This document shows, piece by piece, positions 1 through 44,267 of a DNA stretch of 44,267 nt. The notes below the pieces were generated by a model that saw only the letters and a program-made list of their open reading frames with translations, had not been told where the DNA came from and did no database searches. Location: contig JBBIHX010000008.1 in assembly GCA_037446815.1 (NCBI GenBank), positions 1 through 44,267 of the forward strand. The letters run 5' to 3'. This DNA comes from Caldilineae bacterium. GTDB lineage: Bacteria > Chloroflexota > Anaerolineae > DTLA01. Within the stretch, counting starts at the first letter, position 1. The number at the start of each line of letters is the position of its first letter. Made by a program: the position numbers and the translations under genes.

Positions 1-2
1 GC

Positions 3-590
3 TGGCGACGGGCCAGGCCGCCCGTCATCGCCCACGTGGCCGGCGCCTCGCCCGCGGAGTTGGCCGCGTGCGCCGAGATCCTGGAGGAGGTGCGTGAGGT
101 GGCGGCGCTGGAATGGCGCGCCGATGCCCTGCCCCCCGACGAGGCCGCCGAGACCGCCGCCCGCCTCCGCGCCGCCACCGACAAGCCGCTCCTGGTGCAG
201 GTTCCGCTCTGGGACGCGGCGGCCTACGCCGAGGCGCTGGTGGGCATCGCCGACACGCTGGTGGTGGGCGCGCCGCCGCCCGGAACCGCATGGAGCGCCG
301 AGGATGGCTGGGTGCGCGGCGATACGCACGGCGCGGGGGTCTTCCCGCTGATGCTGCACGCGCTCCAGACCGTGCGGGACTGCCCTTGTCCGCTGGTGGC
401 GTTTGGCGGCATCCACACGCCCGAGCAGGCGGTGCAAGCGGTGCTCGCGGGGGCCAGTGCCGTGATGCTGGACATCGCCGTCTGTCGCACCCCCGACTTG
501 CCCTCGCAGGCGCTGGCGGCTATTATTCGGGAGATGGAGAATCGCGCGCTGGACGATGTGCGGCAACTGGTGGGCCGCGAGGCGCGCTAG
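3..590 (+). CDS. Divergent dihydroorotate dehydrogenase (PyrD class 1)-like FMN TIM-barrel protein, 5' truncated by the window edge
   Basis: Frame is open from base 3 (WRRARPPVIAHVAGASPAELAAC). PVIA..AG, KPLLV and GGIHTPEQAVQAVLAGASAV follow the PyrD pattern, but the NxSCPN catalytic loop is absent. Confidence 0.6.
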   Translation, partial: WRRARPPVIAHVAGASPAELAACAEILEEVREVAALEWRADALPPDEAAETAARLRAATDKPLLVQVPLWDAAAYAEALVGIADTLVVGAPPPGTAWSAEDGWVRGDTHGAGVFPLMLHALQTVRDCPCPLVAFGGIHTPEQAVQAVLAGASAVMLDIAVCRTPDLPSQALAAIIREMENRALDDVRQLVGREAR

Positions 591-608
591 GAAAAGCGGG
601 GAGGCCTC

Positions 609-1073
609 ATGCGCGCGGTGGTGCAACGGGTAACGCACGGCAGAGTTACGGTTGACGGCCAGACGACCGGCGAAATCGGCGCGGGGCTGGTGGTGCTGTT
701 GGGCGTCAAAGGAGGGGACACGCCGGAGGACGCCGCGAAACTGGCCGACAAGGTGGCCAATCTTCGCATCTTCAGCGACGCCGACGGCAAGTTCAACCTG
801 TCGCTCTTGGATGTGGGCGGGGCGGCGCTGGTGGTGTCGCAATTCACGCTGTACGGCGACTCGCGGAAGGGCCGCCGCCCGAGTTTCACCGATGCCGCGC
901 CGCCCGACGTAGCGGAACCCCTGGTGGCCCGCTTCTGCGAGGCGTTGCGGGGCCTGGGCATCCGCGTGGAGGAAGGGCGGTTCCAGGCCCACATGCTGGT
1001 GGAGATTCACAACGACGGGCCTGTAACCCTCATCCTGGACACCGAGGACCTGGCGCGCCCCCGCCGCTCCTAG
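609..1073 (+). CDS. dtd: D-aminoacyl-tRNA deacylase
   Basis: MRAVVQRV start, SQFTL motif, GRRPSF, NDGPVT (Gly-cisPro). GGAGG RBS upstream. Confidence 0.97.
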
Positions 1074-1198
1074 GGCCTCGCCATCGCCTCGCCGACAACA
1101 TGCCACGCGCCCGCGCTTCGCTTCCCAAGTGGCTCGGCAGCCGCCATTCTTGCATCGCTCGCGATGGCGCGCGAGGAGAGCGCGCCGGCAGCGCCCGC

Positions 1199-1349
1199 GA
1201 GTCGGTTCCAAAGTCTGTTGGCATCCACCGTCATTCTGAGCGGCGAAGCCGCGAAGAATCTCGCTGACCGAGATGCTTCGCCTTCGGCTCAGCATGACAG
1301 AGTGGGGAGGCGGCGCGCGGGACAGACCAACACAGTTTGAAACCAAATC
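1199..1349. mobile_element. MITE copy A1 (23-bp imperfect TIRs, exact 8-bp TSD GCGCCCGC)
   Basis: GAGTCGGTTCCAAAGTCTGTTGG (1199-1221) and CCAACACAGTTTGAAACCAAATC (1327-1349). GCGCCCGC at 1191-1198 and 1350-1357. Internal GTCATTCTGAGC...GCTCAGCATGAC palindrome. Confidence 0.85.
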
Positions 1350-1364
1350 GCGCCCGCCCACAAT

Positions 1365-1393
1365 TTGACAGGTGGCATGCACGCGAATATAAT
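1365..1393 (+). promoter_or_regulatory. sigma70-type promoter of the ABC exporter operon
   Basis: Perfect consensus TTGACA-17 nt-TATAAT. Confidence 0.85.
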
Positions 1394-1507
1394 TAGCAAC
1401 ACTAAATACTAGCGACGCGAAACGACGACCGGACGGATTGCGCCCAGACGGGCAAGCCCCCATCCCGCCGTGTCGGCAAGGCGTCGCATGAACAAGGGAG
1501 TGGCAAC

Positions 1508-2887
1508 ATGAAGCGCAAGACCATCATCATCGTAGCCGCTGTGGTACTGGTAGTAGTCGGCGCGTTGTTTCTGGCGCGCGTCGTTGGCCGTGGGCAGAAC
1601 GCTACGGCCCAAACCGAGACGGTAACCGTGGCGCGGGGCGCTATCACCCAGGTGGTGAATGCTACGGGAAACGTGGCCCCCGCCCGCCGCGCTACGCTCT
1701 CGTTTGAACTTTCGGGCCGTGTGGCCGAGGTGCTGGTGGAAGAAGGGGAAGCCGTCAAGGAGGGCCAGCCCCTAGTGCGCCTGGACTCCGCGGACCTGGA
1801 ATTCGCGCTGCGGAGCGCCGAGGCATCGCTGCGGGCGGCCCAGGCGCGCTATGAGCAGGTCAAGGCCGGCCCCAGTTCGGAGGAGATCGCCGCGGCAGAG
1901 GCGAGCCTTGCCAGCGCCATCGCGTCGTATGAGAAGTTGAAGAAAGGCCCCACGGCCGACGAAGTCGCCATTGCCAAGGCGAACGTGGAGCGGACAGAGG
2001 CCATTCTGAAGCAAGCACAGGCCGCCTACGACCGCATCGCGTGGCGCGGAGATGCCGCCGCTTCGCCCCAGGCGCTCCAGTTGCAGCAGGCCACCATAGA
2101 TTACCAGACGGCGCTGGCCAACTACCGCTTGGCGACGGCCGGCCCCACCGAGAGCGCGCTCAAGGCTGCGGAGGCGCAGATCGCCCAGGCGCGGGCCAAC
2201 CTGGAGCGGCTGAAACGCACGCCCACGCCCGAAGACCTGGCTGTCGCCCAATCGCAGGTGGACTCGGCGCAGGTGGCCGTGGATCAGGCCCGGCGCAGGC
2301 TGGATTCGGCCGTGCTCCGCGCGCCCTTTGACGGCGTGGTGGAGAAGGTGGCCATAGACGAGGGCCAACTGGTGGCAGCAGGGACGCCGGCGGTCATCAT
2401 CGCCGATACATCGGCCTTCCACATCCAGGTGGCGGTGGACGAGATGGACGTGGCGCTGGTGCGCGAGGGGCAGGTGGCGCGCATCACGCTGGACGCGCTG
2501 CCGGATACCGAGATTATGGGGCATGTGGAGCGGATTGGCCTGGCCGGGTCGCAGGCCACGGGCGTCGTTACCTATGACGTGCGCGTGGTCATTGACCCCA
2601 CCGACGCGCCGCTGCGCGCGGGGATGAGCGCGACGCTGGACATCATCGTGGCCGAGAAGGACAACGCGCTGGTTCTGCCCAACCGCGCCATCCGCACCGA
2701 CGGCAAGACCGGCCAGCGGTATGTGGAGGTGCTTCGCGGCGGGCAGGCGGTGCGTGTGGACATCAAGCCGGGCATCCGCGACGAGCGGTACACCGAAATC
2801 CTGGAGGGCCCAGCCGAGGGCGAGACGGTCCTCATCACGACCGTGTCGTCCGGCCAGCAGTTGCGGAGCCTCTTCGGCCCGCAATGA
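1508..2887 (+). CDS. MacA/HlyD-family periplasmic adaptor (membrane fusion protein)
   Basis: N-terminal anchor, lipoyl-like halves (SGRVAEVLVEEGEAVKEGQPL; RAPFDGVV), long coiled coil, LRAGMSA. Confidence 0.9.
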   Translation: MKRKTIIIVAAVVLVVVGALFLARVVGRGQNATAQTETVTVARGAITQVVNATGNVAPARRATLSFELSGRVAEVLVEEGEAVKEGQPLVRLDSADLEFALRSAEASLRAAQARYEQVKAGPSSEEIAAAEASLASAIASYEKLKKGPTADEVAIAKANVERTEAILKQAQAAYDRIAWRGDAAASPQALQLQQATIDYQTALANYRLATAGPTESALKAAEAQIAQARANLERLKRTPTPEDLAVAQSQVDSAQVAVDQARRRLDSAVLRAPFDGVVEKVAIDEGQLVAAGTPAVIIADTSAFHIQVAVDEMDVALVREGQVARITLDALPDTEIMGHVERIGLAGSQATGVVTYDVRVVIDPTDAPLRAGMSATLDIIVAEKDNALVLPNRAIRTDGKTGQRYVEVLRGGQAVRVDIKPGIRDERYTEILEGPAEGETVLITTVSSGQQLRSLFGPQ

Positions 2888-2973
2888 TGGGCAACAGGGC
2901 GCCTTGCCCGCGGCCATCGGGCCGCAAGGGGTGAGGTCTCTCGGCCACGCCGAGCACAGGAAGGCAGCGTACT

Positions 2974-3705
2974 ATGGACAACAATGTGTTGATTGATATG
3001 ACCGATATCTGCAAGGTATACAAGATGGGCGCGGTGGAGGTGCCCGCGTTGTGCGGCGTGAGTTTGCAAATTCGCCGAGGCGAACTCATGGCCATCATGG
3101 GGCCGTCGGGGTCGGGCAAATCCACGCTGATGAACATCATCGGCTGCCTGGACCAGCCCACCAGCGGCCACTATGCCCTGGAGGGCGTGGACGTCTCGCG
3201 CCTGAGCGATGACCAATTGGCAAGCATCCGCAACAAGAAAATCGGGTTCGTGTTCCAGAACTTCAACCTGCTGCGGCGCACCAGCGCGCTGCAGAACGTG
3301 GAACTGCCACTGACGTATGCGGGCGTCTCGGGCGCGGAGCGGCGCAGGCGAGCGGTGGAGGCGCTGGAGGCGGTGGGGCTTGGGCATCGGCTGGATCACC
3401 GGCCCAGCGAACTGTCGGGCGGCGAACAGCAGCGGGTCGCCATCGCGCGAGCGCTGGTCAACGAGCCGTCCATCATCCTGGCCGACGAGCCTACTGGCAA
3501 CCTGGACACGAAATCGGGGCGCGAGATTGTGGGCATCTTCCAGCGCCTGAATCGGGATCGCGGCATCACCGTGGTGTTCGTAACCCACGACCCGGAGATC
3601 GCGCGGCACACCCGGCGCATCGTTCGCCTGCTGGATGGCAAAGTCGTGGGCGATGAGCCGGTGGCCGACATGAAACTTGCCCTGGACGCGGGAGGAGCGG
3701 GATGA
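2974..3705 (+). CDS. ABC transporter ATP-binding protein (MacB/LolD type)
   Basis: Walker A GPSGSGKS, LSGGEQQRVAIAR signature, ADEPTGNLD, VTHD. Confidence 0.95.
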   Translation: MDNNVLIDMTDICKVYKMGAVEVPALCGVSLQIRRGELMAIMGPSGSGKSTLMNIIGCLDQPTSGHYALEGVDVSRLSDDQLASIRNKKIGFVFQNFNLLRRTSALQNVELPLTYAGVSGAERRRRAVEALEAVGLGHRLDHRPSELSGGEQQRVAIARALVNEPSIILADEPTGNLDTKSGREIVGIFQRLNRDRGITVVFVTHDPEIARHTRRIVRLLDGKVVGDEPVADMKLALDAGGAG

Positions 3706-4958
3706 ACATCGCGGAAAGCGTGAAGATCGCCCTCAGGAGCCTTTCGGCCAACAAACTGCGCGCGGCGCTGACTATGCTGGGCATCATCATCGGTGTCGCG
3801 GCGGTGATTACGTTGCTTTCGGTGGGCCAGGGCGTGCAGGTCTTGGTGCAAGAGCAAATTCAGAGCATCGGCTCCAATCTGCTGTTCGTGGTGCCGGGGA
3901 ATCTGTCGGCGCAGTCCAGCGGCAACCTGCGCAGCACCATGGCGACCAGCGCCGTCAACACCCTCACCTACGGCGACGCGCAGGCCATCGCAGACCCCCA
4001 GCGCGTGCCCGACGTGCAGGCCGTGGCCGCGGAATCCTTCACCAACACGACCGTGGTGTACCGCGACCGCGGCATCCGCACATCGGTCAGCGGCACCACC
4101 GTGAACTACCCGCTGGTGCGCAACCACAAGGTGGCCGAAGGGACGTTCTTCAGCGAGGAGGAATTCAACGGCGGCTCCCGCGTGGCGGTGCTGGGCAAAT
4201 CCGCCGCCGACGCGCTATTCCCCGATGGCTACGCCGTGGGCCAGACCATCAAAATCAAGGGGATTTCGTTTCGGGTGATCGGCGTGCTGGCCAGCAAGGG
4301 AGGCACGGGGTTCGGCGGGGTGGACGACTCGGTGTTCGTGCCGCTCACCACGTTCCACACCAAACTGACGCAGCGGCGCTCGGCGTCGGGCGAGTACATC
4401 GTCTCGGCCATCTACGCCCAGGCCGTGAGCGAGAACCGCATGGAAGCGGCGATGGAGCAGATTACCCAACTGCTGCGCGACCGCCACAATATCGTGTACA
4501 CCAGCGACGACGATTTCACGGTCATCAACCAGAAGGATATCCTCAACATCTTCGGGGAAATCACGTCCATCCTGACCATCTTCCTGGGGGCCATTGCGGC
4601 GATCTCGCTCCTGGTGGGCGGAATCGGCATCATGAACATCATGCTGGTGTCGGTAACGGAGCGCACGCGGGAGATCGGCCTGCGCAAGGCCGTGGGCGCG
4701 AGGCGGCGGGATGTGCTGTGGCAGTTCCTGATTGAGGCGATGGTGTTGAGCCTGGCGGGTGGGGTCGTCGGCATCGCGTTGGGGGCGGTGGGGTCGCAGT
4801 TGGTGGGACGGCTATCGGGGTCGCTGACGCCGGTCATCACGGCGTCCACCATCCTGCTGGCGACGGGGTTCTCGGCGGCAGTGGGGCTGTTTTTCGGCAT
4901 CTACCCGGCCAGCCGCGCCGCGGCGCTGAACCCGATAGACGCGCTACGGTACGAATGA
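3702..4958 (+). CDS. ABC transporter permease (MacB/FtsX type)
   Basis: LTMLGIIIGVAAV, GGIGIMNIMLVSVTERTREIGLRKAVGA, C-terminal PIDALRYE. ATGA overlap with the ATPase. Confidence 0.95.
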   Translation: MNIAESVKIALRSLSANKLRAALTMLGIIIGVAAVITLLSVGQGVQVLVQEQIQSIGSNLLFVVPGNLSAQSSGNLRSTMATSAVNTLTYGDAQAIADPQRVPDVQAVAAESFTNTTVVYRDRGIRTSVSGTTVNYPLVRNHKVAEGTFFSEEEFNGGSRVAVLGKSAADALFPDGYAVGQTIKIKGISFRVIGVLASKGGTGFGGVDDSVFVPLTTFHTKLTQRRSASGEYIVSAIYAQAVSENRMEAAMEQITQLLRDRHNIVYTSDDDFTVINQKDILNIFGEITSILTIFLGAIAAISLLVGGIGIMNIMLVSVTERTREIGLRKAVGARRRDVLWQFLIEAMVLSLAGGVVGIALGAVGSQLVGRLSGSLTPVITASTILLATGFSAAVGLFFGIYPASRAAALNPIDALRYE

Positions 4959-4988
4959 CGTTCCCGTGGGGGAAGGACGCGCCGCGTG

Positions 4989-5618
4989 TCAGAATACCGG
5001 CGCGTCCAGCAGCCCCCGCGCCAGGAGTTCCCGCTGAAGTTGCGCGGCGGAGCGAAAGCGTATGGCCTGCATGCCTGCGGCGATGGCGGCAGCGGTGTTG
5101 CGCTCCTTGTCGTCCACCAGCAGGCATTCGGAGATGTCCACCTCGGCGATGATGGCGGTCAAGCGGAAGATGTCGGGGTCGGGTTTCCGAAGGCCCACCT
5201 CGGCGGAGATGACCACGAAGTCAAACAGGTCCAGCAGGGCCAGTTCGCTCAGGAGGGCGCGCAGGCTAACGGTGGCGTTGCTGAGCAGCCCGACCTTGTA
5301 GCGGCGGCGCAGGGCTGCGGCAAGCCGCACAACCCGCCCGTTGAGGCCCTCCAGCGGGGCGCCGCCGTGCCGCAGTTCCTCCAATCCCGCGGGCCATGGC
5401 CCTTCCCATCCGGCCTGTAGCCGCCGGAAGTACTCGTCCTCGCTGATCTTGCCGGTGGACACCAGTTCCCACGTCTCGCCGCTGAAGAAGTACCGGAACA
5501 GCGTCCCCGGCCGCAGCCCGAGCGCGCGGTCGTGTTCCGCCAGGAATCGGCGCGTGCGCCACTCGTAGGTGAAGACCGCGCCGTAGTCAAAGGCGATGGC
5601 TTTCACAACGGGGGCCAT
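4989..5618 (-). CDS. HAD-superfamily hydrolase (subfamily IA)
   Basis: Motifs IAFDYGAV, LLSNA, RKPDPDIF, LVDDKERN. Confidence 0.88.
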   Translation of the reverse strand: MAPVVKAIAFDYGAVFTYEWRTRRFLAEHDRALGLRPGTLFRYFFSGETWELVSTGKISEDEYFRRLQAGWEGPWPAGLEELRHGGAPLEGLNGRVVRLAAALRRRYKVGLLSNATVSLRALLSELALLDLFDFVVISAEVGLRKPDPDIFRLTAIIAEVDISECLLVDDKERNTAAAIAAGMQAIRFRSAAQLQRELLARGLLDAPVF

Positions 5619-5625
5619 GTCGCGT

Positions 5626-6474
5626 CTATCTCCGAATCCGGTGCACCAGCAGGGGAACCGACTGGCCGATGGGCTGAAACCCGAACCGCTGGTACAGTCG
5701 CTGCGAGACGGCGTTGCTGCGCTGGGTGTTGAGGGTGATCCACCACGCGCCTCGCTCCTGGAACAGGCGCATGGCCTCGGCCAGAAGCGCCGCGCCCACG
5801 CCGTGGCCCTGGCGGTCGGGGCGAATGGCGAGGCGGGTCAGGTGCGCGGAGCCGCCCTGAACGTCGCCGTAGGTGTACCCGATGATGCCCTCGTCCTCGG
5901 CCAGCAGGAACACGTCGGTTCCGAGCAGGGCGCGCCGCAGAACGGTCTCGCCGTAGTGCCACTCGGGGGGGAAGGCGCTCTTGTCCACGCGGGCGATGGC
6001 CTCAATGTCCCGCTCCTCGGGACGGCGAATGCGTATGGGGCCTTGCACCTCCGGGGCGGGCACGTCCGCGCCTGCTTTCAGCAGCGTTACCACCGATTCG
6101 GCGACGGTGAAATCGGCCCACAGAAGCCGCCTTGCCAGCCAGTCTTCGGTGCCGACGTAGGTCAGCAGGGATGCGTGGAGTTCGCGCAACCGTGCGATGA
6201 CCAGTTGGAGCAGGGGGGCCAGGAACGCCTCCGCGTCCTCGTCCCGCTGAAACGCCGCGCCGCAGATGTTGTAGACTTCCGCGTTCTGCTGTGAGCAGGC
6301 CAGCACCGCGCAGGCGTGCCCGCGCCTGGACGCCGTGAACAACAGGCCGTTGTCGGCGCACTCGCTCAAGTCCGACAGCCACCGACGGAGGAATCGGAGC
6401 CTCGCCTCGGCGAACAGCCGTTCCACATCAGCCACGTCGGCGGTTGTGGCGCGCTGCACAGTTCCGGCAAACAT
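5626..6474 (-). CDS. GNAT-family N-acetyltransferase (RimI-like C-terminal domain, second degenerate GNAT N-terminal)
   Basis: LAIRPDRQGHGVGAALL acetyl-CoA motif and NAVSQRLYQRFGF. Start moved to MFAGTVQ, which has GAGG upstream and lies downstream of the promoter. Confidence 0.85.
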   Translation of the reverse strand: MFAGTVQRATTADVADVERLFAEARLRFLRRWLSDLSECADNGLLFTASRRGHACAVLACSQQNAEVYNICGAAFQRDEDAEAFLAPLLQLVIARLRELHASLLTYVGTEDWLARRLLWADFTVAESVVTLLKAGADVPAPEVQGPIRIRRPEERDIEAIARVDKSAFPPEWHYGETVLRRALLGTDVFLLAEDEGIIGYTYGDVQGGSAHLTRLAIRPDRQGHGVGAALLAEAMRLFQERGAWWITLNTQRSNAVSQRLYQRFGFQPIGQSVPLLVHRIRR

Positions 6475-6505
6475 CGCTTGCCTCGGTCGTGGGATATTCA
6501 TGGGG

Positions 6506-6534
6506 ATTATGCAACGGAGCGCGGCTTGCGTCAA
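6506..6534 (-). promoter_or_regulatory. sigma70-type promoter of the GNAT-HAD genes
   Basis: Minus strand TTGACG-17 nt-CATAAT. Confidence 0.7.
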
Positions 6535-6550
6535 CCGCGAGGGGCGAACG

Positions 6551-6698
6551 GATTCGGTTCCAAAGTCTGTTGGTTTGTCATTGCGAGGGCGCGGAGCGCC
6601 CGAAGCAATCCCTGGGGCGTGGGGTTGCTTCGCTTCGCTCGCAACGACACACGAGGAGAGTGCGCCTACGGTTCACCAACACAAGATGAGACCGACTC
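6551..6698. mobile_element. MITE copy B1 (TSD GGCGAACG/GGCGAGCG, 7 of 8 match)
   Basis: GATTCGGTTCCAAAGTCTGTTGG ... CCAACACAAGATGAGACCGACTC. Internal GTCATTGCGAG...CTCGCAACGAC palindrome. Confidence 0.82.
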
Positions 6699-6704
6699 GG
6701 CGAG

Positions 6705-6828
6705 CGTGCGACGCACGTAACCCTCCCCGCGCGGGGCTAAAGCCGCCGCGCTACACAACGTGCGACGCACCTCCGAGGTGCGTCGCACGTTGCTGTCGCA
6801 TTCGCGCAGATTCGCGTTATTCGTGGAT
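6705..6828. repeat. Cluster of REP-like elements: GTAG-type hairpin (6729-6754, minus strand), 17-bp perfect palindrome (6756-6792), 9-10-mer repeat (6800-6828)
   Basis: Reverse complement GTAGCGCGGCGGCTTTAGCCCCGCGC. CAACGTGCGACGCACCT-CCG-AGGTGCGTCGCACGTTG. ATTCGCGCAG ATTCGCGTT ATTCGTGGAT. Confidence 0.75.
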
Positions 6829-6852
6829 GACGTCCCGCGCCAGGCAGGCGAA

Positions 6853-6881
6853 TTGACGTTCCCCCGCCCTGCCGATAGAAT
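6853..6881 (+). promoter_or_regulatory. sigma70-type promoter of the EamA-murF/alr-GT4 genes
   Basis: TTGACG-17 nt-TAGAAT, 34 nt before ATG 6916. Confidence 0.7.
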
Positions 6882-6915
6882 GGGGGCACGCATTACGGTG
6901 AGGGGTGAACGTCTC

Positions 6916-7287
6916 ATGTGGAAATCGCTTGCGCTTATCTTCGTTTCGGTGCTGATCGGCGTGTTCGGCCAGTTGAGCCTGAAGACGGGCATGACCCAGG
7001 TGGGCCGCATTGACGCGCAGGCCCTGGCGCAGCCGGTGCAATTGCTGGTGCGCATCTTCACCACGCCCATCATCCTGGCCGGCATCGCGCTGTACATCGT
7101 CGGCACGCTCATCTGGCTCGTCGTCCTCTCGCGGCTTGACTTGAGTTTCGCCTACCCGCTCGTGGCGACAACCTATGTGTTCACGCCGCTGCTGGCCCAT
7201 CTCCTGCTCAAGGAGCCGATTCCCGCCATGCGCTGGGTGGGGATTGCGCTCATCCTCGTCGGCGTCTACATCGTGGCCAGGGCGTGA
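6916..7287 (+). CDS. Small DMT/EamA-family membrane protein (ArnE/ArnF-like)
   Basis: 123 aa, four hydrophobic helices, GQLSLKTG, LSRLDLSFAYP, LKEPI..RWVG. Confidence 0.8.
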   Translation: MWKSLALIFVSVLIGVFGQLSLKTGMTQVGRIDAQALAQPVQLLVRIFTTPIILAGIALYIVGTLIWLVVLSRLDLSFAYPLVATTYVFTPLLAHLLLKEPIPAMRWVGIALILVGVYIVARA

Positions 7288-7315
7288 GCGGGGAAGGGAC
7301 AGCCCGGAGGCGCGC

Positions 7316-9856
7316 ATGATCCAACTGGATGACTTGCTTCAGGCGACGGGCGGGCGTGTGCACGGCCCGGTCTTCAAGCGCGAGTTTGCCGACTTCTGCT
7401 ACGACACCCGCCTGCTCCATCCAGGGGAACTGTTTCTCGCCGTCAAGACGGAGACGGGCGACGGGCACGACTACATCCTGGACGCCTGCCGCAAGGGCGC
7501 CGCGGGGGTCCTCGCCGAGCGCGAGTTTGACCTCAGCGCCGTTGAGACAACGCTTGTGGTCGTTGACAACACGCAGCAGGCGCTCACGGACTGGGCGCGC
7601 TACATCCTGCGCAAGTTCGGCACCGAGGTTGTCGGCATCACGGGCAGTTCGGGCAAGACGACGACGAAAGAGGCCATCGCCCATGTCCTGAACGCGCGGT
7701 TTCGCGTCTTCCGCAACTACGCCAACTACAACGGGCGCTACGGCCTGCCCATCGCGCTGGGCCGCCTGGAGCCGACCCACGAGATGGCGGTGCTGGAGAT
7801 GGCGTGCGACGGGTTTGACGAGATTCGCCTTCTGGCGGACCTGACCCGCCCGCGCGTCGGCGTGGTTACCACCATCAACCCCACCCACATTGAGTACCTC
7901 GGCTCGCTGGAACAGATCGCCGTTGAGAAGGGTCGTCTCGTGGAGGCGCTGCCCGAGGACGGGCACGCCATCCTGAACTGGGACGACGAGCGCGTGCGCG
8001 ACATGGCCCGGCGCACTCGGGGGCGCGTGCTGTCCTACGGCCTTGGCGCGGAGGCCGATGTGCGGGCCGAGGCGGTTGTCTCGTCGCCGGATGGGATCGC
8101 GTTCACGCTGGTGGCCCGCGGGCAACGCGTGCCGATTCGCTGTCCGCTGCTGGGTCGGCATCACGTGTACACCGCCCTGGCCGCCGCGTCGGTGGGGCTT
8201 GTGTACGGCATCGGCCTGGCCGAGATCGCCGCGCGCCTGGCCGACTTCCACCCGCAGCCGGGCCGCCTCAACCCGCTGCCGGGCAAGCGGGACTCCCTCA
8301 TCCTGGACGACTCGTACAACTCCAGCCCCGCGGCGGCGATGGCGGCGCTGGACACGCTGGCCGACTTCCCGCGCGGCTCCCGCATCGCCGTTCTGGGCGA
8401 CATGCTGCAACTAGGCGATCATGCCGAAACCTACCACCGCGAGGTGGGGCGCAAGGCGGCGGGGATTGTGGACTACCTGGTAACGCAGGGGGAGTTGGCG
8501 CGGCTCATCGCGATGGAGGCCGAGGCGGCGGGGCTGTCGGCGGATGCGGTCGCGATAACGTACACGGCGGGCGACGCGGTGGCGGCAGTGGAGAAGGCCC
8601 TGCGTCCGGGCAGCGTCGTCCTGGTGAAGGGCGCGCAGGAGTTGCGCATGGAGCAGGTGGTGGCGGCGCTCCTGGCCAAGCCCGAGACGGCGAGCCGCGT
8701 CCTGGTGCGCCAGAATTCGGCCTGGCAGCGCGTTCGGCTGGTGAGGCCGGGCCGCCCCACCTGGGTGGAGATTGACCTGGACGCCATCGCCCACAACGTC
8801 CGCCGCCTGGTGGACATCGCCGGGCCTGGCGTGGAGGTCATGGCCGTGCTAAAGGCCGACGCCTACGGCCACGGCGCGGTGAAGGTGGCGCGCACGGCCC
8901 TCAACAACGGCGCGACGTGCGTCGGCGTGGCGTGCCTGGGGGAGGCGGTGGAATTGCGGCGCGCGGGCATCACGGCGCCGATCCTCGTCCTCGGCTTTAC
9001 CCCGCCCTGGCAGGCCCGCGAGGCCGTGCTCCACGACGTGCGGGTGACGGTGTTCGCGTGGGACGTTGCCCAGGCGATCAACCGAGCCGCCGCGGACTTG
9101 CGAGACCGCGCGCGAGTGCATGTGAAGGTGGACACGGGGATGGGCCGCCTGGGGCTGATGCCGGATGAGGTGGTGCCCTTCGTGCGCGCCCTGCGCGATT
9201 TGCCTCACGTGGAGGTGGAGGGCATCTTCACCCACTTCGCCACCGCCGACTCCGCCGACCAGTCCTACGCGCGGGCGCAACTGGCAACGTTCCAACGCGT
9301 GCTGGACGCGCTGCGCGAAGCGGGGTTCACGTTCCGCTACATCCACGCGGCCAACAGCGCGGCCATGCTCAACATACCCGAATCGCGGTTCAACCTGGTG
9401 CGGCCGGGCATTGCGCTGTATGGGCTGAACCCTTCGCCGGAGGTGCCCTGCCCGCCGGATTTTCGCCGCGCTCTGTCGTTCAAGTGCCAAGTGGCGCAGG
9501 TGAAACTTCTGCCGCCTGGGTCGTGCGTGAGTTACGGGTGCACGTACCGGACGCCCGACTGGCGCAAAATCGCGGTGATTCCGGTGGGCTACGCCGACGG
9601 ATTCCGCCGCGCCCCCGCCCATTGGGGCGAGGTGCTGGTCAAGGGGCGGCGTGCGCCCATCGTGGGCCGCGTGTGCATGGATCAGACCATGATAGACGTT
9701 ACCCACATCCCCGACGTGCGCCAGGGCGACGAGGTGGTGCTCATCGGGCGGCAGGGGTCGGAGGAGATCACCGCCGATGAGGTGGCGGCGCGCCTGGGCA
9801 CCATCAACTACGAGGTGGTGTCCGAGATTCTCGCGCGCGTGCCCCGCGTGAGTTGA
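7316..9856 (+). CDS. alr: Bifunctional UDP-MurNAc-tripeptide D-Ala-D-Ala ligase / alanine racemase (MurF-Alr fusion)
   Basis: MurF half: GITGSSGKTTTKE, DDSYNSSP, LGDMLQLG. Alr half: AVLKADAYGHG (PLP Lys), KVDTGMGRLG, VSYG, GYADG, GRVCMDQ. GGAGG RBS before MIQLDD. Confidence 0.93.
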   Translation: MIQLDDLLQATGGRVHGPVFKREFADFCYDTRLLHPGELFLAVKTETGDGHDYILDACRKGAAGVLAEREFDLSAVETTLVVVDNTQQALTDWARYILRKFGTEVVGITGSSGKTTTKEAIAHVLNARFRVFRNYANYNGRYGLPIALGRLEPTHEMAVLEMACDGFDEIRLLADLTRPRVGVVTTINPTHIEYLGSLEQIAVEKGRLVEALPEDGHAILNWDDERVRDMARRTRGRVLSYGLGAEADVRAEAVVSSPDGIAFTLVARGQRVPIRCPLLGRHHVYTALAAASVGLVYGIGLAEIAARLADFHPQPGRLNPLPGKRDSLILDDSYNSSPAAAMAALDTLADFPRGSRIAVLGDMLQLGDHAETYHREVGRKAAGIVDYLVTQGELARLIAMEAEAAGLSADAVAITYTAGDAVAAVEKALRPGSVVLVKGAQELRMEQVVAALLAKPETASRVLVRQNSAWQRVRLVRPGRPTWVEIDLDAIAHNVRRLVDIAGPGVEVMAVLKADAYGHGAVKVARTALNNGATCVGVACLGEAVELRRAGITAPILVLGFTPPWQAREAVLHDVRVTVFAWDVAQAINRAAADLRDRARVHVKVDTGMGRLGLMPDEVVPFVRALRDLPHVEVEGIFTHFATADSADQSYARAQLATFQRVLDALREAGFTFRYIHAANSAAMLNIPESRFNLVRPGIALYGLNPSPEVPCPPDFRRALSFKCQVAQVKLLPPGSCVSYGCTYRTPDWRKIAVIPVGYADGFRRAPAHWGEVLVKGRRAPIVGRVCMDQTMIDVTHIPDVRQGDEVVLIGRQGSEEITADEVAARLGTINYEVVSEILARVPRVS

Positions 9857-9868
9857 GGCAGGTGCGCC

Positions 9869-10969
9869 ATGCGCGTGCTGATGCTCTCCAAAGCGTGCCT
9901 GGTGGGCATCTACCAGCGAAAGTTGGAGGAACTGGCCCGCCAACCCGACGTATCGCTGAAGGTGCTGGTGCCGCCTTCGTGGAATGACCGCGGCGGCCGC
10001 GTGCCGCTGGAGCGCGTGCACACCCAGGGCTACGACCTTGAGGCGATCCCCATCGCGTTCAACGGCAACTATCACCTGCACTTCTACCCGACGCTGGCCC
10101 GCCACGTGCGCGCCTTCCGCCCCGACATCGTGCACATTGACGAGGAGCCGTATAACCTCGCCACATGGCACGCGATGCGCCTTTCGCAAGCGGCGGGGGC
10201 AAGGGCGCTGTTCTTCACGTGGCAGAACCTGCTGCGGCGATATCCGCCCCCCTTCCGCTGGATGGAGGCGTACAACTACCGCCATGCCTCCTACGCCATC
10301 GCGGGGAACCAGGAGGCGGTGGCCGTCCTGCGGGCCAAGGGATTCGCCGGGCCCGTGGCCGTCATCCCGCAATTCGGCGTGGACACCGACCGCTTCGCGC
10401 CCGCCGAGAACGCGCCCGACGCGCCCTTCCGCATCGGGTTCATCGGGCGCATGGTGCCGGAGAAAGGCGTCGGCCTGTTGTTGGACGCGGTCAGCGCCAT
10501 GGGGGGCGACTGGCGGCTGGTGTACATCGGCGAAGGCCCCACCCGCGCCGAGCTGGAAGCCCGCGTCCAGGCGATGGGGTTGGCATCTCGGGTCGCCTTT
10601 TACCCGCGCATGCCGTCGGTGGAGATGCCGACGGCCCTGCGGCAGTTGCACGCGCTGGTGCTTCCGTCGTTGTCCCGCCCCAACTGGAAGGAGCAGTTCG
10701 GGCGCGTGCTGATAGAGGCGATGGCGTCCGGTGTGCCCGTGGTGGGTTCTAGCAGCGGCGAGATTCCCAACGTCATCGGCGAGGCCGGGCTGGTGTTCCC
10801 GGAAGGCGACGCGGAGGCGCTTCGGGCCGCGCTGGTGCGCCTTCGCGACGACGGGGATTTGTGGCGCGCCCTGGCGACGGCGGGGCGGGCGCGGGCCTTG
10901 GCCGAATTCACCCACGCGCAGGTGGCGCAGAAGACGTACCGCGTGTACCAGGCGATGCTGGGCCGCTGA
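9869..10969 (+). CDS. GT4 (GT-B) glycosyltransferase
   Basis: FIGRMVPEKGV and EQFGRVLIEAMASGVPVV (EX7E). Confidence 0.92.
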   Translation: MRVLMLSKACLVGIYQRKLEELARQPDVSLKVLVPPSWNDRGGRVPLERVHTQGYDLEAIPIAFNGNYHLHFYPTLARHVRAFRPDIVHIDEEPYNLATWHAMRLSQAAGARALFFTWQNLLRRYPPPFRWMEAYNYRHASYAIAGNQEAVAVLRAKGFAGPVAVIPQFGVDTDRFAPAENAPDAPFRIGFIGRMVPEKGVGLLLDAVSAMGGDWRLVYIGEGPTRAELEARVQAMGLASRVAFYPRMPSVEMPTALRQLHALVLPSLSRPNWKEQFGRVLIEAMASGVPVVGSSSGEIPNVIGEAGLVFPEGDAEALRAALVRLRDDGDLWRALATAGRARALAEFTHAQVAQKTYRVYQAMLGR

Positions 10970-11014
10970 GGACAGGCTTGTGGCCGCGGATGAACGCGAA
11001 GCCACGCGAAGGGG

Positions 11015-11049
11015 AACGTGCGACGCACTTCCGAAGTGCGTCGCACGTT
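11015..11049. repeat. 16-bp perfect palindrome, second copy of the 6756-6792 element
   Basis: AACGTGCGACGCACTT-CCG-AAGTGCGTCGCACGTT. Confidence 0.85.
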
Positions 11050-11061
11050 GTCCTTCTGTTA

Positions 11062-11200
11062 TCATGCTGAGCCGAAGGCGATACGCCCTCGCCCTTCGGG
11101 AGAGGGCTGGGGTGAGGGGCGAGATGCTTCGCCTTCGGCTCGGCATGACGGAGCGGGGAGGCGGCGTGCGGGGCAGACCAACACAAGATGAAACCGACTC
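11062..11200. mobile_element. Truncated MITE A3 (right TIR only) carrying a CCCTC-type repeat
   Basis: The 3' part matches A1 (GAGATGCTTCGCCTTCGGCTC..CATGAC.GAG.GGGGAGGCGGCG) and ends in CCAACACAAGATGAAACCGACTC. No left TIR found. Confidence 0.7.
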
Positions 11201-11207
11201 CCACCCC

Positions 11208-11351
11208 GACTCGGTTCCATCTTGTGTTGGTGAAACGCATGGACACTCTCCTCGTGTGTCGTTGCGAGCGAAGCGAAGCAACCTCACGCCCCGGCGATTG
11301 CTTCGGGCGCTGCGCGCCCTCGCAATGACAAACAGACTTTGAAACCGACTC
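11208..11351. mobile_element. MITE copy B2 (inverted relative to B1), flanked by CCACCCC
   Basis: GACTCGGTTCCATCTTGTGTTGG ... AACAGACTTTGAAACCGACTC. CCACCCC at 11201-11207 and 11352-11358. Confidence 0.82.
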
Positions 11352-11366
11352 CCACCCCCGCGCGAC

Positions 11367-11395
11367 TGGCACGAAAGTGTAAAAAGGGGTATAAT
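11367..11395 (+). promoter_or_regulatory. sigma70-type promoter of the J-domain/gyrA/lpdA/lipA run
   Basis: TGGCAC-17 nt-TATAAT. Confidence 0.6.
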
Positions 11396-11430
11396 CGTAA
11401 GCGAATGCCTTTGATAGGTGTGTATCCGAA

Positions 11431-12510
11431 GTGGGCAAGAAACTGGTGGACTACTATCGGATCCTGCAGGTGGATCCGGAAGCCGACCCCGACGTGGTGG
11501 AGGCGGCATATAAACGACTGGCGCGCAAGTACCACCCTGACCTCAACCCCGAGCCGGATGCGAACCAGCGCATGCAGGAGATCAACATCGCCTATGAGGT
11601 GCTGGGAGACCCCGAGAAGCGGGCGGAGTACCATCAGGAGTGGCAGCGCGTGTACGGCACGCGGCACTACGCGGGCGTGGCGGCGACTACCCCATGGCTG
11701 GGAGGCGTCCGCCCCACCGTTACCCTGACGCCCGAGCGCGTGCAGTTTGACCGCGTGCAGCGAGGCCAGATCGTTGAGGCCGACGTAACGGTGTCCCTGA
11801 GCCGCGCCGGCCGATTCCACGGTGAGATGCTCCCCCATCAGTCCTGGATTCGGGCGAAGGTCGCCAGCCGCCGCAAGGGCGCCGTGGTCATCCGCATCAC
11901 AGTGGACACCTCGGACCTGCGCGGCGGGGTTACCTACGAGGGGAGCGTGGCCATCACGTCGCTCCTGTACGGCACGGTGCTCATCCCGGTGCGGGTCACC
12001 GTCGCGCCGGAGCCGCGCCCCATCCTCAAGGTAGAGCCCCTGTGGCTGGACGCGGGCACGGTGCGCCGCTCCGATCCGCCCATAGAGATGACGCTGCATG
12101 TGCACAACGTGGGCGAGGGCGACTTTGAGGGCGAAATCCGCGTGAAGCACGGTTGGCTTTCGGTCAACCGCGACGAGTTCCGAGGCGACCGCACCGAAAT
12201 CGTCGTAACGCTGACGCCGTCGGGGCTGAAGCCCGGGCGCAGTTACACCGGCAAGATTGAAATCGTCTCCAACGGCGGCATGGCGACGGTGCCCGTGAAG
12301 GTCATGGTGCAGCAGGAACTGCCCGACCTTCCGCCCGCCGACAGCGACGAATACTGGCCCGCCGTCCTGTCGTACCTCAAGCCGGAGAACGCATGGGAGA
12401 AGGACTTCGTAGCGCAGATGAAGGCCCTCTCCAAGATGCGCGGATGGAGACCGGCGGCGAGCCAGCAATCCACCATCCTCTACATGTTCGCCCGAGATTT
12501 GGACAAGTAA
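11431..12510 (+). CDS. J-domain (DnaJ class C) protein with two BACON/Ig-like repeats
   Basis: DYYRILQV...[13 protein letters not shown] (HPD motif). Two beta-rich repeats (..[33 protein letters not shown]). No Zn-finger. Confidence 0.75.
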
Positions 12511-12546
12511 ACACCCCTACCCCAAGGAGCAGATGTAGGCAACCTT

Positions 12547-15057
12547 ATGGACATCGGTATCGTTCGGAAAGTGGACATTGAAGCCGAGATGCGCGGGGCG
12601 TACCTGGACTACGCCATGAGCGTCATCGTGTCGCGTGCGCTGCCCGATGTGCGCGACGGGCTGAAGCCTGTACACCGGCGCATTCTGTACGCCATGCACG
12701 ACATGGGGCTGCGCTCGGACCGCCCGTACAAGAAGAGCGCCCGCATCGTCGGCGAGGTGCTCGGCAAGTACCACCCCCACGGCGACGCCGCCGTGTACGA
12801 CGCCATGGCGCGCATGGCGCAGGACTTCTCCATGCGCTACGTGCTGGTGGACGGGCAAGGCAACTTTGGGTCCATTGACGGCGACAGCCCCGCCGCCATG
12901 CGGTACACCGAGGCCCGTCTCGCGCCCATGGCCGAGGAGATGCTCGCCGACATTGACAAGGACACCGTGGACTTCGTGGACAACTTTGACGGCTCGCTCA
13001 AGGAGCCGTCGGTGTTGCCCTCGCGCATCCCCAACCTGCTGCTGAACGGCGCTTCGGGCATCGCCGTGGGCATGGCCACCAACATTCCCCCGCACAACCT
13101 GGGGGAACTGTGCGACGCCATCGGCTATGTGATTGACCATTATGCCCGCCTGGATGAGATCTCCGTGGACGAGTTGATGCAGCATCTCCCCGGGCCCGAT
13201 TTCCCTACCGGCGGCATCATCCTGGGCGCCGAGGGCATTCGCGCCGCCTACGCCAAGGGCACGGGGCGCATCACGGTGCGCGCCAAGGCCGTGATTGAGG
13301 AGATGCGCGGGGGCCGGTTCCGCATCCAGGTAACCGAACTGCCCTACCAGGTGAACAAGTCCAGCCTGTTGGAGCGCATCGCCGACCTGGTGCGCAACGG
13401 CCGCATTGACGGCATCGCCGACCTGCGGGATGAGTCGGACCGCAGCGGGATGAGCATCGTCATTGAACTGAAGCGCGGGGCGTCCCCCCGAACGGTGCTG
13501 AACCAACTGCTGAAGTTCACGCCCATGCAGAGCACCTTCGGCATCAACATGCTGGCGTTGGTGGATGGCGAGCCACGCGTTCTGTCGTTGAAGCGGGCCA
13601 TCGCGCTGTACATTGAGCATCGGCGCGACGTGATTACCCGCCGCTCCCGCTACGACCTGGAAAAGGCGCGGGCGCGGGCGCACATCCTGGAGGGACTGCG
13701 CATCGCGCTGGACTTCCTGGACGAGGTCATCCGCACCATACGCCAGTCGCCCGACGCCGACACCGCGCAGACCGAACTGGTGCGGCGGTTCAAACTGACC
13801 GAGATTCAGGCGCGCGCCATCCTGGACATGCAGTTGCGGCGGCTGGCGGCCCTGGAGCGCCAGAAGATTGAGGACGAGTACGCGGAGGTTCGCCGCACCA
13901 TCGCCTATCTGGAAGACATCCTCGCCAGTCCGCAGAAGATTTTGACGCTCATCCGCCAGGACCTGGCCGACATCAAGGCGAAGTACGGCGACGCGCGCCG
14001 CACGCACATCTCCGCGGAAGAGGCCGCCGAACTCAGCGATGAAGATTTGGTGGCGCGCGAGGACGTGCTCATCACCATCACCCAGCGCGGGTACGTCAAG
14101 CGCGTGCCCCTGAAGGCCTACCGGGCGCAGGCGCGGGGCGGGCGCGGCGTGGCCGGAATCACCACCCGCGAGGAAGACGCCGTTCAGTTCATCCTCGCCG
14201 CCACGACCATGGACTACATCCTGTTCTTCACCAATCGCGGGCGCGCCTTCGGCCTTCGGGCGCACCAGATTCCCGACGCCTCCCGCCAGGCCAAGGGCGT
14301 CCACATGGCCAACCTCCTGGCGCTGGATGAGGGGGAATTGGCCACCGCTGCTGTGGCCGTGCCCGACTTCCAGCAGGCGGAATACCTCGTCATGGCGACG
14401 CGCGAAGGCAAGGTCAAGCGCACCCCGCTGGGCGAGTTCGCGGCGGTGCGGCCCAGCGGCATCATCGCCCTCAACCTGGATGATGGAGACGCGCTCCATT
14501 GGGTGCGCCTGACCCGCGGCGGCCAGGATATCATCCTCGTTACCGAGGGGGGCCAGGGGATTCGGTTCAGCGAGGAGACGGTGCGCCCCATGGGTCGGAG
14601 CGCGGGCGGCGTGATGGGCATTCGCCTGGCCAAGGGCGATCACGTAACCAGCATGACCATCGCCGAACCGGGCGGCGACTTGCTCGTCGTAACCACGAAG
14701 GGCTACGGCAAGCGGATTCCCCTGGACGAGATTCCCCTGCAGGGGCGGAACGGGCGCGGCGTCATCGTCCAGGCCCGCAATCAGAAGGTAACCGGGCCGG
14801 TAACATCTGCCCGCGTGGTGCAACCCGACGATGAAATCACCGTAGTATCCACGGGTGGGATGGTGCTGCGCACGTCCGTGGAGAGCATCCCCCGCGCAGG
14901 ACGGGCTGCCCGTGGCTCGCGGGTCATAGATATTCGCGGCGATGACGAGGTTGCGGCCATCGCCCGCCTGGAAAGCGACCGCGCCACGCCTTCCAACGGC
15001 GCTGCGGAATCGGAGGGCAACGGCGATGCTCCCGCGCCCGGTCATCCTGATTCATGA
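12547..15057 (+). CDS. gyrA: DNA gyrase subunit A
   Basis: [34 protein letters not shown] (catalytic Tyr), GyrA-box QARGGRG (14128-14148), beta-pinwheel repeats. Confidence 0.95.
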
Positions 15058-16003
15058 TCTGGGAGGCTCGCCCCACGACTGGGATCGGTGGGGACTGGTC
15101 TCCTATCTGGTCAATGTCGGCGGCTTTGACCCGCGCCTCATCCGCCGCTTTGATTTCGGGTACGTGCGGCGCGGCACAGTGCCTTGCTACGACGCGCAGG
15201 GGGATTTGATCCTCATTGCGCGCCGCCTGGCAGGCGATCCCGCCGGAGACGACGCCTATCGGGTGGACGCGCTGGCGGCGGAGAGTCGGGCATTGGGCGG
15301 GCCCGACAGGGTGAGCATCGTGGCGGTGGGCGCCGGCGGCATCATCGCGCGCTACTACCTGAGCCGCCGCACGCCCGACGCATTGGGGACGGTGTACAAC
15401 GGGGCGGTGGACAAGGTCATTCTCGTCGGCGCGCCCAACCGCGGCGCGCAACTCGGCGCGATGGCCAACGCGCTCCCACGCCCCACGCGGTGGCTGCCAT
15501 GGTTCCGGCGCCCGTATCCCGAGCCGACGCTGAAGGCGGTCCTGGCCGGGGTTGAGGCGCTTCGCGATGGCGTGCTGGCCGAGATGCCGAGCGAGGGCTG
15601 CCCGCCCTTGTCGCCCAAGTCGCTAGGGCTGCTGCAGATCTCGGAGCAGAGTTTTCTCCTGCGGTACCTGAACCGCGCGGAGTGCGCCCCAAAAGGCGTG
15701 CGATTTCACTGCCTCGCGGGGGAAATCACCTTGCGCCTGGTCGCGCCTGGCGCGGGGGGCAGAAGGCGGTGGGAGTTGCATCTCGGCGACCTGCTGGTGA
15801 AGTCCGACAGCGCCACGCGGATTGCGGGCGTCCGGCCGGAGGTTTTCCTATTCAGCCGCGCGTATGAGGTGGACCTGGAATCGCCAGACGCCGCCAACCC
15901 GCTGGAGTGGTTCGGTGGCGACCTGCCGCCCTACGCCCATACGCGGCTGATGCGCCAACCCGAAGTTCATCGGGCCATCCTGGATATTCTGACCCGAGAT
16001 TAA
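15026..16003 (+). CDS. Alpha/beta-hydrolase fold (lipase/PGAP1-like) protein lacking the canonical nucleophile
   Basis: [34 protein letters not shown], terminal H..L..PEV. GGAGG RBS. Overlaps the gyrA end by 32 nt. Confidence 0.7.
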
Positions 16004-16023
16004 ACTCAATCAAGGAGGAAATC

Positions 16024-17421
16024 ATGGCAGACCGATATGATGTCGCGATTGTCGGCGCGGGGCCGGGTGGGTACGTGGCCGCCATCCACGCGACGCAACT
16101 GGGAATGAAGACGCTCCTGGTGGAAAAGGACCACGTGGGCGGCACATGCCTCAACCGAGGGTGCGTCCCGACGAAGGCCCTCTTGCGCAGCGCCGAGGTG
16201 TGGAGCGCGGCTCAGTCCGCGGCGGACTTCGGGGTGGAACTCACGGGCGCGGCGGTGGATTGGGCGCAAATCCAGAAGCGGAAGGAGCAGGTGGTGTCGC
16301 GCTTGCGCAAGGGCGTGGAGTCGCTCTTGAAGAAGAACCAGGTCGCGCTTCTGGCGGGCACGGCAACGCTGACCTCGCCCTCATCGCTGACCGTCCAGAT
16401 GGCGGACGGCGGCACGGAGACGGTGTCCGCGCGCCACATCCTCATCGCCGCCGGCGCGCACGCCAAGACGCTGCCGGGCGTAACGATTGACGAGGAGCGG
16501 ATTCTGTCCAGCACCGGCGCGCTGGCGCTGGATCACATTCCGGCCAGCATCATCGTCATCGGCGCGGGGGCGGTGGGCGTGGAGTTCGCCTGCCTGTTCC
16601 AGACGCTGGGGAGCAAGGTAACGCTGCTGGAGGCGCTGCCCCAGGTGCTGCCCGCCGAGGACGCGGAGGTGGCCGAGGAACTGACAAAGGCACTGAAGCG
16701 CCAGCGCATCCGCGTGGAAACGGGCGCGCGCGTGGAGAACGTGGCCGCCGACGAGCAGGGGGTGCGCGTGGCCTTCACAACGGCGGCGGGCAAGGCCGAA
16801 ACCGTGTCGGCGGAGAAGTTGCTGATGGCCGTGGGGCGCGGCCCCGCCACCGAGGGCCTGGGCCTGGAAGCGGCAGGCGTCAAGACGGAGCGCGGCTGGA
16901 TTCCGGTCAACGGGCACATGCAGACCAACGTGCCGTCGGTCTACGCTATTGGCGACTGCGTGCCCACGCTGCAACTGGCCCACGTCGCCAGCGCCGAGGG
17001 CATCGTCGCCGTGGAGCACATGGCGGGGATGAACCCGCGCCCGCTGAACTACGACCACATGCCGCGTGCCGTGTATTCGCGCCCCGAGGTGGCCAGCGTC
17101 GGCCTGACCGAGGCGCAGGCGCGGGAGAGGGGCCACACCGTGCGCACCACCAAGTTCCCCTTCATGGCCTGCTCCAAGGCGGTCATCGCAGGGGAGCGCG
17201 AGGGGTTCGTGAAACTTGTCGTGGGCGTGACTTACGAGGCGCTGCTGGGCGTGCAGATTATCGGGCCTGGGGCCACGGAACTCATCGGCGAGGCGGTGCT
17301 GGCGCTGCGCCTAGAGTGCACCGACGAGGAGTTCGCGCGCGTGGTGCGGCCACACCCGACACTGTCGGAGGCAATGATGGAGGCGGCCTACGCCGCGGCG
17401 GGGATGCCGATTCATTTCTAG
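16024..17421 (+). CDS. lpdA: Dihydrolipoamide dehydrogenase
   Basis: GAGPGGY, GGTCLNRGCVP redox disulfide, HPTLSE. AAGGAGG RBS. Confidence 0.96.
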   Translation: MADRYDVAIVGAGPGGYVAAIHATQLGMKTLLVEKDHVGGTCLNRGCVPTKALLRSAEVWSAAQSAADFGVELTGAAVDWAQIQKRKEQVVSRLRKGVESLLKKNQVALLAGTATLTSPSSLTVQMADGGTETVSARHILIAAGAHAKTLPGVTIDEERILSSTGALALDHIPASIIVIGAGAVGVEFACLFQTLGSKVTLLEALPQVLPAEDAEVAEELTKALKRQRIRVETGARVENVAADEQGVRVAFTTAAGKAETVSAEKLLMAVGRGPATEGLGLEAAGVKTERGWIPVNGHMQTNVPSVYAIGDCVPTLQLAHVASAEGIVAVEHMAGMNPRPLNYDHMPRAVYSRPEVASVGLTEAQARERGHTVRTTKFPFMACSKAVIAGEREGFVKLVVGVTYEALLGVQIIGPGATELIGEAVLALRLECTDEEFARVVRPHPTLSEAMMEAAYAAAGMPIHF

Positions 17422-17453
17422 CGGCCAGCGGCCAGCAGTCAGCGATCAGCAGA
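17419..17453. repeat. Degenerate heptamer tandem repeat (CAGCRRY-like x5) between lpdA and lipA
   Basis: TAGCGGC CAGCGGC CAGCAGT CAGCGAT CAGCAGA. Confidence 0.65.
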
Positions 17454-17466
17454 GAAGGGGGAAGGG

Positions 17467-18354
17467 ATGCCGGTTTCGGGGCCGAAGCCGCCGTGGCTGC
17501 GGGTGCGTCTTCCCGCGGGCGGCGCGTATCGGGAAGTGAATAGCCTGCTGGACAACCTGGGCTTGCACACCGTCTGCGAGGAGGCGCAATGCCCCAACAA
17601 GGGGGAATGCTTCCACAGCGGCACGGCGACGTTTCTCATCCTGGGCGACGTGTGCACGCGGCGGTGTCGGTTCTGTGCCGTGCCGAAAGGGGCGCCGCAG
17701 CCGCTGGACTGGGATGAGCCGGAACGGGTCGCCTGCGCCGTGGAGGCGCTCGGGCTGAAGTACGCGGTCATCACGTCCGTAACGCGCGACGACGTGCCCG
17801 ACGGCGGCGCGGCCATCTTCGCCGAGACCATCCGCGCCATTCGCCGAAGGGTGCCCGCGTGCAAGGTGGAGGTGCTGATTCCCGACTTTCGGGGGGATGA
17901 CGCCGCGCTGCAAACGGTCATTGACGCGGGCCCCGACGTGCTGAATCACAACCTGGAGACCGTCCCCCGGCTGTACCCGCTGGCGCGGCCTGGGGCAGAC
18001 TACAACCGCTCGCTCCGCCTGTTGCGCCGAGCGAAGGAGATGTCGCCGGGCCTGCTGACCAAGACGGGCCTGATGCTGGGCCTGGGCGAGACGCCGGACG
18101 AGGTGCGGGCGGTCATGGCGGATTTGGTGGGCATCGGGTGCGACCTGCTCACACTGGGCCAGTACCTGCAACCCAGTCGCGCGCACCTGCCGGTGGAGCG
18201 GTACGTGCCGCCGGAGGAGTTCGCCGCGCTGGCCCGCGAGGGGGTGGCCATGGGGCTGAAGCACGTGGAGGCGGGGCCGCTGGTGCGCAGTTCCTACCAC
18301 GCCCGCGAGCAGGTGCGGACGGTATCCACGAATAACACGAATCTACGCGAATAG
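17467..18354 (+). CDS. lipA: Lipoyl synthase
   Basis: [12 protein letters not shown] (CX4CX5C), CTRRCRFC radical-SAM motif, RSSY. Confidence 0.97.
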
Positions 18355-18367
18355 GGTATGGGGGCGC

Positions 18368-18536
18368 GAGATTCTTCGCCGCTTCGCGGTTCAGAATGAC
18401 ACGGCCAGGCTCCCTCGCCCTTCGGGAGAAGGCCGGGGTGAGGGCGTCGCTCCCTCGCCCACCGGGAGAGGGCTGGGGTGAGGGGGATTGCTTCAGGCGC
18501 TGCGTATGTACGGGCGACCGGCCGATCGCCCGTACA
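18368..18536. repeat. REP mosaic between convergent lipA and rimO: half GTCATTCTGA-type arm, two CCCTC-type repeats, one GTAC/GTAG-type hairpin
   Basis: GAGATTCTTCGCCGCTTCGCGGTTCAGAATGAC (18368-18400). TCCCTCGCCC..GGGAGA.GGC.GGGGTGAGGG (18411-18444 and 18451-18484). TGTACGGGCGA-CCGGCCGA-TCGCCCGTACA (18507-18536). Confidence 0.8.
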
Positions 18537-18551
18537 GTGGCGTGCGTCCCT

Positions 18552-18651
18552 NNNNNNNNNNNNNNNNNNNNNNNNNNNNNNNNNNNNNNNNNNNNNNNNN
18601 NNNNNNNNNNNNNNNNNNNNNNNNNNNNNNNNNNNNNNNNNNNNNNNNNNN
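18552..18651. other. Scaffold gap (100 N) flanked by an identical 55-bp sequence
   Basis: 18497-18551 is identical to 18652-18706. Confidence 0.95.
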
Positions 18652-18704
18652 GCGCTGCGTATGTACGGGCGACCGGCCGATCGCCCGTACAGTGGCGTGC
18701 GTCC

Positions 18705-20027
18705 CTACACCACCTCGCCCAGCAGGTCGTACTCCAGGGCGCCCGTGATGCGGGCCCGGACGAAACTCCCCGCAGGCGTCTCCCCGGGCAACAGCACCAG
18801 GCCGTCAATCTCCGGCGCGTCGCGATAGGTGCGCCCAATGCTGACCCCGTCGCCGCAGCCGTCCACTAGAACGTCCATCTCCCGCCCGACCCACTCCTGG
18901 TTGCGCGCCCGGGAGATTTCTTGCTGCAACGCCATGGCCTGCTCGTAGCGGGCCTGCTTCACGTGCTCCGGAACCTGGTGGGGCAGGTCGGCTGCGGGCG
19001 TGCCCGGCTCCCGCGAATAGCGAAACACGCCCACATGGTCAAACCGGGCCTCGGACAGGAAGTCCAGCAGGGCCTGGAACTGGGCGTCGGTCTCACCTGG
19101 GTAGCCCACGATAAACGTTGTGCGCAGGGCGATGTCGGGCATGGCCTGCCGCAGAGCGTCTAGCAGCCAGCGGACGGCGTCCATATCGGAGGGGCGGCGC
19201 ATCCGCTTCAGCACGTCGGGGTGCGCGTGCTGCAGGGGCATGTCCAGGTAATGGCACACGTTGGGCAACTGCGCCATGGTATCTATCAGTTCCTGGGTAA
19301 CGAACTGGGGGTAGGCATACATGACGCGAATCCACTTCACCTGGGGGAGTTCTGCGCTCAACGCGCGAAGCAAGCCGGGCAGGCCCTCGCCGCCGATGTC
19401 TCGCCCGTAGGAGGTCGTGTCCTGGGCGATGAGGATCAGTTCGCGGGTGCCGGAATCGGCCAGAGTCCTCGCCTCGGCCAGGATGGCATCCATTCGCCGG
19501 CTTCGGTACGGCCCCTTGATGCGGGGAATCGTGCAGAAGGCGCAGGTTGCGCTGCATCCATCGGCGATCTTGAGATAGGCGGATGCTTGATGCTCTACCC
19601 GCGGCATAGGGGCGTCCTGACACCAGGGGCCAGCGAAAGGGTCGGCCGGGTCGCCCGTCCAGGCGAGGCGTTCGCGGGCGGCTTGCGCCTGGGCGACGAG
19701 GCGCGTGATCTCGCTCCAGCGTCGCGTGCCCAGGATGGCGTCCAGCCCCTGCACCTTCGCGAACAGCGCCTCGCCATCGCGCTCGGATAGGCACCCGGCG
19801 GCGATGAGCAACTGGCCGCGCCGCTTGGCCGAGGCCAGTTCCTGCAACGTGGCCAGCGACTCGCCCAGCGCGTCGCCGATGAACCCGCACGTGTTGACGA
19901 TGAGCACGTCGGCGTGCTTCGGGCGGTCGGTCGGTTCAAACCCCGCCGCCGTCATCTGGCGATGGATTCCCTCGGAGTCCACGACGTTCTTCGGGCACCC
20001 CAGGGTGATGAGGTAGAATCGCGGCAT
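18705..20027 (-). CDS. rimO: Ribosomal protein S12 methylthiotransferase
   Basis: LGCPKNVVDSE, NTCGFI, KIADGCSATCAFCTIP, DAPEIDG in the TRAM domain. Confidence 0.95.
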   Translation of the reverse strand: MPRFYLITLGCPKNVVDSEGIHRQMTAAGFEPTDRPKHADVLIVNTCGFIGDALGESLATLQELASAKRRGQLLIAAGCLSERDGEALFAKVQGLDAILGTRRWSEITRLVAQAQAARERLAWTGDPADPFAGPWCQDAPMPRVEHQASAYLKIADGCSATCAFCTIPRIKGPYRSRRMDAILAEARTLADSGTRELILIAQDTTSYGRDIGGEGLPGLLRALSAELPQVKWIRVMYAYPQFVTQELIDTMAQLPNVCHYLDMPLQHAHPDVLKRMRRPSDMDAVRWLLDALRQAMPDIALRTTFIVGYPGETDAQFQALLDFLSEARFDHVGVFRYSREPGTPAADLPHQVPEHVKQARYEQAMALQQEISRARNQEWVGREMDVLVDGCGDGVSIGRTYRDAPEIDGLVLLPGETPAGSFVRARITGALEYDLLGEVV

Positions 20028-20040
20028 TGGCTACTCCCAC

Positions 20041-20067
20041 AAAGAAGCGAGGGGCGTCCCCCTCGCT
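20041..20067 (-). terminator. Terminator-like hairpin between rodZ and rimO
   Basis: Minus strand AGCGAGGGG-GACG-CCCCTCGCT followed by TCTTT (weak U tract). Confidence 0.45.
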
Positions 20068-20094
20068 CTCCAAGAATCTTCGGGCAAGCCGGCA

Positions 20095-20877
20095 TCACGG
20101 GGTGGCGGTAGGCGTCGGCGAGACGCCCTCGGCCAGCCACTCGCCCACGACGACCTGGTTGGCCCCACCCAGAAAGCCAAGATGCTGGCCGTTCACCGTA
20201 ACGTCCACCGCGCCCGCATTCCCGATGCGCGCCACGATCTTCCGCGCGGCTTCCCATTCGCGGGTCTCGTTCTCCAGCAAGCCCGCATAGGCCACCGCAT
20301 CGTCGGCCACGATCTGCACCCACGAGCGGCCCGTAACGACGAACTGCACGCGCACGCCCACACCAGGCGCGGGCGTAGCGGTCGGCTCGGTCGGCGAAGG
20401 CAACGGGGTGAGCGTCGGCGTGGGCCGCGGGGTCGGCGTTGCGGTCGGCTCCGCGGTAGGCGTCGCGGTCGGGGTGGCCGGCACCAACCCCAGCCACGAG
20501 CGCCACGGCGTGCGGACCACAGCCGCCGCCAGGAGCAGAATCCCGGCCACCACCGCCAGCCCCATGACGATGGGCCAGAGGCTCCGCCGGCCCTCCATGG
20601 GGACTTCCACCAGGGGCAGGGACGGGAGTTGTGCGTTCCCGGAAGCGCCCCGAGAGGCATCGTAGAGGGCGAGTACCTGCTGGGGGTCAAGTCCCAGGTA
20701 GGCCGCGTAAGTCTTCAGGAAACCCCGAACGTATGCGGGAGCGGGCAGGGCGCCGTAGTCCTCGTCCTCCAGCGCGACCAGGAACTTGTAGCGGATGCGC
20801 GTATCCGCCTCAACCTGTTCCAAGGACAACGACTTCTTCTCGCGGGCATCGCGCAGCAGGTTCCCCAGATCGCCCAT
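20095..20877 (-). CDS. rodZ: RodZ-like HTH / transmembrane / DUF4115 protein
   Basis: LGNLLRDAREKKSLSLEQV, YVRGFLKTYAAYLGLD, one TM, PT linker, RIGNAGAVDVTVNG. Adjacent to rimO. Confidence 0.85.
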   Translation of the reverse strand: MGDLGNLLRDAREKKSLSLEQVEADTRIRYKFLVALEDEDYGALPAPAYVRGFLKTYAAYLGLDPQQVLALYDASRGASGNAQLPSLPLVEVPMEGRRSLWPIVMGLAVVAGILLLAAAVVRTPWRSWLGLVPATPTATPTAEPTATPTPRPTPTLTPLPSPTEPTATPAPGVGVRVQFVVTGRSWVQIVADDAVAYAGLLENETREWEAARKIVARIGNAGAVDVTVNGQHLGFLGGANQVVVGEWLAEGVSPTPTATP

Positions 20878-20927
20878 TCAGCACCCATCCCCCGTAGAAT
20901 CCACCTTCCCCGCCGGGAGGCCAGGAT

Positions 20928-20956
20928 ACTATACACTTACGCCCCGCGCGTGTCAA
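20928..20956 (-). promoter_or_regulatory. sigma70-type promoter of rodZ-rimO
   Basis: Minus strand TTGACA-17 nt-TATAGT. Confidence 0.78.
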
Positions 20957-20971
20957 ATGCTTGGGCCGAGG

Positions 20972-21121
20972 GAGTCGGTTTCATCTTGTGTTGGTGAACC
21001 GTAGGCGCACTCTCCTCGTGTGTCATTGCGAGCGGAGCGAAGCAATCCCACGCCCCGGAGATTGCTTCGGGCACTGCGTGCCCTCGCAATGACAGCCACC
21101 AACAAACTTTGGAACCGAATG
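20972..21121. mobile_element. MITE copy B3 (exact 8-bp TSD GGCCGAGG)
   Basis: GAGTCGGTTTCATCTTGTGTTGG ... CCAACAAACTTTGGAACCGAATG. GGCCGAGG at 20964-20971 and 21122-21129. Confidence 0.87.
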
Positions 21122-21305
21122 GGCCGAGGCGAGGGCGCAAGGCCCGTTGGAAACCGCCATTGGCGTGGGGACGGCAGGAGAGCCGAAATCCACCGCCGAG
21201 CACGCAGAGAGCGGAGAAAATCAGAATTCCTCTTGGTCCTCTCTGGGACTCTCCGATGCAAAATGAGTCGCGACGGCCCGCCAACGCCGAATGGGGAGAC
21301 TACCT

Positions 21306-21342
21306 ATCCGCACAATCCGTGCAATCCGCGCAATCCGCGGAT
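21306..21342. repeat. Nonamer tandem repeat ATCCGYRCA x4
   Basis: ATCCGCACA ATCCGTGCA ATCCGCGCA ATCCGCGGA T. Confidence 0.7.
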
Positions 21343-21393
21343 ACCATTCTCCATGCGCGTTATTCGCGGTCCTTGAGCGGCGGCGAAGCATCC

Positions 21394-22179
21394 CTAGTCG
21401 CCGTTGCCCGCCCGTTCAGCATACACAGGCACGCCGAGGAGTCGTCCTGCGATGACCTCAAAGGCGCGGGGGTCGCCGGACGTGTAGAACAGGCGGCGGA
21501 CGGGGCCGCGCCGGGTCGCTCGCAGCCCGTGCTGCTCCAGCACCCGCGCCGTCTGGCGGGCCACGGCGGGCGCGGGGTCTATGATCTCCACGCCCGGCCC
21601 CACGACGCGCGCGATGGCCTCCCGCAGGAACGGATAGTGCGTGCACCCCAGCACCAGCGAGTCAATCCCCGCCTCCACCATCGGCTGCAGGTACAGGCGC
21701 AGGAGGCGGTCGGTGTCGGGATCTTCCAACTTGCCCGCTTCCACCTGCTGCACCAGGCCCGGGCAGGCTCGCGTGAGCACGTCCACGCCGTTGGCGTACC
21801 GCTCCAGCAGGCGCGCGAAGAGTTCGCCCTGGAAGGTTACCTCCGTGGCGATGACGCCCACCTTGCCGGCGCGGGTGCGCTCCACGGCAGGCTTGACGGC
21901 GGGCTCCATCCCCACGATGGGTACCGCGAACCGCGCGCGCAGATGGTACAGCGCCGCAGCCGAGGCCGTGTTGCATGCCACCACGATGACCTTCGCGCCG
22001 CGCCGAATGAGGAAATCGGCGATGCCCACCGACAGGGCGCGAATCTCCTCGGCGCTGCGCGAGCCGTAGGGACAGTGGGCGGTGTCGGCGAAATAGATGG
22101 TGTCCTCGTCCGGCAGTTGTGCCCATATCTCGCGCAGGACGGAAAGCCCGCCCACGCCCGAGTCAAACACGCCGATCAT
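21394..22179 (-). CDS. murI: Glutamate racemase
   Basis: IGVFDSGVGGLSV, PYG, ACNTAS and LGCTHYP (both catalytic Cys). Confidence 0.96.
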   Translation of the reverse strand: MIGVFDSGVGGLSVLREIWAQLPDEDTIYFADTAHCPYGSRSAEEIRALSVGIADFLIRRGAKVIVVACNTASAAALYHLRARFAVPIVGMEPAVKPAVERTRAGKVGVIATEVTFQGELFARLLERYANGVDVLTRACPGLVQQVEAGKLEDPDTDRLLRLYLQPMVEAGIDSLVLGCTHYPFLREAIARVVGPGVEIIDPAPAVARQTARVLEQHGLRATRRGPVRRLFYTSGDPRAFEVIAGRLLGVPVYAERAGNGD

Positions 22180-22940
22180 CGGCTCGCCGCCTCCACGAAG
22201 GCGCGGAACAGGGCGCACATGTCGGCACGGGCCGGGGCAAGTTCCTCCGGATGCCACTGGACGCCCAGCACCCAGGCGTCGCCTGTCCCTTCCACCGCTT
22301 CCACGATGCCGTCGGGGGCCTGGGCCACAACCCGCAATCCCGCGCCCAGGGCCTTGACTGCCTGATGGTGCAGCGAGTTGACGGGCACCTGGTAGCGCAA
22401 GATGCCATCGTGCGCCACGGTGCCATCTTGGGCGACCAGCGCGGCGAGGCGGCTCCCTGGCTCAACGGCCACCGTGTGGGCGATGTGATCACGCGGGTAC
22501 GCGGGGTAAAAGCAGTCGTGCTTGAGCGCGCCTGGGACCTGGGCCGCGATGTCCTGCACCAGCGTGCCGCCCGCCGCCACGTTGAGCACCTGGATGCCGC
22601 GACAGATGGCCAGGAGCGGCATGCCCATCTCCGGCGCCCGCCGCGCGAGGGCCATCTCCGCCGCGTCGCGCTCCGCGTCCACGGCGCCCAGTTTCGGATG
22701 CGGCTCCTCGCCGAAGAGCGCCGGCGCGATGTCCTCTCCGCCGGCCAGGAGCAGGCCATCGGCGCGGGCCAAGGCGCGGAACAGGCGCGGCTCATCCATG
22801 CCCAGCGGCAGAAGCGCCGGCACGCCTCCCGCCGCGATGACGGCAGACAGATACGCCTGGCCCATGCCCTGCATAGGCAGGTGGTGGTGCCGCCCCGAGG
22901 TGTCGTTGCGGCATGGGATGAGGATAACAGGCGCGCTCAT
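22176..22940 (-). CDS. Peptidase C26 / PuuD-like gamma-glutamyl hydrolase (class I glutamine amidotransferase fold)
   Basis: LLAGGEDI, AICRGIQVLNVAAGGTL, NSLHHQAV, GVQWHPE triad. ATGA overlap with murI. Confidence 0.9.
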   Translation of the reverse strand: MSAPVILIPCRNDTSGRHHHLPMQGMGQAYLSAVIAAGGVPALLPLGMDEPRLFRALARADGLLLAGGEDIAPALFGEEPHPKLGAVDAERDAAEMALARRAPEMGMPLLAICRGIQVLNVAAGGTLVQDIAAQVPGALKHDCFYPAYPRDHIAHTVAVEPGSRLAALVAQDGTVAHDGILRYQVPVNSLHHQAVKALGAGLRVVAQAPDGIVEAVEGTGDAWVLGVQWHPEELAPARADMCALFRAFVEAASR

Positions 22941-22968
22941 GAAGCCTCCTGGTTCGGTATGTGGGCGG

Positions 22969-22997
22969 ATTATAGCGCGGGCGCGCTCGGCGCACAA
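22969..22997 (-). promoter_or_regulatory. sigma70-type promoter of C26 hydrolase-murI
   Basis: Minus strand TTGTGC-17 nt-TATAAT. Confidence 0.6.
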
Positions 22998-23176
22998 GGA
23001 TTCGGCTCCCGTCTGCGCACCCCGCGCCGCGCATGGGACGTGGGCACGCGCCCGTCCCTGTCCCCCGGCGCGAAGCGGTCGCGCAGAATGTGCGTTACCC
23101 CTGCGCCAGCCCGCCAGCCTTGACGCGCTCGGCCCGATGCTTCAGCGCGGGGCCTGGGCCGGCGCCGGGCGCAGCA

Positions 23177-23755
23177 TCACTCGCCGCTCCCCGCCGGGCT
23201 CGCAAAGGTCCAGCGATCCCACGCCACCGTCTCCTCAAACGGCTTGCGGGTGCGCGGCTTCGCGTCCTTGGCGCGCGTCTCCTCATCCAGCAGGTCAATG
23301 GGCCCTTCGTACCCCAACGCGATGACGACAACCACGTTGTGATCGTCGGGAATATCCAGCGCAGCCCTGACCTTAGGCGCGCTGTAGCCGGCCATGGGGT
23401 GCGCCATCATCCCTTCTTCCACGGCGGCCAGCAGCAGGTTCTCCACCGCCAGCCCGCAGGCGAACAGGTGGTACGATACGGCGTCATCCTTGCGCACGTA
23501 GTCATCCGCGGCCCTCGCCGCAACGGCGATGAGCACCGGAGCCTTCCACGCCCAGCGGTTGCCGCGGTTCAGCGCCTCGCGGAACGCCTGCAAACGCTGG
23601 GGTTCGCGAACGACGATGAACCGCCACGGCTGATTGTTGTTGGCCGAGGGCGCCCAGCGCGCCGCCTCCAGGATGCGCAGGAGCGCGTCTTCGGGCACAG
23701 GTTTGTCCAGGAAGGACCGTTTGCTGTGGCGGCGAAAGAAGATGGAGTCCTCCAT
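23177..23755 (-). CDS. Nitroreductase-family protein
   Basis: RRHSKRSF, ARWAPSANNNQPWRF, ENLLLAA..G. Confidence 0.9.
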   Translation of the reverse strand: MEDSIFFRRHSKRSFLDKPVPEDALLRILEAARWAPSANNNQPWRFIVVREPQRLQAFREALNRGNRWAWKAPVLIAVAARAADDYVRKDDAVSYHLFACGLAVENLLLAAVEEGMMAHPMAGYSAPKVRAALDIPDDHNVVVVIALGYEGPIDLLDEETRAKDAKPRTRKPFEETVAWDRWTFASPAGSGE

Positions 23756-23786
23756 GTTACCCTCCGCGATTGGGTGTTTTGGCGAG

Positions 23787-23815
23787 ACTATAGAACGGCC
23801 GGCGGGGGATGTCAA
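23787..23815 (-). promoter_or_regulatory. sigma70-type promoter of the nitroreductase
   Basis: Minus strand TTGACA-17 nt-TATAGT. Confidence 0.75.
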
Positions 23816-23863
23816 GCGGCTTCGGCAAGTTGCGTTTTGGACTCCCGCGGCCCAGCCCCGGTC

Positions 23864-23902
23864 GTCAAGACTCCTTGACTCTTCGCGGAAGTGTGGTACA
23901 AT
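23864..23902 (+). promoter_or_regulatory. Promoter of the vapBC cassette with an inverted repeat over the -35
   Basis: TTGACT (23875-23880)-16 nt-TACAAT with extended TGn. GTCAAG-actc-CTTGAC at 23864-23879. Confidence 0.6.
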
Positions 23903-23991
23903 ATGAGCAGCCGACCACAGAGCACGTTGCAGGATGACCAGTGGTTAGGCGGCGCTTCACATGCAACAGGGCTAGAGAGGGGGAGTGGGCA

Positions 23992-24219
23992 GTGAGCACC
24001 CTGGTGATAGAGAAAGTGGTGGAGCAACTGAAAGAGTTGCCTTATGAATTGCAGTGGCGCGTGTTGGAGTTCGCCCGTACTCTGGCGTCTTCCGCGCCAC
24101 GCGGTGTTCCCGGGAAGCAGTTGCTGCGCTTTGCTGGTGCAATTCCGGCTGGGGACGTAGAGTTGATACGCCAAGCGATAGAGCAAGGGTGCGAACAGGT
24201 TGACATCAATGGCTGGTAG
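23992..24219 (+). CDS. Putative antitoxin (DUF2281-like) of a VapBC pair
   Basis: 75 aa from GTG, LKELPYELQWRVLEFARTL, acidic C-terminus, overlaps the PIN gene. Confidence 0.7.
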   Translation: MSTLVIEKVVEQLKELPYELQWRVLEFARTLASSAPRGVPGKQLLRFAGAIPAGDVELIRQAIEQGCEQVDINGW

Positions 24220-24598
24220 ATATCTCCTGGACACCAGCATCTTGATAGCGCTTTTGGCCGATGACACAGCCGTAAAAGGGAAGTTGGCTCAGGCGCAGGA
24301 GGTCTTTGTTCCGAGTATTGCGATTGGAGAACTCTACTACGGGGCGTGGAAATCACAGCGCGCCCAGGAGAACCTCAACCGCATTGATGAGTTGGTGGGA
24401 GAGAGCGCGGTATTGGGGTGTGGGGTTGAGGCCGCGCGGCGATATGGTGAGATCAAGAACGCCCTGCGCATCAAGGGACGCCCAATTCCCGAGAATGACC
24501 TGTGGATAGCGGCGATTGCGGTGGAACACAGGTTGACGCTGGCAACGCGCGATACGCACTTTAGCGAGGTAACTGTCCTAAACACGGAAACTTGGTGA
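24209..24598 (+). CDS. vapC: VapC-family PIN-domain toxin
   Basis: LLDTSILI, IGELYYG, ENDLWIAA, TRDTHF (acidic PIN quartet). Confidence 0.92.
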   Translation: MAGRYLLDTSILIALLADDTAVKGKLAQAQEVFVPSIAIGELYYGAWKSQRAQENLNRIDELVGESAVLGCGVEAARRYGEIKNALRIKGRPIPENDLWIAAIAVEHRLTLATRDTHFSEVTVLNTETW

Positions 24599-24683
24599 AG
24601 AAAGCGCAGGCAAACCTGCGCGGCAGCCGAACAAGCGGCTGGAGACTCGCCTCCGCCGCGCGCATGCCAAACGCCTCGCCCGC

Positions 24684-27419
24684 TTACCGCACCACCATCG
24701 GCACCCACAGCCGATAGGGTGGCTTTGGCGTCGGGCTAGGCGTCGGGCTGGGGGTCGGCATCGCGGCGGGCGGCGAGCCGACGCTCACCTGGTCTATGAA
24801 CGCCACCGTGGGCCGCTGCGAGGAATCCTGCCAGACGTTGAGAATCAATTGCACCGTGCGCCCGCGCCACGGCGAGAGGTCATAGGTGAACAGTTGCCAT
24901 CCCGGCGTCGTCTGCCAAACGGTGCGCGGGGGCATCGGCTCGTACCGCGTCGTCCCGTCAATCAGCAGCACCTCCAGCCAATCGTGGCCCGCCTCGGTCT
25001 CCAGCGTTGCCACCTGGTAGAGGAGCGACAGGTACACCGGCGACGGGGTCTGCGGTATGGCGATGCTCTGGCTCACGGTGGAATTGCCCCCGCCGCCCAG
25101 TTCCGGCTGGCCCACGAAATCCCGCCCCAGCGCCAGCGAGCGCAGCCCCGCGAACCCCGCCGTGTGAACCTGTGCGGGCGTGCTGCCGCCGGGCGTCCAG
25201 CCCTCCAGCCCCGCCTCAAAATCCCCGTTGCGCACCAGGTTCACCGCCGGGGCAAGCCAAACGTCAAACCCCGCAACGTAGCCATCCAACCGCAGGTATC
25301 GCGGCGACCAGTGATCGTACCCGAGCGCATCCCCCTGGACACCGTAATCCCCCTTGGGGAGGCCCGCCACCTGCCACTGGCCCGACGCATCGGCCGCAAC
25401 GGTGATCGGCATGCCCCAGACGTTGGTGATGGACACGCTCGCGCTGCCGACGGGCGTCCCCAGCGGGTTCAGCACGCGCCCGCCGACAACCGTGGCCGCG
25501 ATGGGCGTGGGGGTCGGCGTTGCCGTCGGCTGTGGCGTGGGCGTCGGGGTGGTGGGCAGCGCGATGACCGTCTCCTCCTGGGGCGTTCGGGGCGTCGCGC
25601 CTGCGTTCCCCGCCCGGTCTATGCCGCGCGCCGCAAACCCGTAGGAGTGGCCGGGCACGCCGGTGTATGTGGCCGAAGTCTGCTGGGTGCCCTGCAGCCA
25701 CAACAGCATCGGCCCGCCGTCCACGGAGACGAAGACGTCATACGCCGCGACGCCGGAACCCTCATCGGCGCCTTGCCAGGACACGGTGAAACTCGTCGGA
25801 CTGTAGAGAGGCAAGTCTTGCATCGTTACCACGGGCGGTGTCGTGTCTCGCTCCACCAGCATCAGGGGCCGCCCGCCGATCATGTAGGTGATGTGGTCGG
25901 GGAGGTTGCGATTCGTGGCCGCGGGCAACAAGACCGTGTACGCGCCATCGGTCGGCGACAGCGGCTGCGCGACCCCGTCCTGATCCAGCGCCATGGCCTG
26001 AGCCCCCACGGCCCCTACCCGCGCCACCACCGGCGATCCGCGCGTGGCCCAGAGGAAGAGAACGCGCTCGCGCGTGTCGGGGCGATAGTAGGCGATCTCC
26101 TCATGATCCCCCTGCGAATTGCGCCGCCACAGGGGAATCGCGCCGTTCAGGTACGTCGCCGCCAGCTGGTAGGCCTTGTACGAGGGCCGGGGCGAGTTCG
26201 GCGACGAATGGCTGTGGAAACAGATGGCGTCGGCGGGGTTGCGGTACAGGCCGTAGGCGTCGCCCACGTCGTTGGTGCCCGCCGGACTGTTGCCGCAATC
26301 GTCGTAGAGTTGGAAATGGAAGATGCGGTCAGCGCCGGCAAAGAACCCATAGGCGTAGTTCTGGATGACGTAGGCGGCCTGTTCCTCCATGGTGGCGCGG
26401 TACAGGCTGCTGGGGTCCCAAGTCGGCCCTGGGTAGTCGTTCCACACGGGCACCCCGCTCTCGTTGATCCAGATGGGTTTCGCGCCCAGGCCGTACTTCT
26501 GGAGCAGCGTGCGGACACGCCGCACCTGGTAGTACGTCTCGTAGGATGTGCTGTAGATGTGCAGGGGCAGCGCGTCAAAGTACCAGCCGTTGGCGTCGCG
26601 CTGGGACCTCTGGCCATCCGCCTTCATCACATCCAGCAGGTTCTCCAGCCAGTTGGGCGTGATGTAGATGGCCAACCCGCCGAGCAGCACGGTACAACCT
26701 GGGTCTGCGAACTTGGCGGTGATGTACGCCACCTTCAGCAGGCGGTAGTAATCGTGCACCGAGCCGTTCCAGAAGAAGGGATAGTCCGGCTCGTTCCAAA
26801 TCTCCCAGTGGCGAATGCGCGGGGCGTAGCGGGAGACCGCCGCGTAGACGAACCGCGCCCAGGGGTTGGCCGGGTTGATGACCTTCCCCGGCGCGGGAAT
26901 GTCCGTGCCGTCGCTGAAGATGGGCTGGTAGAGGTTTTGGGGCGCGGAACTGGCCAGGCTGATGGGCCGACGCTCCGCAGCGCCGGATAGGGGCAGCGGG
27001 CGTTTGCCGACCTGGGGCAGCGGCGCGCCGCTCTGGCCCGCCGTGGCGTAGTGCGCGGGCGTGCCCAGCAGGATGGCGTTCGTCATGAGTCCGTTGGCCT
27101 GATCATCGGCGACAACTCGGTCCACGGTGCTCCAGTCCAAGACGCCGGCGGACTTTTCCACATTGCCCCAGTAGATGGGCCAGCGGTTCCAGGCCGCGCC
27201 CGCGGCAACGGCCTTGGCGTAGCGCGCCGCGCTTGCCGGGGCCTCGGCGGAACTGACAAAACACAGGCCGAAGCGGTCGTTGAGCGGCACCGCCTGGCCG
27301 ATAACGTCATCCGACTCGGGCGGACGGAATGCGCCCACGGATGCGGGGCCGGGCACCTGCGAGAGGGCCAGGCAGAGGACGACGTACAGGAGCCCCAACC
27401 GCAACCGACGCAATGTCAT
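24684..27419 (-). CDS. Secreted clan GH-A (GH39/GH5-like) glycoside hydrolase with Fn3/Ig, PT linkers, carboxypeptidase-regulatory-like and CBM-like domains
   Basis: Signal peptide MTLRRLRLGLLYVVL, WEIWNEPD, PIWINESG, GSGVAAYDV..DRAGN, NLVRNGDFE, C-terminus YRLWVPMVVR. Confidence 0.78.
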   Translation of the reverse strand: MTLRRLRLGLLYVVLCLALSQVPGPASVGAFRPPESDDVIGQAVPLNDRFGLCFVSSAEAPASAARYAKAVAAGAAWNRWPIYWGNVEKSAGVLDWSTVDRVVADDQANGLMTNAILLGTPAHYATAGQSGAPLPQVGKRPLPLSGAAERRPISLASSAPQNLYQPIFSDGTDIPAPGKVINPANPWARFVYAAVSRYAPRIRHWEIWNEPDYPFFWNGSVHDYYRLLKVAYITAKFADPGCTVLLGGLAIYITPNWLENLLDVMKADGQRSQRDANGWYFDALPLHIYSTSYETYYQVRRVRTLLQKYGLGAKPIWINESGVPVWNDYPGPTWDPSSLYRATMEEQAAYVIQNYAYGFFAGADRIFHFQLYDDCGNSPAGTNDVGDAYGLYRNPADAICFHSHSSPNSPRPSYKAYQLAATYLNGAIPLWRRNSQGDHEEIAYYRPDTRERVLFLWATRGSPVVARVGAVGAQAMALDQDGVAQPLSPTDGAYTVLLPAATNRNLPDHITYMIGGRPLMLVERDTTPPVVTMQDLPLYSPTSFTVSWQGADEGSGVAAYDVFVSVDGGPMLLWLQGTQQTSATYTGVPGHSYGFAARGIDRAGNAGATPRTPQEETVIALPTTPTPTPQPTATPTPTPIAATVVGGRVLNPLGTPVGSASVSITNVWGMPITVAADASGQWQVAGLPKGDYGVQGDALGYDHWSPRYLRLDGYVAGFDVWLAPAVNLVRNGDFEAGLEGWTPGGSTPAQVHTAGFAGLRSLALGRDFVGQPELGGGGNSTVSQSIAIPQTPSPVYLSLLYQVATLETEAGHDWLEVLLIDGTTRYEPMPPRTVWQTTPGWQLFTYDLSPWRGRTVQLILNVWQDSSQRPTVAFIDQVSVGSPPAAMPTPSPTPSPTPKPPYRLWVPMVVR

Positions 27420-27444
27420 GCACCCTTCTCTGCTTCGCGCTGGT

Positions 27445-27933
27445 CTAGAATTCCACGAGCGTGGCTTCGCGGGTTTCTGTATCGTACAACGCAAGACTCG
27501 GCTTCCCGAAACGGCCCATGACCTCGCCCGGGTTCAGCACAAGGGTGTTTCCCTCTTGGCGGTGAACGGCCTTGTGCGTGTGGCCGAAGAAGACGGCGTC
27601 GTATCGGCCCGACGGGGCGATGGCCGCCGCGATGTGCGGGTAATGGGTCAGGGCGATCTTCCTGCCGCCTAGTTCCAACTCCGCGAGGCCGTCGGTGTAC
27701 AGGCGAACGCGGCCGCTCTCCGACGCGACGCGGAGCAGCAGCGCAACGTCGCCGTCGTTGTTGCCCTGCATGGCGTGAATCAGCCCCGCGAACCCATCGG
27801 CCAGCATCCGCAACGAGAACGGCGCGCACAGGTCTCCGCAGAACAGGAGCACGTCGGCCCCCTGCACCTGTTGCAGCGCCTTCTCCAGGTTCCAGATGTT
27901 GTCGTGGCTATCGGACATGATGGCGATTCTCAT
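27445..27933 (-). CDS. YfcE-like metallophosphoesterase
   Basis: SDSHDN, CGD, GNND, TH, FGHTH, LNPGE. GGAGG RBS. Confidence 0.92.
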   Translation of the reverse strand: MRIAIMSDSHDNIWNLEKALQQVQGADVLLFCGDLCAPFSLRMLADGFAGLIHAMQGNNDGDVALLLRVASESGRVRLYTDGLAELELGGRKIALTHYPHIAAAIAPSGRYDAVFFGHTHKAVHRQEGNTLVLNPGEVMGRFGKPSLALYDTETREATLVEF

Positions 27934-28022
27934 GGCAACCTCCTGCACCGAGAGATGTGCAGGAAGTATACCACAGCCGCGCTGTGTTGACAGAGGACAT
28001 GGTGCAACTTGCGGGCCAATGG

Positions 28023-28196
28023 GACACGGTTCCAAACTGTGTTGGTCTGTCCCGCGCGCTGCCTCCCCACTCCGTCATGCTGAGCCGAAGGCGACACGCC
28101 CTCACCCTTCGGGAGAGGGTCGGGGTGAGGGGTGAGATTCTTCGCTCTTCGCCGCTCAGAATGACGGTAGATGCCAACCGACTTTGGAAACGACTC
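28023..28196. mobile_element. MITE copy A2 (inverted relative to A1, exact 8-bp TSD GCCAATGG)
   Basis: GACACGGTTCCAAACTGTGTTGG ... CCAACCGACTTTGGAAACGACTC. GCCAATGG at 28015-28022 and 28197-28204. Central CCCTC-type repeat at 28099-28132. Confidence 0.87.
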
Positions 28197-28292
28197 GCCA
28201 ATGGGGATTTGCAGCCGTAGTCCTGGGGCGCGGAGCCGCGAAGAACATCATTTGCCTGTCTCCGCGCCTCACTATTTGGCGGGAAGCCATAT

Positions 28293-28321
28293 TTGACAGA
28301 ATTCCAAAAGTGTGTTATAAA
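28293..28321 (+). promoter_or_regulatory. sigma70-type promoter of csp
   Basis: TTGACA-17 nt-TATAAA with extended TGn, about 130 nt upstream of the ATG. Confidence 0.75.
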
Positions 28322-28455
28322 CCGTCCGTAGGTTGAGTAAGTGTACGGAACGACTAGCAAGGCTGACCGCTGGAGCGTTACACTTGGCTCTGGCGGTTGT
28401 TTTTTGCGGCGCTTCTGTCTCGTACCTCCTATAATTTTTCACAAGGAGTTCACCA

Positions 28456-28665
28456 ATGAGTGAGCGAGAAAAAGGAACGGTAAAGTGGTTCAATGGGTCC
28501 AAGGGCTACGGGTTCATCACCCGCGAGAAGGGCGGCGACGTGTTCGTCCACTTCTCGGCGATTCAGTCGCAGGGCTTCCGCACCCTGGAAGAGAACCAGC
28601 GGGTTGAGTTCACCGTTGAACAAGGCCCCAAGGGTCCTCAGGCCACCAACGTCGTTCCCCTGTAG
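28456..28665 (+). CDS. csp: Cold-shock protein (CspA family)
   Basis: GTVKWFN, KGYGFI (RNP1), DVFVHFSAI (RNP2). Confidence 0.97.
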
Positions 28666-28690
28666 AACGCGCCGCGCGTTTCTGCAAAGC

Positions 28691-28724
28691 AAAGCCGCGC
28701 TCGGGAGACCGGGCGCGGCTTTTT
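28691..28724. terminator. Intrinsic, probably bidirectional, terminator between csp and the thioesterase
   Basis: AAAGCCGCGCTCGG-GAGA-CCGGGCGCGGCTTTTT. Confidence 0.85.
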
Positions 28725-28736
28725 GCTTGCCTGCGC

Positions 28737-29207
28737 TCAATCCTCGTACACGCGCCAGTACTTCTTCTCCGGCTCCCAGCGGTCAAAGAACTCGCGGCTG
28801 GGCCGGAACAGCAGCGCCTCGCACTCGGCGGTAACCGTGCCATCTTCCAGGCGCAACTCGCTCGCCACCCGCGCGCGGGTCTCCGCCTTTTGGATCACCC
28901 AGCCCACGGCCACCAGCGGGACGCCCGTGGGGGTGGGCTTGCGGTAGCGCACCTCCAGTTTCACGGTTACCATCAGATTCTCGGCGTCGCCATCCAGCAG
29001 GACCGCGCGGCCCGCCGTCTCGTCCAGGATGGCCGCCACGATGCCGCCGTGCACCACGCCGGGGTAGCCGTTGAAGGGCTCGGGCACGACGACCCGCGCG
29101 CGGATCTGCCTGGCCTCTCGGTCGTTCACCCACGTGATCTTCAAACCGACGGGGTTCTGTCTCCCGCACAAGAAGCATGTCCGCGAACTGGGCTGCCGTT
29201 CTTCCAT
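28737..29207 (-). CDS. PaaI-family hot-dog thioesterase
   Basis: CFLCGRQNPVGL, GYPGVVHGGIVAAILDE, RYRKPTP. Confidence 0.9.
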   Translation of the reverse strand: MEERQPSSRTCFLCGRQNPVGLKITWVNDREARQIRARVVVPEPFNGYPGVVHGGIVAAILDETAGRAVLLDGDAENLMVTVKLEVRYRKPTPTGVPLVAVGWVIQKAETRARVASELRLEDGTVTAECEALLFRPSREFFDRWEPEKKYWRVYED

Positions 29208-29279
29208 GACGCGACTCCTTTGGGCAATGGGGTTGAAATCGGCGCAATGGTATCACAGGTTGGCGACCGTGGCAAGGAA

Positions 29280-29309
29280 TTGTACACGCGCTCCAGTATG
29301 GGGTATAAT
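29280..29309 (+). promoter_or_regulatory. sigma70-type promoter of the partner-switching operon
   Basis: TTGTAC-18 nt-TATAAT. Confidence 0.6.
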
Positions 29310-29360
29310 GTGGGCCTGGAACCCGGTGTCGCGGCCATCTACTACCCAGGAGGACACTCA

Positions 29361-29696
29361 ATGGACATACAAATCAAGCAACTCAAGCGGGCCAGTTTGG
29401 TGAAGATTTCCGGCCGTGTGGACAGCAGCACCGCCCCCGACCTGGAGAAGGCTCTCAAGGAACTCATGGAGCAGGGGCAATTTCGGATTGTGGTGGACAT
29501 GTCGGACCTCAGTTTCATCAGCAGCGCGGGCCTGCGTGTCCTCATCTCCACGGCCAAGACCTGCCGCCGCTGGAATCGCGGCGATGTGTATCTGGCGTCG
29601 CTCCCGCAGCACATCATGGAGACGTTTGAACTGGCCGGGCTAACCCGCGTGTTCAAGATTTTCCCGGATGCGGTAGAGGCTATCGGGAACCTGTAG
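29361..29696 (+). CDS. STAS anti-sigma-factor antagonist (RsbV/SpoIIAA-like) 1
   Basis: GRVDSSTAP, FISSAGLRVL (phospho-Ser), FELAGL. AGGAGG RBS. Confidence 0.92.
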   Translation: MDIQIKQLKRASLVKISGRVDSSTAPDLEKALKELMEQGQFRIVVDMSDLSFISSAGLRVLISTAKTCRRWNRGDVYLASLPQHIMETFELAGLTRVFKIFPDAVEAIGNL

Positions 29697-29789
29697 GCGC
29701 GTCCGGTTCGCCCGTGCGCGGGGTCAGACGGCATGCCGTAGCCGCCCGCGTGCGCGTGGCCGGGCGCTTCCCGGTGCGGACGGCGTGCC

Positions 29790-30212
29790 ATGGAAGAGGC
29801 AAGCGTGTACGAACTGGCGGTGCCAGCGCGATTTGAGAACCTGGCCCTCATCGGCGACTTCATCGCCGGCGTGGCGCGGCGCGCCGGGTTTGACGAGAAA
29901 GGCGTGTTCAACCTGCAACTGGCCTGCGATGAGGCGTGCACCAACGTCATTGAGCATGCCTACGGCGGCGGCCCCGGACAGATTCGCATCGCCGTTTCGG
30001 TGCACCCCGACCGCATCCAGATTGAGGTTCACGACACGGGCCGCCCCTTTGACCCCACCGCCGTGCGCGTGCCCGACCTGGACGCCCCGCTGGAGGAGCG
30101 AGAAACCGGCGGGCTGGGCCTCCACTTCATGCGCTCCATCATGGACGAGGTGCGGTTTGAATTCGGCGAGGGCGGCAACCGCCTGACTATGGTGAAACGG
30201 AGAGACCCGTGA
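29790..30212 (+). CDS. RsbW/SpoIIAB-like anti-sigma serine kinase
   Basis: DEACTNVIEHAY (N box), HDTGRPFD (G1), GGLGLHFM (G2). Confidence 0.92.
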   Translation: MEEASVYELAVPARFENLALIGDFIAGVARRAGFDEKGVFNLQLACDEACTNVIEHAYGGGPGQIRIAVSVHPDRIQIEVHDTGRPFDPTAVRVPDLDAPLEERETGGLGLHFMRSIMDEVRFEFGEGGNRLTMVKRRDP

Positions 30213-30562
30213 ACGCGCGGCGCTCCGACTGGGCCGAGGATGTCTGGGTCGTGGAGGCGCGTGGACGGCTGGACGCGAGCCTCGCGCCCGAGTTGGAAGC
30301 GCAATTGGAAGCGCTGTTCGCGGCAGGGCATGCCCGCATCGTCGTGGATTTCGGGCGGGTGAGTTACATCAGCAGCAGCGGGCTGAAGGTGCTCCTGGTG
30401 GGGATGCGCGCGGCGCGCAGGCAGGGCGGCGACATCCGGCTGTGCGCCATGAGCGAGCGCGTCCGGGATGTGTTTGAGTTGTCCGGCTTCCACAAGATCT
30501 TCGCGATTCACGCTTCCGAACAGGAAGCAGCGGCTGCGTTGACAGGCGGCGAGGTAGGCTAG
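30209..30562 (+). CDS. STAS anti-sigma-factor antagonist 2
   Basis: GRLDASLAP, YISSSGLKVL, FELSGF. GTGA overlap with the kinase. Confidence 0.92.
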   Translation: MNARRSDWAEDVWVVEARGRLDASLAPELEAQLEALFAAGHARIVVDFGRVSYISSSGLKVLLVGMRAARRQGGDIRLCAMSERVRDVFELSGFHKIFAIHASEQEAAAALTGGEVG

Positions 30563-30563
30563 G

Positions 30564-33500
30564 GTGAAATCGGCATCCACGCTGGGGCGAAGGGCCTTCC
30601 AACTCGCCGTCATCGCTGGCGGTCTGCTTGCGCTAACCCACGCCGTCGCCATGGGGTGGCACCCGCAGACGGCATCGCTGCTCCTGTTTGTTGCCCTGTC
30701 GGCCATCCTCCAGCGATCGGGTTTCCACACCACGCAGCAGGTAACCCACTGCCTGGTGGGCATGGTGGATGTGGCGGCTATCCTTATCTTCGGGCCGTTG
30801 GGGGGCGCGGTCGTTTCCTTCCTCGGCGGGTTTGTGTACCTCGCGCTCCACGCGCTGCGGGGCAAATCGCGCCGGGTGGAGCACCTGCTGCTAACCCCGC
30901 TGTTTGACGGGAGCCTGAAGGCGCTGATGGCGCTGGGGGGCGGCGCGCTCTACGTGCGGCTGGGCGGAGCCATCCCGCTGACGCACCCATCCTGGCGCGA
31001 CGCGCCTGCCCTGGCCGCCCTCTTCGTCGCGTGGTTTGCGCTAGACCACCTGGCCTGGGGCGCGATGATGACCCTATCCGGCGGCAGGGCGGGCCTGCGT
31101 ACCTTCGTGCGCGATTCGCTGCCCGTGTCGGTCCTCGTGGAACTCCTGCCGCTGCCCATGGCAGTTCCCATCGCGGTGTTGTATGCGCGCGAGGAGGCGG
31201 GCCTGTTCGCGGTGGTAACGGCCGGGGTCGTGGCGGCCAGCGTAACCACGCAGGCGTTTTCCGATGCTCGCCTCTCCCGCGAGCGGCGGCTGCGCGAACT
31301 GACGCTGTTAGATCGCATCGGCTGGGATTTCGCCCGCGCGTCGCTGAACGTGGACGAACTGTGCGAACTCATCTATCGGTACTGTTCCGAAATCGTGGAC
31401 ACGTCGCATACGTTCATGCTGGGGCTGGCCGACCCGCAGAATCAGCGCATGCGGCATCCCATCCTGGTGCAGGGTGGGCAGCGAAAAGGCCCGAACGAAA
31501 TTCCGTACACGCCCGGCATCCGCTGGTTGCAGGAGCATCGCAAGCCCATTCTCATCCGCGACATGGAGCGCGAGCGCCTGCCCTTCACGCCGACGGTCAT
31601 CGGCCAGGCGACCCGCTCGGTCATCCTCGTGCCGCTAGTGGCCGAGCAGGAACTCATCGGCGTCCTGTCGGTGCAGCACGTGGAGCCGAACGTGTACACC
31701 GAGGACGACTTGCGCATCCTGTCGGCGCTGGCGGCCCAGGGCGCGCTGGCCATCCGCAAGGCCCAGGCCTACGAGGCCGAGCGGCGGCGGTCGCAGCAGT
31801 TGGCGGCCATCGCGCGCGTTACGCAGCAGGTGGCCGTGCTCCGCGATTTGGGGACGCTGTTCAACCTGGTGGTGGACGTCATCCGCGAGACGTTCGGGTA
31901 CTACTACGTAGCGTTGTTCACCGCGGACCCGCGCACGGGGAAACTGGGCTTCCAGGCCGCCTCTTCGGCGACCGGCCGCACGTGCTGCTTCCAGGTGGAA
32001 CCGGGCGAGGGCATCACCGGCTACGTCGCCGAGACGGGCCGGCCAGTCCTCGCGAACGATGTAACGCGGGAGCCGCGCTATCGCCCCGTGGAGTTGTTGG
32101 AGGAGACCCGCTCGGAGTTGACCGTCCCGCTGCTGGTGGAGGGGCGCGTGGTCGGCCTGCTGGACGTGCAGAGCGACCACCTCAATGCCTTCACCCAGGA
32201 GGACCTGGCGACGATGCAGACCGTCGCCACGCAGGTGGCCATTGCCATCCACGAGGCGAGGCTGTACGACCGCGAGCGGAAACGCGCCCGCCAACTGGCC
32301 GCCGTGAGCGAGGTGGGGCGCAAGATCGTCTCCATCCTCAACCTGGACGCCCTGCTGGACGAGGTGGTGGACTTGGTGTCCGAGCGGTTCAACTATCCGC
32401 ACGTGCACGTGTTTACGGTGGACGCGGCCCAGGGCGAGGTGGTGTACCGAGCGGGCACCGCCCAGGCCGATGCCGTTGCGGGCCAGTTGCGATTTCGGCT
32501 TGAGGACGAGGGAATCGTTCCCTGGGCGGCCCGGACCGGCGAGCCGCTGGTGGTGAACGACGTACAAGCCGATTCCCGCTACCGCGCCGGCCCCCGCATC
32601 GGCGACATCCGCTCCGAATTGGCGGTGCCGCTGCGCTTCGGCAAGCAGATTCTGGGCGTGTTTGACCTGCAAAGCCCGGAGCCGAACGCCTTTGACCCCG
32701 AGGACTTGCCGGTGCTCCAGGCGCTGGCCGACCAGATCGCCGTGGCCGTGCGCAACGCGACGCTGTTCGCCACGCGCGAGGAGGAGACGTGGGTCTCCAC
32801 GGTTCTGCTGCAAGTCGCCGAGGCCGTGGGCGAACAGACGACGGTGGAAGAGACCATCGGCTCGGTGGTGCGCATCGTGCCGCTCCTGGTGGGCGTGAGC
32901 CGCTGCACCATCTTCCTGCTGGACCGCGCCACGGGCGAGTTCTGCACCGAGGAGGGGTATAGCACGGCGCGGGGGACTGCGCCAGGACTGGACGGCTTAT
33001 GCCTTCGCCCGTCCGATGTCCCGCTGCTGGCCCGAATCATGGCGTCCAAGGCGGCCGTCGTCGTGCCGGATGAGGAGATAGAGACGTGGATTCCTGCCGA
33101 CCTGGTGCGTTCCTTCGGGATACGGCACCTGGCGGCGTTCCCGCTGGTGGCGCGCGGCGAAATCCGCGGGTGCATGGCGGTGGAGTTCGCCGATGCCGCC
33201 TGGCCCCCCGGCAATAAGACCCTGGCCATCGTTTCGGGCGTGGCGAACCAGGCGGCCACGGCCATCGAGAACGCCCAACTCTACGATGCGCTCCAGGAAG
33301 AGGCCTACGTCTCCAACGCCCTGTTGCAGGTGGCGGAGTCTATCAACGCCGCAGTGGATTTGGACGAGGCGCTGGAGGCGGTCGTGCGCATCACGCCCAT
33401 CCTGGCGGGCGTGGATCGGTGCATGATCTTCCTGTGGGACGAGCGGCGGGAACGGTTTGTGCCCGCGCGACAGTACGGCGTGGCGCGCGACCTGGAAGCC

Positions 33501-34583
33501 GACTTCGCGGGCCTGGCGTTTGACACGGAGGAGTTTCCTCTCCTCAAGGAACTGGCCGAGCGCAAGGAGCCGCTTATCATCGCCGACGTGGCCGGAAGCC
33601 CTCTCGTGCCACAGGACTTGGCCCGGCGCTTCGGAATCCGCTCGCTCCTGGCGCTGCCCCTCCAGACCAAAGGCGACATCCTGGGGGCCATGCTGGTGGA
33701 CTTCCAGGGGATGGAGCACCGTTTTCCCGAGAACCGCCTGGCCCTGCTCACCGGCATCGCCAGCCAGACGGCCATCGCCGTGGAGAACTACCGCCTGTAT
33801 CGGGAGATGGCCGAGCGCCAGCGGCTGGAGCAGGAGTTAGAGGTGGCGCGGAGCATCCAGAAGAGTTTCCTCCCGCGTGCGTGCCCGCTCCTGCCTGGAT
33901 GGGATGTGGCTGCCCTGTGGCGGTCGGCGCGACGGGTGGGGGGCGACTTCTACGACATCATCCTGTTTGACGACCGCTACGTGGGGTTCGTGGTGGCCGA
34001 TGTTTCGGACAAGGGCGTGCCGGCGGCGCTGTACATGGCCCTGTCCAAGACCATCATCCGCGCCTCGGCGCTGGAGACCCGCAGCCCCGCCGCAGCCCTG
34101 CGCAGGGCCAACGACCTGCTGGTGGCCGACTCGTCCTCGGGGATGTTCGTAACGGTGTTCTACGGCGTGCTGGACGTGCGCGATGGCGTGTTCACCTACG
34201 CCAACGCCGGACACAACCCGCCGCTCCTTGTGCGAGCGCACAACGACGCGCCCGAACACCTGACAGCCGACGGGATCGTCCTGGGCGTCATGGAGGACGT
34301 GGACTTGGAGGAGAAGCAAACGCGCATGGCGACGGGCGATGTCCTGCTGATGTACACCGACGGGCTGACCGACGCCATCAACGAGCACGAAGAGGAGTTC
34401 GGCGCAGAGCGCCTGGCCCGGTGCCTGGTTGAGGCGCGAGATCGGCCCGCCGAGGCCCTCATCCGGCACATTGATCGCGAGGTCGCCGCGCACGTGGGCG
34501 GCCAGCCCCAGTTTGACGATTACACGCTCATCGCGCTGAAGCGGACGGAGGCCGACCCCGATTCGGCTCGGTCGGCATCGTGA
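30564..34583 (+). CDS. Membrane-anchored RsbU/SpoIIE PP2C phosphatase with five GAF domains
   Basis: About 230-aa hydrophobic N-terminus, five GAF repeats each ending Q.A.AI/AV..A/Y, then GGDFYD, VADVSDKG, NAGHNPP, YTDGL, DDYT. Confidence 0.92.
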   Translation: MKSASTLGRRAFQLAVIAGGLLALTHAVAMGWHPQTASLLLFVALSAILQRSGFHTTQQVTHCLVGMVDVAAILIFGPLGGAVVSFLGGFVYLALHALRGKSRRVEHLLLTPLFDGSLKALMALGGGALYVRLGGAIPLTHPSWRDAPALAALFVAWFALDHLAWGAMMTLSGGRAGLRTFVRDSLPVSVLVELLPLPMAVPIAVLYAREEAGLFAVVTAGVVAASVTTQAFSDARLSRERRLRELTLLDRIGWDFARASLNVDELCELIYRYCSEIVDTSHTFMLGLADPQNQRMRHPILVQGGQRKGPNEIPYTPGIRWLQEHRKPILIRDMERERLPFTPTVIGQATRSVILVPLVAEQELIGVLSVQHVEPNVYTEDDLRILSALAAQGALAIRKAQAYEAERRRSQQLAAIARVTQQVAVLRDLGTLFNLVVDVIRETFGYYYVALFTADPRTGKLGFQAASSATGRTCCFQVEPGEGITGYVAETGRPVLANDVTREPRYRPVELLEETRSELTVPLLVEGRVVGLLDVQSDHLNAFTQEDLATMQTVATQVAIAIHEARLYDRERKRARQLAAVSEVGRKIVSILNLDALLDEVVDLVSERFNYPHVHVFTVDAAQGEVVYRAGTAQADAVAGQLRFRLEDEGIVPWAARTGEPLVVNDVQADSRYRAGPRIGDIRSELAVPLRFGKQILGVFDLQSPEPNAFDPEDLPVLQALADQIAVAVRNATLFATREEETWVSTVLLQVAEAVGEQTTVEETIGSVVRIVPLLVGVSRCTIFLLDRATGEFCTEEGYSTARGTAPGLDGLCLRPSDVPLLARIMASKAAVVVPDEEIETWIPADLVRSFGIRHLAAFPLVARGEIRGCMAVEFADAAWPPGNKTLAIVSGVANQAATAIENAQLYDALQEEAYVSNALLQVAESINAAVDLDEALEAVVRITPILAGVDRCMIFLWDERRERFVPARQYGVARDLEADFAGLAFDTEEFPLLKELAERKEPLIIADVAGSPLVPQDLARRFGIRSLLALPLQTKGDILGAMLVDFQGMEHRFPENRLALLTGIASQTAIAVENYRLYREMAERQRLEQELEVARSIQKSFLPRACPLLPGWDVAALWRSARRVGGDFYDIILFDDRYVGFVVADVSDKGVPAALYMALSKTIIRASALETRSPAAALRRANDLLVADSSSGMFVTVFYGVLDVRDGVFTYANAGHNPPLLVRAHNDAPEHLTADGIVLGVMEDVDLEEKQTRMATGDVLLMYTDGLTDAINEHEEEFGAERLARCLVEARDRPAEALIRHIDREVAAHVGGQPQFDDYTLIALKRTEADPDSARSAS

Positions 34584-34594
34584 AGGAGGCATAC

Positions 34595-35227
34595 ATGGAC
34601 GGTCTGCCGCAGATTATCTCGGGCATCCTGGACGAACTGGAGAGCAAGAACGCAATTCGGGACACGACGCTGGCCCGATCGCGGACGCTGATCCGCCACT
34701 GCGCCAACGCGATTCGCGCGGTGCATCGGGGCGAGTTCGCCGCCGCCGAGGAGTTGCTCCGAGCGGCACGGGAGGCCGCCGCCGAAATGGTGGATGACCT
34801 GAAGGGCTACCCCGACATCTACTTCGCCGGCTATACCCAGGACGCGCTGAAGGAACTGGCCGAGGCGCACCTCACCTACGCCATCATCGCTGACAAGCCC
34901 GTGCCTACGCCGAAGGAACTGGGCGTGGAGTCCGCCGCATACCTGAACGGCATGGGCGAGGCCGCGGGCGAACTCCGCCGCTTCGTGCTGGACTGCATCC
35001 GTCGCGGCCAGGTTGGCGAGGGCGAGCGCGCGCTGGAAGCCATGGACATCATTTATAGCCACCTGGCGACGGTGGACTATCCGGACGCGGTTACGGGGAA
35101 CTTGCGCCGCACCACCGACATGGTGCGCGGCGTCCTGGAACGCACGCGGGGGGATTTCACCACCGCCGTCCGCCAGGACCAACTGCAGGACGCGCTGCGC
35201 GACTTGGAGCGGAAACTGGGGCGCTGA
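34595..35227 (+). CDS. Translin/TRAX (C3PO)-family RNA-binding protein, putative endoribonuclease
   Basis: All-helical 210 aa. SRTLIRHCANAIRAVHR, ALKELAEA, YLNGMGEAAGELRR and LRRTTD match translin-family motifs. AAGGAGG RBS overlaps the phosphatase stop. Confidence 0.85.
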   Translation: MDGLPQIISGILDELESKNAIRDTTLARSRTLIRHCANAIRAVHRGEFAAAEELLRAAREAAAEMVDDLKGYPDIYFAGYTQDALKELAEAHLTYAIIADKPVPTPKELGVESAAYLNGMGEAAGELRRFVLDCIRRGQVGEGERALEAMDIIYSHLATVDYPDAVTGNLRRTTDMVRGVLERTRGDFTTAVRQDQLQDALRDLERKLGR

Positions 35228-35249
35228 CCCGCCCGCGGGCGACCCGCCG

Positions 35250-36995
35250 CTAGGGCAACCAGGCCATCTGCCCGCCAAGCCAGTCCGGATTGGACATGCT
35301 CAAGTCCATGATCTTGCGCTGCTCGCTTCCGTCGGCCAGCATGACGTACAGCGTCCACACGCCATCGCGGTTGGACACGAAGGCGATTTGCCGTCCGTCG
35401 GGCGACCATGTGGGCATACCATCATCGGCGACATTGACGGTGCACCGCCGCACGAACCCGCCCTCTATCCGCACGGTGTAGATTTCCCAGTTGCCGTCGT
35501 GGCTGGAGACATAGGCGACGTGGCTGCCGTCGGGCGACCACGCCAGGCCGATGTCGTTCTTGTCCGCGGTCAGGCGGATGCGTCCGCCGCGGCTCAAGTC
35601 CTCCACGTAGATGCCGCACTCGCGCTGGGCCTCGTCGCAGCCGGTGAGCGCCAGGTGGTTCGTGCTGGACCAGGCGGCGGACCATCCGTTGGCCAGCGGT
35701 TCGGGCTTGGCGGAGCCGTCGGCAGGGGCGGCCAGGATCGCCGCCGTCGGCGAGCCCGCGTCGCGGACAAAGGCCACCTGGGCGCCGTCGGGCGACCAGA
35801 AGGGCCGCGAGTCCCGCGCCGATGTGGAAACCGCCCACCGCTTCCCGCTCTCCATGTCCAGGATGAAGATGCCGGGCGCGGCTTTGTCGGTGGAATGGAA
35901 GGCCAGGCGCACGCCATCAGGGGCTGTGGCCGGCTGATTCCCGTTGCGGACGAGCACCTGCGCCTGGTCCGCGCCGGCGTCCAGGGCCATGATGTCGTAG
36001 GTCTTGCGAGCGTCGTCGTAGCGGGCGAAGATGAGCGTGCCGAACGGCAGTTCCGACAGGATGGGCGGTTCGGCGGGCCGTGTGGGAACGGGCGTCAGGG
36101 CGACTTCGGCCAGGCCCGCGCACCGCTGCGAGGCGTCGTTCAGCCGCGCGCGGATGGTGGGGTTGTCGTCCATGGCTTTGGCGGCGGCGTAGGCTTCCTG
36201 CGCCTGGCACCACAGGCCCCAGCCCATGTACGCATCGCCATGGCCCACGTAGGCTTCGTAGAGGCGCTGGGCCACGTCGCGAAACGTGGGGTCAACGGCG
36301 TAGAGTTGGCGGAACGCCTCCACCGACTTCTCCCAGTCGGCGCCTGCGGCTCCCGCCCCCGCGCTGTACAGGGCCAGGAGTTCGCGCCTGCGAGCGATGT
36401 CGGCGGCGGATGGGCGGACGCGCAGGGCCTGATCGTAGGCGCGGATGGCCTCTTCCAGCCGATTCTCCGCCTCCATCGCCTCGCCCTGCAGGCGGTAGCA
36501 GTCAAAGCGGTACTGCTGGATGTCTTTGGTGCGGTAGGCAGGGTCTAGCGTGGCGATGTGCTCAAAGGCCGCGACGGCGCCGCTCCAGTCCTTCTGCTCG
36601 TACAGGGCCACCGCCTGGGCGAACAGGTCATCAAGAGCGGCCTGGTACACCTCGGACGTGGGGGTGCCGACGGCGACGCGGGTGCGCTGGGCCTCGGCCA
36701 GTTGCGCGCGCGCCTCGGCATAGTCCGGCGCAAGCCTCAACGCGAGTTCAAACTCGGCGATGGCCAGGTCCGTCTCGCCCGCCTGCATATGGGCAAGCCC
36801 CGCCTGGTAGTGCGACTCGGCGTTGCGGCGGGCGATGGCCGCGCGGTCCTGCAGGCCCTGGTACACGGCAAGGGCCGTAACCGCGCCGAGCACGGCCAGC
36901 AGGCCCAGCACGATGAGGGCGATGCCCAGCCGCGTGCGGGCCTTGTGTCGGGGTGCGCTTTGCGTCTGTTGGGCGTCGGTGGATACGTCGTCCAT
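35250..36995 (-). CDS. Membrane-anchored TPR + TolB/PD40 beta-propeller protein
   Basis: One N-terminal TM, TPRs (AIAEFELALRLAPDY; AIRAYDQALRVRP), repeated WSPDG and FVSNRDG. Confidence 0.85.
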   Translation of the reverse strand: MDDVSTDAQQTQSAPRHKARTRLGIALIVLGLLAVLGAVTALAVYQGLQDRAAIARRNAESHYQAGLAHMQAGETDLAIAEFELALRLAPDYAEARAQLAEAQRTRVAVGTPTSEVYQAALDDLFAQAVALYEQKDWSGAVAAFEHIATLDPAYRTKDIQQYRFDCYRLQGEAMEAENRLEEAIRAYDQALRVRPSAADIARRRELLALYSAGAGAAGADWEKSVEAFRQLYAVDPTFRDVAQRLYEAYVGHGDAYMGWGLWCQAQEAYAAAKAMDDNPTIRARLNDASQRCAGLAEVALTPVPTRPAEPPILSELPFGTLIFARYDDARKTYDIMALDAGADQAQVLVRNGNQPATAPDGVRLAFHSTDKAAPGIFILDMESGKRWAVSTSARDSRPFWSPDGAQVAFVRDAGSPTAAILAAPADGSAKPEPLANGWSAAWSSTNHLALTGCDEAQRECGIYVEDLSRGGRIRLTADKNDIGLAWSPDGSHVAYVSSHDGNWEIYTVRIEGGFVRRCTVNVADDGMPTWSPDGRQIAFVSNRDGVWTLYVMLADGSEQRKIMDLSMSNPDWLGGQMAWLP

Positions 36996-37029
36996 CTCTC
37001 CGTCCGCAGGGTATCGTCGCCGCCCGCCG

Positions 37030-38616
37030 CTACGGGCAGGCTGCCTCGGCCAACAGGATACCACCATCCGCGTACAGCCGCAAATGAAAGGGGCCTTGGC
37101 CAGGGGGCAATTGCCGCACCCAAGGTCGCCCAGGGCCGAGGGCGACCTGCTCCGACAGCACGCTCTCGCCCGCGGCGGTTACGCGCAGCGTGGCCTGGCG
37201 CTCCACGGGGCTATACGCGGCGACCATCACGCGCCCTCCCTCGCGCTCCACGCGCACGACGGCCTCACGGGTCGCCGCCGCGAAGCCGCCCAGCCCCGCG
37301 ATGGGAATCCACGTCTCGCTCCACTCCAGCGACTCGCCGGGGGCAAGCAGCCGATCATCGGCGGGCCAGAAGGAGCGGTTGGCGCCTGCCCACAGTTCCA
37401 CATACGATGAGCCGTCGTCGGCGAAGGTGGCAAGGTCGGGGAAGTCCGCGCCGAAGCCGAAGAGTTTGGCGCCGCCGATGCCCGACAGTACGCGCGCCAC
37501 GCCCAGGTCGGCGCGGGTATCGTAGACGCCGACGAACGCGGGCAGCGGGTCGGTGGCGAAGACGCCCAGCCAGTTGCGCCATTCGGCGTATCGGCTCAGG
37601 TCGCGACCGCCGGCCAGGGGCCACGACAGGGTCTCACCCTCGCGGGGAAGGGCTGCGTCGCCCGTGCTGTGCACGATGACCTGCGCCGCCGGGAAGATGA
37701 GCCGCACATCGGGACCCACCGTCGCGCCGCCCGGGGCCAGCATGGCGTTGGCCCAGAACTGCACGGGCAGCGGGCAGGCGCCGATGTTCGTGAGGCGCGG
37801 CGTTACGGTGAAACGCCCCTCACCCGCGGCAAGGGTTACGGTAACCTCCGCCTGGAGGTCGCCGCTTGTGCGACGCAGGACGATGGCCACGCCATCGCCC
37901 TGCCGCTGGGTTGCCGTATCCCACGGCGCGCCCCACTCATACCCGTGCTCGTGCACGGGGAACGCCCATTCCAGGCCGCCGGCGGCGAGCCACCAGTTCT
38001 CGTCTCGCGGCAGCGGCCCCCAGTAGGTGGGCTTCAGCACGCGGTTGTTGTAGAACAGCGCCTGGCCGGTGGGCTTGTACGCGCATTGGTACAGCCGCCC
38101 GCCCAATTCGGGCAGAAACGCCAGCCGCAGGTACTCGTTTTCCACGATCAGGGCGCGGTACGTTTGGGGCGCAGGCGACGGGCGGGACGCCTCGTACTCG
38201 GCGCGGTTGAGCCGCACCACCGCCCCGCCGTATACGGGGTCGGGCGCGGCCGACAGGTGCGCCGCAAACGGATACGCGAGAACGGTCATGGCCTGTTCGT
38301 ACACACGCACCTCCGGGGCACGGCTTGGCGTTGGGATAGGGGTAGTGGGGGTAGGGCTCTGGCCTGCCATGGGCGACGGGGTGGGGGCGGGGGTCAGACC
38401 TGCCCCTGCGGTCTGCGTGGGCGACGGGGTGGGGGCAGGGCTTCGGCTGGCGCCTACGGTGCGCGTGGGCGACGGGGTGGGGGCGGGGCTCTGGCCTGCC
38501 CCTGCGGTCTCTGTGGGCGACGGCGCGACGGTGGGCGACGCGGGTACGTTGGCCGTGCAAGCCGCGCAGAGGAGCGCCAGGCAGGTTATCCCCATGGCGA
38601 GAACCCGTACCTTCAT
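37030..38616 (-). CDS. DUF5107-like putative lipoprotein with Pro/Thr repeat linker
   Basis: MKVRVLAMGITCLALLCAAC near-lipobox. ENEYLRLAFLPELGGRLY, GGLEWAFP, WANA resemble DUF5107 (from memory, not searched). Confidence 0.68.
   Translation of the reverse strand: MKVRVLAMGITCLALLCAACTANVPASPTVAPSPTETAGAGQSPAPTPSPTRTVGASRSPAPTPSPTQTAGAGLTPAPTPSPMAGQSPTPTTPIPTPSRAPEVRVYEQAMTVLAYPFAAHLSAAPDPVYGGAVVRLNRAEYEASRPSPAPQTYRALIVENEYLRLAFLPELGGRLYQCAYKPTGQALFYNNRVLKPTYWGPLPRDENWWLAAGGLEWAFPVHEHGYEWGAPWDTATQRQGDGVAIVLRRTSGDLQAEVTVTLAAGEGRFTVTPRLTNIGACPLPVQFWANAMLAPGGATVGPDVRLIFPAAQVIVHSTGDAALPREGETLSWPLAGGRDLSRYAEWRNWLGVFATDPLPAFVGVYDTRADLGVARVLSGIGGAKLFGFGADFPDLATFADDGSSYVELWAGANRSFWPADDRLLAPGESLEWSETWIPIAGLGGFAAATREAVVRVEREGGRVMVAAYSPVERQATLRVTAAGESVLSEQVALGPGRPWVRQLPPGQGPFHLRLYADGGILLAEAACP
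38340..38530 (-). repeat. Coding tandem repeat, about 48-bp unit (TAGAGQSPAPTPSPT-like x3-4)
   Basis: GGGCGACGGGGTGGGGGC recurs three times at 48-nt spacing. Confidence 0.75.
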
Positions 38617-38622
38617 GGCCGT

Positions 38623-38651
38623 AGTATAGCCCGCATCGGCCTCGCCGTCCA
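38623..38651 (-). promoter_or_regulatory. Promoter for a probably leaderless DUF5107 mRNA
   Basis: Minus strand TGGACG-17 nt-TATACT, 6 nt before the ATG, no SD. Confidence 0.55.
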
Positions 38652-38657
38652 TTCGTT

Positions 38658-38686
38658 TTGACAATCGGGGGATGGCGCAGCATAAT
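38658..38686 (+). promoter_or_regulatory. sigma70-type promoter of the deacetylase-TauE genes
   Basis: TTGACA-17 nt-CATAAT. Confidence 0.72.
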
Positions 38687-38761
38687 ACGAACGCCGGAGA
38701 GGGGCGCTGCGCGCAGCGGTCCATGTGCCCCGGCATTCCTGTTGTCAGAAAGGTGATACCC

Positions 38762-40855
38762 TTGCACACCACAAGTCGGCTCCTTCTCGCGCTGGCGATA
38801 ATCGGTTTCATCGCCGCTGCCGTGCTGATACCCTTCGCCCCGGTCCTCCCCGCGTCGGCGGATGAGGGGGCGATGTTCTACCTACACTACGACGTGGACT
38901 ACTCCGCGGTTCCCGAGTGGGTGCGCATCCGCGACCTGACGCTGAAGGTGCGCGTGGGCCAGGCCGAGAAGGTGGAGGTCATTGCGGATGGGCGAGTCAT
39001 CCCCGCCGACTACGATTCCGCCGCCGGCTGGGTAACGTTCACCACCAACGCCACGCGGGTGGACATCGGCATCCACGGCCTGGCGACTCCCGCCGAGCAG
39101 GTGGGCGAGGTGCGCAAGGCGGCCCTGCGCGGCGGCAAGCGCTGGGCCTACAGCCTCACCTTTGACGACGGCCGTCTGTCCGTGTGGCAGTATGGCAAAC
39201 CCCTGCTGGACCGACTGGGCTACCGTGCGGGCGTCGCCATCATCGGCGAGTGGATGCTGCCGCCGGACTTCTCGCTTGGAACCTGCGGGGATAGCATCAC
39301 CTGGCGCGGCAATCCCGACAGCCCTCTCACCTGGGACTACATGGATACGACCCGTGTCGCGGCCCTGCTGGCGTCCGGCTGGAGCGTGTACAACCATGGC
39401 TTCTTCCACAACAGCCCGGAATCCATGCCCGGGTGCGTCGTGGAAAACATCGCCAAATGCAGCGAGGCGTTGGCGTATGCGCTGGGTGGATACCGCACGC
39501 TGGTGTACACGGCGTACCAGAACCACGAAGGCTTGCGCGACCTGGCCATCGCAAACTATCCTACGCTGGGCTTGCCGATCATCCAGGCCAACGGGGGCGG
39601 CGCCATCGCGGTGGATAGCATCGCCTGGGGGAACCTGCCGTTTGTGCTGCAGCGGTGGGACGTGGGGCGCCCCCGCAGCGATCGGCCCGACACCAGCGGC
39701 GCCATCTACTACATGGACGAGGCTCACCAGAAGGCGGTAAACTACCCGAGCCTGCACTTCTGGCTCAGCCTGCATGGGCATAATGTGGAGCGGAACGACG
39801 TGGCAGGGTCGTCGCTGGACTACCTGCACTTCACCTACGGGCCAGGCGGCACCGATGAGGTGTGGGTGGCGCCCGCCGATGAGGTGTTCCAGTATCTGGC
39901 GACGCGGGATCATGCCGTGGTAACCCGCGTGGCATCGCGCGAGGTTGCCGTGGTGTCGCGTGTGCCCCAGATTCGCCAGGTCGCCTTACGGCAGGGCTGG
40001 CGCGGCTACACCGGCGCCCAGGATACCTACATTGACTCCGGCCAGCCGAAGAAGAACTTCAACGCGCCGGGCGACTCGGCCATTCTGCGTGTTACGTCCC
40101 CGGATAGGAAGGCGGCGCTTCTAGCATTTGACGTGTCTTCGCTGCCGGCCAATGCCCGCATCCTCAGGGCCACCTTGGGCTTCTACGTCCAGAAACATTC
40201 CAACGAGGGCGAGATTGATGTGTCGGCCTACATCCTGCGCAAGGCGTGGCATCCCGACGAGGCGACGTGGGAGCGAGCCTCGGCATCCGCTCCCTGGGGC
40301 GCGTATGGGGCCAACAGCAGCAATGGCGACGGTCGCGACAGGGACGCCAACGCCACCGACCTGCGGCCCCTGCGGTGGTTCCGCTACAAGGACATCAACA
40401 CAGACGAAGAGTTCTTGATAGATGATGCCACGTGGTACTCGCTGGACATCACGCCCGCGGTGCGCGAGTGGGTGGCCAATCCCGACAGCAACTTTGGCGT
40501 CATCCTGAAGGCGACGGGCGGGTCCACCGAGGTGCGAATCGCCGCGTCGGAGTGGCGGGACGTGAACCTGCGCCCGTGCCTGGTGATCACGTACATGGAG
40601 CCGGAGGTGGTGCCGCCATCGCAGCCGAGCGCAACGCCGCAGGTTTCGCCCACGGCAAGCAGCACGCCCACGGCAACGCCAATCCCCACCGAGACGGGCA
40701 CGCCTGCCACCACGCCGACGGGTACGCCCACGGCCACGCCCACGCCGGAGCCGACGGCCACACCGACGCCCACGGCCACCGTTCCCGCTGCCCCGCGCAA
40801 CCGGCTATTCCTGCCGCTGGTTTCCGCAAATCACCCCTATCCTGTACTTCGCTGA
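38762..40855 (+). CDS. Secreted polysaccharide deacetylase (NodB-like) + DNRLRE domain protein
   Basis: TTG start after AAAGGTG. Signal peptide ending ASA, SLTFDDG, NHGFFH. DTYI..LLAFDVS..ATW..DITPAVREW..NFG..RPCLVITY. PT linker, then RLFLPLVS. Confidence 0.78.
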   Translation: MHTTSRLLLALAIIGFIAAAVLIPFAPVLPASADEGAMFYLHYDVDYSAVPEWVRIRDLTLKVRVGQAEKVEVIADGRVIPADYDSAAGWVTFTTNATRVDIGIHGLATPAEQVGEVRKAALRGGKRWAYSLTFDDGRLSVWQYGKPLLDRLGYRAGVAIIGEWMLPPDFSLGTCGDSITWRGNPDSPLTWDYMDTTRVAALLASGWSVYNHGFFHNSPESMPGCVVENIAKCSEALAYALGGYRTLVYTAYQNHEGLRDLAIANYPTLGLPIIQANGGGAIAVDSIAWGNLPFVLQRWDVGRPRSDRPDTSGAIYYMDEAHQKAVNYPSLHFWLSLHGHNVERNDVAGSSLDYLHFTYGPGGTDEVWVAPADEVFQYLATRDHAVVTRVASREVAVVSRVPQIRQVALRQGWRGYTGAQDTYIDSGQPKKNFNAPGDSAILRVTSPDRKAALLAFDVSSLPANARILRATLGFYVQKHSNEGEIDVSAYILRKAWHPDEATWERASASAPWGAYGANSSNGDGRDRDANATDLRPLRWFRYKDINTDEEFLIDDATWYSLDITPAVREWVANPDSNFGVILKATGGSTEVRIAASEWRDVNLRPCLVITYMEPEVVPPSQPSATPQVSPTASSTPTATPIPTETGTPATTPTGTPTATPTPEPTATPTPTATVPAAPRNRLFLPLVSANHPYPVLR

Positions 40856-40863
40856 GGTCACAG

Positions 40864-41673
40864 ATGATGTTGTTGCTTGGCTATCTCGCCCTGGGCGTTG
40901 CCGCGGGCATCCTCGGCAGCCTGCTCGGACTGGGGGGCGGCGTTCTCATCGTGCCCGGTCTCACGCTCCTGTTCGGCCTGCCCATCAAGACGGCCATCGC
41001 TGCAAGCGTTGTGGCGGTGGTAACCAACTCGCTGGCGGGCAGCGTGGTGTACATCCGCAAGGGGTTCACTCACATCAAACTGGCCATGATTCTGGAGATC
41101 ACGACGACCCTGGGCGCGGTCGCCGGCGGGATGATCGCCGTGTGGGTGAGCGGGCGCTGGCTCTACGGCCTGTTTGCGGCGGTGGCCCTGTACATCGTGT
41201 ACGCCATGCGACGCCCCCCGTCGGGCGAGACGGCCGACGACCCCGACGGCGTCCTGCCTGCGGCGTTCATGGACCCCGCTACCGGGTGCGAGGTGCGCTA
41301 CGGCGTGCACCACCTGGGCGCGGGCATGGCGGCCAGCACGGTCGCCGGGGTGCTGTCGTCGCTGCTGGGCATCGGCGGCGGTGTGGTGAAGGTGCCCATC
41401 ATGTGCCAGGTCATGGGCGTGCCCATCAAGGCCGCAACGGCCACCAGCACGTTCATGATTGGCATCACGACGGCCACGGCCGCCATGGTCTACTACGGGA
41501 GCGGGCTTGTGGTGCCGGCGTTGGTAGTTCCGGTCGCGCTGGGGGCCGTCGTGGGCGCGCAACTGGGTTCGCGGCTGGGCGCGAAGGTCCAGAGCAAGGT
41601 CCTGCGCACGCTGTTTCAGGTGTTTCTGCTGTTCATTGCCGCTCAGATGGCATGGAGGGCGCTGGGGCTATGA
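40864..41673 (+). CDS. TauE/SafE-family sulfite exporter-like membrane protein
   Basis: GSLLGLGGGVLIVP and LLGIGGGVVKVP repeats, KAATATSTFMIG, multiple TMs. Confidence 0.9.
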   Translation: MMLLLGYLALGVAAGILGSLLGLGGGVLIVPGLTLLFGLPIKTAIAASVVAVVTNSLAGSVVYIRKGFTHIKLAMILEITTTLGAVAGGMIAVWVSGRWLYGLFAAVALYIVYAMRRPPSGETADDPDGVLPAAFMDPATGCEVRYGVHHLGAGMAASTVAGVLSSLLGIGGGVVKVPIMCQVMGVPIKAATATSTFMIGITTATAAMVYYGSGLVVPALVVPVALGAVVGAQLGSRLGAKVQSKVLRTLFQVFLLFIAAQMAWRALGL

Positions 41674-42023
41674 GAGGGGCTATGAGATTCACGACACCCT
41701 TACACCGCGTGGTGTACTATGTGCTCTTGGTGGGCCTCTCGGCGAGCGTCGCGCTGATTCTGGCGGGGAGCATTGCGGCGCTGGCATCCACAGGAAGCCT
41801 GCCCGAGCGGACGCTCTTGTGGACGCAGGCGTTCCCGTCGGCGCTGGCCGGCGAAGCACAGGGACTGGTTTCCATGGGGCTGTTCGGCATCCTCATCACG
41901 CCTCTGGCCGCGGTAGCGGCGACAGTTCTCGTCTCCGCGTGGCGGCGGGATTGGGCGGGGGTGCTGGCAGGGTGCGGCGTGGCGCTGGTGATGGTGGTGA
42001 GCCTGCTGCTGGGCGGGGCGTAG
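41670..42023 (+). CDS. DUF1634-like small membrane protein
   Basis: Three TMs, GLFGILITP. ATGA-coupled to TauE, the usual partner of this family. Confidence 0.65.
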   Translation: MRGAMRFTTPLHRVVYYVLLVGLSASVALILAGSIAALASTGSLPERTLLWTQAFPSALAGEAQGLVSMGLFGILITPLAAVAATVLVSAWRRDWAGVLAGCGVALVMVVSLLLGGA

Positions 42024-42067
42024 GGGTCGCGGCGTCCCCCTCCCTGGCGCGGCGCTGCAACCCCTAC
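42020..42067. repeat. GTAG-type REP-like palindrome supplying both convergent stop codons
   Basis: GTAGGGGTCGCGGCG ... CGCTGCAACCCCTAC. Confidence 0.65.
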
Positions 42068-43785
42068 GCCGCGCCGACTTCCCGCGCCAGGATGCGCCGC
42101 ACGATGGCCACCGACGCCGCGTAGGTTGCGTCCACCCCGAAGTAGGACAGGCTCTTGGACAGGAGTTCCTGCCGTCGGCTGTAGGGTGTGTCGGAGGCGT
42201 AGTGGATGACGCCGATGTCAAACCATGCGTTGATGAACAGGTTGACGATTTCGTTGATGGGGTAGCGTTTGGGGTAGATGTTCTCGTACACGGCGCTGAG
42301 GTACGGCCCCGCTTCCATTTCTATGTCGGTGTACCCCTCGCGGTAGAACACGTGCATGAAGTCGCGGTTCTGGAGAAACGTGCCCCGCACCGTTACGGCC
42401 TTCTGATTGTCAAAGACCGCGCCCTGCAGGAGGTGGGGGGCCACATCCGCCGCGGTGAAGCAGTTCTTGAACAGGAACGTGTTCTGCGAGTGCTCGTCAT
42501 AGACCACGTTGGGAATCATGACGTCGCCGACCCGGCCGTTGAGGGTGGCCGCCTTGCCCATGGCGTAGAACCCGCGCAACTCGCCCAGGTTGGCCGTCGC
42601 CTGGGTCAGCACCAGGTAGGCGGCCATCCCCAGCGGGTAGTCCACGTTGAAGATGAGCGCCGAACTGTCGGCAAGGCGCGCAAGGCCGGGCATCTGCACC
42701 CGGCGGTCAAACCGCTCGGGGCGCAGGCGGCGTAGGTCAATGACCTGCGCGCCGATGTCCAGCGCGGCGGGCGCGGGGATGCGCAGGATGCCGCATTCCT
42801 CTTCCCACGCGCGCATGGCCTCGCGCAGGTGTTGGTACGCGGGGTGCGCGGCGCACAGGCGGTAGGCGTAGTAGAGCAGGTTCTCCAGCCCAGGCTCCCC
42901 GCTTTCCCGCAGGCGCCGGTATTCCTCCCACAGGCCCTCGGGGTTCTCGTCGCGCAGGTACTGGGCGATCTCGGCCTCGCGGGTGAGGGCGAACCCCGAC
43001 AGGAGATTGGCGATGCTGTGGGTGTTGCTGGACACGAAGTACACGGGCCGCTGGTTCAGCCCGATTCCTTGCGCCGCGTGCTCAATCTCGCGCCACCAGT
43101 CTTCGGTGGCCTTGCGGTAGTCCACGAAGGAACCGGCCAGCAGCAGGATGGACATGGTTTTGCGCTGCTGGGCGATGGTCAGCAGGCGGCGCGGCCACTC
43201 GGCGCCCCACAGGGCGTAGAGCCGCGCGAAATCCGCCTCGGACAATTCCAGCGCCAGCCGCACGCTCTCGGCTTCGGATGGCGCGAGGGGGTTGCCGGTC
43301 TCGGCGTGGCGGCGGAGGATGTCCTCGGCGGGGGTGTTGGCCAGGTGCGCGTGGACCTTGTTCCACTCAATCTGCAGGGCCACGAGCATGGGCACCAGGT
43401 CGTCAATGTCGGACACGCTGGCGATCTGCGCCGCCAGGGTCTCCTTGCCGTCAAAGTAGGCGCGGCGCCGACGCCCAGGGGATTGAACGGGCGTCCACTC
43501 GCGGATGTCGGGATACCCGCGCCGCATGAAGACCTCCGGCGTCTGGCCGAGCACGATGAGGCGCACCTTGTCCATAACGGGAGGCAGGCGCAGATAGGCG
43601 TAGATGAACGCGCCCAGGTCTATGATGGGGTCTTCGGCGTGCAGGTGGAGCGAGGAGTTCATCCCGGCGTGGGTCTCCTCCAGGGAGCGAATCTGGATCT
43701 CGCCGCTGCTGCGGAGCAACGAGTAGTACGTGCGCGTGTACAGCGCGATTTCCTCGTTTCCGGGCGATGGAATTGTTCTGTCCAT
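42064..43785 (-). CDS. Uncharacterised 573-aa protein with a C-terminal nucleoside phosphorylase / AMP nucleosidase-like fold (DUF6909-like)
   Basis: RPVYFVSSNTHS, DYPLG, MGKAATLNGRVGDVMIP, DIEMEAGP, HYASDTP. GAGGT RBS before MDRTIP. Confidence 0.6.
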   Translation of the reverse strand: MDRTIPSPGNEEIALYTRTYYSLLRSSGEIQIRSLEETHAGMNSSLHLHAEDPIIDLGAFIYAYLRLPPVMDKVRLIVLGQTPEVFMRRGYPDIREWTPVQSPGRRRRAYFDGKETLAAQIASVSDIDDLVPMLVALQIEWNKVHAHLANTPAEDILRRHAETGNPLAPSEAESVRLALELSEADFARLYALWGAEWPRRLLTIAQQRKTMSILLLAGSFVDYRKATEDWWREIEHAAQGIGLNQRPVYFVSSNTHSIANLLSGFALTREAEIAQYLRDENPEGLWEEYRRLRESGEPGLENLLYYAYRLCAAHPAYQHLREAMRAWEEECGILRIPAPAALDIGAQVIDLRRLRPERFDRRVQMPGLARLADSSALIFNVDYPLGMAAYLVLTQATANLGELRGFYAMGKAATLNGRVGDVMIPNVVYDEHSQNTFLFKNCFTAADVAPHLLQGAVFDNQKAVTVRGTFLQNRDFMHVFYREGYTDIEMEAGPYLSAVYENIYPKRYPINEIVNLFINAWFDIGVIHYASDTPYSRRQELLSKSLSYFGVDATYAASVAIVRRILAREVGAA

Positions 43786-43810
43786 GTGGACCTCACGGGC
43801 CGTGGCGCAG

Positions 43811-44083
43811 TTATCCGCCCGCCACCGGCTCAAATAGGTAGAGCGTGTCCCCATCCTTGAGCGGGAAGGAAGCAGCGCGTCCCCGCGGCACGATGCGACT
43901 GTTGACGAACAGCGAGTAGGGCACGGCGGGCGCCGCCAGCATCGGCTCCAGGTCGGGCCAGCGGGCTGCCATCGCCGCCAGACAGTCCGACACTGTGGCC
44001 CCGTCGGGCAGTTCCAACACGATGGGGCCTTCCTCCTCAATCTTGGAGCGGAATAGCGGATCCAGTTTCAGCGTAACGCGCAT
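43811..44083 (-). CDS. MoaD/ThiS-family ubiquitin-like protein
   Basis: 90 aa beta-grasp pattern (LPDGATVSD, LFVN, LKDGD) ending PVAGG-stop. Confidence 0.85.
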   Translation of the reverse strand: MRVTLKLDPLFRSKIEEEGPIVLELPDGATVSDCLAAMAARWPDLEPMLAAPAVPYSLFVNSRIVPRGRAASFPLKDGDTLYLFEPVAGG

Positions 44084-44153
44084 GGCAACCGTCTGCCCCC
44101 GTATCCAGGGTTGTGTACACTCGTTGACTAGGTAGAGACCGGTCTTGCGCCCA

Positions 44154-44182
44154 ATTCTAGCATTCTTGGCCGCGTCGGGCAA
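44154..44182 (-). promoter_or_regulatory. sigma70-type promoter of the MoaD-like operon
   Basis: Minus strand TTGCCC-17 nt-TAGAAT with extended TGn. Confidence 0.62.
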
Positions 44183-44196
44183 GTTACGGTGCGGGC

Positions 44197-44267
44197 GAGT
44201 CGGTTCCAAAGTCTGCTGGCATTTGTCATTGCGAGGGCGCGGAGCGCCCGAAGCAATCTCCGGGGCG
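44197..44267. mobile_element. MITE copy B4, cut by the window end
   Basis: GAGTCGGTTCCAAAGTCTGCTGG followed by GTCATTGCGAGGGCGCGGAGCGCCCGAAGCAATC, as in B1. Confidence 0.8.

Follow-up and report, generated by a model that had tools for sequence, protein, structure and literature searches.

A miniature inverted-repeat transposable element associated with predicted sigma70-type promoters at a fixed distance in Anaerolineae

Insertion sequences (IS) of Mutator type that generate direct repeats of 8-9 bp are described as entering sigma-A promoter regions at a point 15-17 bp upstream of the -35 box (PMC3942029). Two groups are of particular interest for the present work: (i) the TnGBS ICEs and the ISLre2 family (p-MULT 3; Brochet 2009; Guerillot 2013, 2014; PMC3942029), mainly from Firmicutes, which are autonomous IS or ICEs and insert in one orientation with IRR by the promoter, and (ii) the ISKra4 group (p-MULT 4: ISKra2/4/5/6 and others), which inserts upstream of promoters in both orientations and has been reported in Chloroflexi (PMC3942029). 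In the same source, two-way insertion is linked to ends that are 83-100% complementary, whereas insertion of IS256 is reported to be random, without a promoter peak. Among eukaryotes, the integrase of the LTR retrotransposon Ty3 selects Pol III start sites through TFIIIB/TFIIIC by a proven protein tether, at a fixed and very short distance from the initiation complex (PMC3942029).

The repeats described here share with TnGBS and ISLre2 direct repeats in the 8-9-bp range, a position close upstream of the -35 hexamer (14-16 bp in this genus) and, in the IS that we regard as their partner, a Mutator-superfamily DDE transposase. They differ in belonging to Anaerolineae and in representing a miniature inverted-repeat transposable element (MITE). 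As for Ty3, the distance is short and fixed and the position is a safe harbour, but a tether is hypothetical for the MITE. Our search of the literature on MITEs, ISKra4, Mutator, promoter insertion and Chloroflexi/Anaerolinea found no description of a MITE with a fixed promoter distance.

The window, that is the whole stretch of 44,267 nucleotides that was analysed, carries six two-ended or contig-cut copies of the MITE and a seventh with a single end. Allowing up to 3 mismatches, the 23-nt terminal repeat was found in it six times, where 100 shuffles lead one to expect 0.00, and a second terminal repeat type was recognised at the opposite element ends by direct reading of the sequence. Direct reading also bore out the coordinates, duplications and -35 distances that the first-pass annotation had given for the six copies A1, B1, B2, B3, A2 and B4, including its choice of A2 as the weakest case; the one-ended copy beside B2 had escaped it. 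The features are as follows.

1199..1349: MITE copy A1, 151 bp, type A, IRL-type end left and IRR-type end right
1191-1198 and 1350-1357: 8-bp duplication of A1, GCGCCCGC
1365..1393, + strand: promoter-like site, TTGACA (1365-1370), 17-nt spacer, TATAAT (1388-1393), 15 nt past the A1 end
1508-2884: HlyD-like gene downstream of the A1 promoter-like site
6551..6698: MITE copy B1, 148 bp, type B
6543-6550 and 6699-6706: duplication of B1, GGCGAACG and GGCGAGCG respectively, with a single mismatch
6506..6534, - strand: promoter-like site, TTGACG (6534-6529), 17-nt spacer, CATAAT (6511-6506), 16 nt off the B1 end
start at 6501: GNAT gene at the B1 promoter-like site, apparently leaderless
about 11062..11200: one-ended MITE copy adjoining B2, type A interior, right end only (11178-11200), left boundary approximate
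11208..11351: MITE copy B2, 144 bp, type B, in tandem with the one-ended copy 11062..11200
duplication of B2: CCACCCC(C), one base ambiguous; CCACCCC lies between the one-ended copy and B2 and is repeated past B2
11367..11395, + strand: promoter-like site, TGGCAC (11367-11372), 17-nt spacer, TATAAT (11390-11395), 15 nt past B2
11431-12507: DnaJ-domain gene downstream of the B2 promoter-like site
20972..21121: MITE copy B3, 150 bp, type B
20964-20971 and 21122-21129: duplication of B3, GGCCGAGG
20928..20956, - strand: promoter-like site, TTGACA (20956-20951), 17-nt spacer, TATAGT (20933-20928), 15 nt off B3
20877-20098: RodZ-like gene downstream of the B3 promoter-like site
28023..28196: MITE copy A2, 174 bp, type A
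28015-28022 and 28197-28204: duplication of A2, GCCAATGG
left flank of A2: -35-like TTGCAC at 15 nt without a matching -10 box, and a TGnTATACT box further on
44197..44267: MITE copy B4, interrupted by the contig end
44154..44182, - strand: promoter-like site, TTGCCC (44182-44177), 17-nt spacer, TAGAAT (44159-44154), 14 nt off B4
44040-42067: open frame (DUF6909) downstream of the B4 promoter-like site

The first-pass annotation had proposed to look for empty sites in related genomes. Among four congeners (G001-G004) of the present genome (G000), sites that lack this MITE but keep the promoter were found for three of these copies. The promoter of copy A1 is kept in G001, G003 and G004 with the MITE absent. 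That of B1 is conserved in G001, G002 and G003, and the G003 site is free of any repeat. The B2 promoter is likewise conserved in G001, G002 and G003, where the aligned upstream stretch holds no MITE terminal repeat and only the promoter side aligns. The flanks of B3 lie apart or on different contigs in the sister genomes, and no clean empty site emerges for this copy. Contigs of four DNA runs compared with window positions 1-20000 break at MITE edges (for example start 1350, end 6543 and start 11355), none of them spanning an empty site.

A terminal-repeat search of the whole 3.19-Mb assembly, also proposed beforehand, gave 619 matches, from which the number of elements is about 300, or some 1.4% of the genome. 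The density had been put at roughly one copy per 7 kb; the window has about one per 6 kb and the genome as a whole about one per 10-11 kb. Ends could be paired in 202 cases, most of these pairs measuring exactly 150 bp. Element length varies from 144 to 175 bp and the ends are 23 bp long (5'-G...C-3'), the two end types being identical at 17 of 23 positions (74%), compared with the 83-100% complementarity linked to two-way insertion (PMC3942029). Two subfamilies comprise 139 and 46 of 187 elements. Among the unpaired ends of this assembly, 179 of 182 have a MITE-type interior, and the other three are variants or, next to toxin-antitoxin-like ORFs, a solo end.

The 8-bp target duplication claimed for the window holds throughout the genome: among 187 elements the two copies agree perfectly in 76 and differ at one base in 39 and at two in 22 (61 more in all), while an exact 9-bp duplication was seen in only 2 elements. 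Neighbouring elements are separated by 8 bp in 18 cases, by 7 bp in 4 and by 9 bp in 3. Genome-wide, as had been said of the window copies, the duplicated 8-mers have no sequence in common. The repeats of the window are thus copies of one MITE, with terminal inverted repeats, a fixed 8-bp duplication, small size, high copy number and an interior free of transposase; an autonomous counterpart that shares these ends exists in other Chloroflexota and is absent from the assemblies of the genus.

Classical bacterial MITEs include Correia/CREE and RUP, and reportedly MITEAba12. The present family resembles them in being short and non-coding, with the inverted repeats of a parent IS, target duplications and many copies.

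What sets it apart is its position. Promoters are here consensus predictions (sigma70-type hexamers) made from sequence alone; a search for RNA runs covering window positions 1-10000 found none. Sites with at least 9 of 12 matches lie at offset 15 in 59 of 359 flanks, whereas the same scan gave 6, 11 and 4 flanks at offsets 14, 16 and 17 and 0-2 at all remaining offsets. With a threshold of at least 8 of 12, offsets 14-16 account for 120 of 383 flanks, against 2-3 at each of five other offset triplets; random genome positions had such a site in 16 of 5000 cases. The sigma-A consensus derived from 200 copy-flagged flanks is TTG.C. - 17 - TAtAAT. An outward ORF lies beyond 82 of 107 promoter-facing flanks versus 28 of 87 opposite ones. 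Of 182 complete elements, 71 fall short of the 8-of-12 threshold at offsets 14-16; some of these are inner members of arrays, some lie by extended -10 promoters and some are without recognisable signal.

The sharp peak of predicted promoters at offset 15, far above random positions, places the family in the functional class of promoter-upstream-targeting elements, in agreement with the 14-16 bp read from the window copies, and supports the view that this MITE is a non-autonomous element inserting at a fixed distance upstream of predicted sigma70-type promoters. The end facing the promoter is of IRL type in 60 cases and of IRR type in 48, so that the two-way use suspected from the window is general. 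In this respect the MITE resembles the ISKra4 group and differs from TnGBS/ISLre2, and in having a promoter peak at all it is unlike IS256 (PMC3942029).

The full-length element with the same ends was found in other Chloroflexota. It is an IS of 1.52-1.55 kb, common in that phylum, whose 23-bp ends match those of the MITE and which encodes a single transposase of 429-437 amino acids. At 32 of 64 transposase loci the gene is flanked by an IRL-type end on its upstream side and an IRR-type end on its downstream side, with 1400-1750 bp between them, and one partner IRL differs from that of the MITE by a single mismatch. Of the 27 copies in which the 8-bp duplication could be evaluated, 11 have it in exact form. 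A promoter-like site accompanies 28 of 82 IS-end flanks versus 1.4 +/- 1.2 after shuffling. The offsets of transposase-bearing copies are mixed: 5 (9 flanks), 4 (3), 17 (4), 15 (3) and 13 (2). Other lineages have about 5 nt to the -35 box instead of 15, and their duplication overlaps the box (offsets about 3-9).

The partner transposase passed the Pfam model Transposase_mut (PF00872; 34.8 bits, cut-off 21) and failed the NCBIfam IS256 model (NF033543), with 39.6 bits against a curated cut-off of 150. Residues D180, D243 and E363 are invariant in a 20-sequence alignment (alignment A1) and at least 90% conserved in a 33-sequence one (alignment A3); C264 is invariant in the former only and H267 in both. 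We infer that the three acidic residues form the catalytic triad and that C-x2-H is the accompanying signature. The AlphaFold model had a pLDDT of 90.7; a first structure model, from the 20-sequence alignment, reached 48 and was discarded. Foldseek gave 5 matches at E<=0.001, each of them a chain of the ISCth4 transposase (PDB 6xg8, 6xgx, 6xgw), an IS256-type enzyme that also makes 8-bp duplications. The best of them has E=6.8e-10, with a TM score of about 0.5 across some 400 columns. When PDB sequences were searched with a profile, the only match was to 6xg8, at E=0.21. A Pfam score above the gathering threshold, a DDE triad with C/D-x2-H after the second D and an IS256-type fold are marks of the Mutator superfamily. 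Inverted repeats of 23 bp and direct repeats of 8 bp fall within the published ranges for it (18-39 bp ending in C, and 8-9 bp; PMC3942029).

If this transposase family is the one that moves the MITE, as the shared ends suggest, its target is probably found via the complex of promoter and RNA polymerase holoenzyme, or via the DNA bend that this complex makes, a model proposed earlier for TnGBS. The same element and transposase could instead read the DNA directly, recognising a TTG-type -35 word together with local DNA shape and without any role of the polymerase, and selection would later purge insertions at chance TTGs within genes. We regard this as possible, though less likely. Close to the cut only T16, T17 and G18 are strongly conserved (0.90, 0.88 and 0.72), as direct reading would have it, and the overlap of the duplication with the -35 box in other lineages is awkward for a site occupied by sigma region 4. 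On the other side, the duplicated 8-mers have no common sequence, and among the 144 of 598 flanks with TTG at offset 15, 101 (70%) are followed at the right spacing by a -10 box that matches at 5 or more of its 6 positions, compared with 0.9% of 20,000 TTGs drawn at random from the genome and 16.6% of the 1117 exact TTGACA sites of the genome. Given this excess, reading of the -35 word alone would need very strong later selection.

Within the genus, the partner was searched for by several routes. A tblastn search of the present genome with the partner transposase gave nothing below E=1.6, and a profile search of G000-G004 with alignment A3 gave weak matches only, all to other families: those of G001 and G002 are ordinary IS256 transposases, and the one in G003 belongs to another IS, 1.2 kb long, whose 25-bp ends are its own. 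No long pair of MITE ends in G000 encloses a transposase. Where the partner type does occur, its copies are mostly on contigs of about 1.5 kb, and the assemblies of the genus are incomplete. Since the partner is absent from this assembly and from those of four congeners, mobilisation in trans rests on the shared ends in other genomes. The earlier proposal of a Mutator-like transposase acting in trans thus stands as regards a Mutator-type IS with the same ends, and the genus itself yielded none.

The first-pass annotation had also named ISLre2 and ISKra4 as the likely type of transposase, and the MITE might depend on an enzyme of one of these families, both published as promoter-targeting, the ISKra4 group inserting both ways (PMC3942029). 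ISKra4 is common in the class (123 of 301 genomes match), and the N-terminal half of the partner, with its zinc ribbon, aligns remotely with that of ISKra4-family proteins (hhalign probability 76.9%). However, the end-bearing IS matches neither the ISKra4 (NF033572) nor the ISLre2 (NF033529) NCBIfam model at E<=1, 0 of 30 ISKra4-family loci of the class have MITE-like ends, and no ISKra4 member occurs in the five genus genomes. The ISLre2 model found nothing in this genome, a weak blank since it was silent in all 14 control genomes. As judged by the NCBIfam models, the partner is a lineage apart from ISLre2 and ISKra4 with an IS256-like fold; use of both orientations is a further departure from ISLre2/TnGBS. 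Dependence of the MITE on either family is therefore very unlikely.

Taken together, these observations make it probable that the family is a MITE with the ends of an IS, moved in trans by a Mutator-type transposase into sites upstream of promoters. The MITE would have kept only the two 23-bp IS ends, IRL and IRR, around an unrelated filler able to form hairpins. The single DDE transposase that the partner IS encodes belongs to the Mutator superfamily; it has a zinc ribbon at its N-terminus and a catalytic fold like that of IS256/ISCth4, and it carries the C-x2-H signature. Acting in trans, it would bind the MITE ends and integrate them through an 8-bp staggered cut, with either end free to face the promoter. 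In this genus the duplicated 8 bp span the interval from 15 to 8 nt upstream of the -35 hexamer, or about -51 to -44 from the transcription start if the latter is assumed to lie some 7 nt past the -10 box. A cut there would place the insertion just outside the core promoter and leave the promoter intact. Renewed insertion at the same promoter would produce tandem arrays with 8-bp spacers.

A more ambitious proposal is offered only tentatively, and we rate it as doubtful. The transposase may dock on promoter-polymerase complexes, or on their DNA bend, in one of two registers, set by lineage and one helical turn apart, which lie on the upstream side of the -35 box at distances of about 5 nt and about 15 nt. 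The MITE may have spread in this way to about 200 promoters, replacing the distal UP-element/activator zone, and may now act as a module insulating or tuning transcription, its copies amounting to a promoter map.

MITEs usually find refuge in intergenic DNA, and essentially random insertion, patterned only by selection that tolerates copies upstream of promoters, might seem to suffice, but such selection would permit any upstream position, yet 59 flanks fall at offset 15 versus 0-2 at offsets 18-39, and adjacent elements lie exactly 8 bp apart in 18 cases, which leaves this account barely credible. That the repeats are non-mobile regulatory modules spread by recombination would suit their place in the usual UP-element/activator zone, and other hairpin repeats cluster upstream of promoters in sister genomes, but we consider it extremely improbable given the terminal inverted repeats, the site-specific 8-bp duplications that copies generally do carry, the MITE-free sites of sister species and the transposase-bearing IS with the same ends.

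In bacteria, promoter-targeted transposition was known from TnGBS/ISLre2 and from the ISKra4 group, both of them Mutator lineages. The partner IS adds a third, unclassified and with an IS256-like fold, in a phylum of mostly uncultured bacteria, and we found no other MITE described as obeying a promoter rule. The roughly 300 copies of the present MITE, which keep an almost constant distance of 15 nt to the -35 box, illustrate the extent of multiplication that a safe harbour upstream of promoters allows. The lineages at about 15 and about 5 nt form a natural comparison, which could reveal how a transposase reads a promoter. Each copy marks a probable promoter (200 flanks), providing a promoter map for an uncultured organism, and the transposase family is a possible tool for integration just outside promoters.

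The internal modules of the MITE recall Ssn-related motifs (SRM/NTS hairpins) in general architecture only: the published degenerate SRM pattern (PMC11893778) showed no enrichment, with 14 matches as opposed to the 32-51 counted in three shuffles, and the window had none. Hairpin repeats of other kinds were also seen to cluster upstream of promoters in the sister genomes.

A reading of all six places in the window confirmed what the first-pass annotation gives for the MITE: the element boundaries, the duplications in the flanks and the spacing from the -35/-10 pairs. The start of A2 is corrected to 28023. The six copies are present as listed, but a seventh, one-ended copy (about 11062-11200) directly abuts B2. 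Allowing up to 3 mismatches, the window contains 6 occurrences of the 23-nt end, against 0 expected by chance.

MITE copies in the window, with distance from element end to promoter
1199-1349, A1: 15 nt to a -35/-10 pair
6551-6698, B1: 16 nt to a -35/-10 pair
11208-11351, B2: 15 nt to a -35/-10 pair
20972-21121, B3: 15 nt to a -35/-10 pair
28023-28196, A2: 15 nt to a lone TTGCAC without a -10 box
44197 to contig end, B4: 14 nt to a -35/-10 pair

The genes downstream of the tagged promoters code for an HlyD-like fusion protein, a GNAT acetyltransferase, a DnaJ-domain protein, a RodZ-like protein and a DUF6909 protein, and are ordinary in kind.

The assembly to which the window belongs as contig C8 (G000; 3.19 Mb, 265 contigs, 65% G+C), assigned through public protein names to uncultured Anaerolineae of the Chloroflexota, contains two end types that differ mid-repeat, AAAGTCTG-type (IRL-type) and ATCTTGTG-type (IRR-type). 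Together they give 619 matches and 202 pairs, mostly exactly 150 bp long, with about twenty at 172-175 bp. A total of 176 of the 619 matches are no more than 200 bp away from a contig end; the MITE repeat breaks the assembly, and the true copy number is therefore about 300 elements or more. The subfamilies A and B proved to be real: B comprises 139 of 187 elements (median pairwise identity 88%) and A 46 (77%), with one IRL-type and one IRR-type end per element in both. The 8-bp target duplication extends genome-wide, being exact in 76 of the 187 elements, with one mismatch in 39 and two in 22; a 9-bp duplication is exact in only 2.

The position of these elements relative to promoters was examined by reading 70 nt outward from every end and scoring TTGACA-(16-18)-TATAAT at each offset, the offset being the distance from element end to -35 box. 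Sites with at least 9/12 consensus matches were found at offset 15 in 59 of 359 flanks, at offsets 14, 16 and 17 in 6, 11 and 4, and at every remaining offset between 0 and 39 in 0-2 flanks each. The proposed 14-16 nt rule thus holds genome-wide: at a threshold of 8/12, 120 of 383 flanks have a site at these offsets, against 2-3 flanks for each of five other offset triplets and 16 of 5000 random genome positions. Among 182 elements with two readable flanks, such a site is present on one side in 108, on both in 3 and on neither in 71. The last group includes inner members of tandem arrays, extended -10 promoters with a poor -35 box, sites shifted by a few bases, and some elements with nothing recognisable. 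TTG occurs at offset 15 in 144 of 598 flanks (offset 16, 43; offset 14, 13), and 101 of these 144 also have a -10 box (at least 5/6 matches, spacer 16-18), as do 0.9% of 20,000 random genomic TTGs and 16.6% of the 1117 exact TTGACA sites of G000. The flank signal is a whole promoter, as predicted by consensus, rather than the TTG word alone. An outward ORF (high GC3, at least 150 codons) follows within 40-300 nt in 82 of 107 promoter-facing flanks and in 28 of 87 opposite flanks. As had been proposed, either end can face the promoter, the IRL-type 60 times and the IRR-type 48 times.

In the stretch 6499-6534 of the window (minus strand), the ATG of the GNAT gene lies at 6501, about 5 nt past the predicted -10 box, which suggests that its mRNA is leaderless. 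Across the genome, roughly 18 of the 82 promoter-facing cases have an outward ORF whose start is no more than about 8 nt from the -10 box.

Sites with the promoter kept and the MITE absent, as expected of a mobile element, were found in related genomes for A1, B1 and B2. At the A1 site, the congeners G001, G003 and G004 have the same promoter (TTGACA, spacer, TATAAT, then TAGCGACA) between the same flanking genes and no MITE. The two divergent promoters of the B1 site are kept in all four species (G000-G003): 14 nt separate the two -35 boxes in G003 with nothing inserted, G000 has the MITE and other hairpin repeats, and in G001 and G002 this MITE is absent while other repeats are present. The B2 promoter is kept in G001, G002 and G003, and similarity to G000 extends only a few bases past the -35 box in the upstream direction, up to the point at which the MITE starts. 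As read from these alignments, the MITE arrived at these sites by insertion, not by co-inheritance. Adjacent elements are separated by 8 bp in 18 cases, by 7 bp in 4 and by 9 bp in 3, as would be expected of re-insertion 15 nt from the same -35 box; B2 and its one-ended neighbour are an example.

No candidate driver is encoded anywhere in the G000 assembly. The ISLre2 model has no match in G000 or in 14 control genomes, and the ISKra4 model none in G000-G004. The end pattern is present in 50 of the 401 genomes scanned from the class, with 4-45 matches in each of the four congeners and two ends about 1.54 kb apart in five places. The full-length element with matching ends around a transposase, implied by mobilisation in trans, was thereby found in other Chloroflexota, for example at L043, an IS locus of G115 and one of the five places, with an intact 437-aa ORF between the ends. 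This ORF passes the Pfam Mutator-family cut-off (34.8 bits vs 21), falls far below the NCBIfam cut-offs for IS256 (39.6 vs 150) and ISH6 (38.2 vs 240), and has no match to the NCBIfam ISKra4 and ISLre2 models. The observation made in the first-pass annotation is confirmed and its interpretation supported; a Mutator-type DDE transposase stands, but its assignment to ISLre2 or ISKra4 is corrected.

Close relatives of the ORF number more than 1600 and for the most part sit on contigs of about 1.5 kb, a size that explains why binned genomes lack them; the few named ones are called 'transposase', 'transposase-like protein' or 'hypothetical protein' of Anaerolineae. Clustering at 50% gave 606 representatives at E<=0.001 and 147 at E<=1e-30; among the 150 representatives listed, most are fragmentary and full-length ones number only about ten. 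In one-genome-per-species contigs the family has 64 loci, chiefly in MAGs of Chloroflexota; a few are on short contigs that were binned under other phyla. In 32 of the 64 the gene is flanked by an IRL-type end on its upstream side and an IRR-type end on its downstream side, the two ends lying 1400-1750 bp apart, and one IS IRL is a single base from that of the MITE; the MITE is therefore IRL and IRR around foreign filler. The transposase has an invariant N-terminal CxxC...HxCxxC, invariant D180 and D243, and also C264-x2-H267 and E363. With divergent relatives in the alignment, its structure was modelled at pLDDT 90.7, and each of the 5 matches of the predicted fold at E<=0.001 is a chain of ISCth4, a transposase of the IS256 family. 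The N-terminal half aligns remotely (hhalign probability 76.9%) with ISKra4-family proteins of the same class.

The intact IS of G115 (L061/L043, G115:C246:1-2093) is bordered at each end by an outward promoter-like site in the 15-nt register: one is TTGCCC-17-TATAAT, at 15 nt, and the other is weaker, with an extended -10 box. Its flanks lack a matching 8-bp duplication (6 mismatches), as could arise if two copies had recombined, or if the IS had inserted between divergent promoters and the sequence had later changed. A different small IS of about 1.2 kb with its own 25-bp ends (L178, G003:C144:25602-28272, at about 1357-2581) encodes a 347-356-aa zinc-ribbon transposase with weak matches to ISL3 (64 bits) and IS66 (62 bits) against cut-offs of 180, and is another unclassified element of the genus.

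Of the 27 transposase-bearing copies that could be evaluated, 11 have an exact 8-bp duplication. A site of at least 9/12 lies within 20 nt in 28 of 82 distinct IS end-flanks, against 1.4 +/- 1.2 after shuffling, at mixed offsets: 5 (9 flanks), 4 (3), 17 (4), 15 (3) and 13 (2). Split by genome, G000, G001, G002 and G075, another genome of the class, show offsets 15-16. The distant Anaerolineae genome G249 (L155-L173) has a MITE of its own, 86-110 bp long and with the same ends, whose duplication is exact in 16 of 20 copies; there and in G251 offsets are about 3-9, with a mode of 4-5, so that the first bases of the -35 box fall within the duplication. The predicted sites place the two registers about one helical turn apart, samples outside G000 being small. 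The interior of the G249 MITE contains 2-6 tandem copies of the 8-nt unit (A/T)GAACGTT, which accounts for its length classes.

These results show integration with an 8-bp stagger at a position set relative to a complete predicted sigma-A-type promoter; it has no orientation bias and can recur at the same promoter. Promoter-upstream targeting as a principle is already published: PMC3942029 describes 8-9-bp repeats for Mutator-type bacterial transposases and, for TnGBS/ISLre2 and the ISKra4 group, insertion 15-17 bp upstream of -35 boxes. It reports that IS256, TnGBS, ISLre2 and the Mycoplasma ICEs have circular forms, with circular-intermediate transposition proposed for all five families, and gives a proposed contact of TnGBS with the polymerase initiation complex, by analogy with Ty3. 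The putative partner transposase of the MITE may read promoters in a similar way. The cut in the genus of G000 would fall at about -51 to -44. This is the upstream edge of the holoenzyme footprint. The element end would take the place of the distal UP and activator zone and leave the core promoter untouched. The main rival, direct reading of the -35 word from DNA followed by selection, seems to us rather unlikely; the lineages with register 5 fit it rather better. Our literature search revealed no MITE obeying a promoter-distance rule and no description of two registers. Nor did it reveal, ISfinder and the IS tables of PMC3942029 lying outside it, an IS lineage failing the IS256 cut-off and unmatched by the ISKra4 and ISLre2 models; this lineage may already be named in ISfinder.

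Several other repeats lie in the window.

Other repeats in the window
1230-1300, 6573-6650, 11062-11132, 18366-18500, 28075-28145: hairpin modules starting GTCATTGCGAG, GTCATTCTGAGC or GTCATGCTGAGC
6755-6791, 11015-11051: palindrome ACAACGTGCGACGCACCTCCGAGGTGCGTCGCACGTT, arms 92% complementary
6800-6835, 18317-18352: ATTCGCG..GATTCGCGTTATTCGTGGAT repeat
18497-18551, 18652-18706: exact 55-nt direct repeat, 155 nt apart
20397-20474, 25502-25555, 38370-38523, 40719-40781: G+C-rich GGGGTCGGCGTTGCGGTCGGC-like repeats, 12-nt and 48-nt periods

The hairpin modules make up the MITE filler, occur also at L003 (G004:C8:74034-77117), and stand free of MITEs as well, for example at 18366-18500; their three starting words have 371, 205 and 159 copies in G000, respectively. 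In sister species, tandem arrays of the modules, with units of about 80 bp, lie immediately upstream of a promoter. Their architecture resembles that of Neisseria NTS (CGTCATT, palindrome, AATC), but they are not matched by the published SRM pattern. The ACAACGTGCGACGCACCTCCGAGGTGCGTCGCACGTT palindrome adjoins MITE copies in the window and MITE ends on other contigs. At the site orthologous to B1, the gap upstream of the promoter is empty in G003 and is filled in G000, G001 and G002 by the ATTCGCG..GATTCGCGTTATTCGTGGAT repeat; DNA upstream of -35 boxes in this genus therefore collects several unrelated repeat families. Each 55-nt copy contains a 30-nt palindrome, TGTACGGGCGACCGGCCGATCGCCCGTACA. 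The GGGGTCGGCGTTGCGGTCGGC-like repeats fall inside long open frames, on either strand, and probably represent coding repeats of low complexity.
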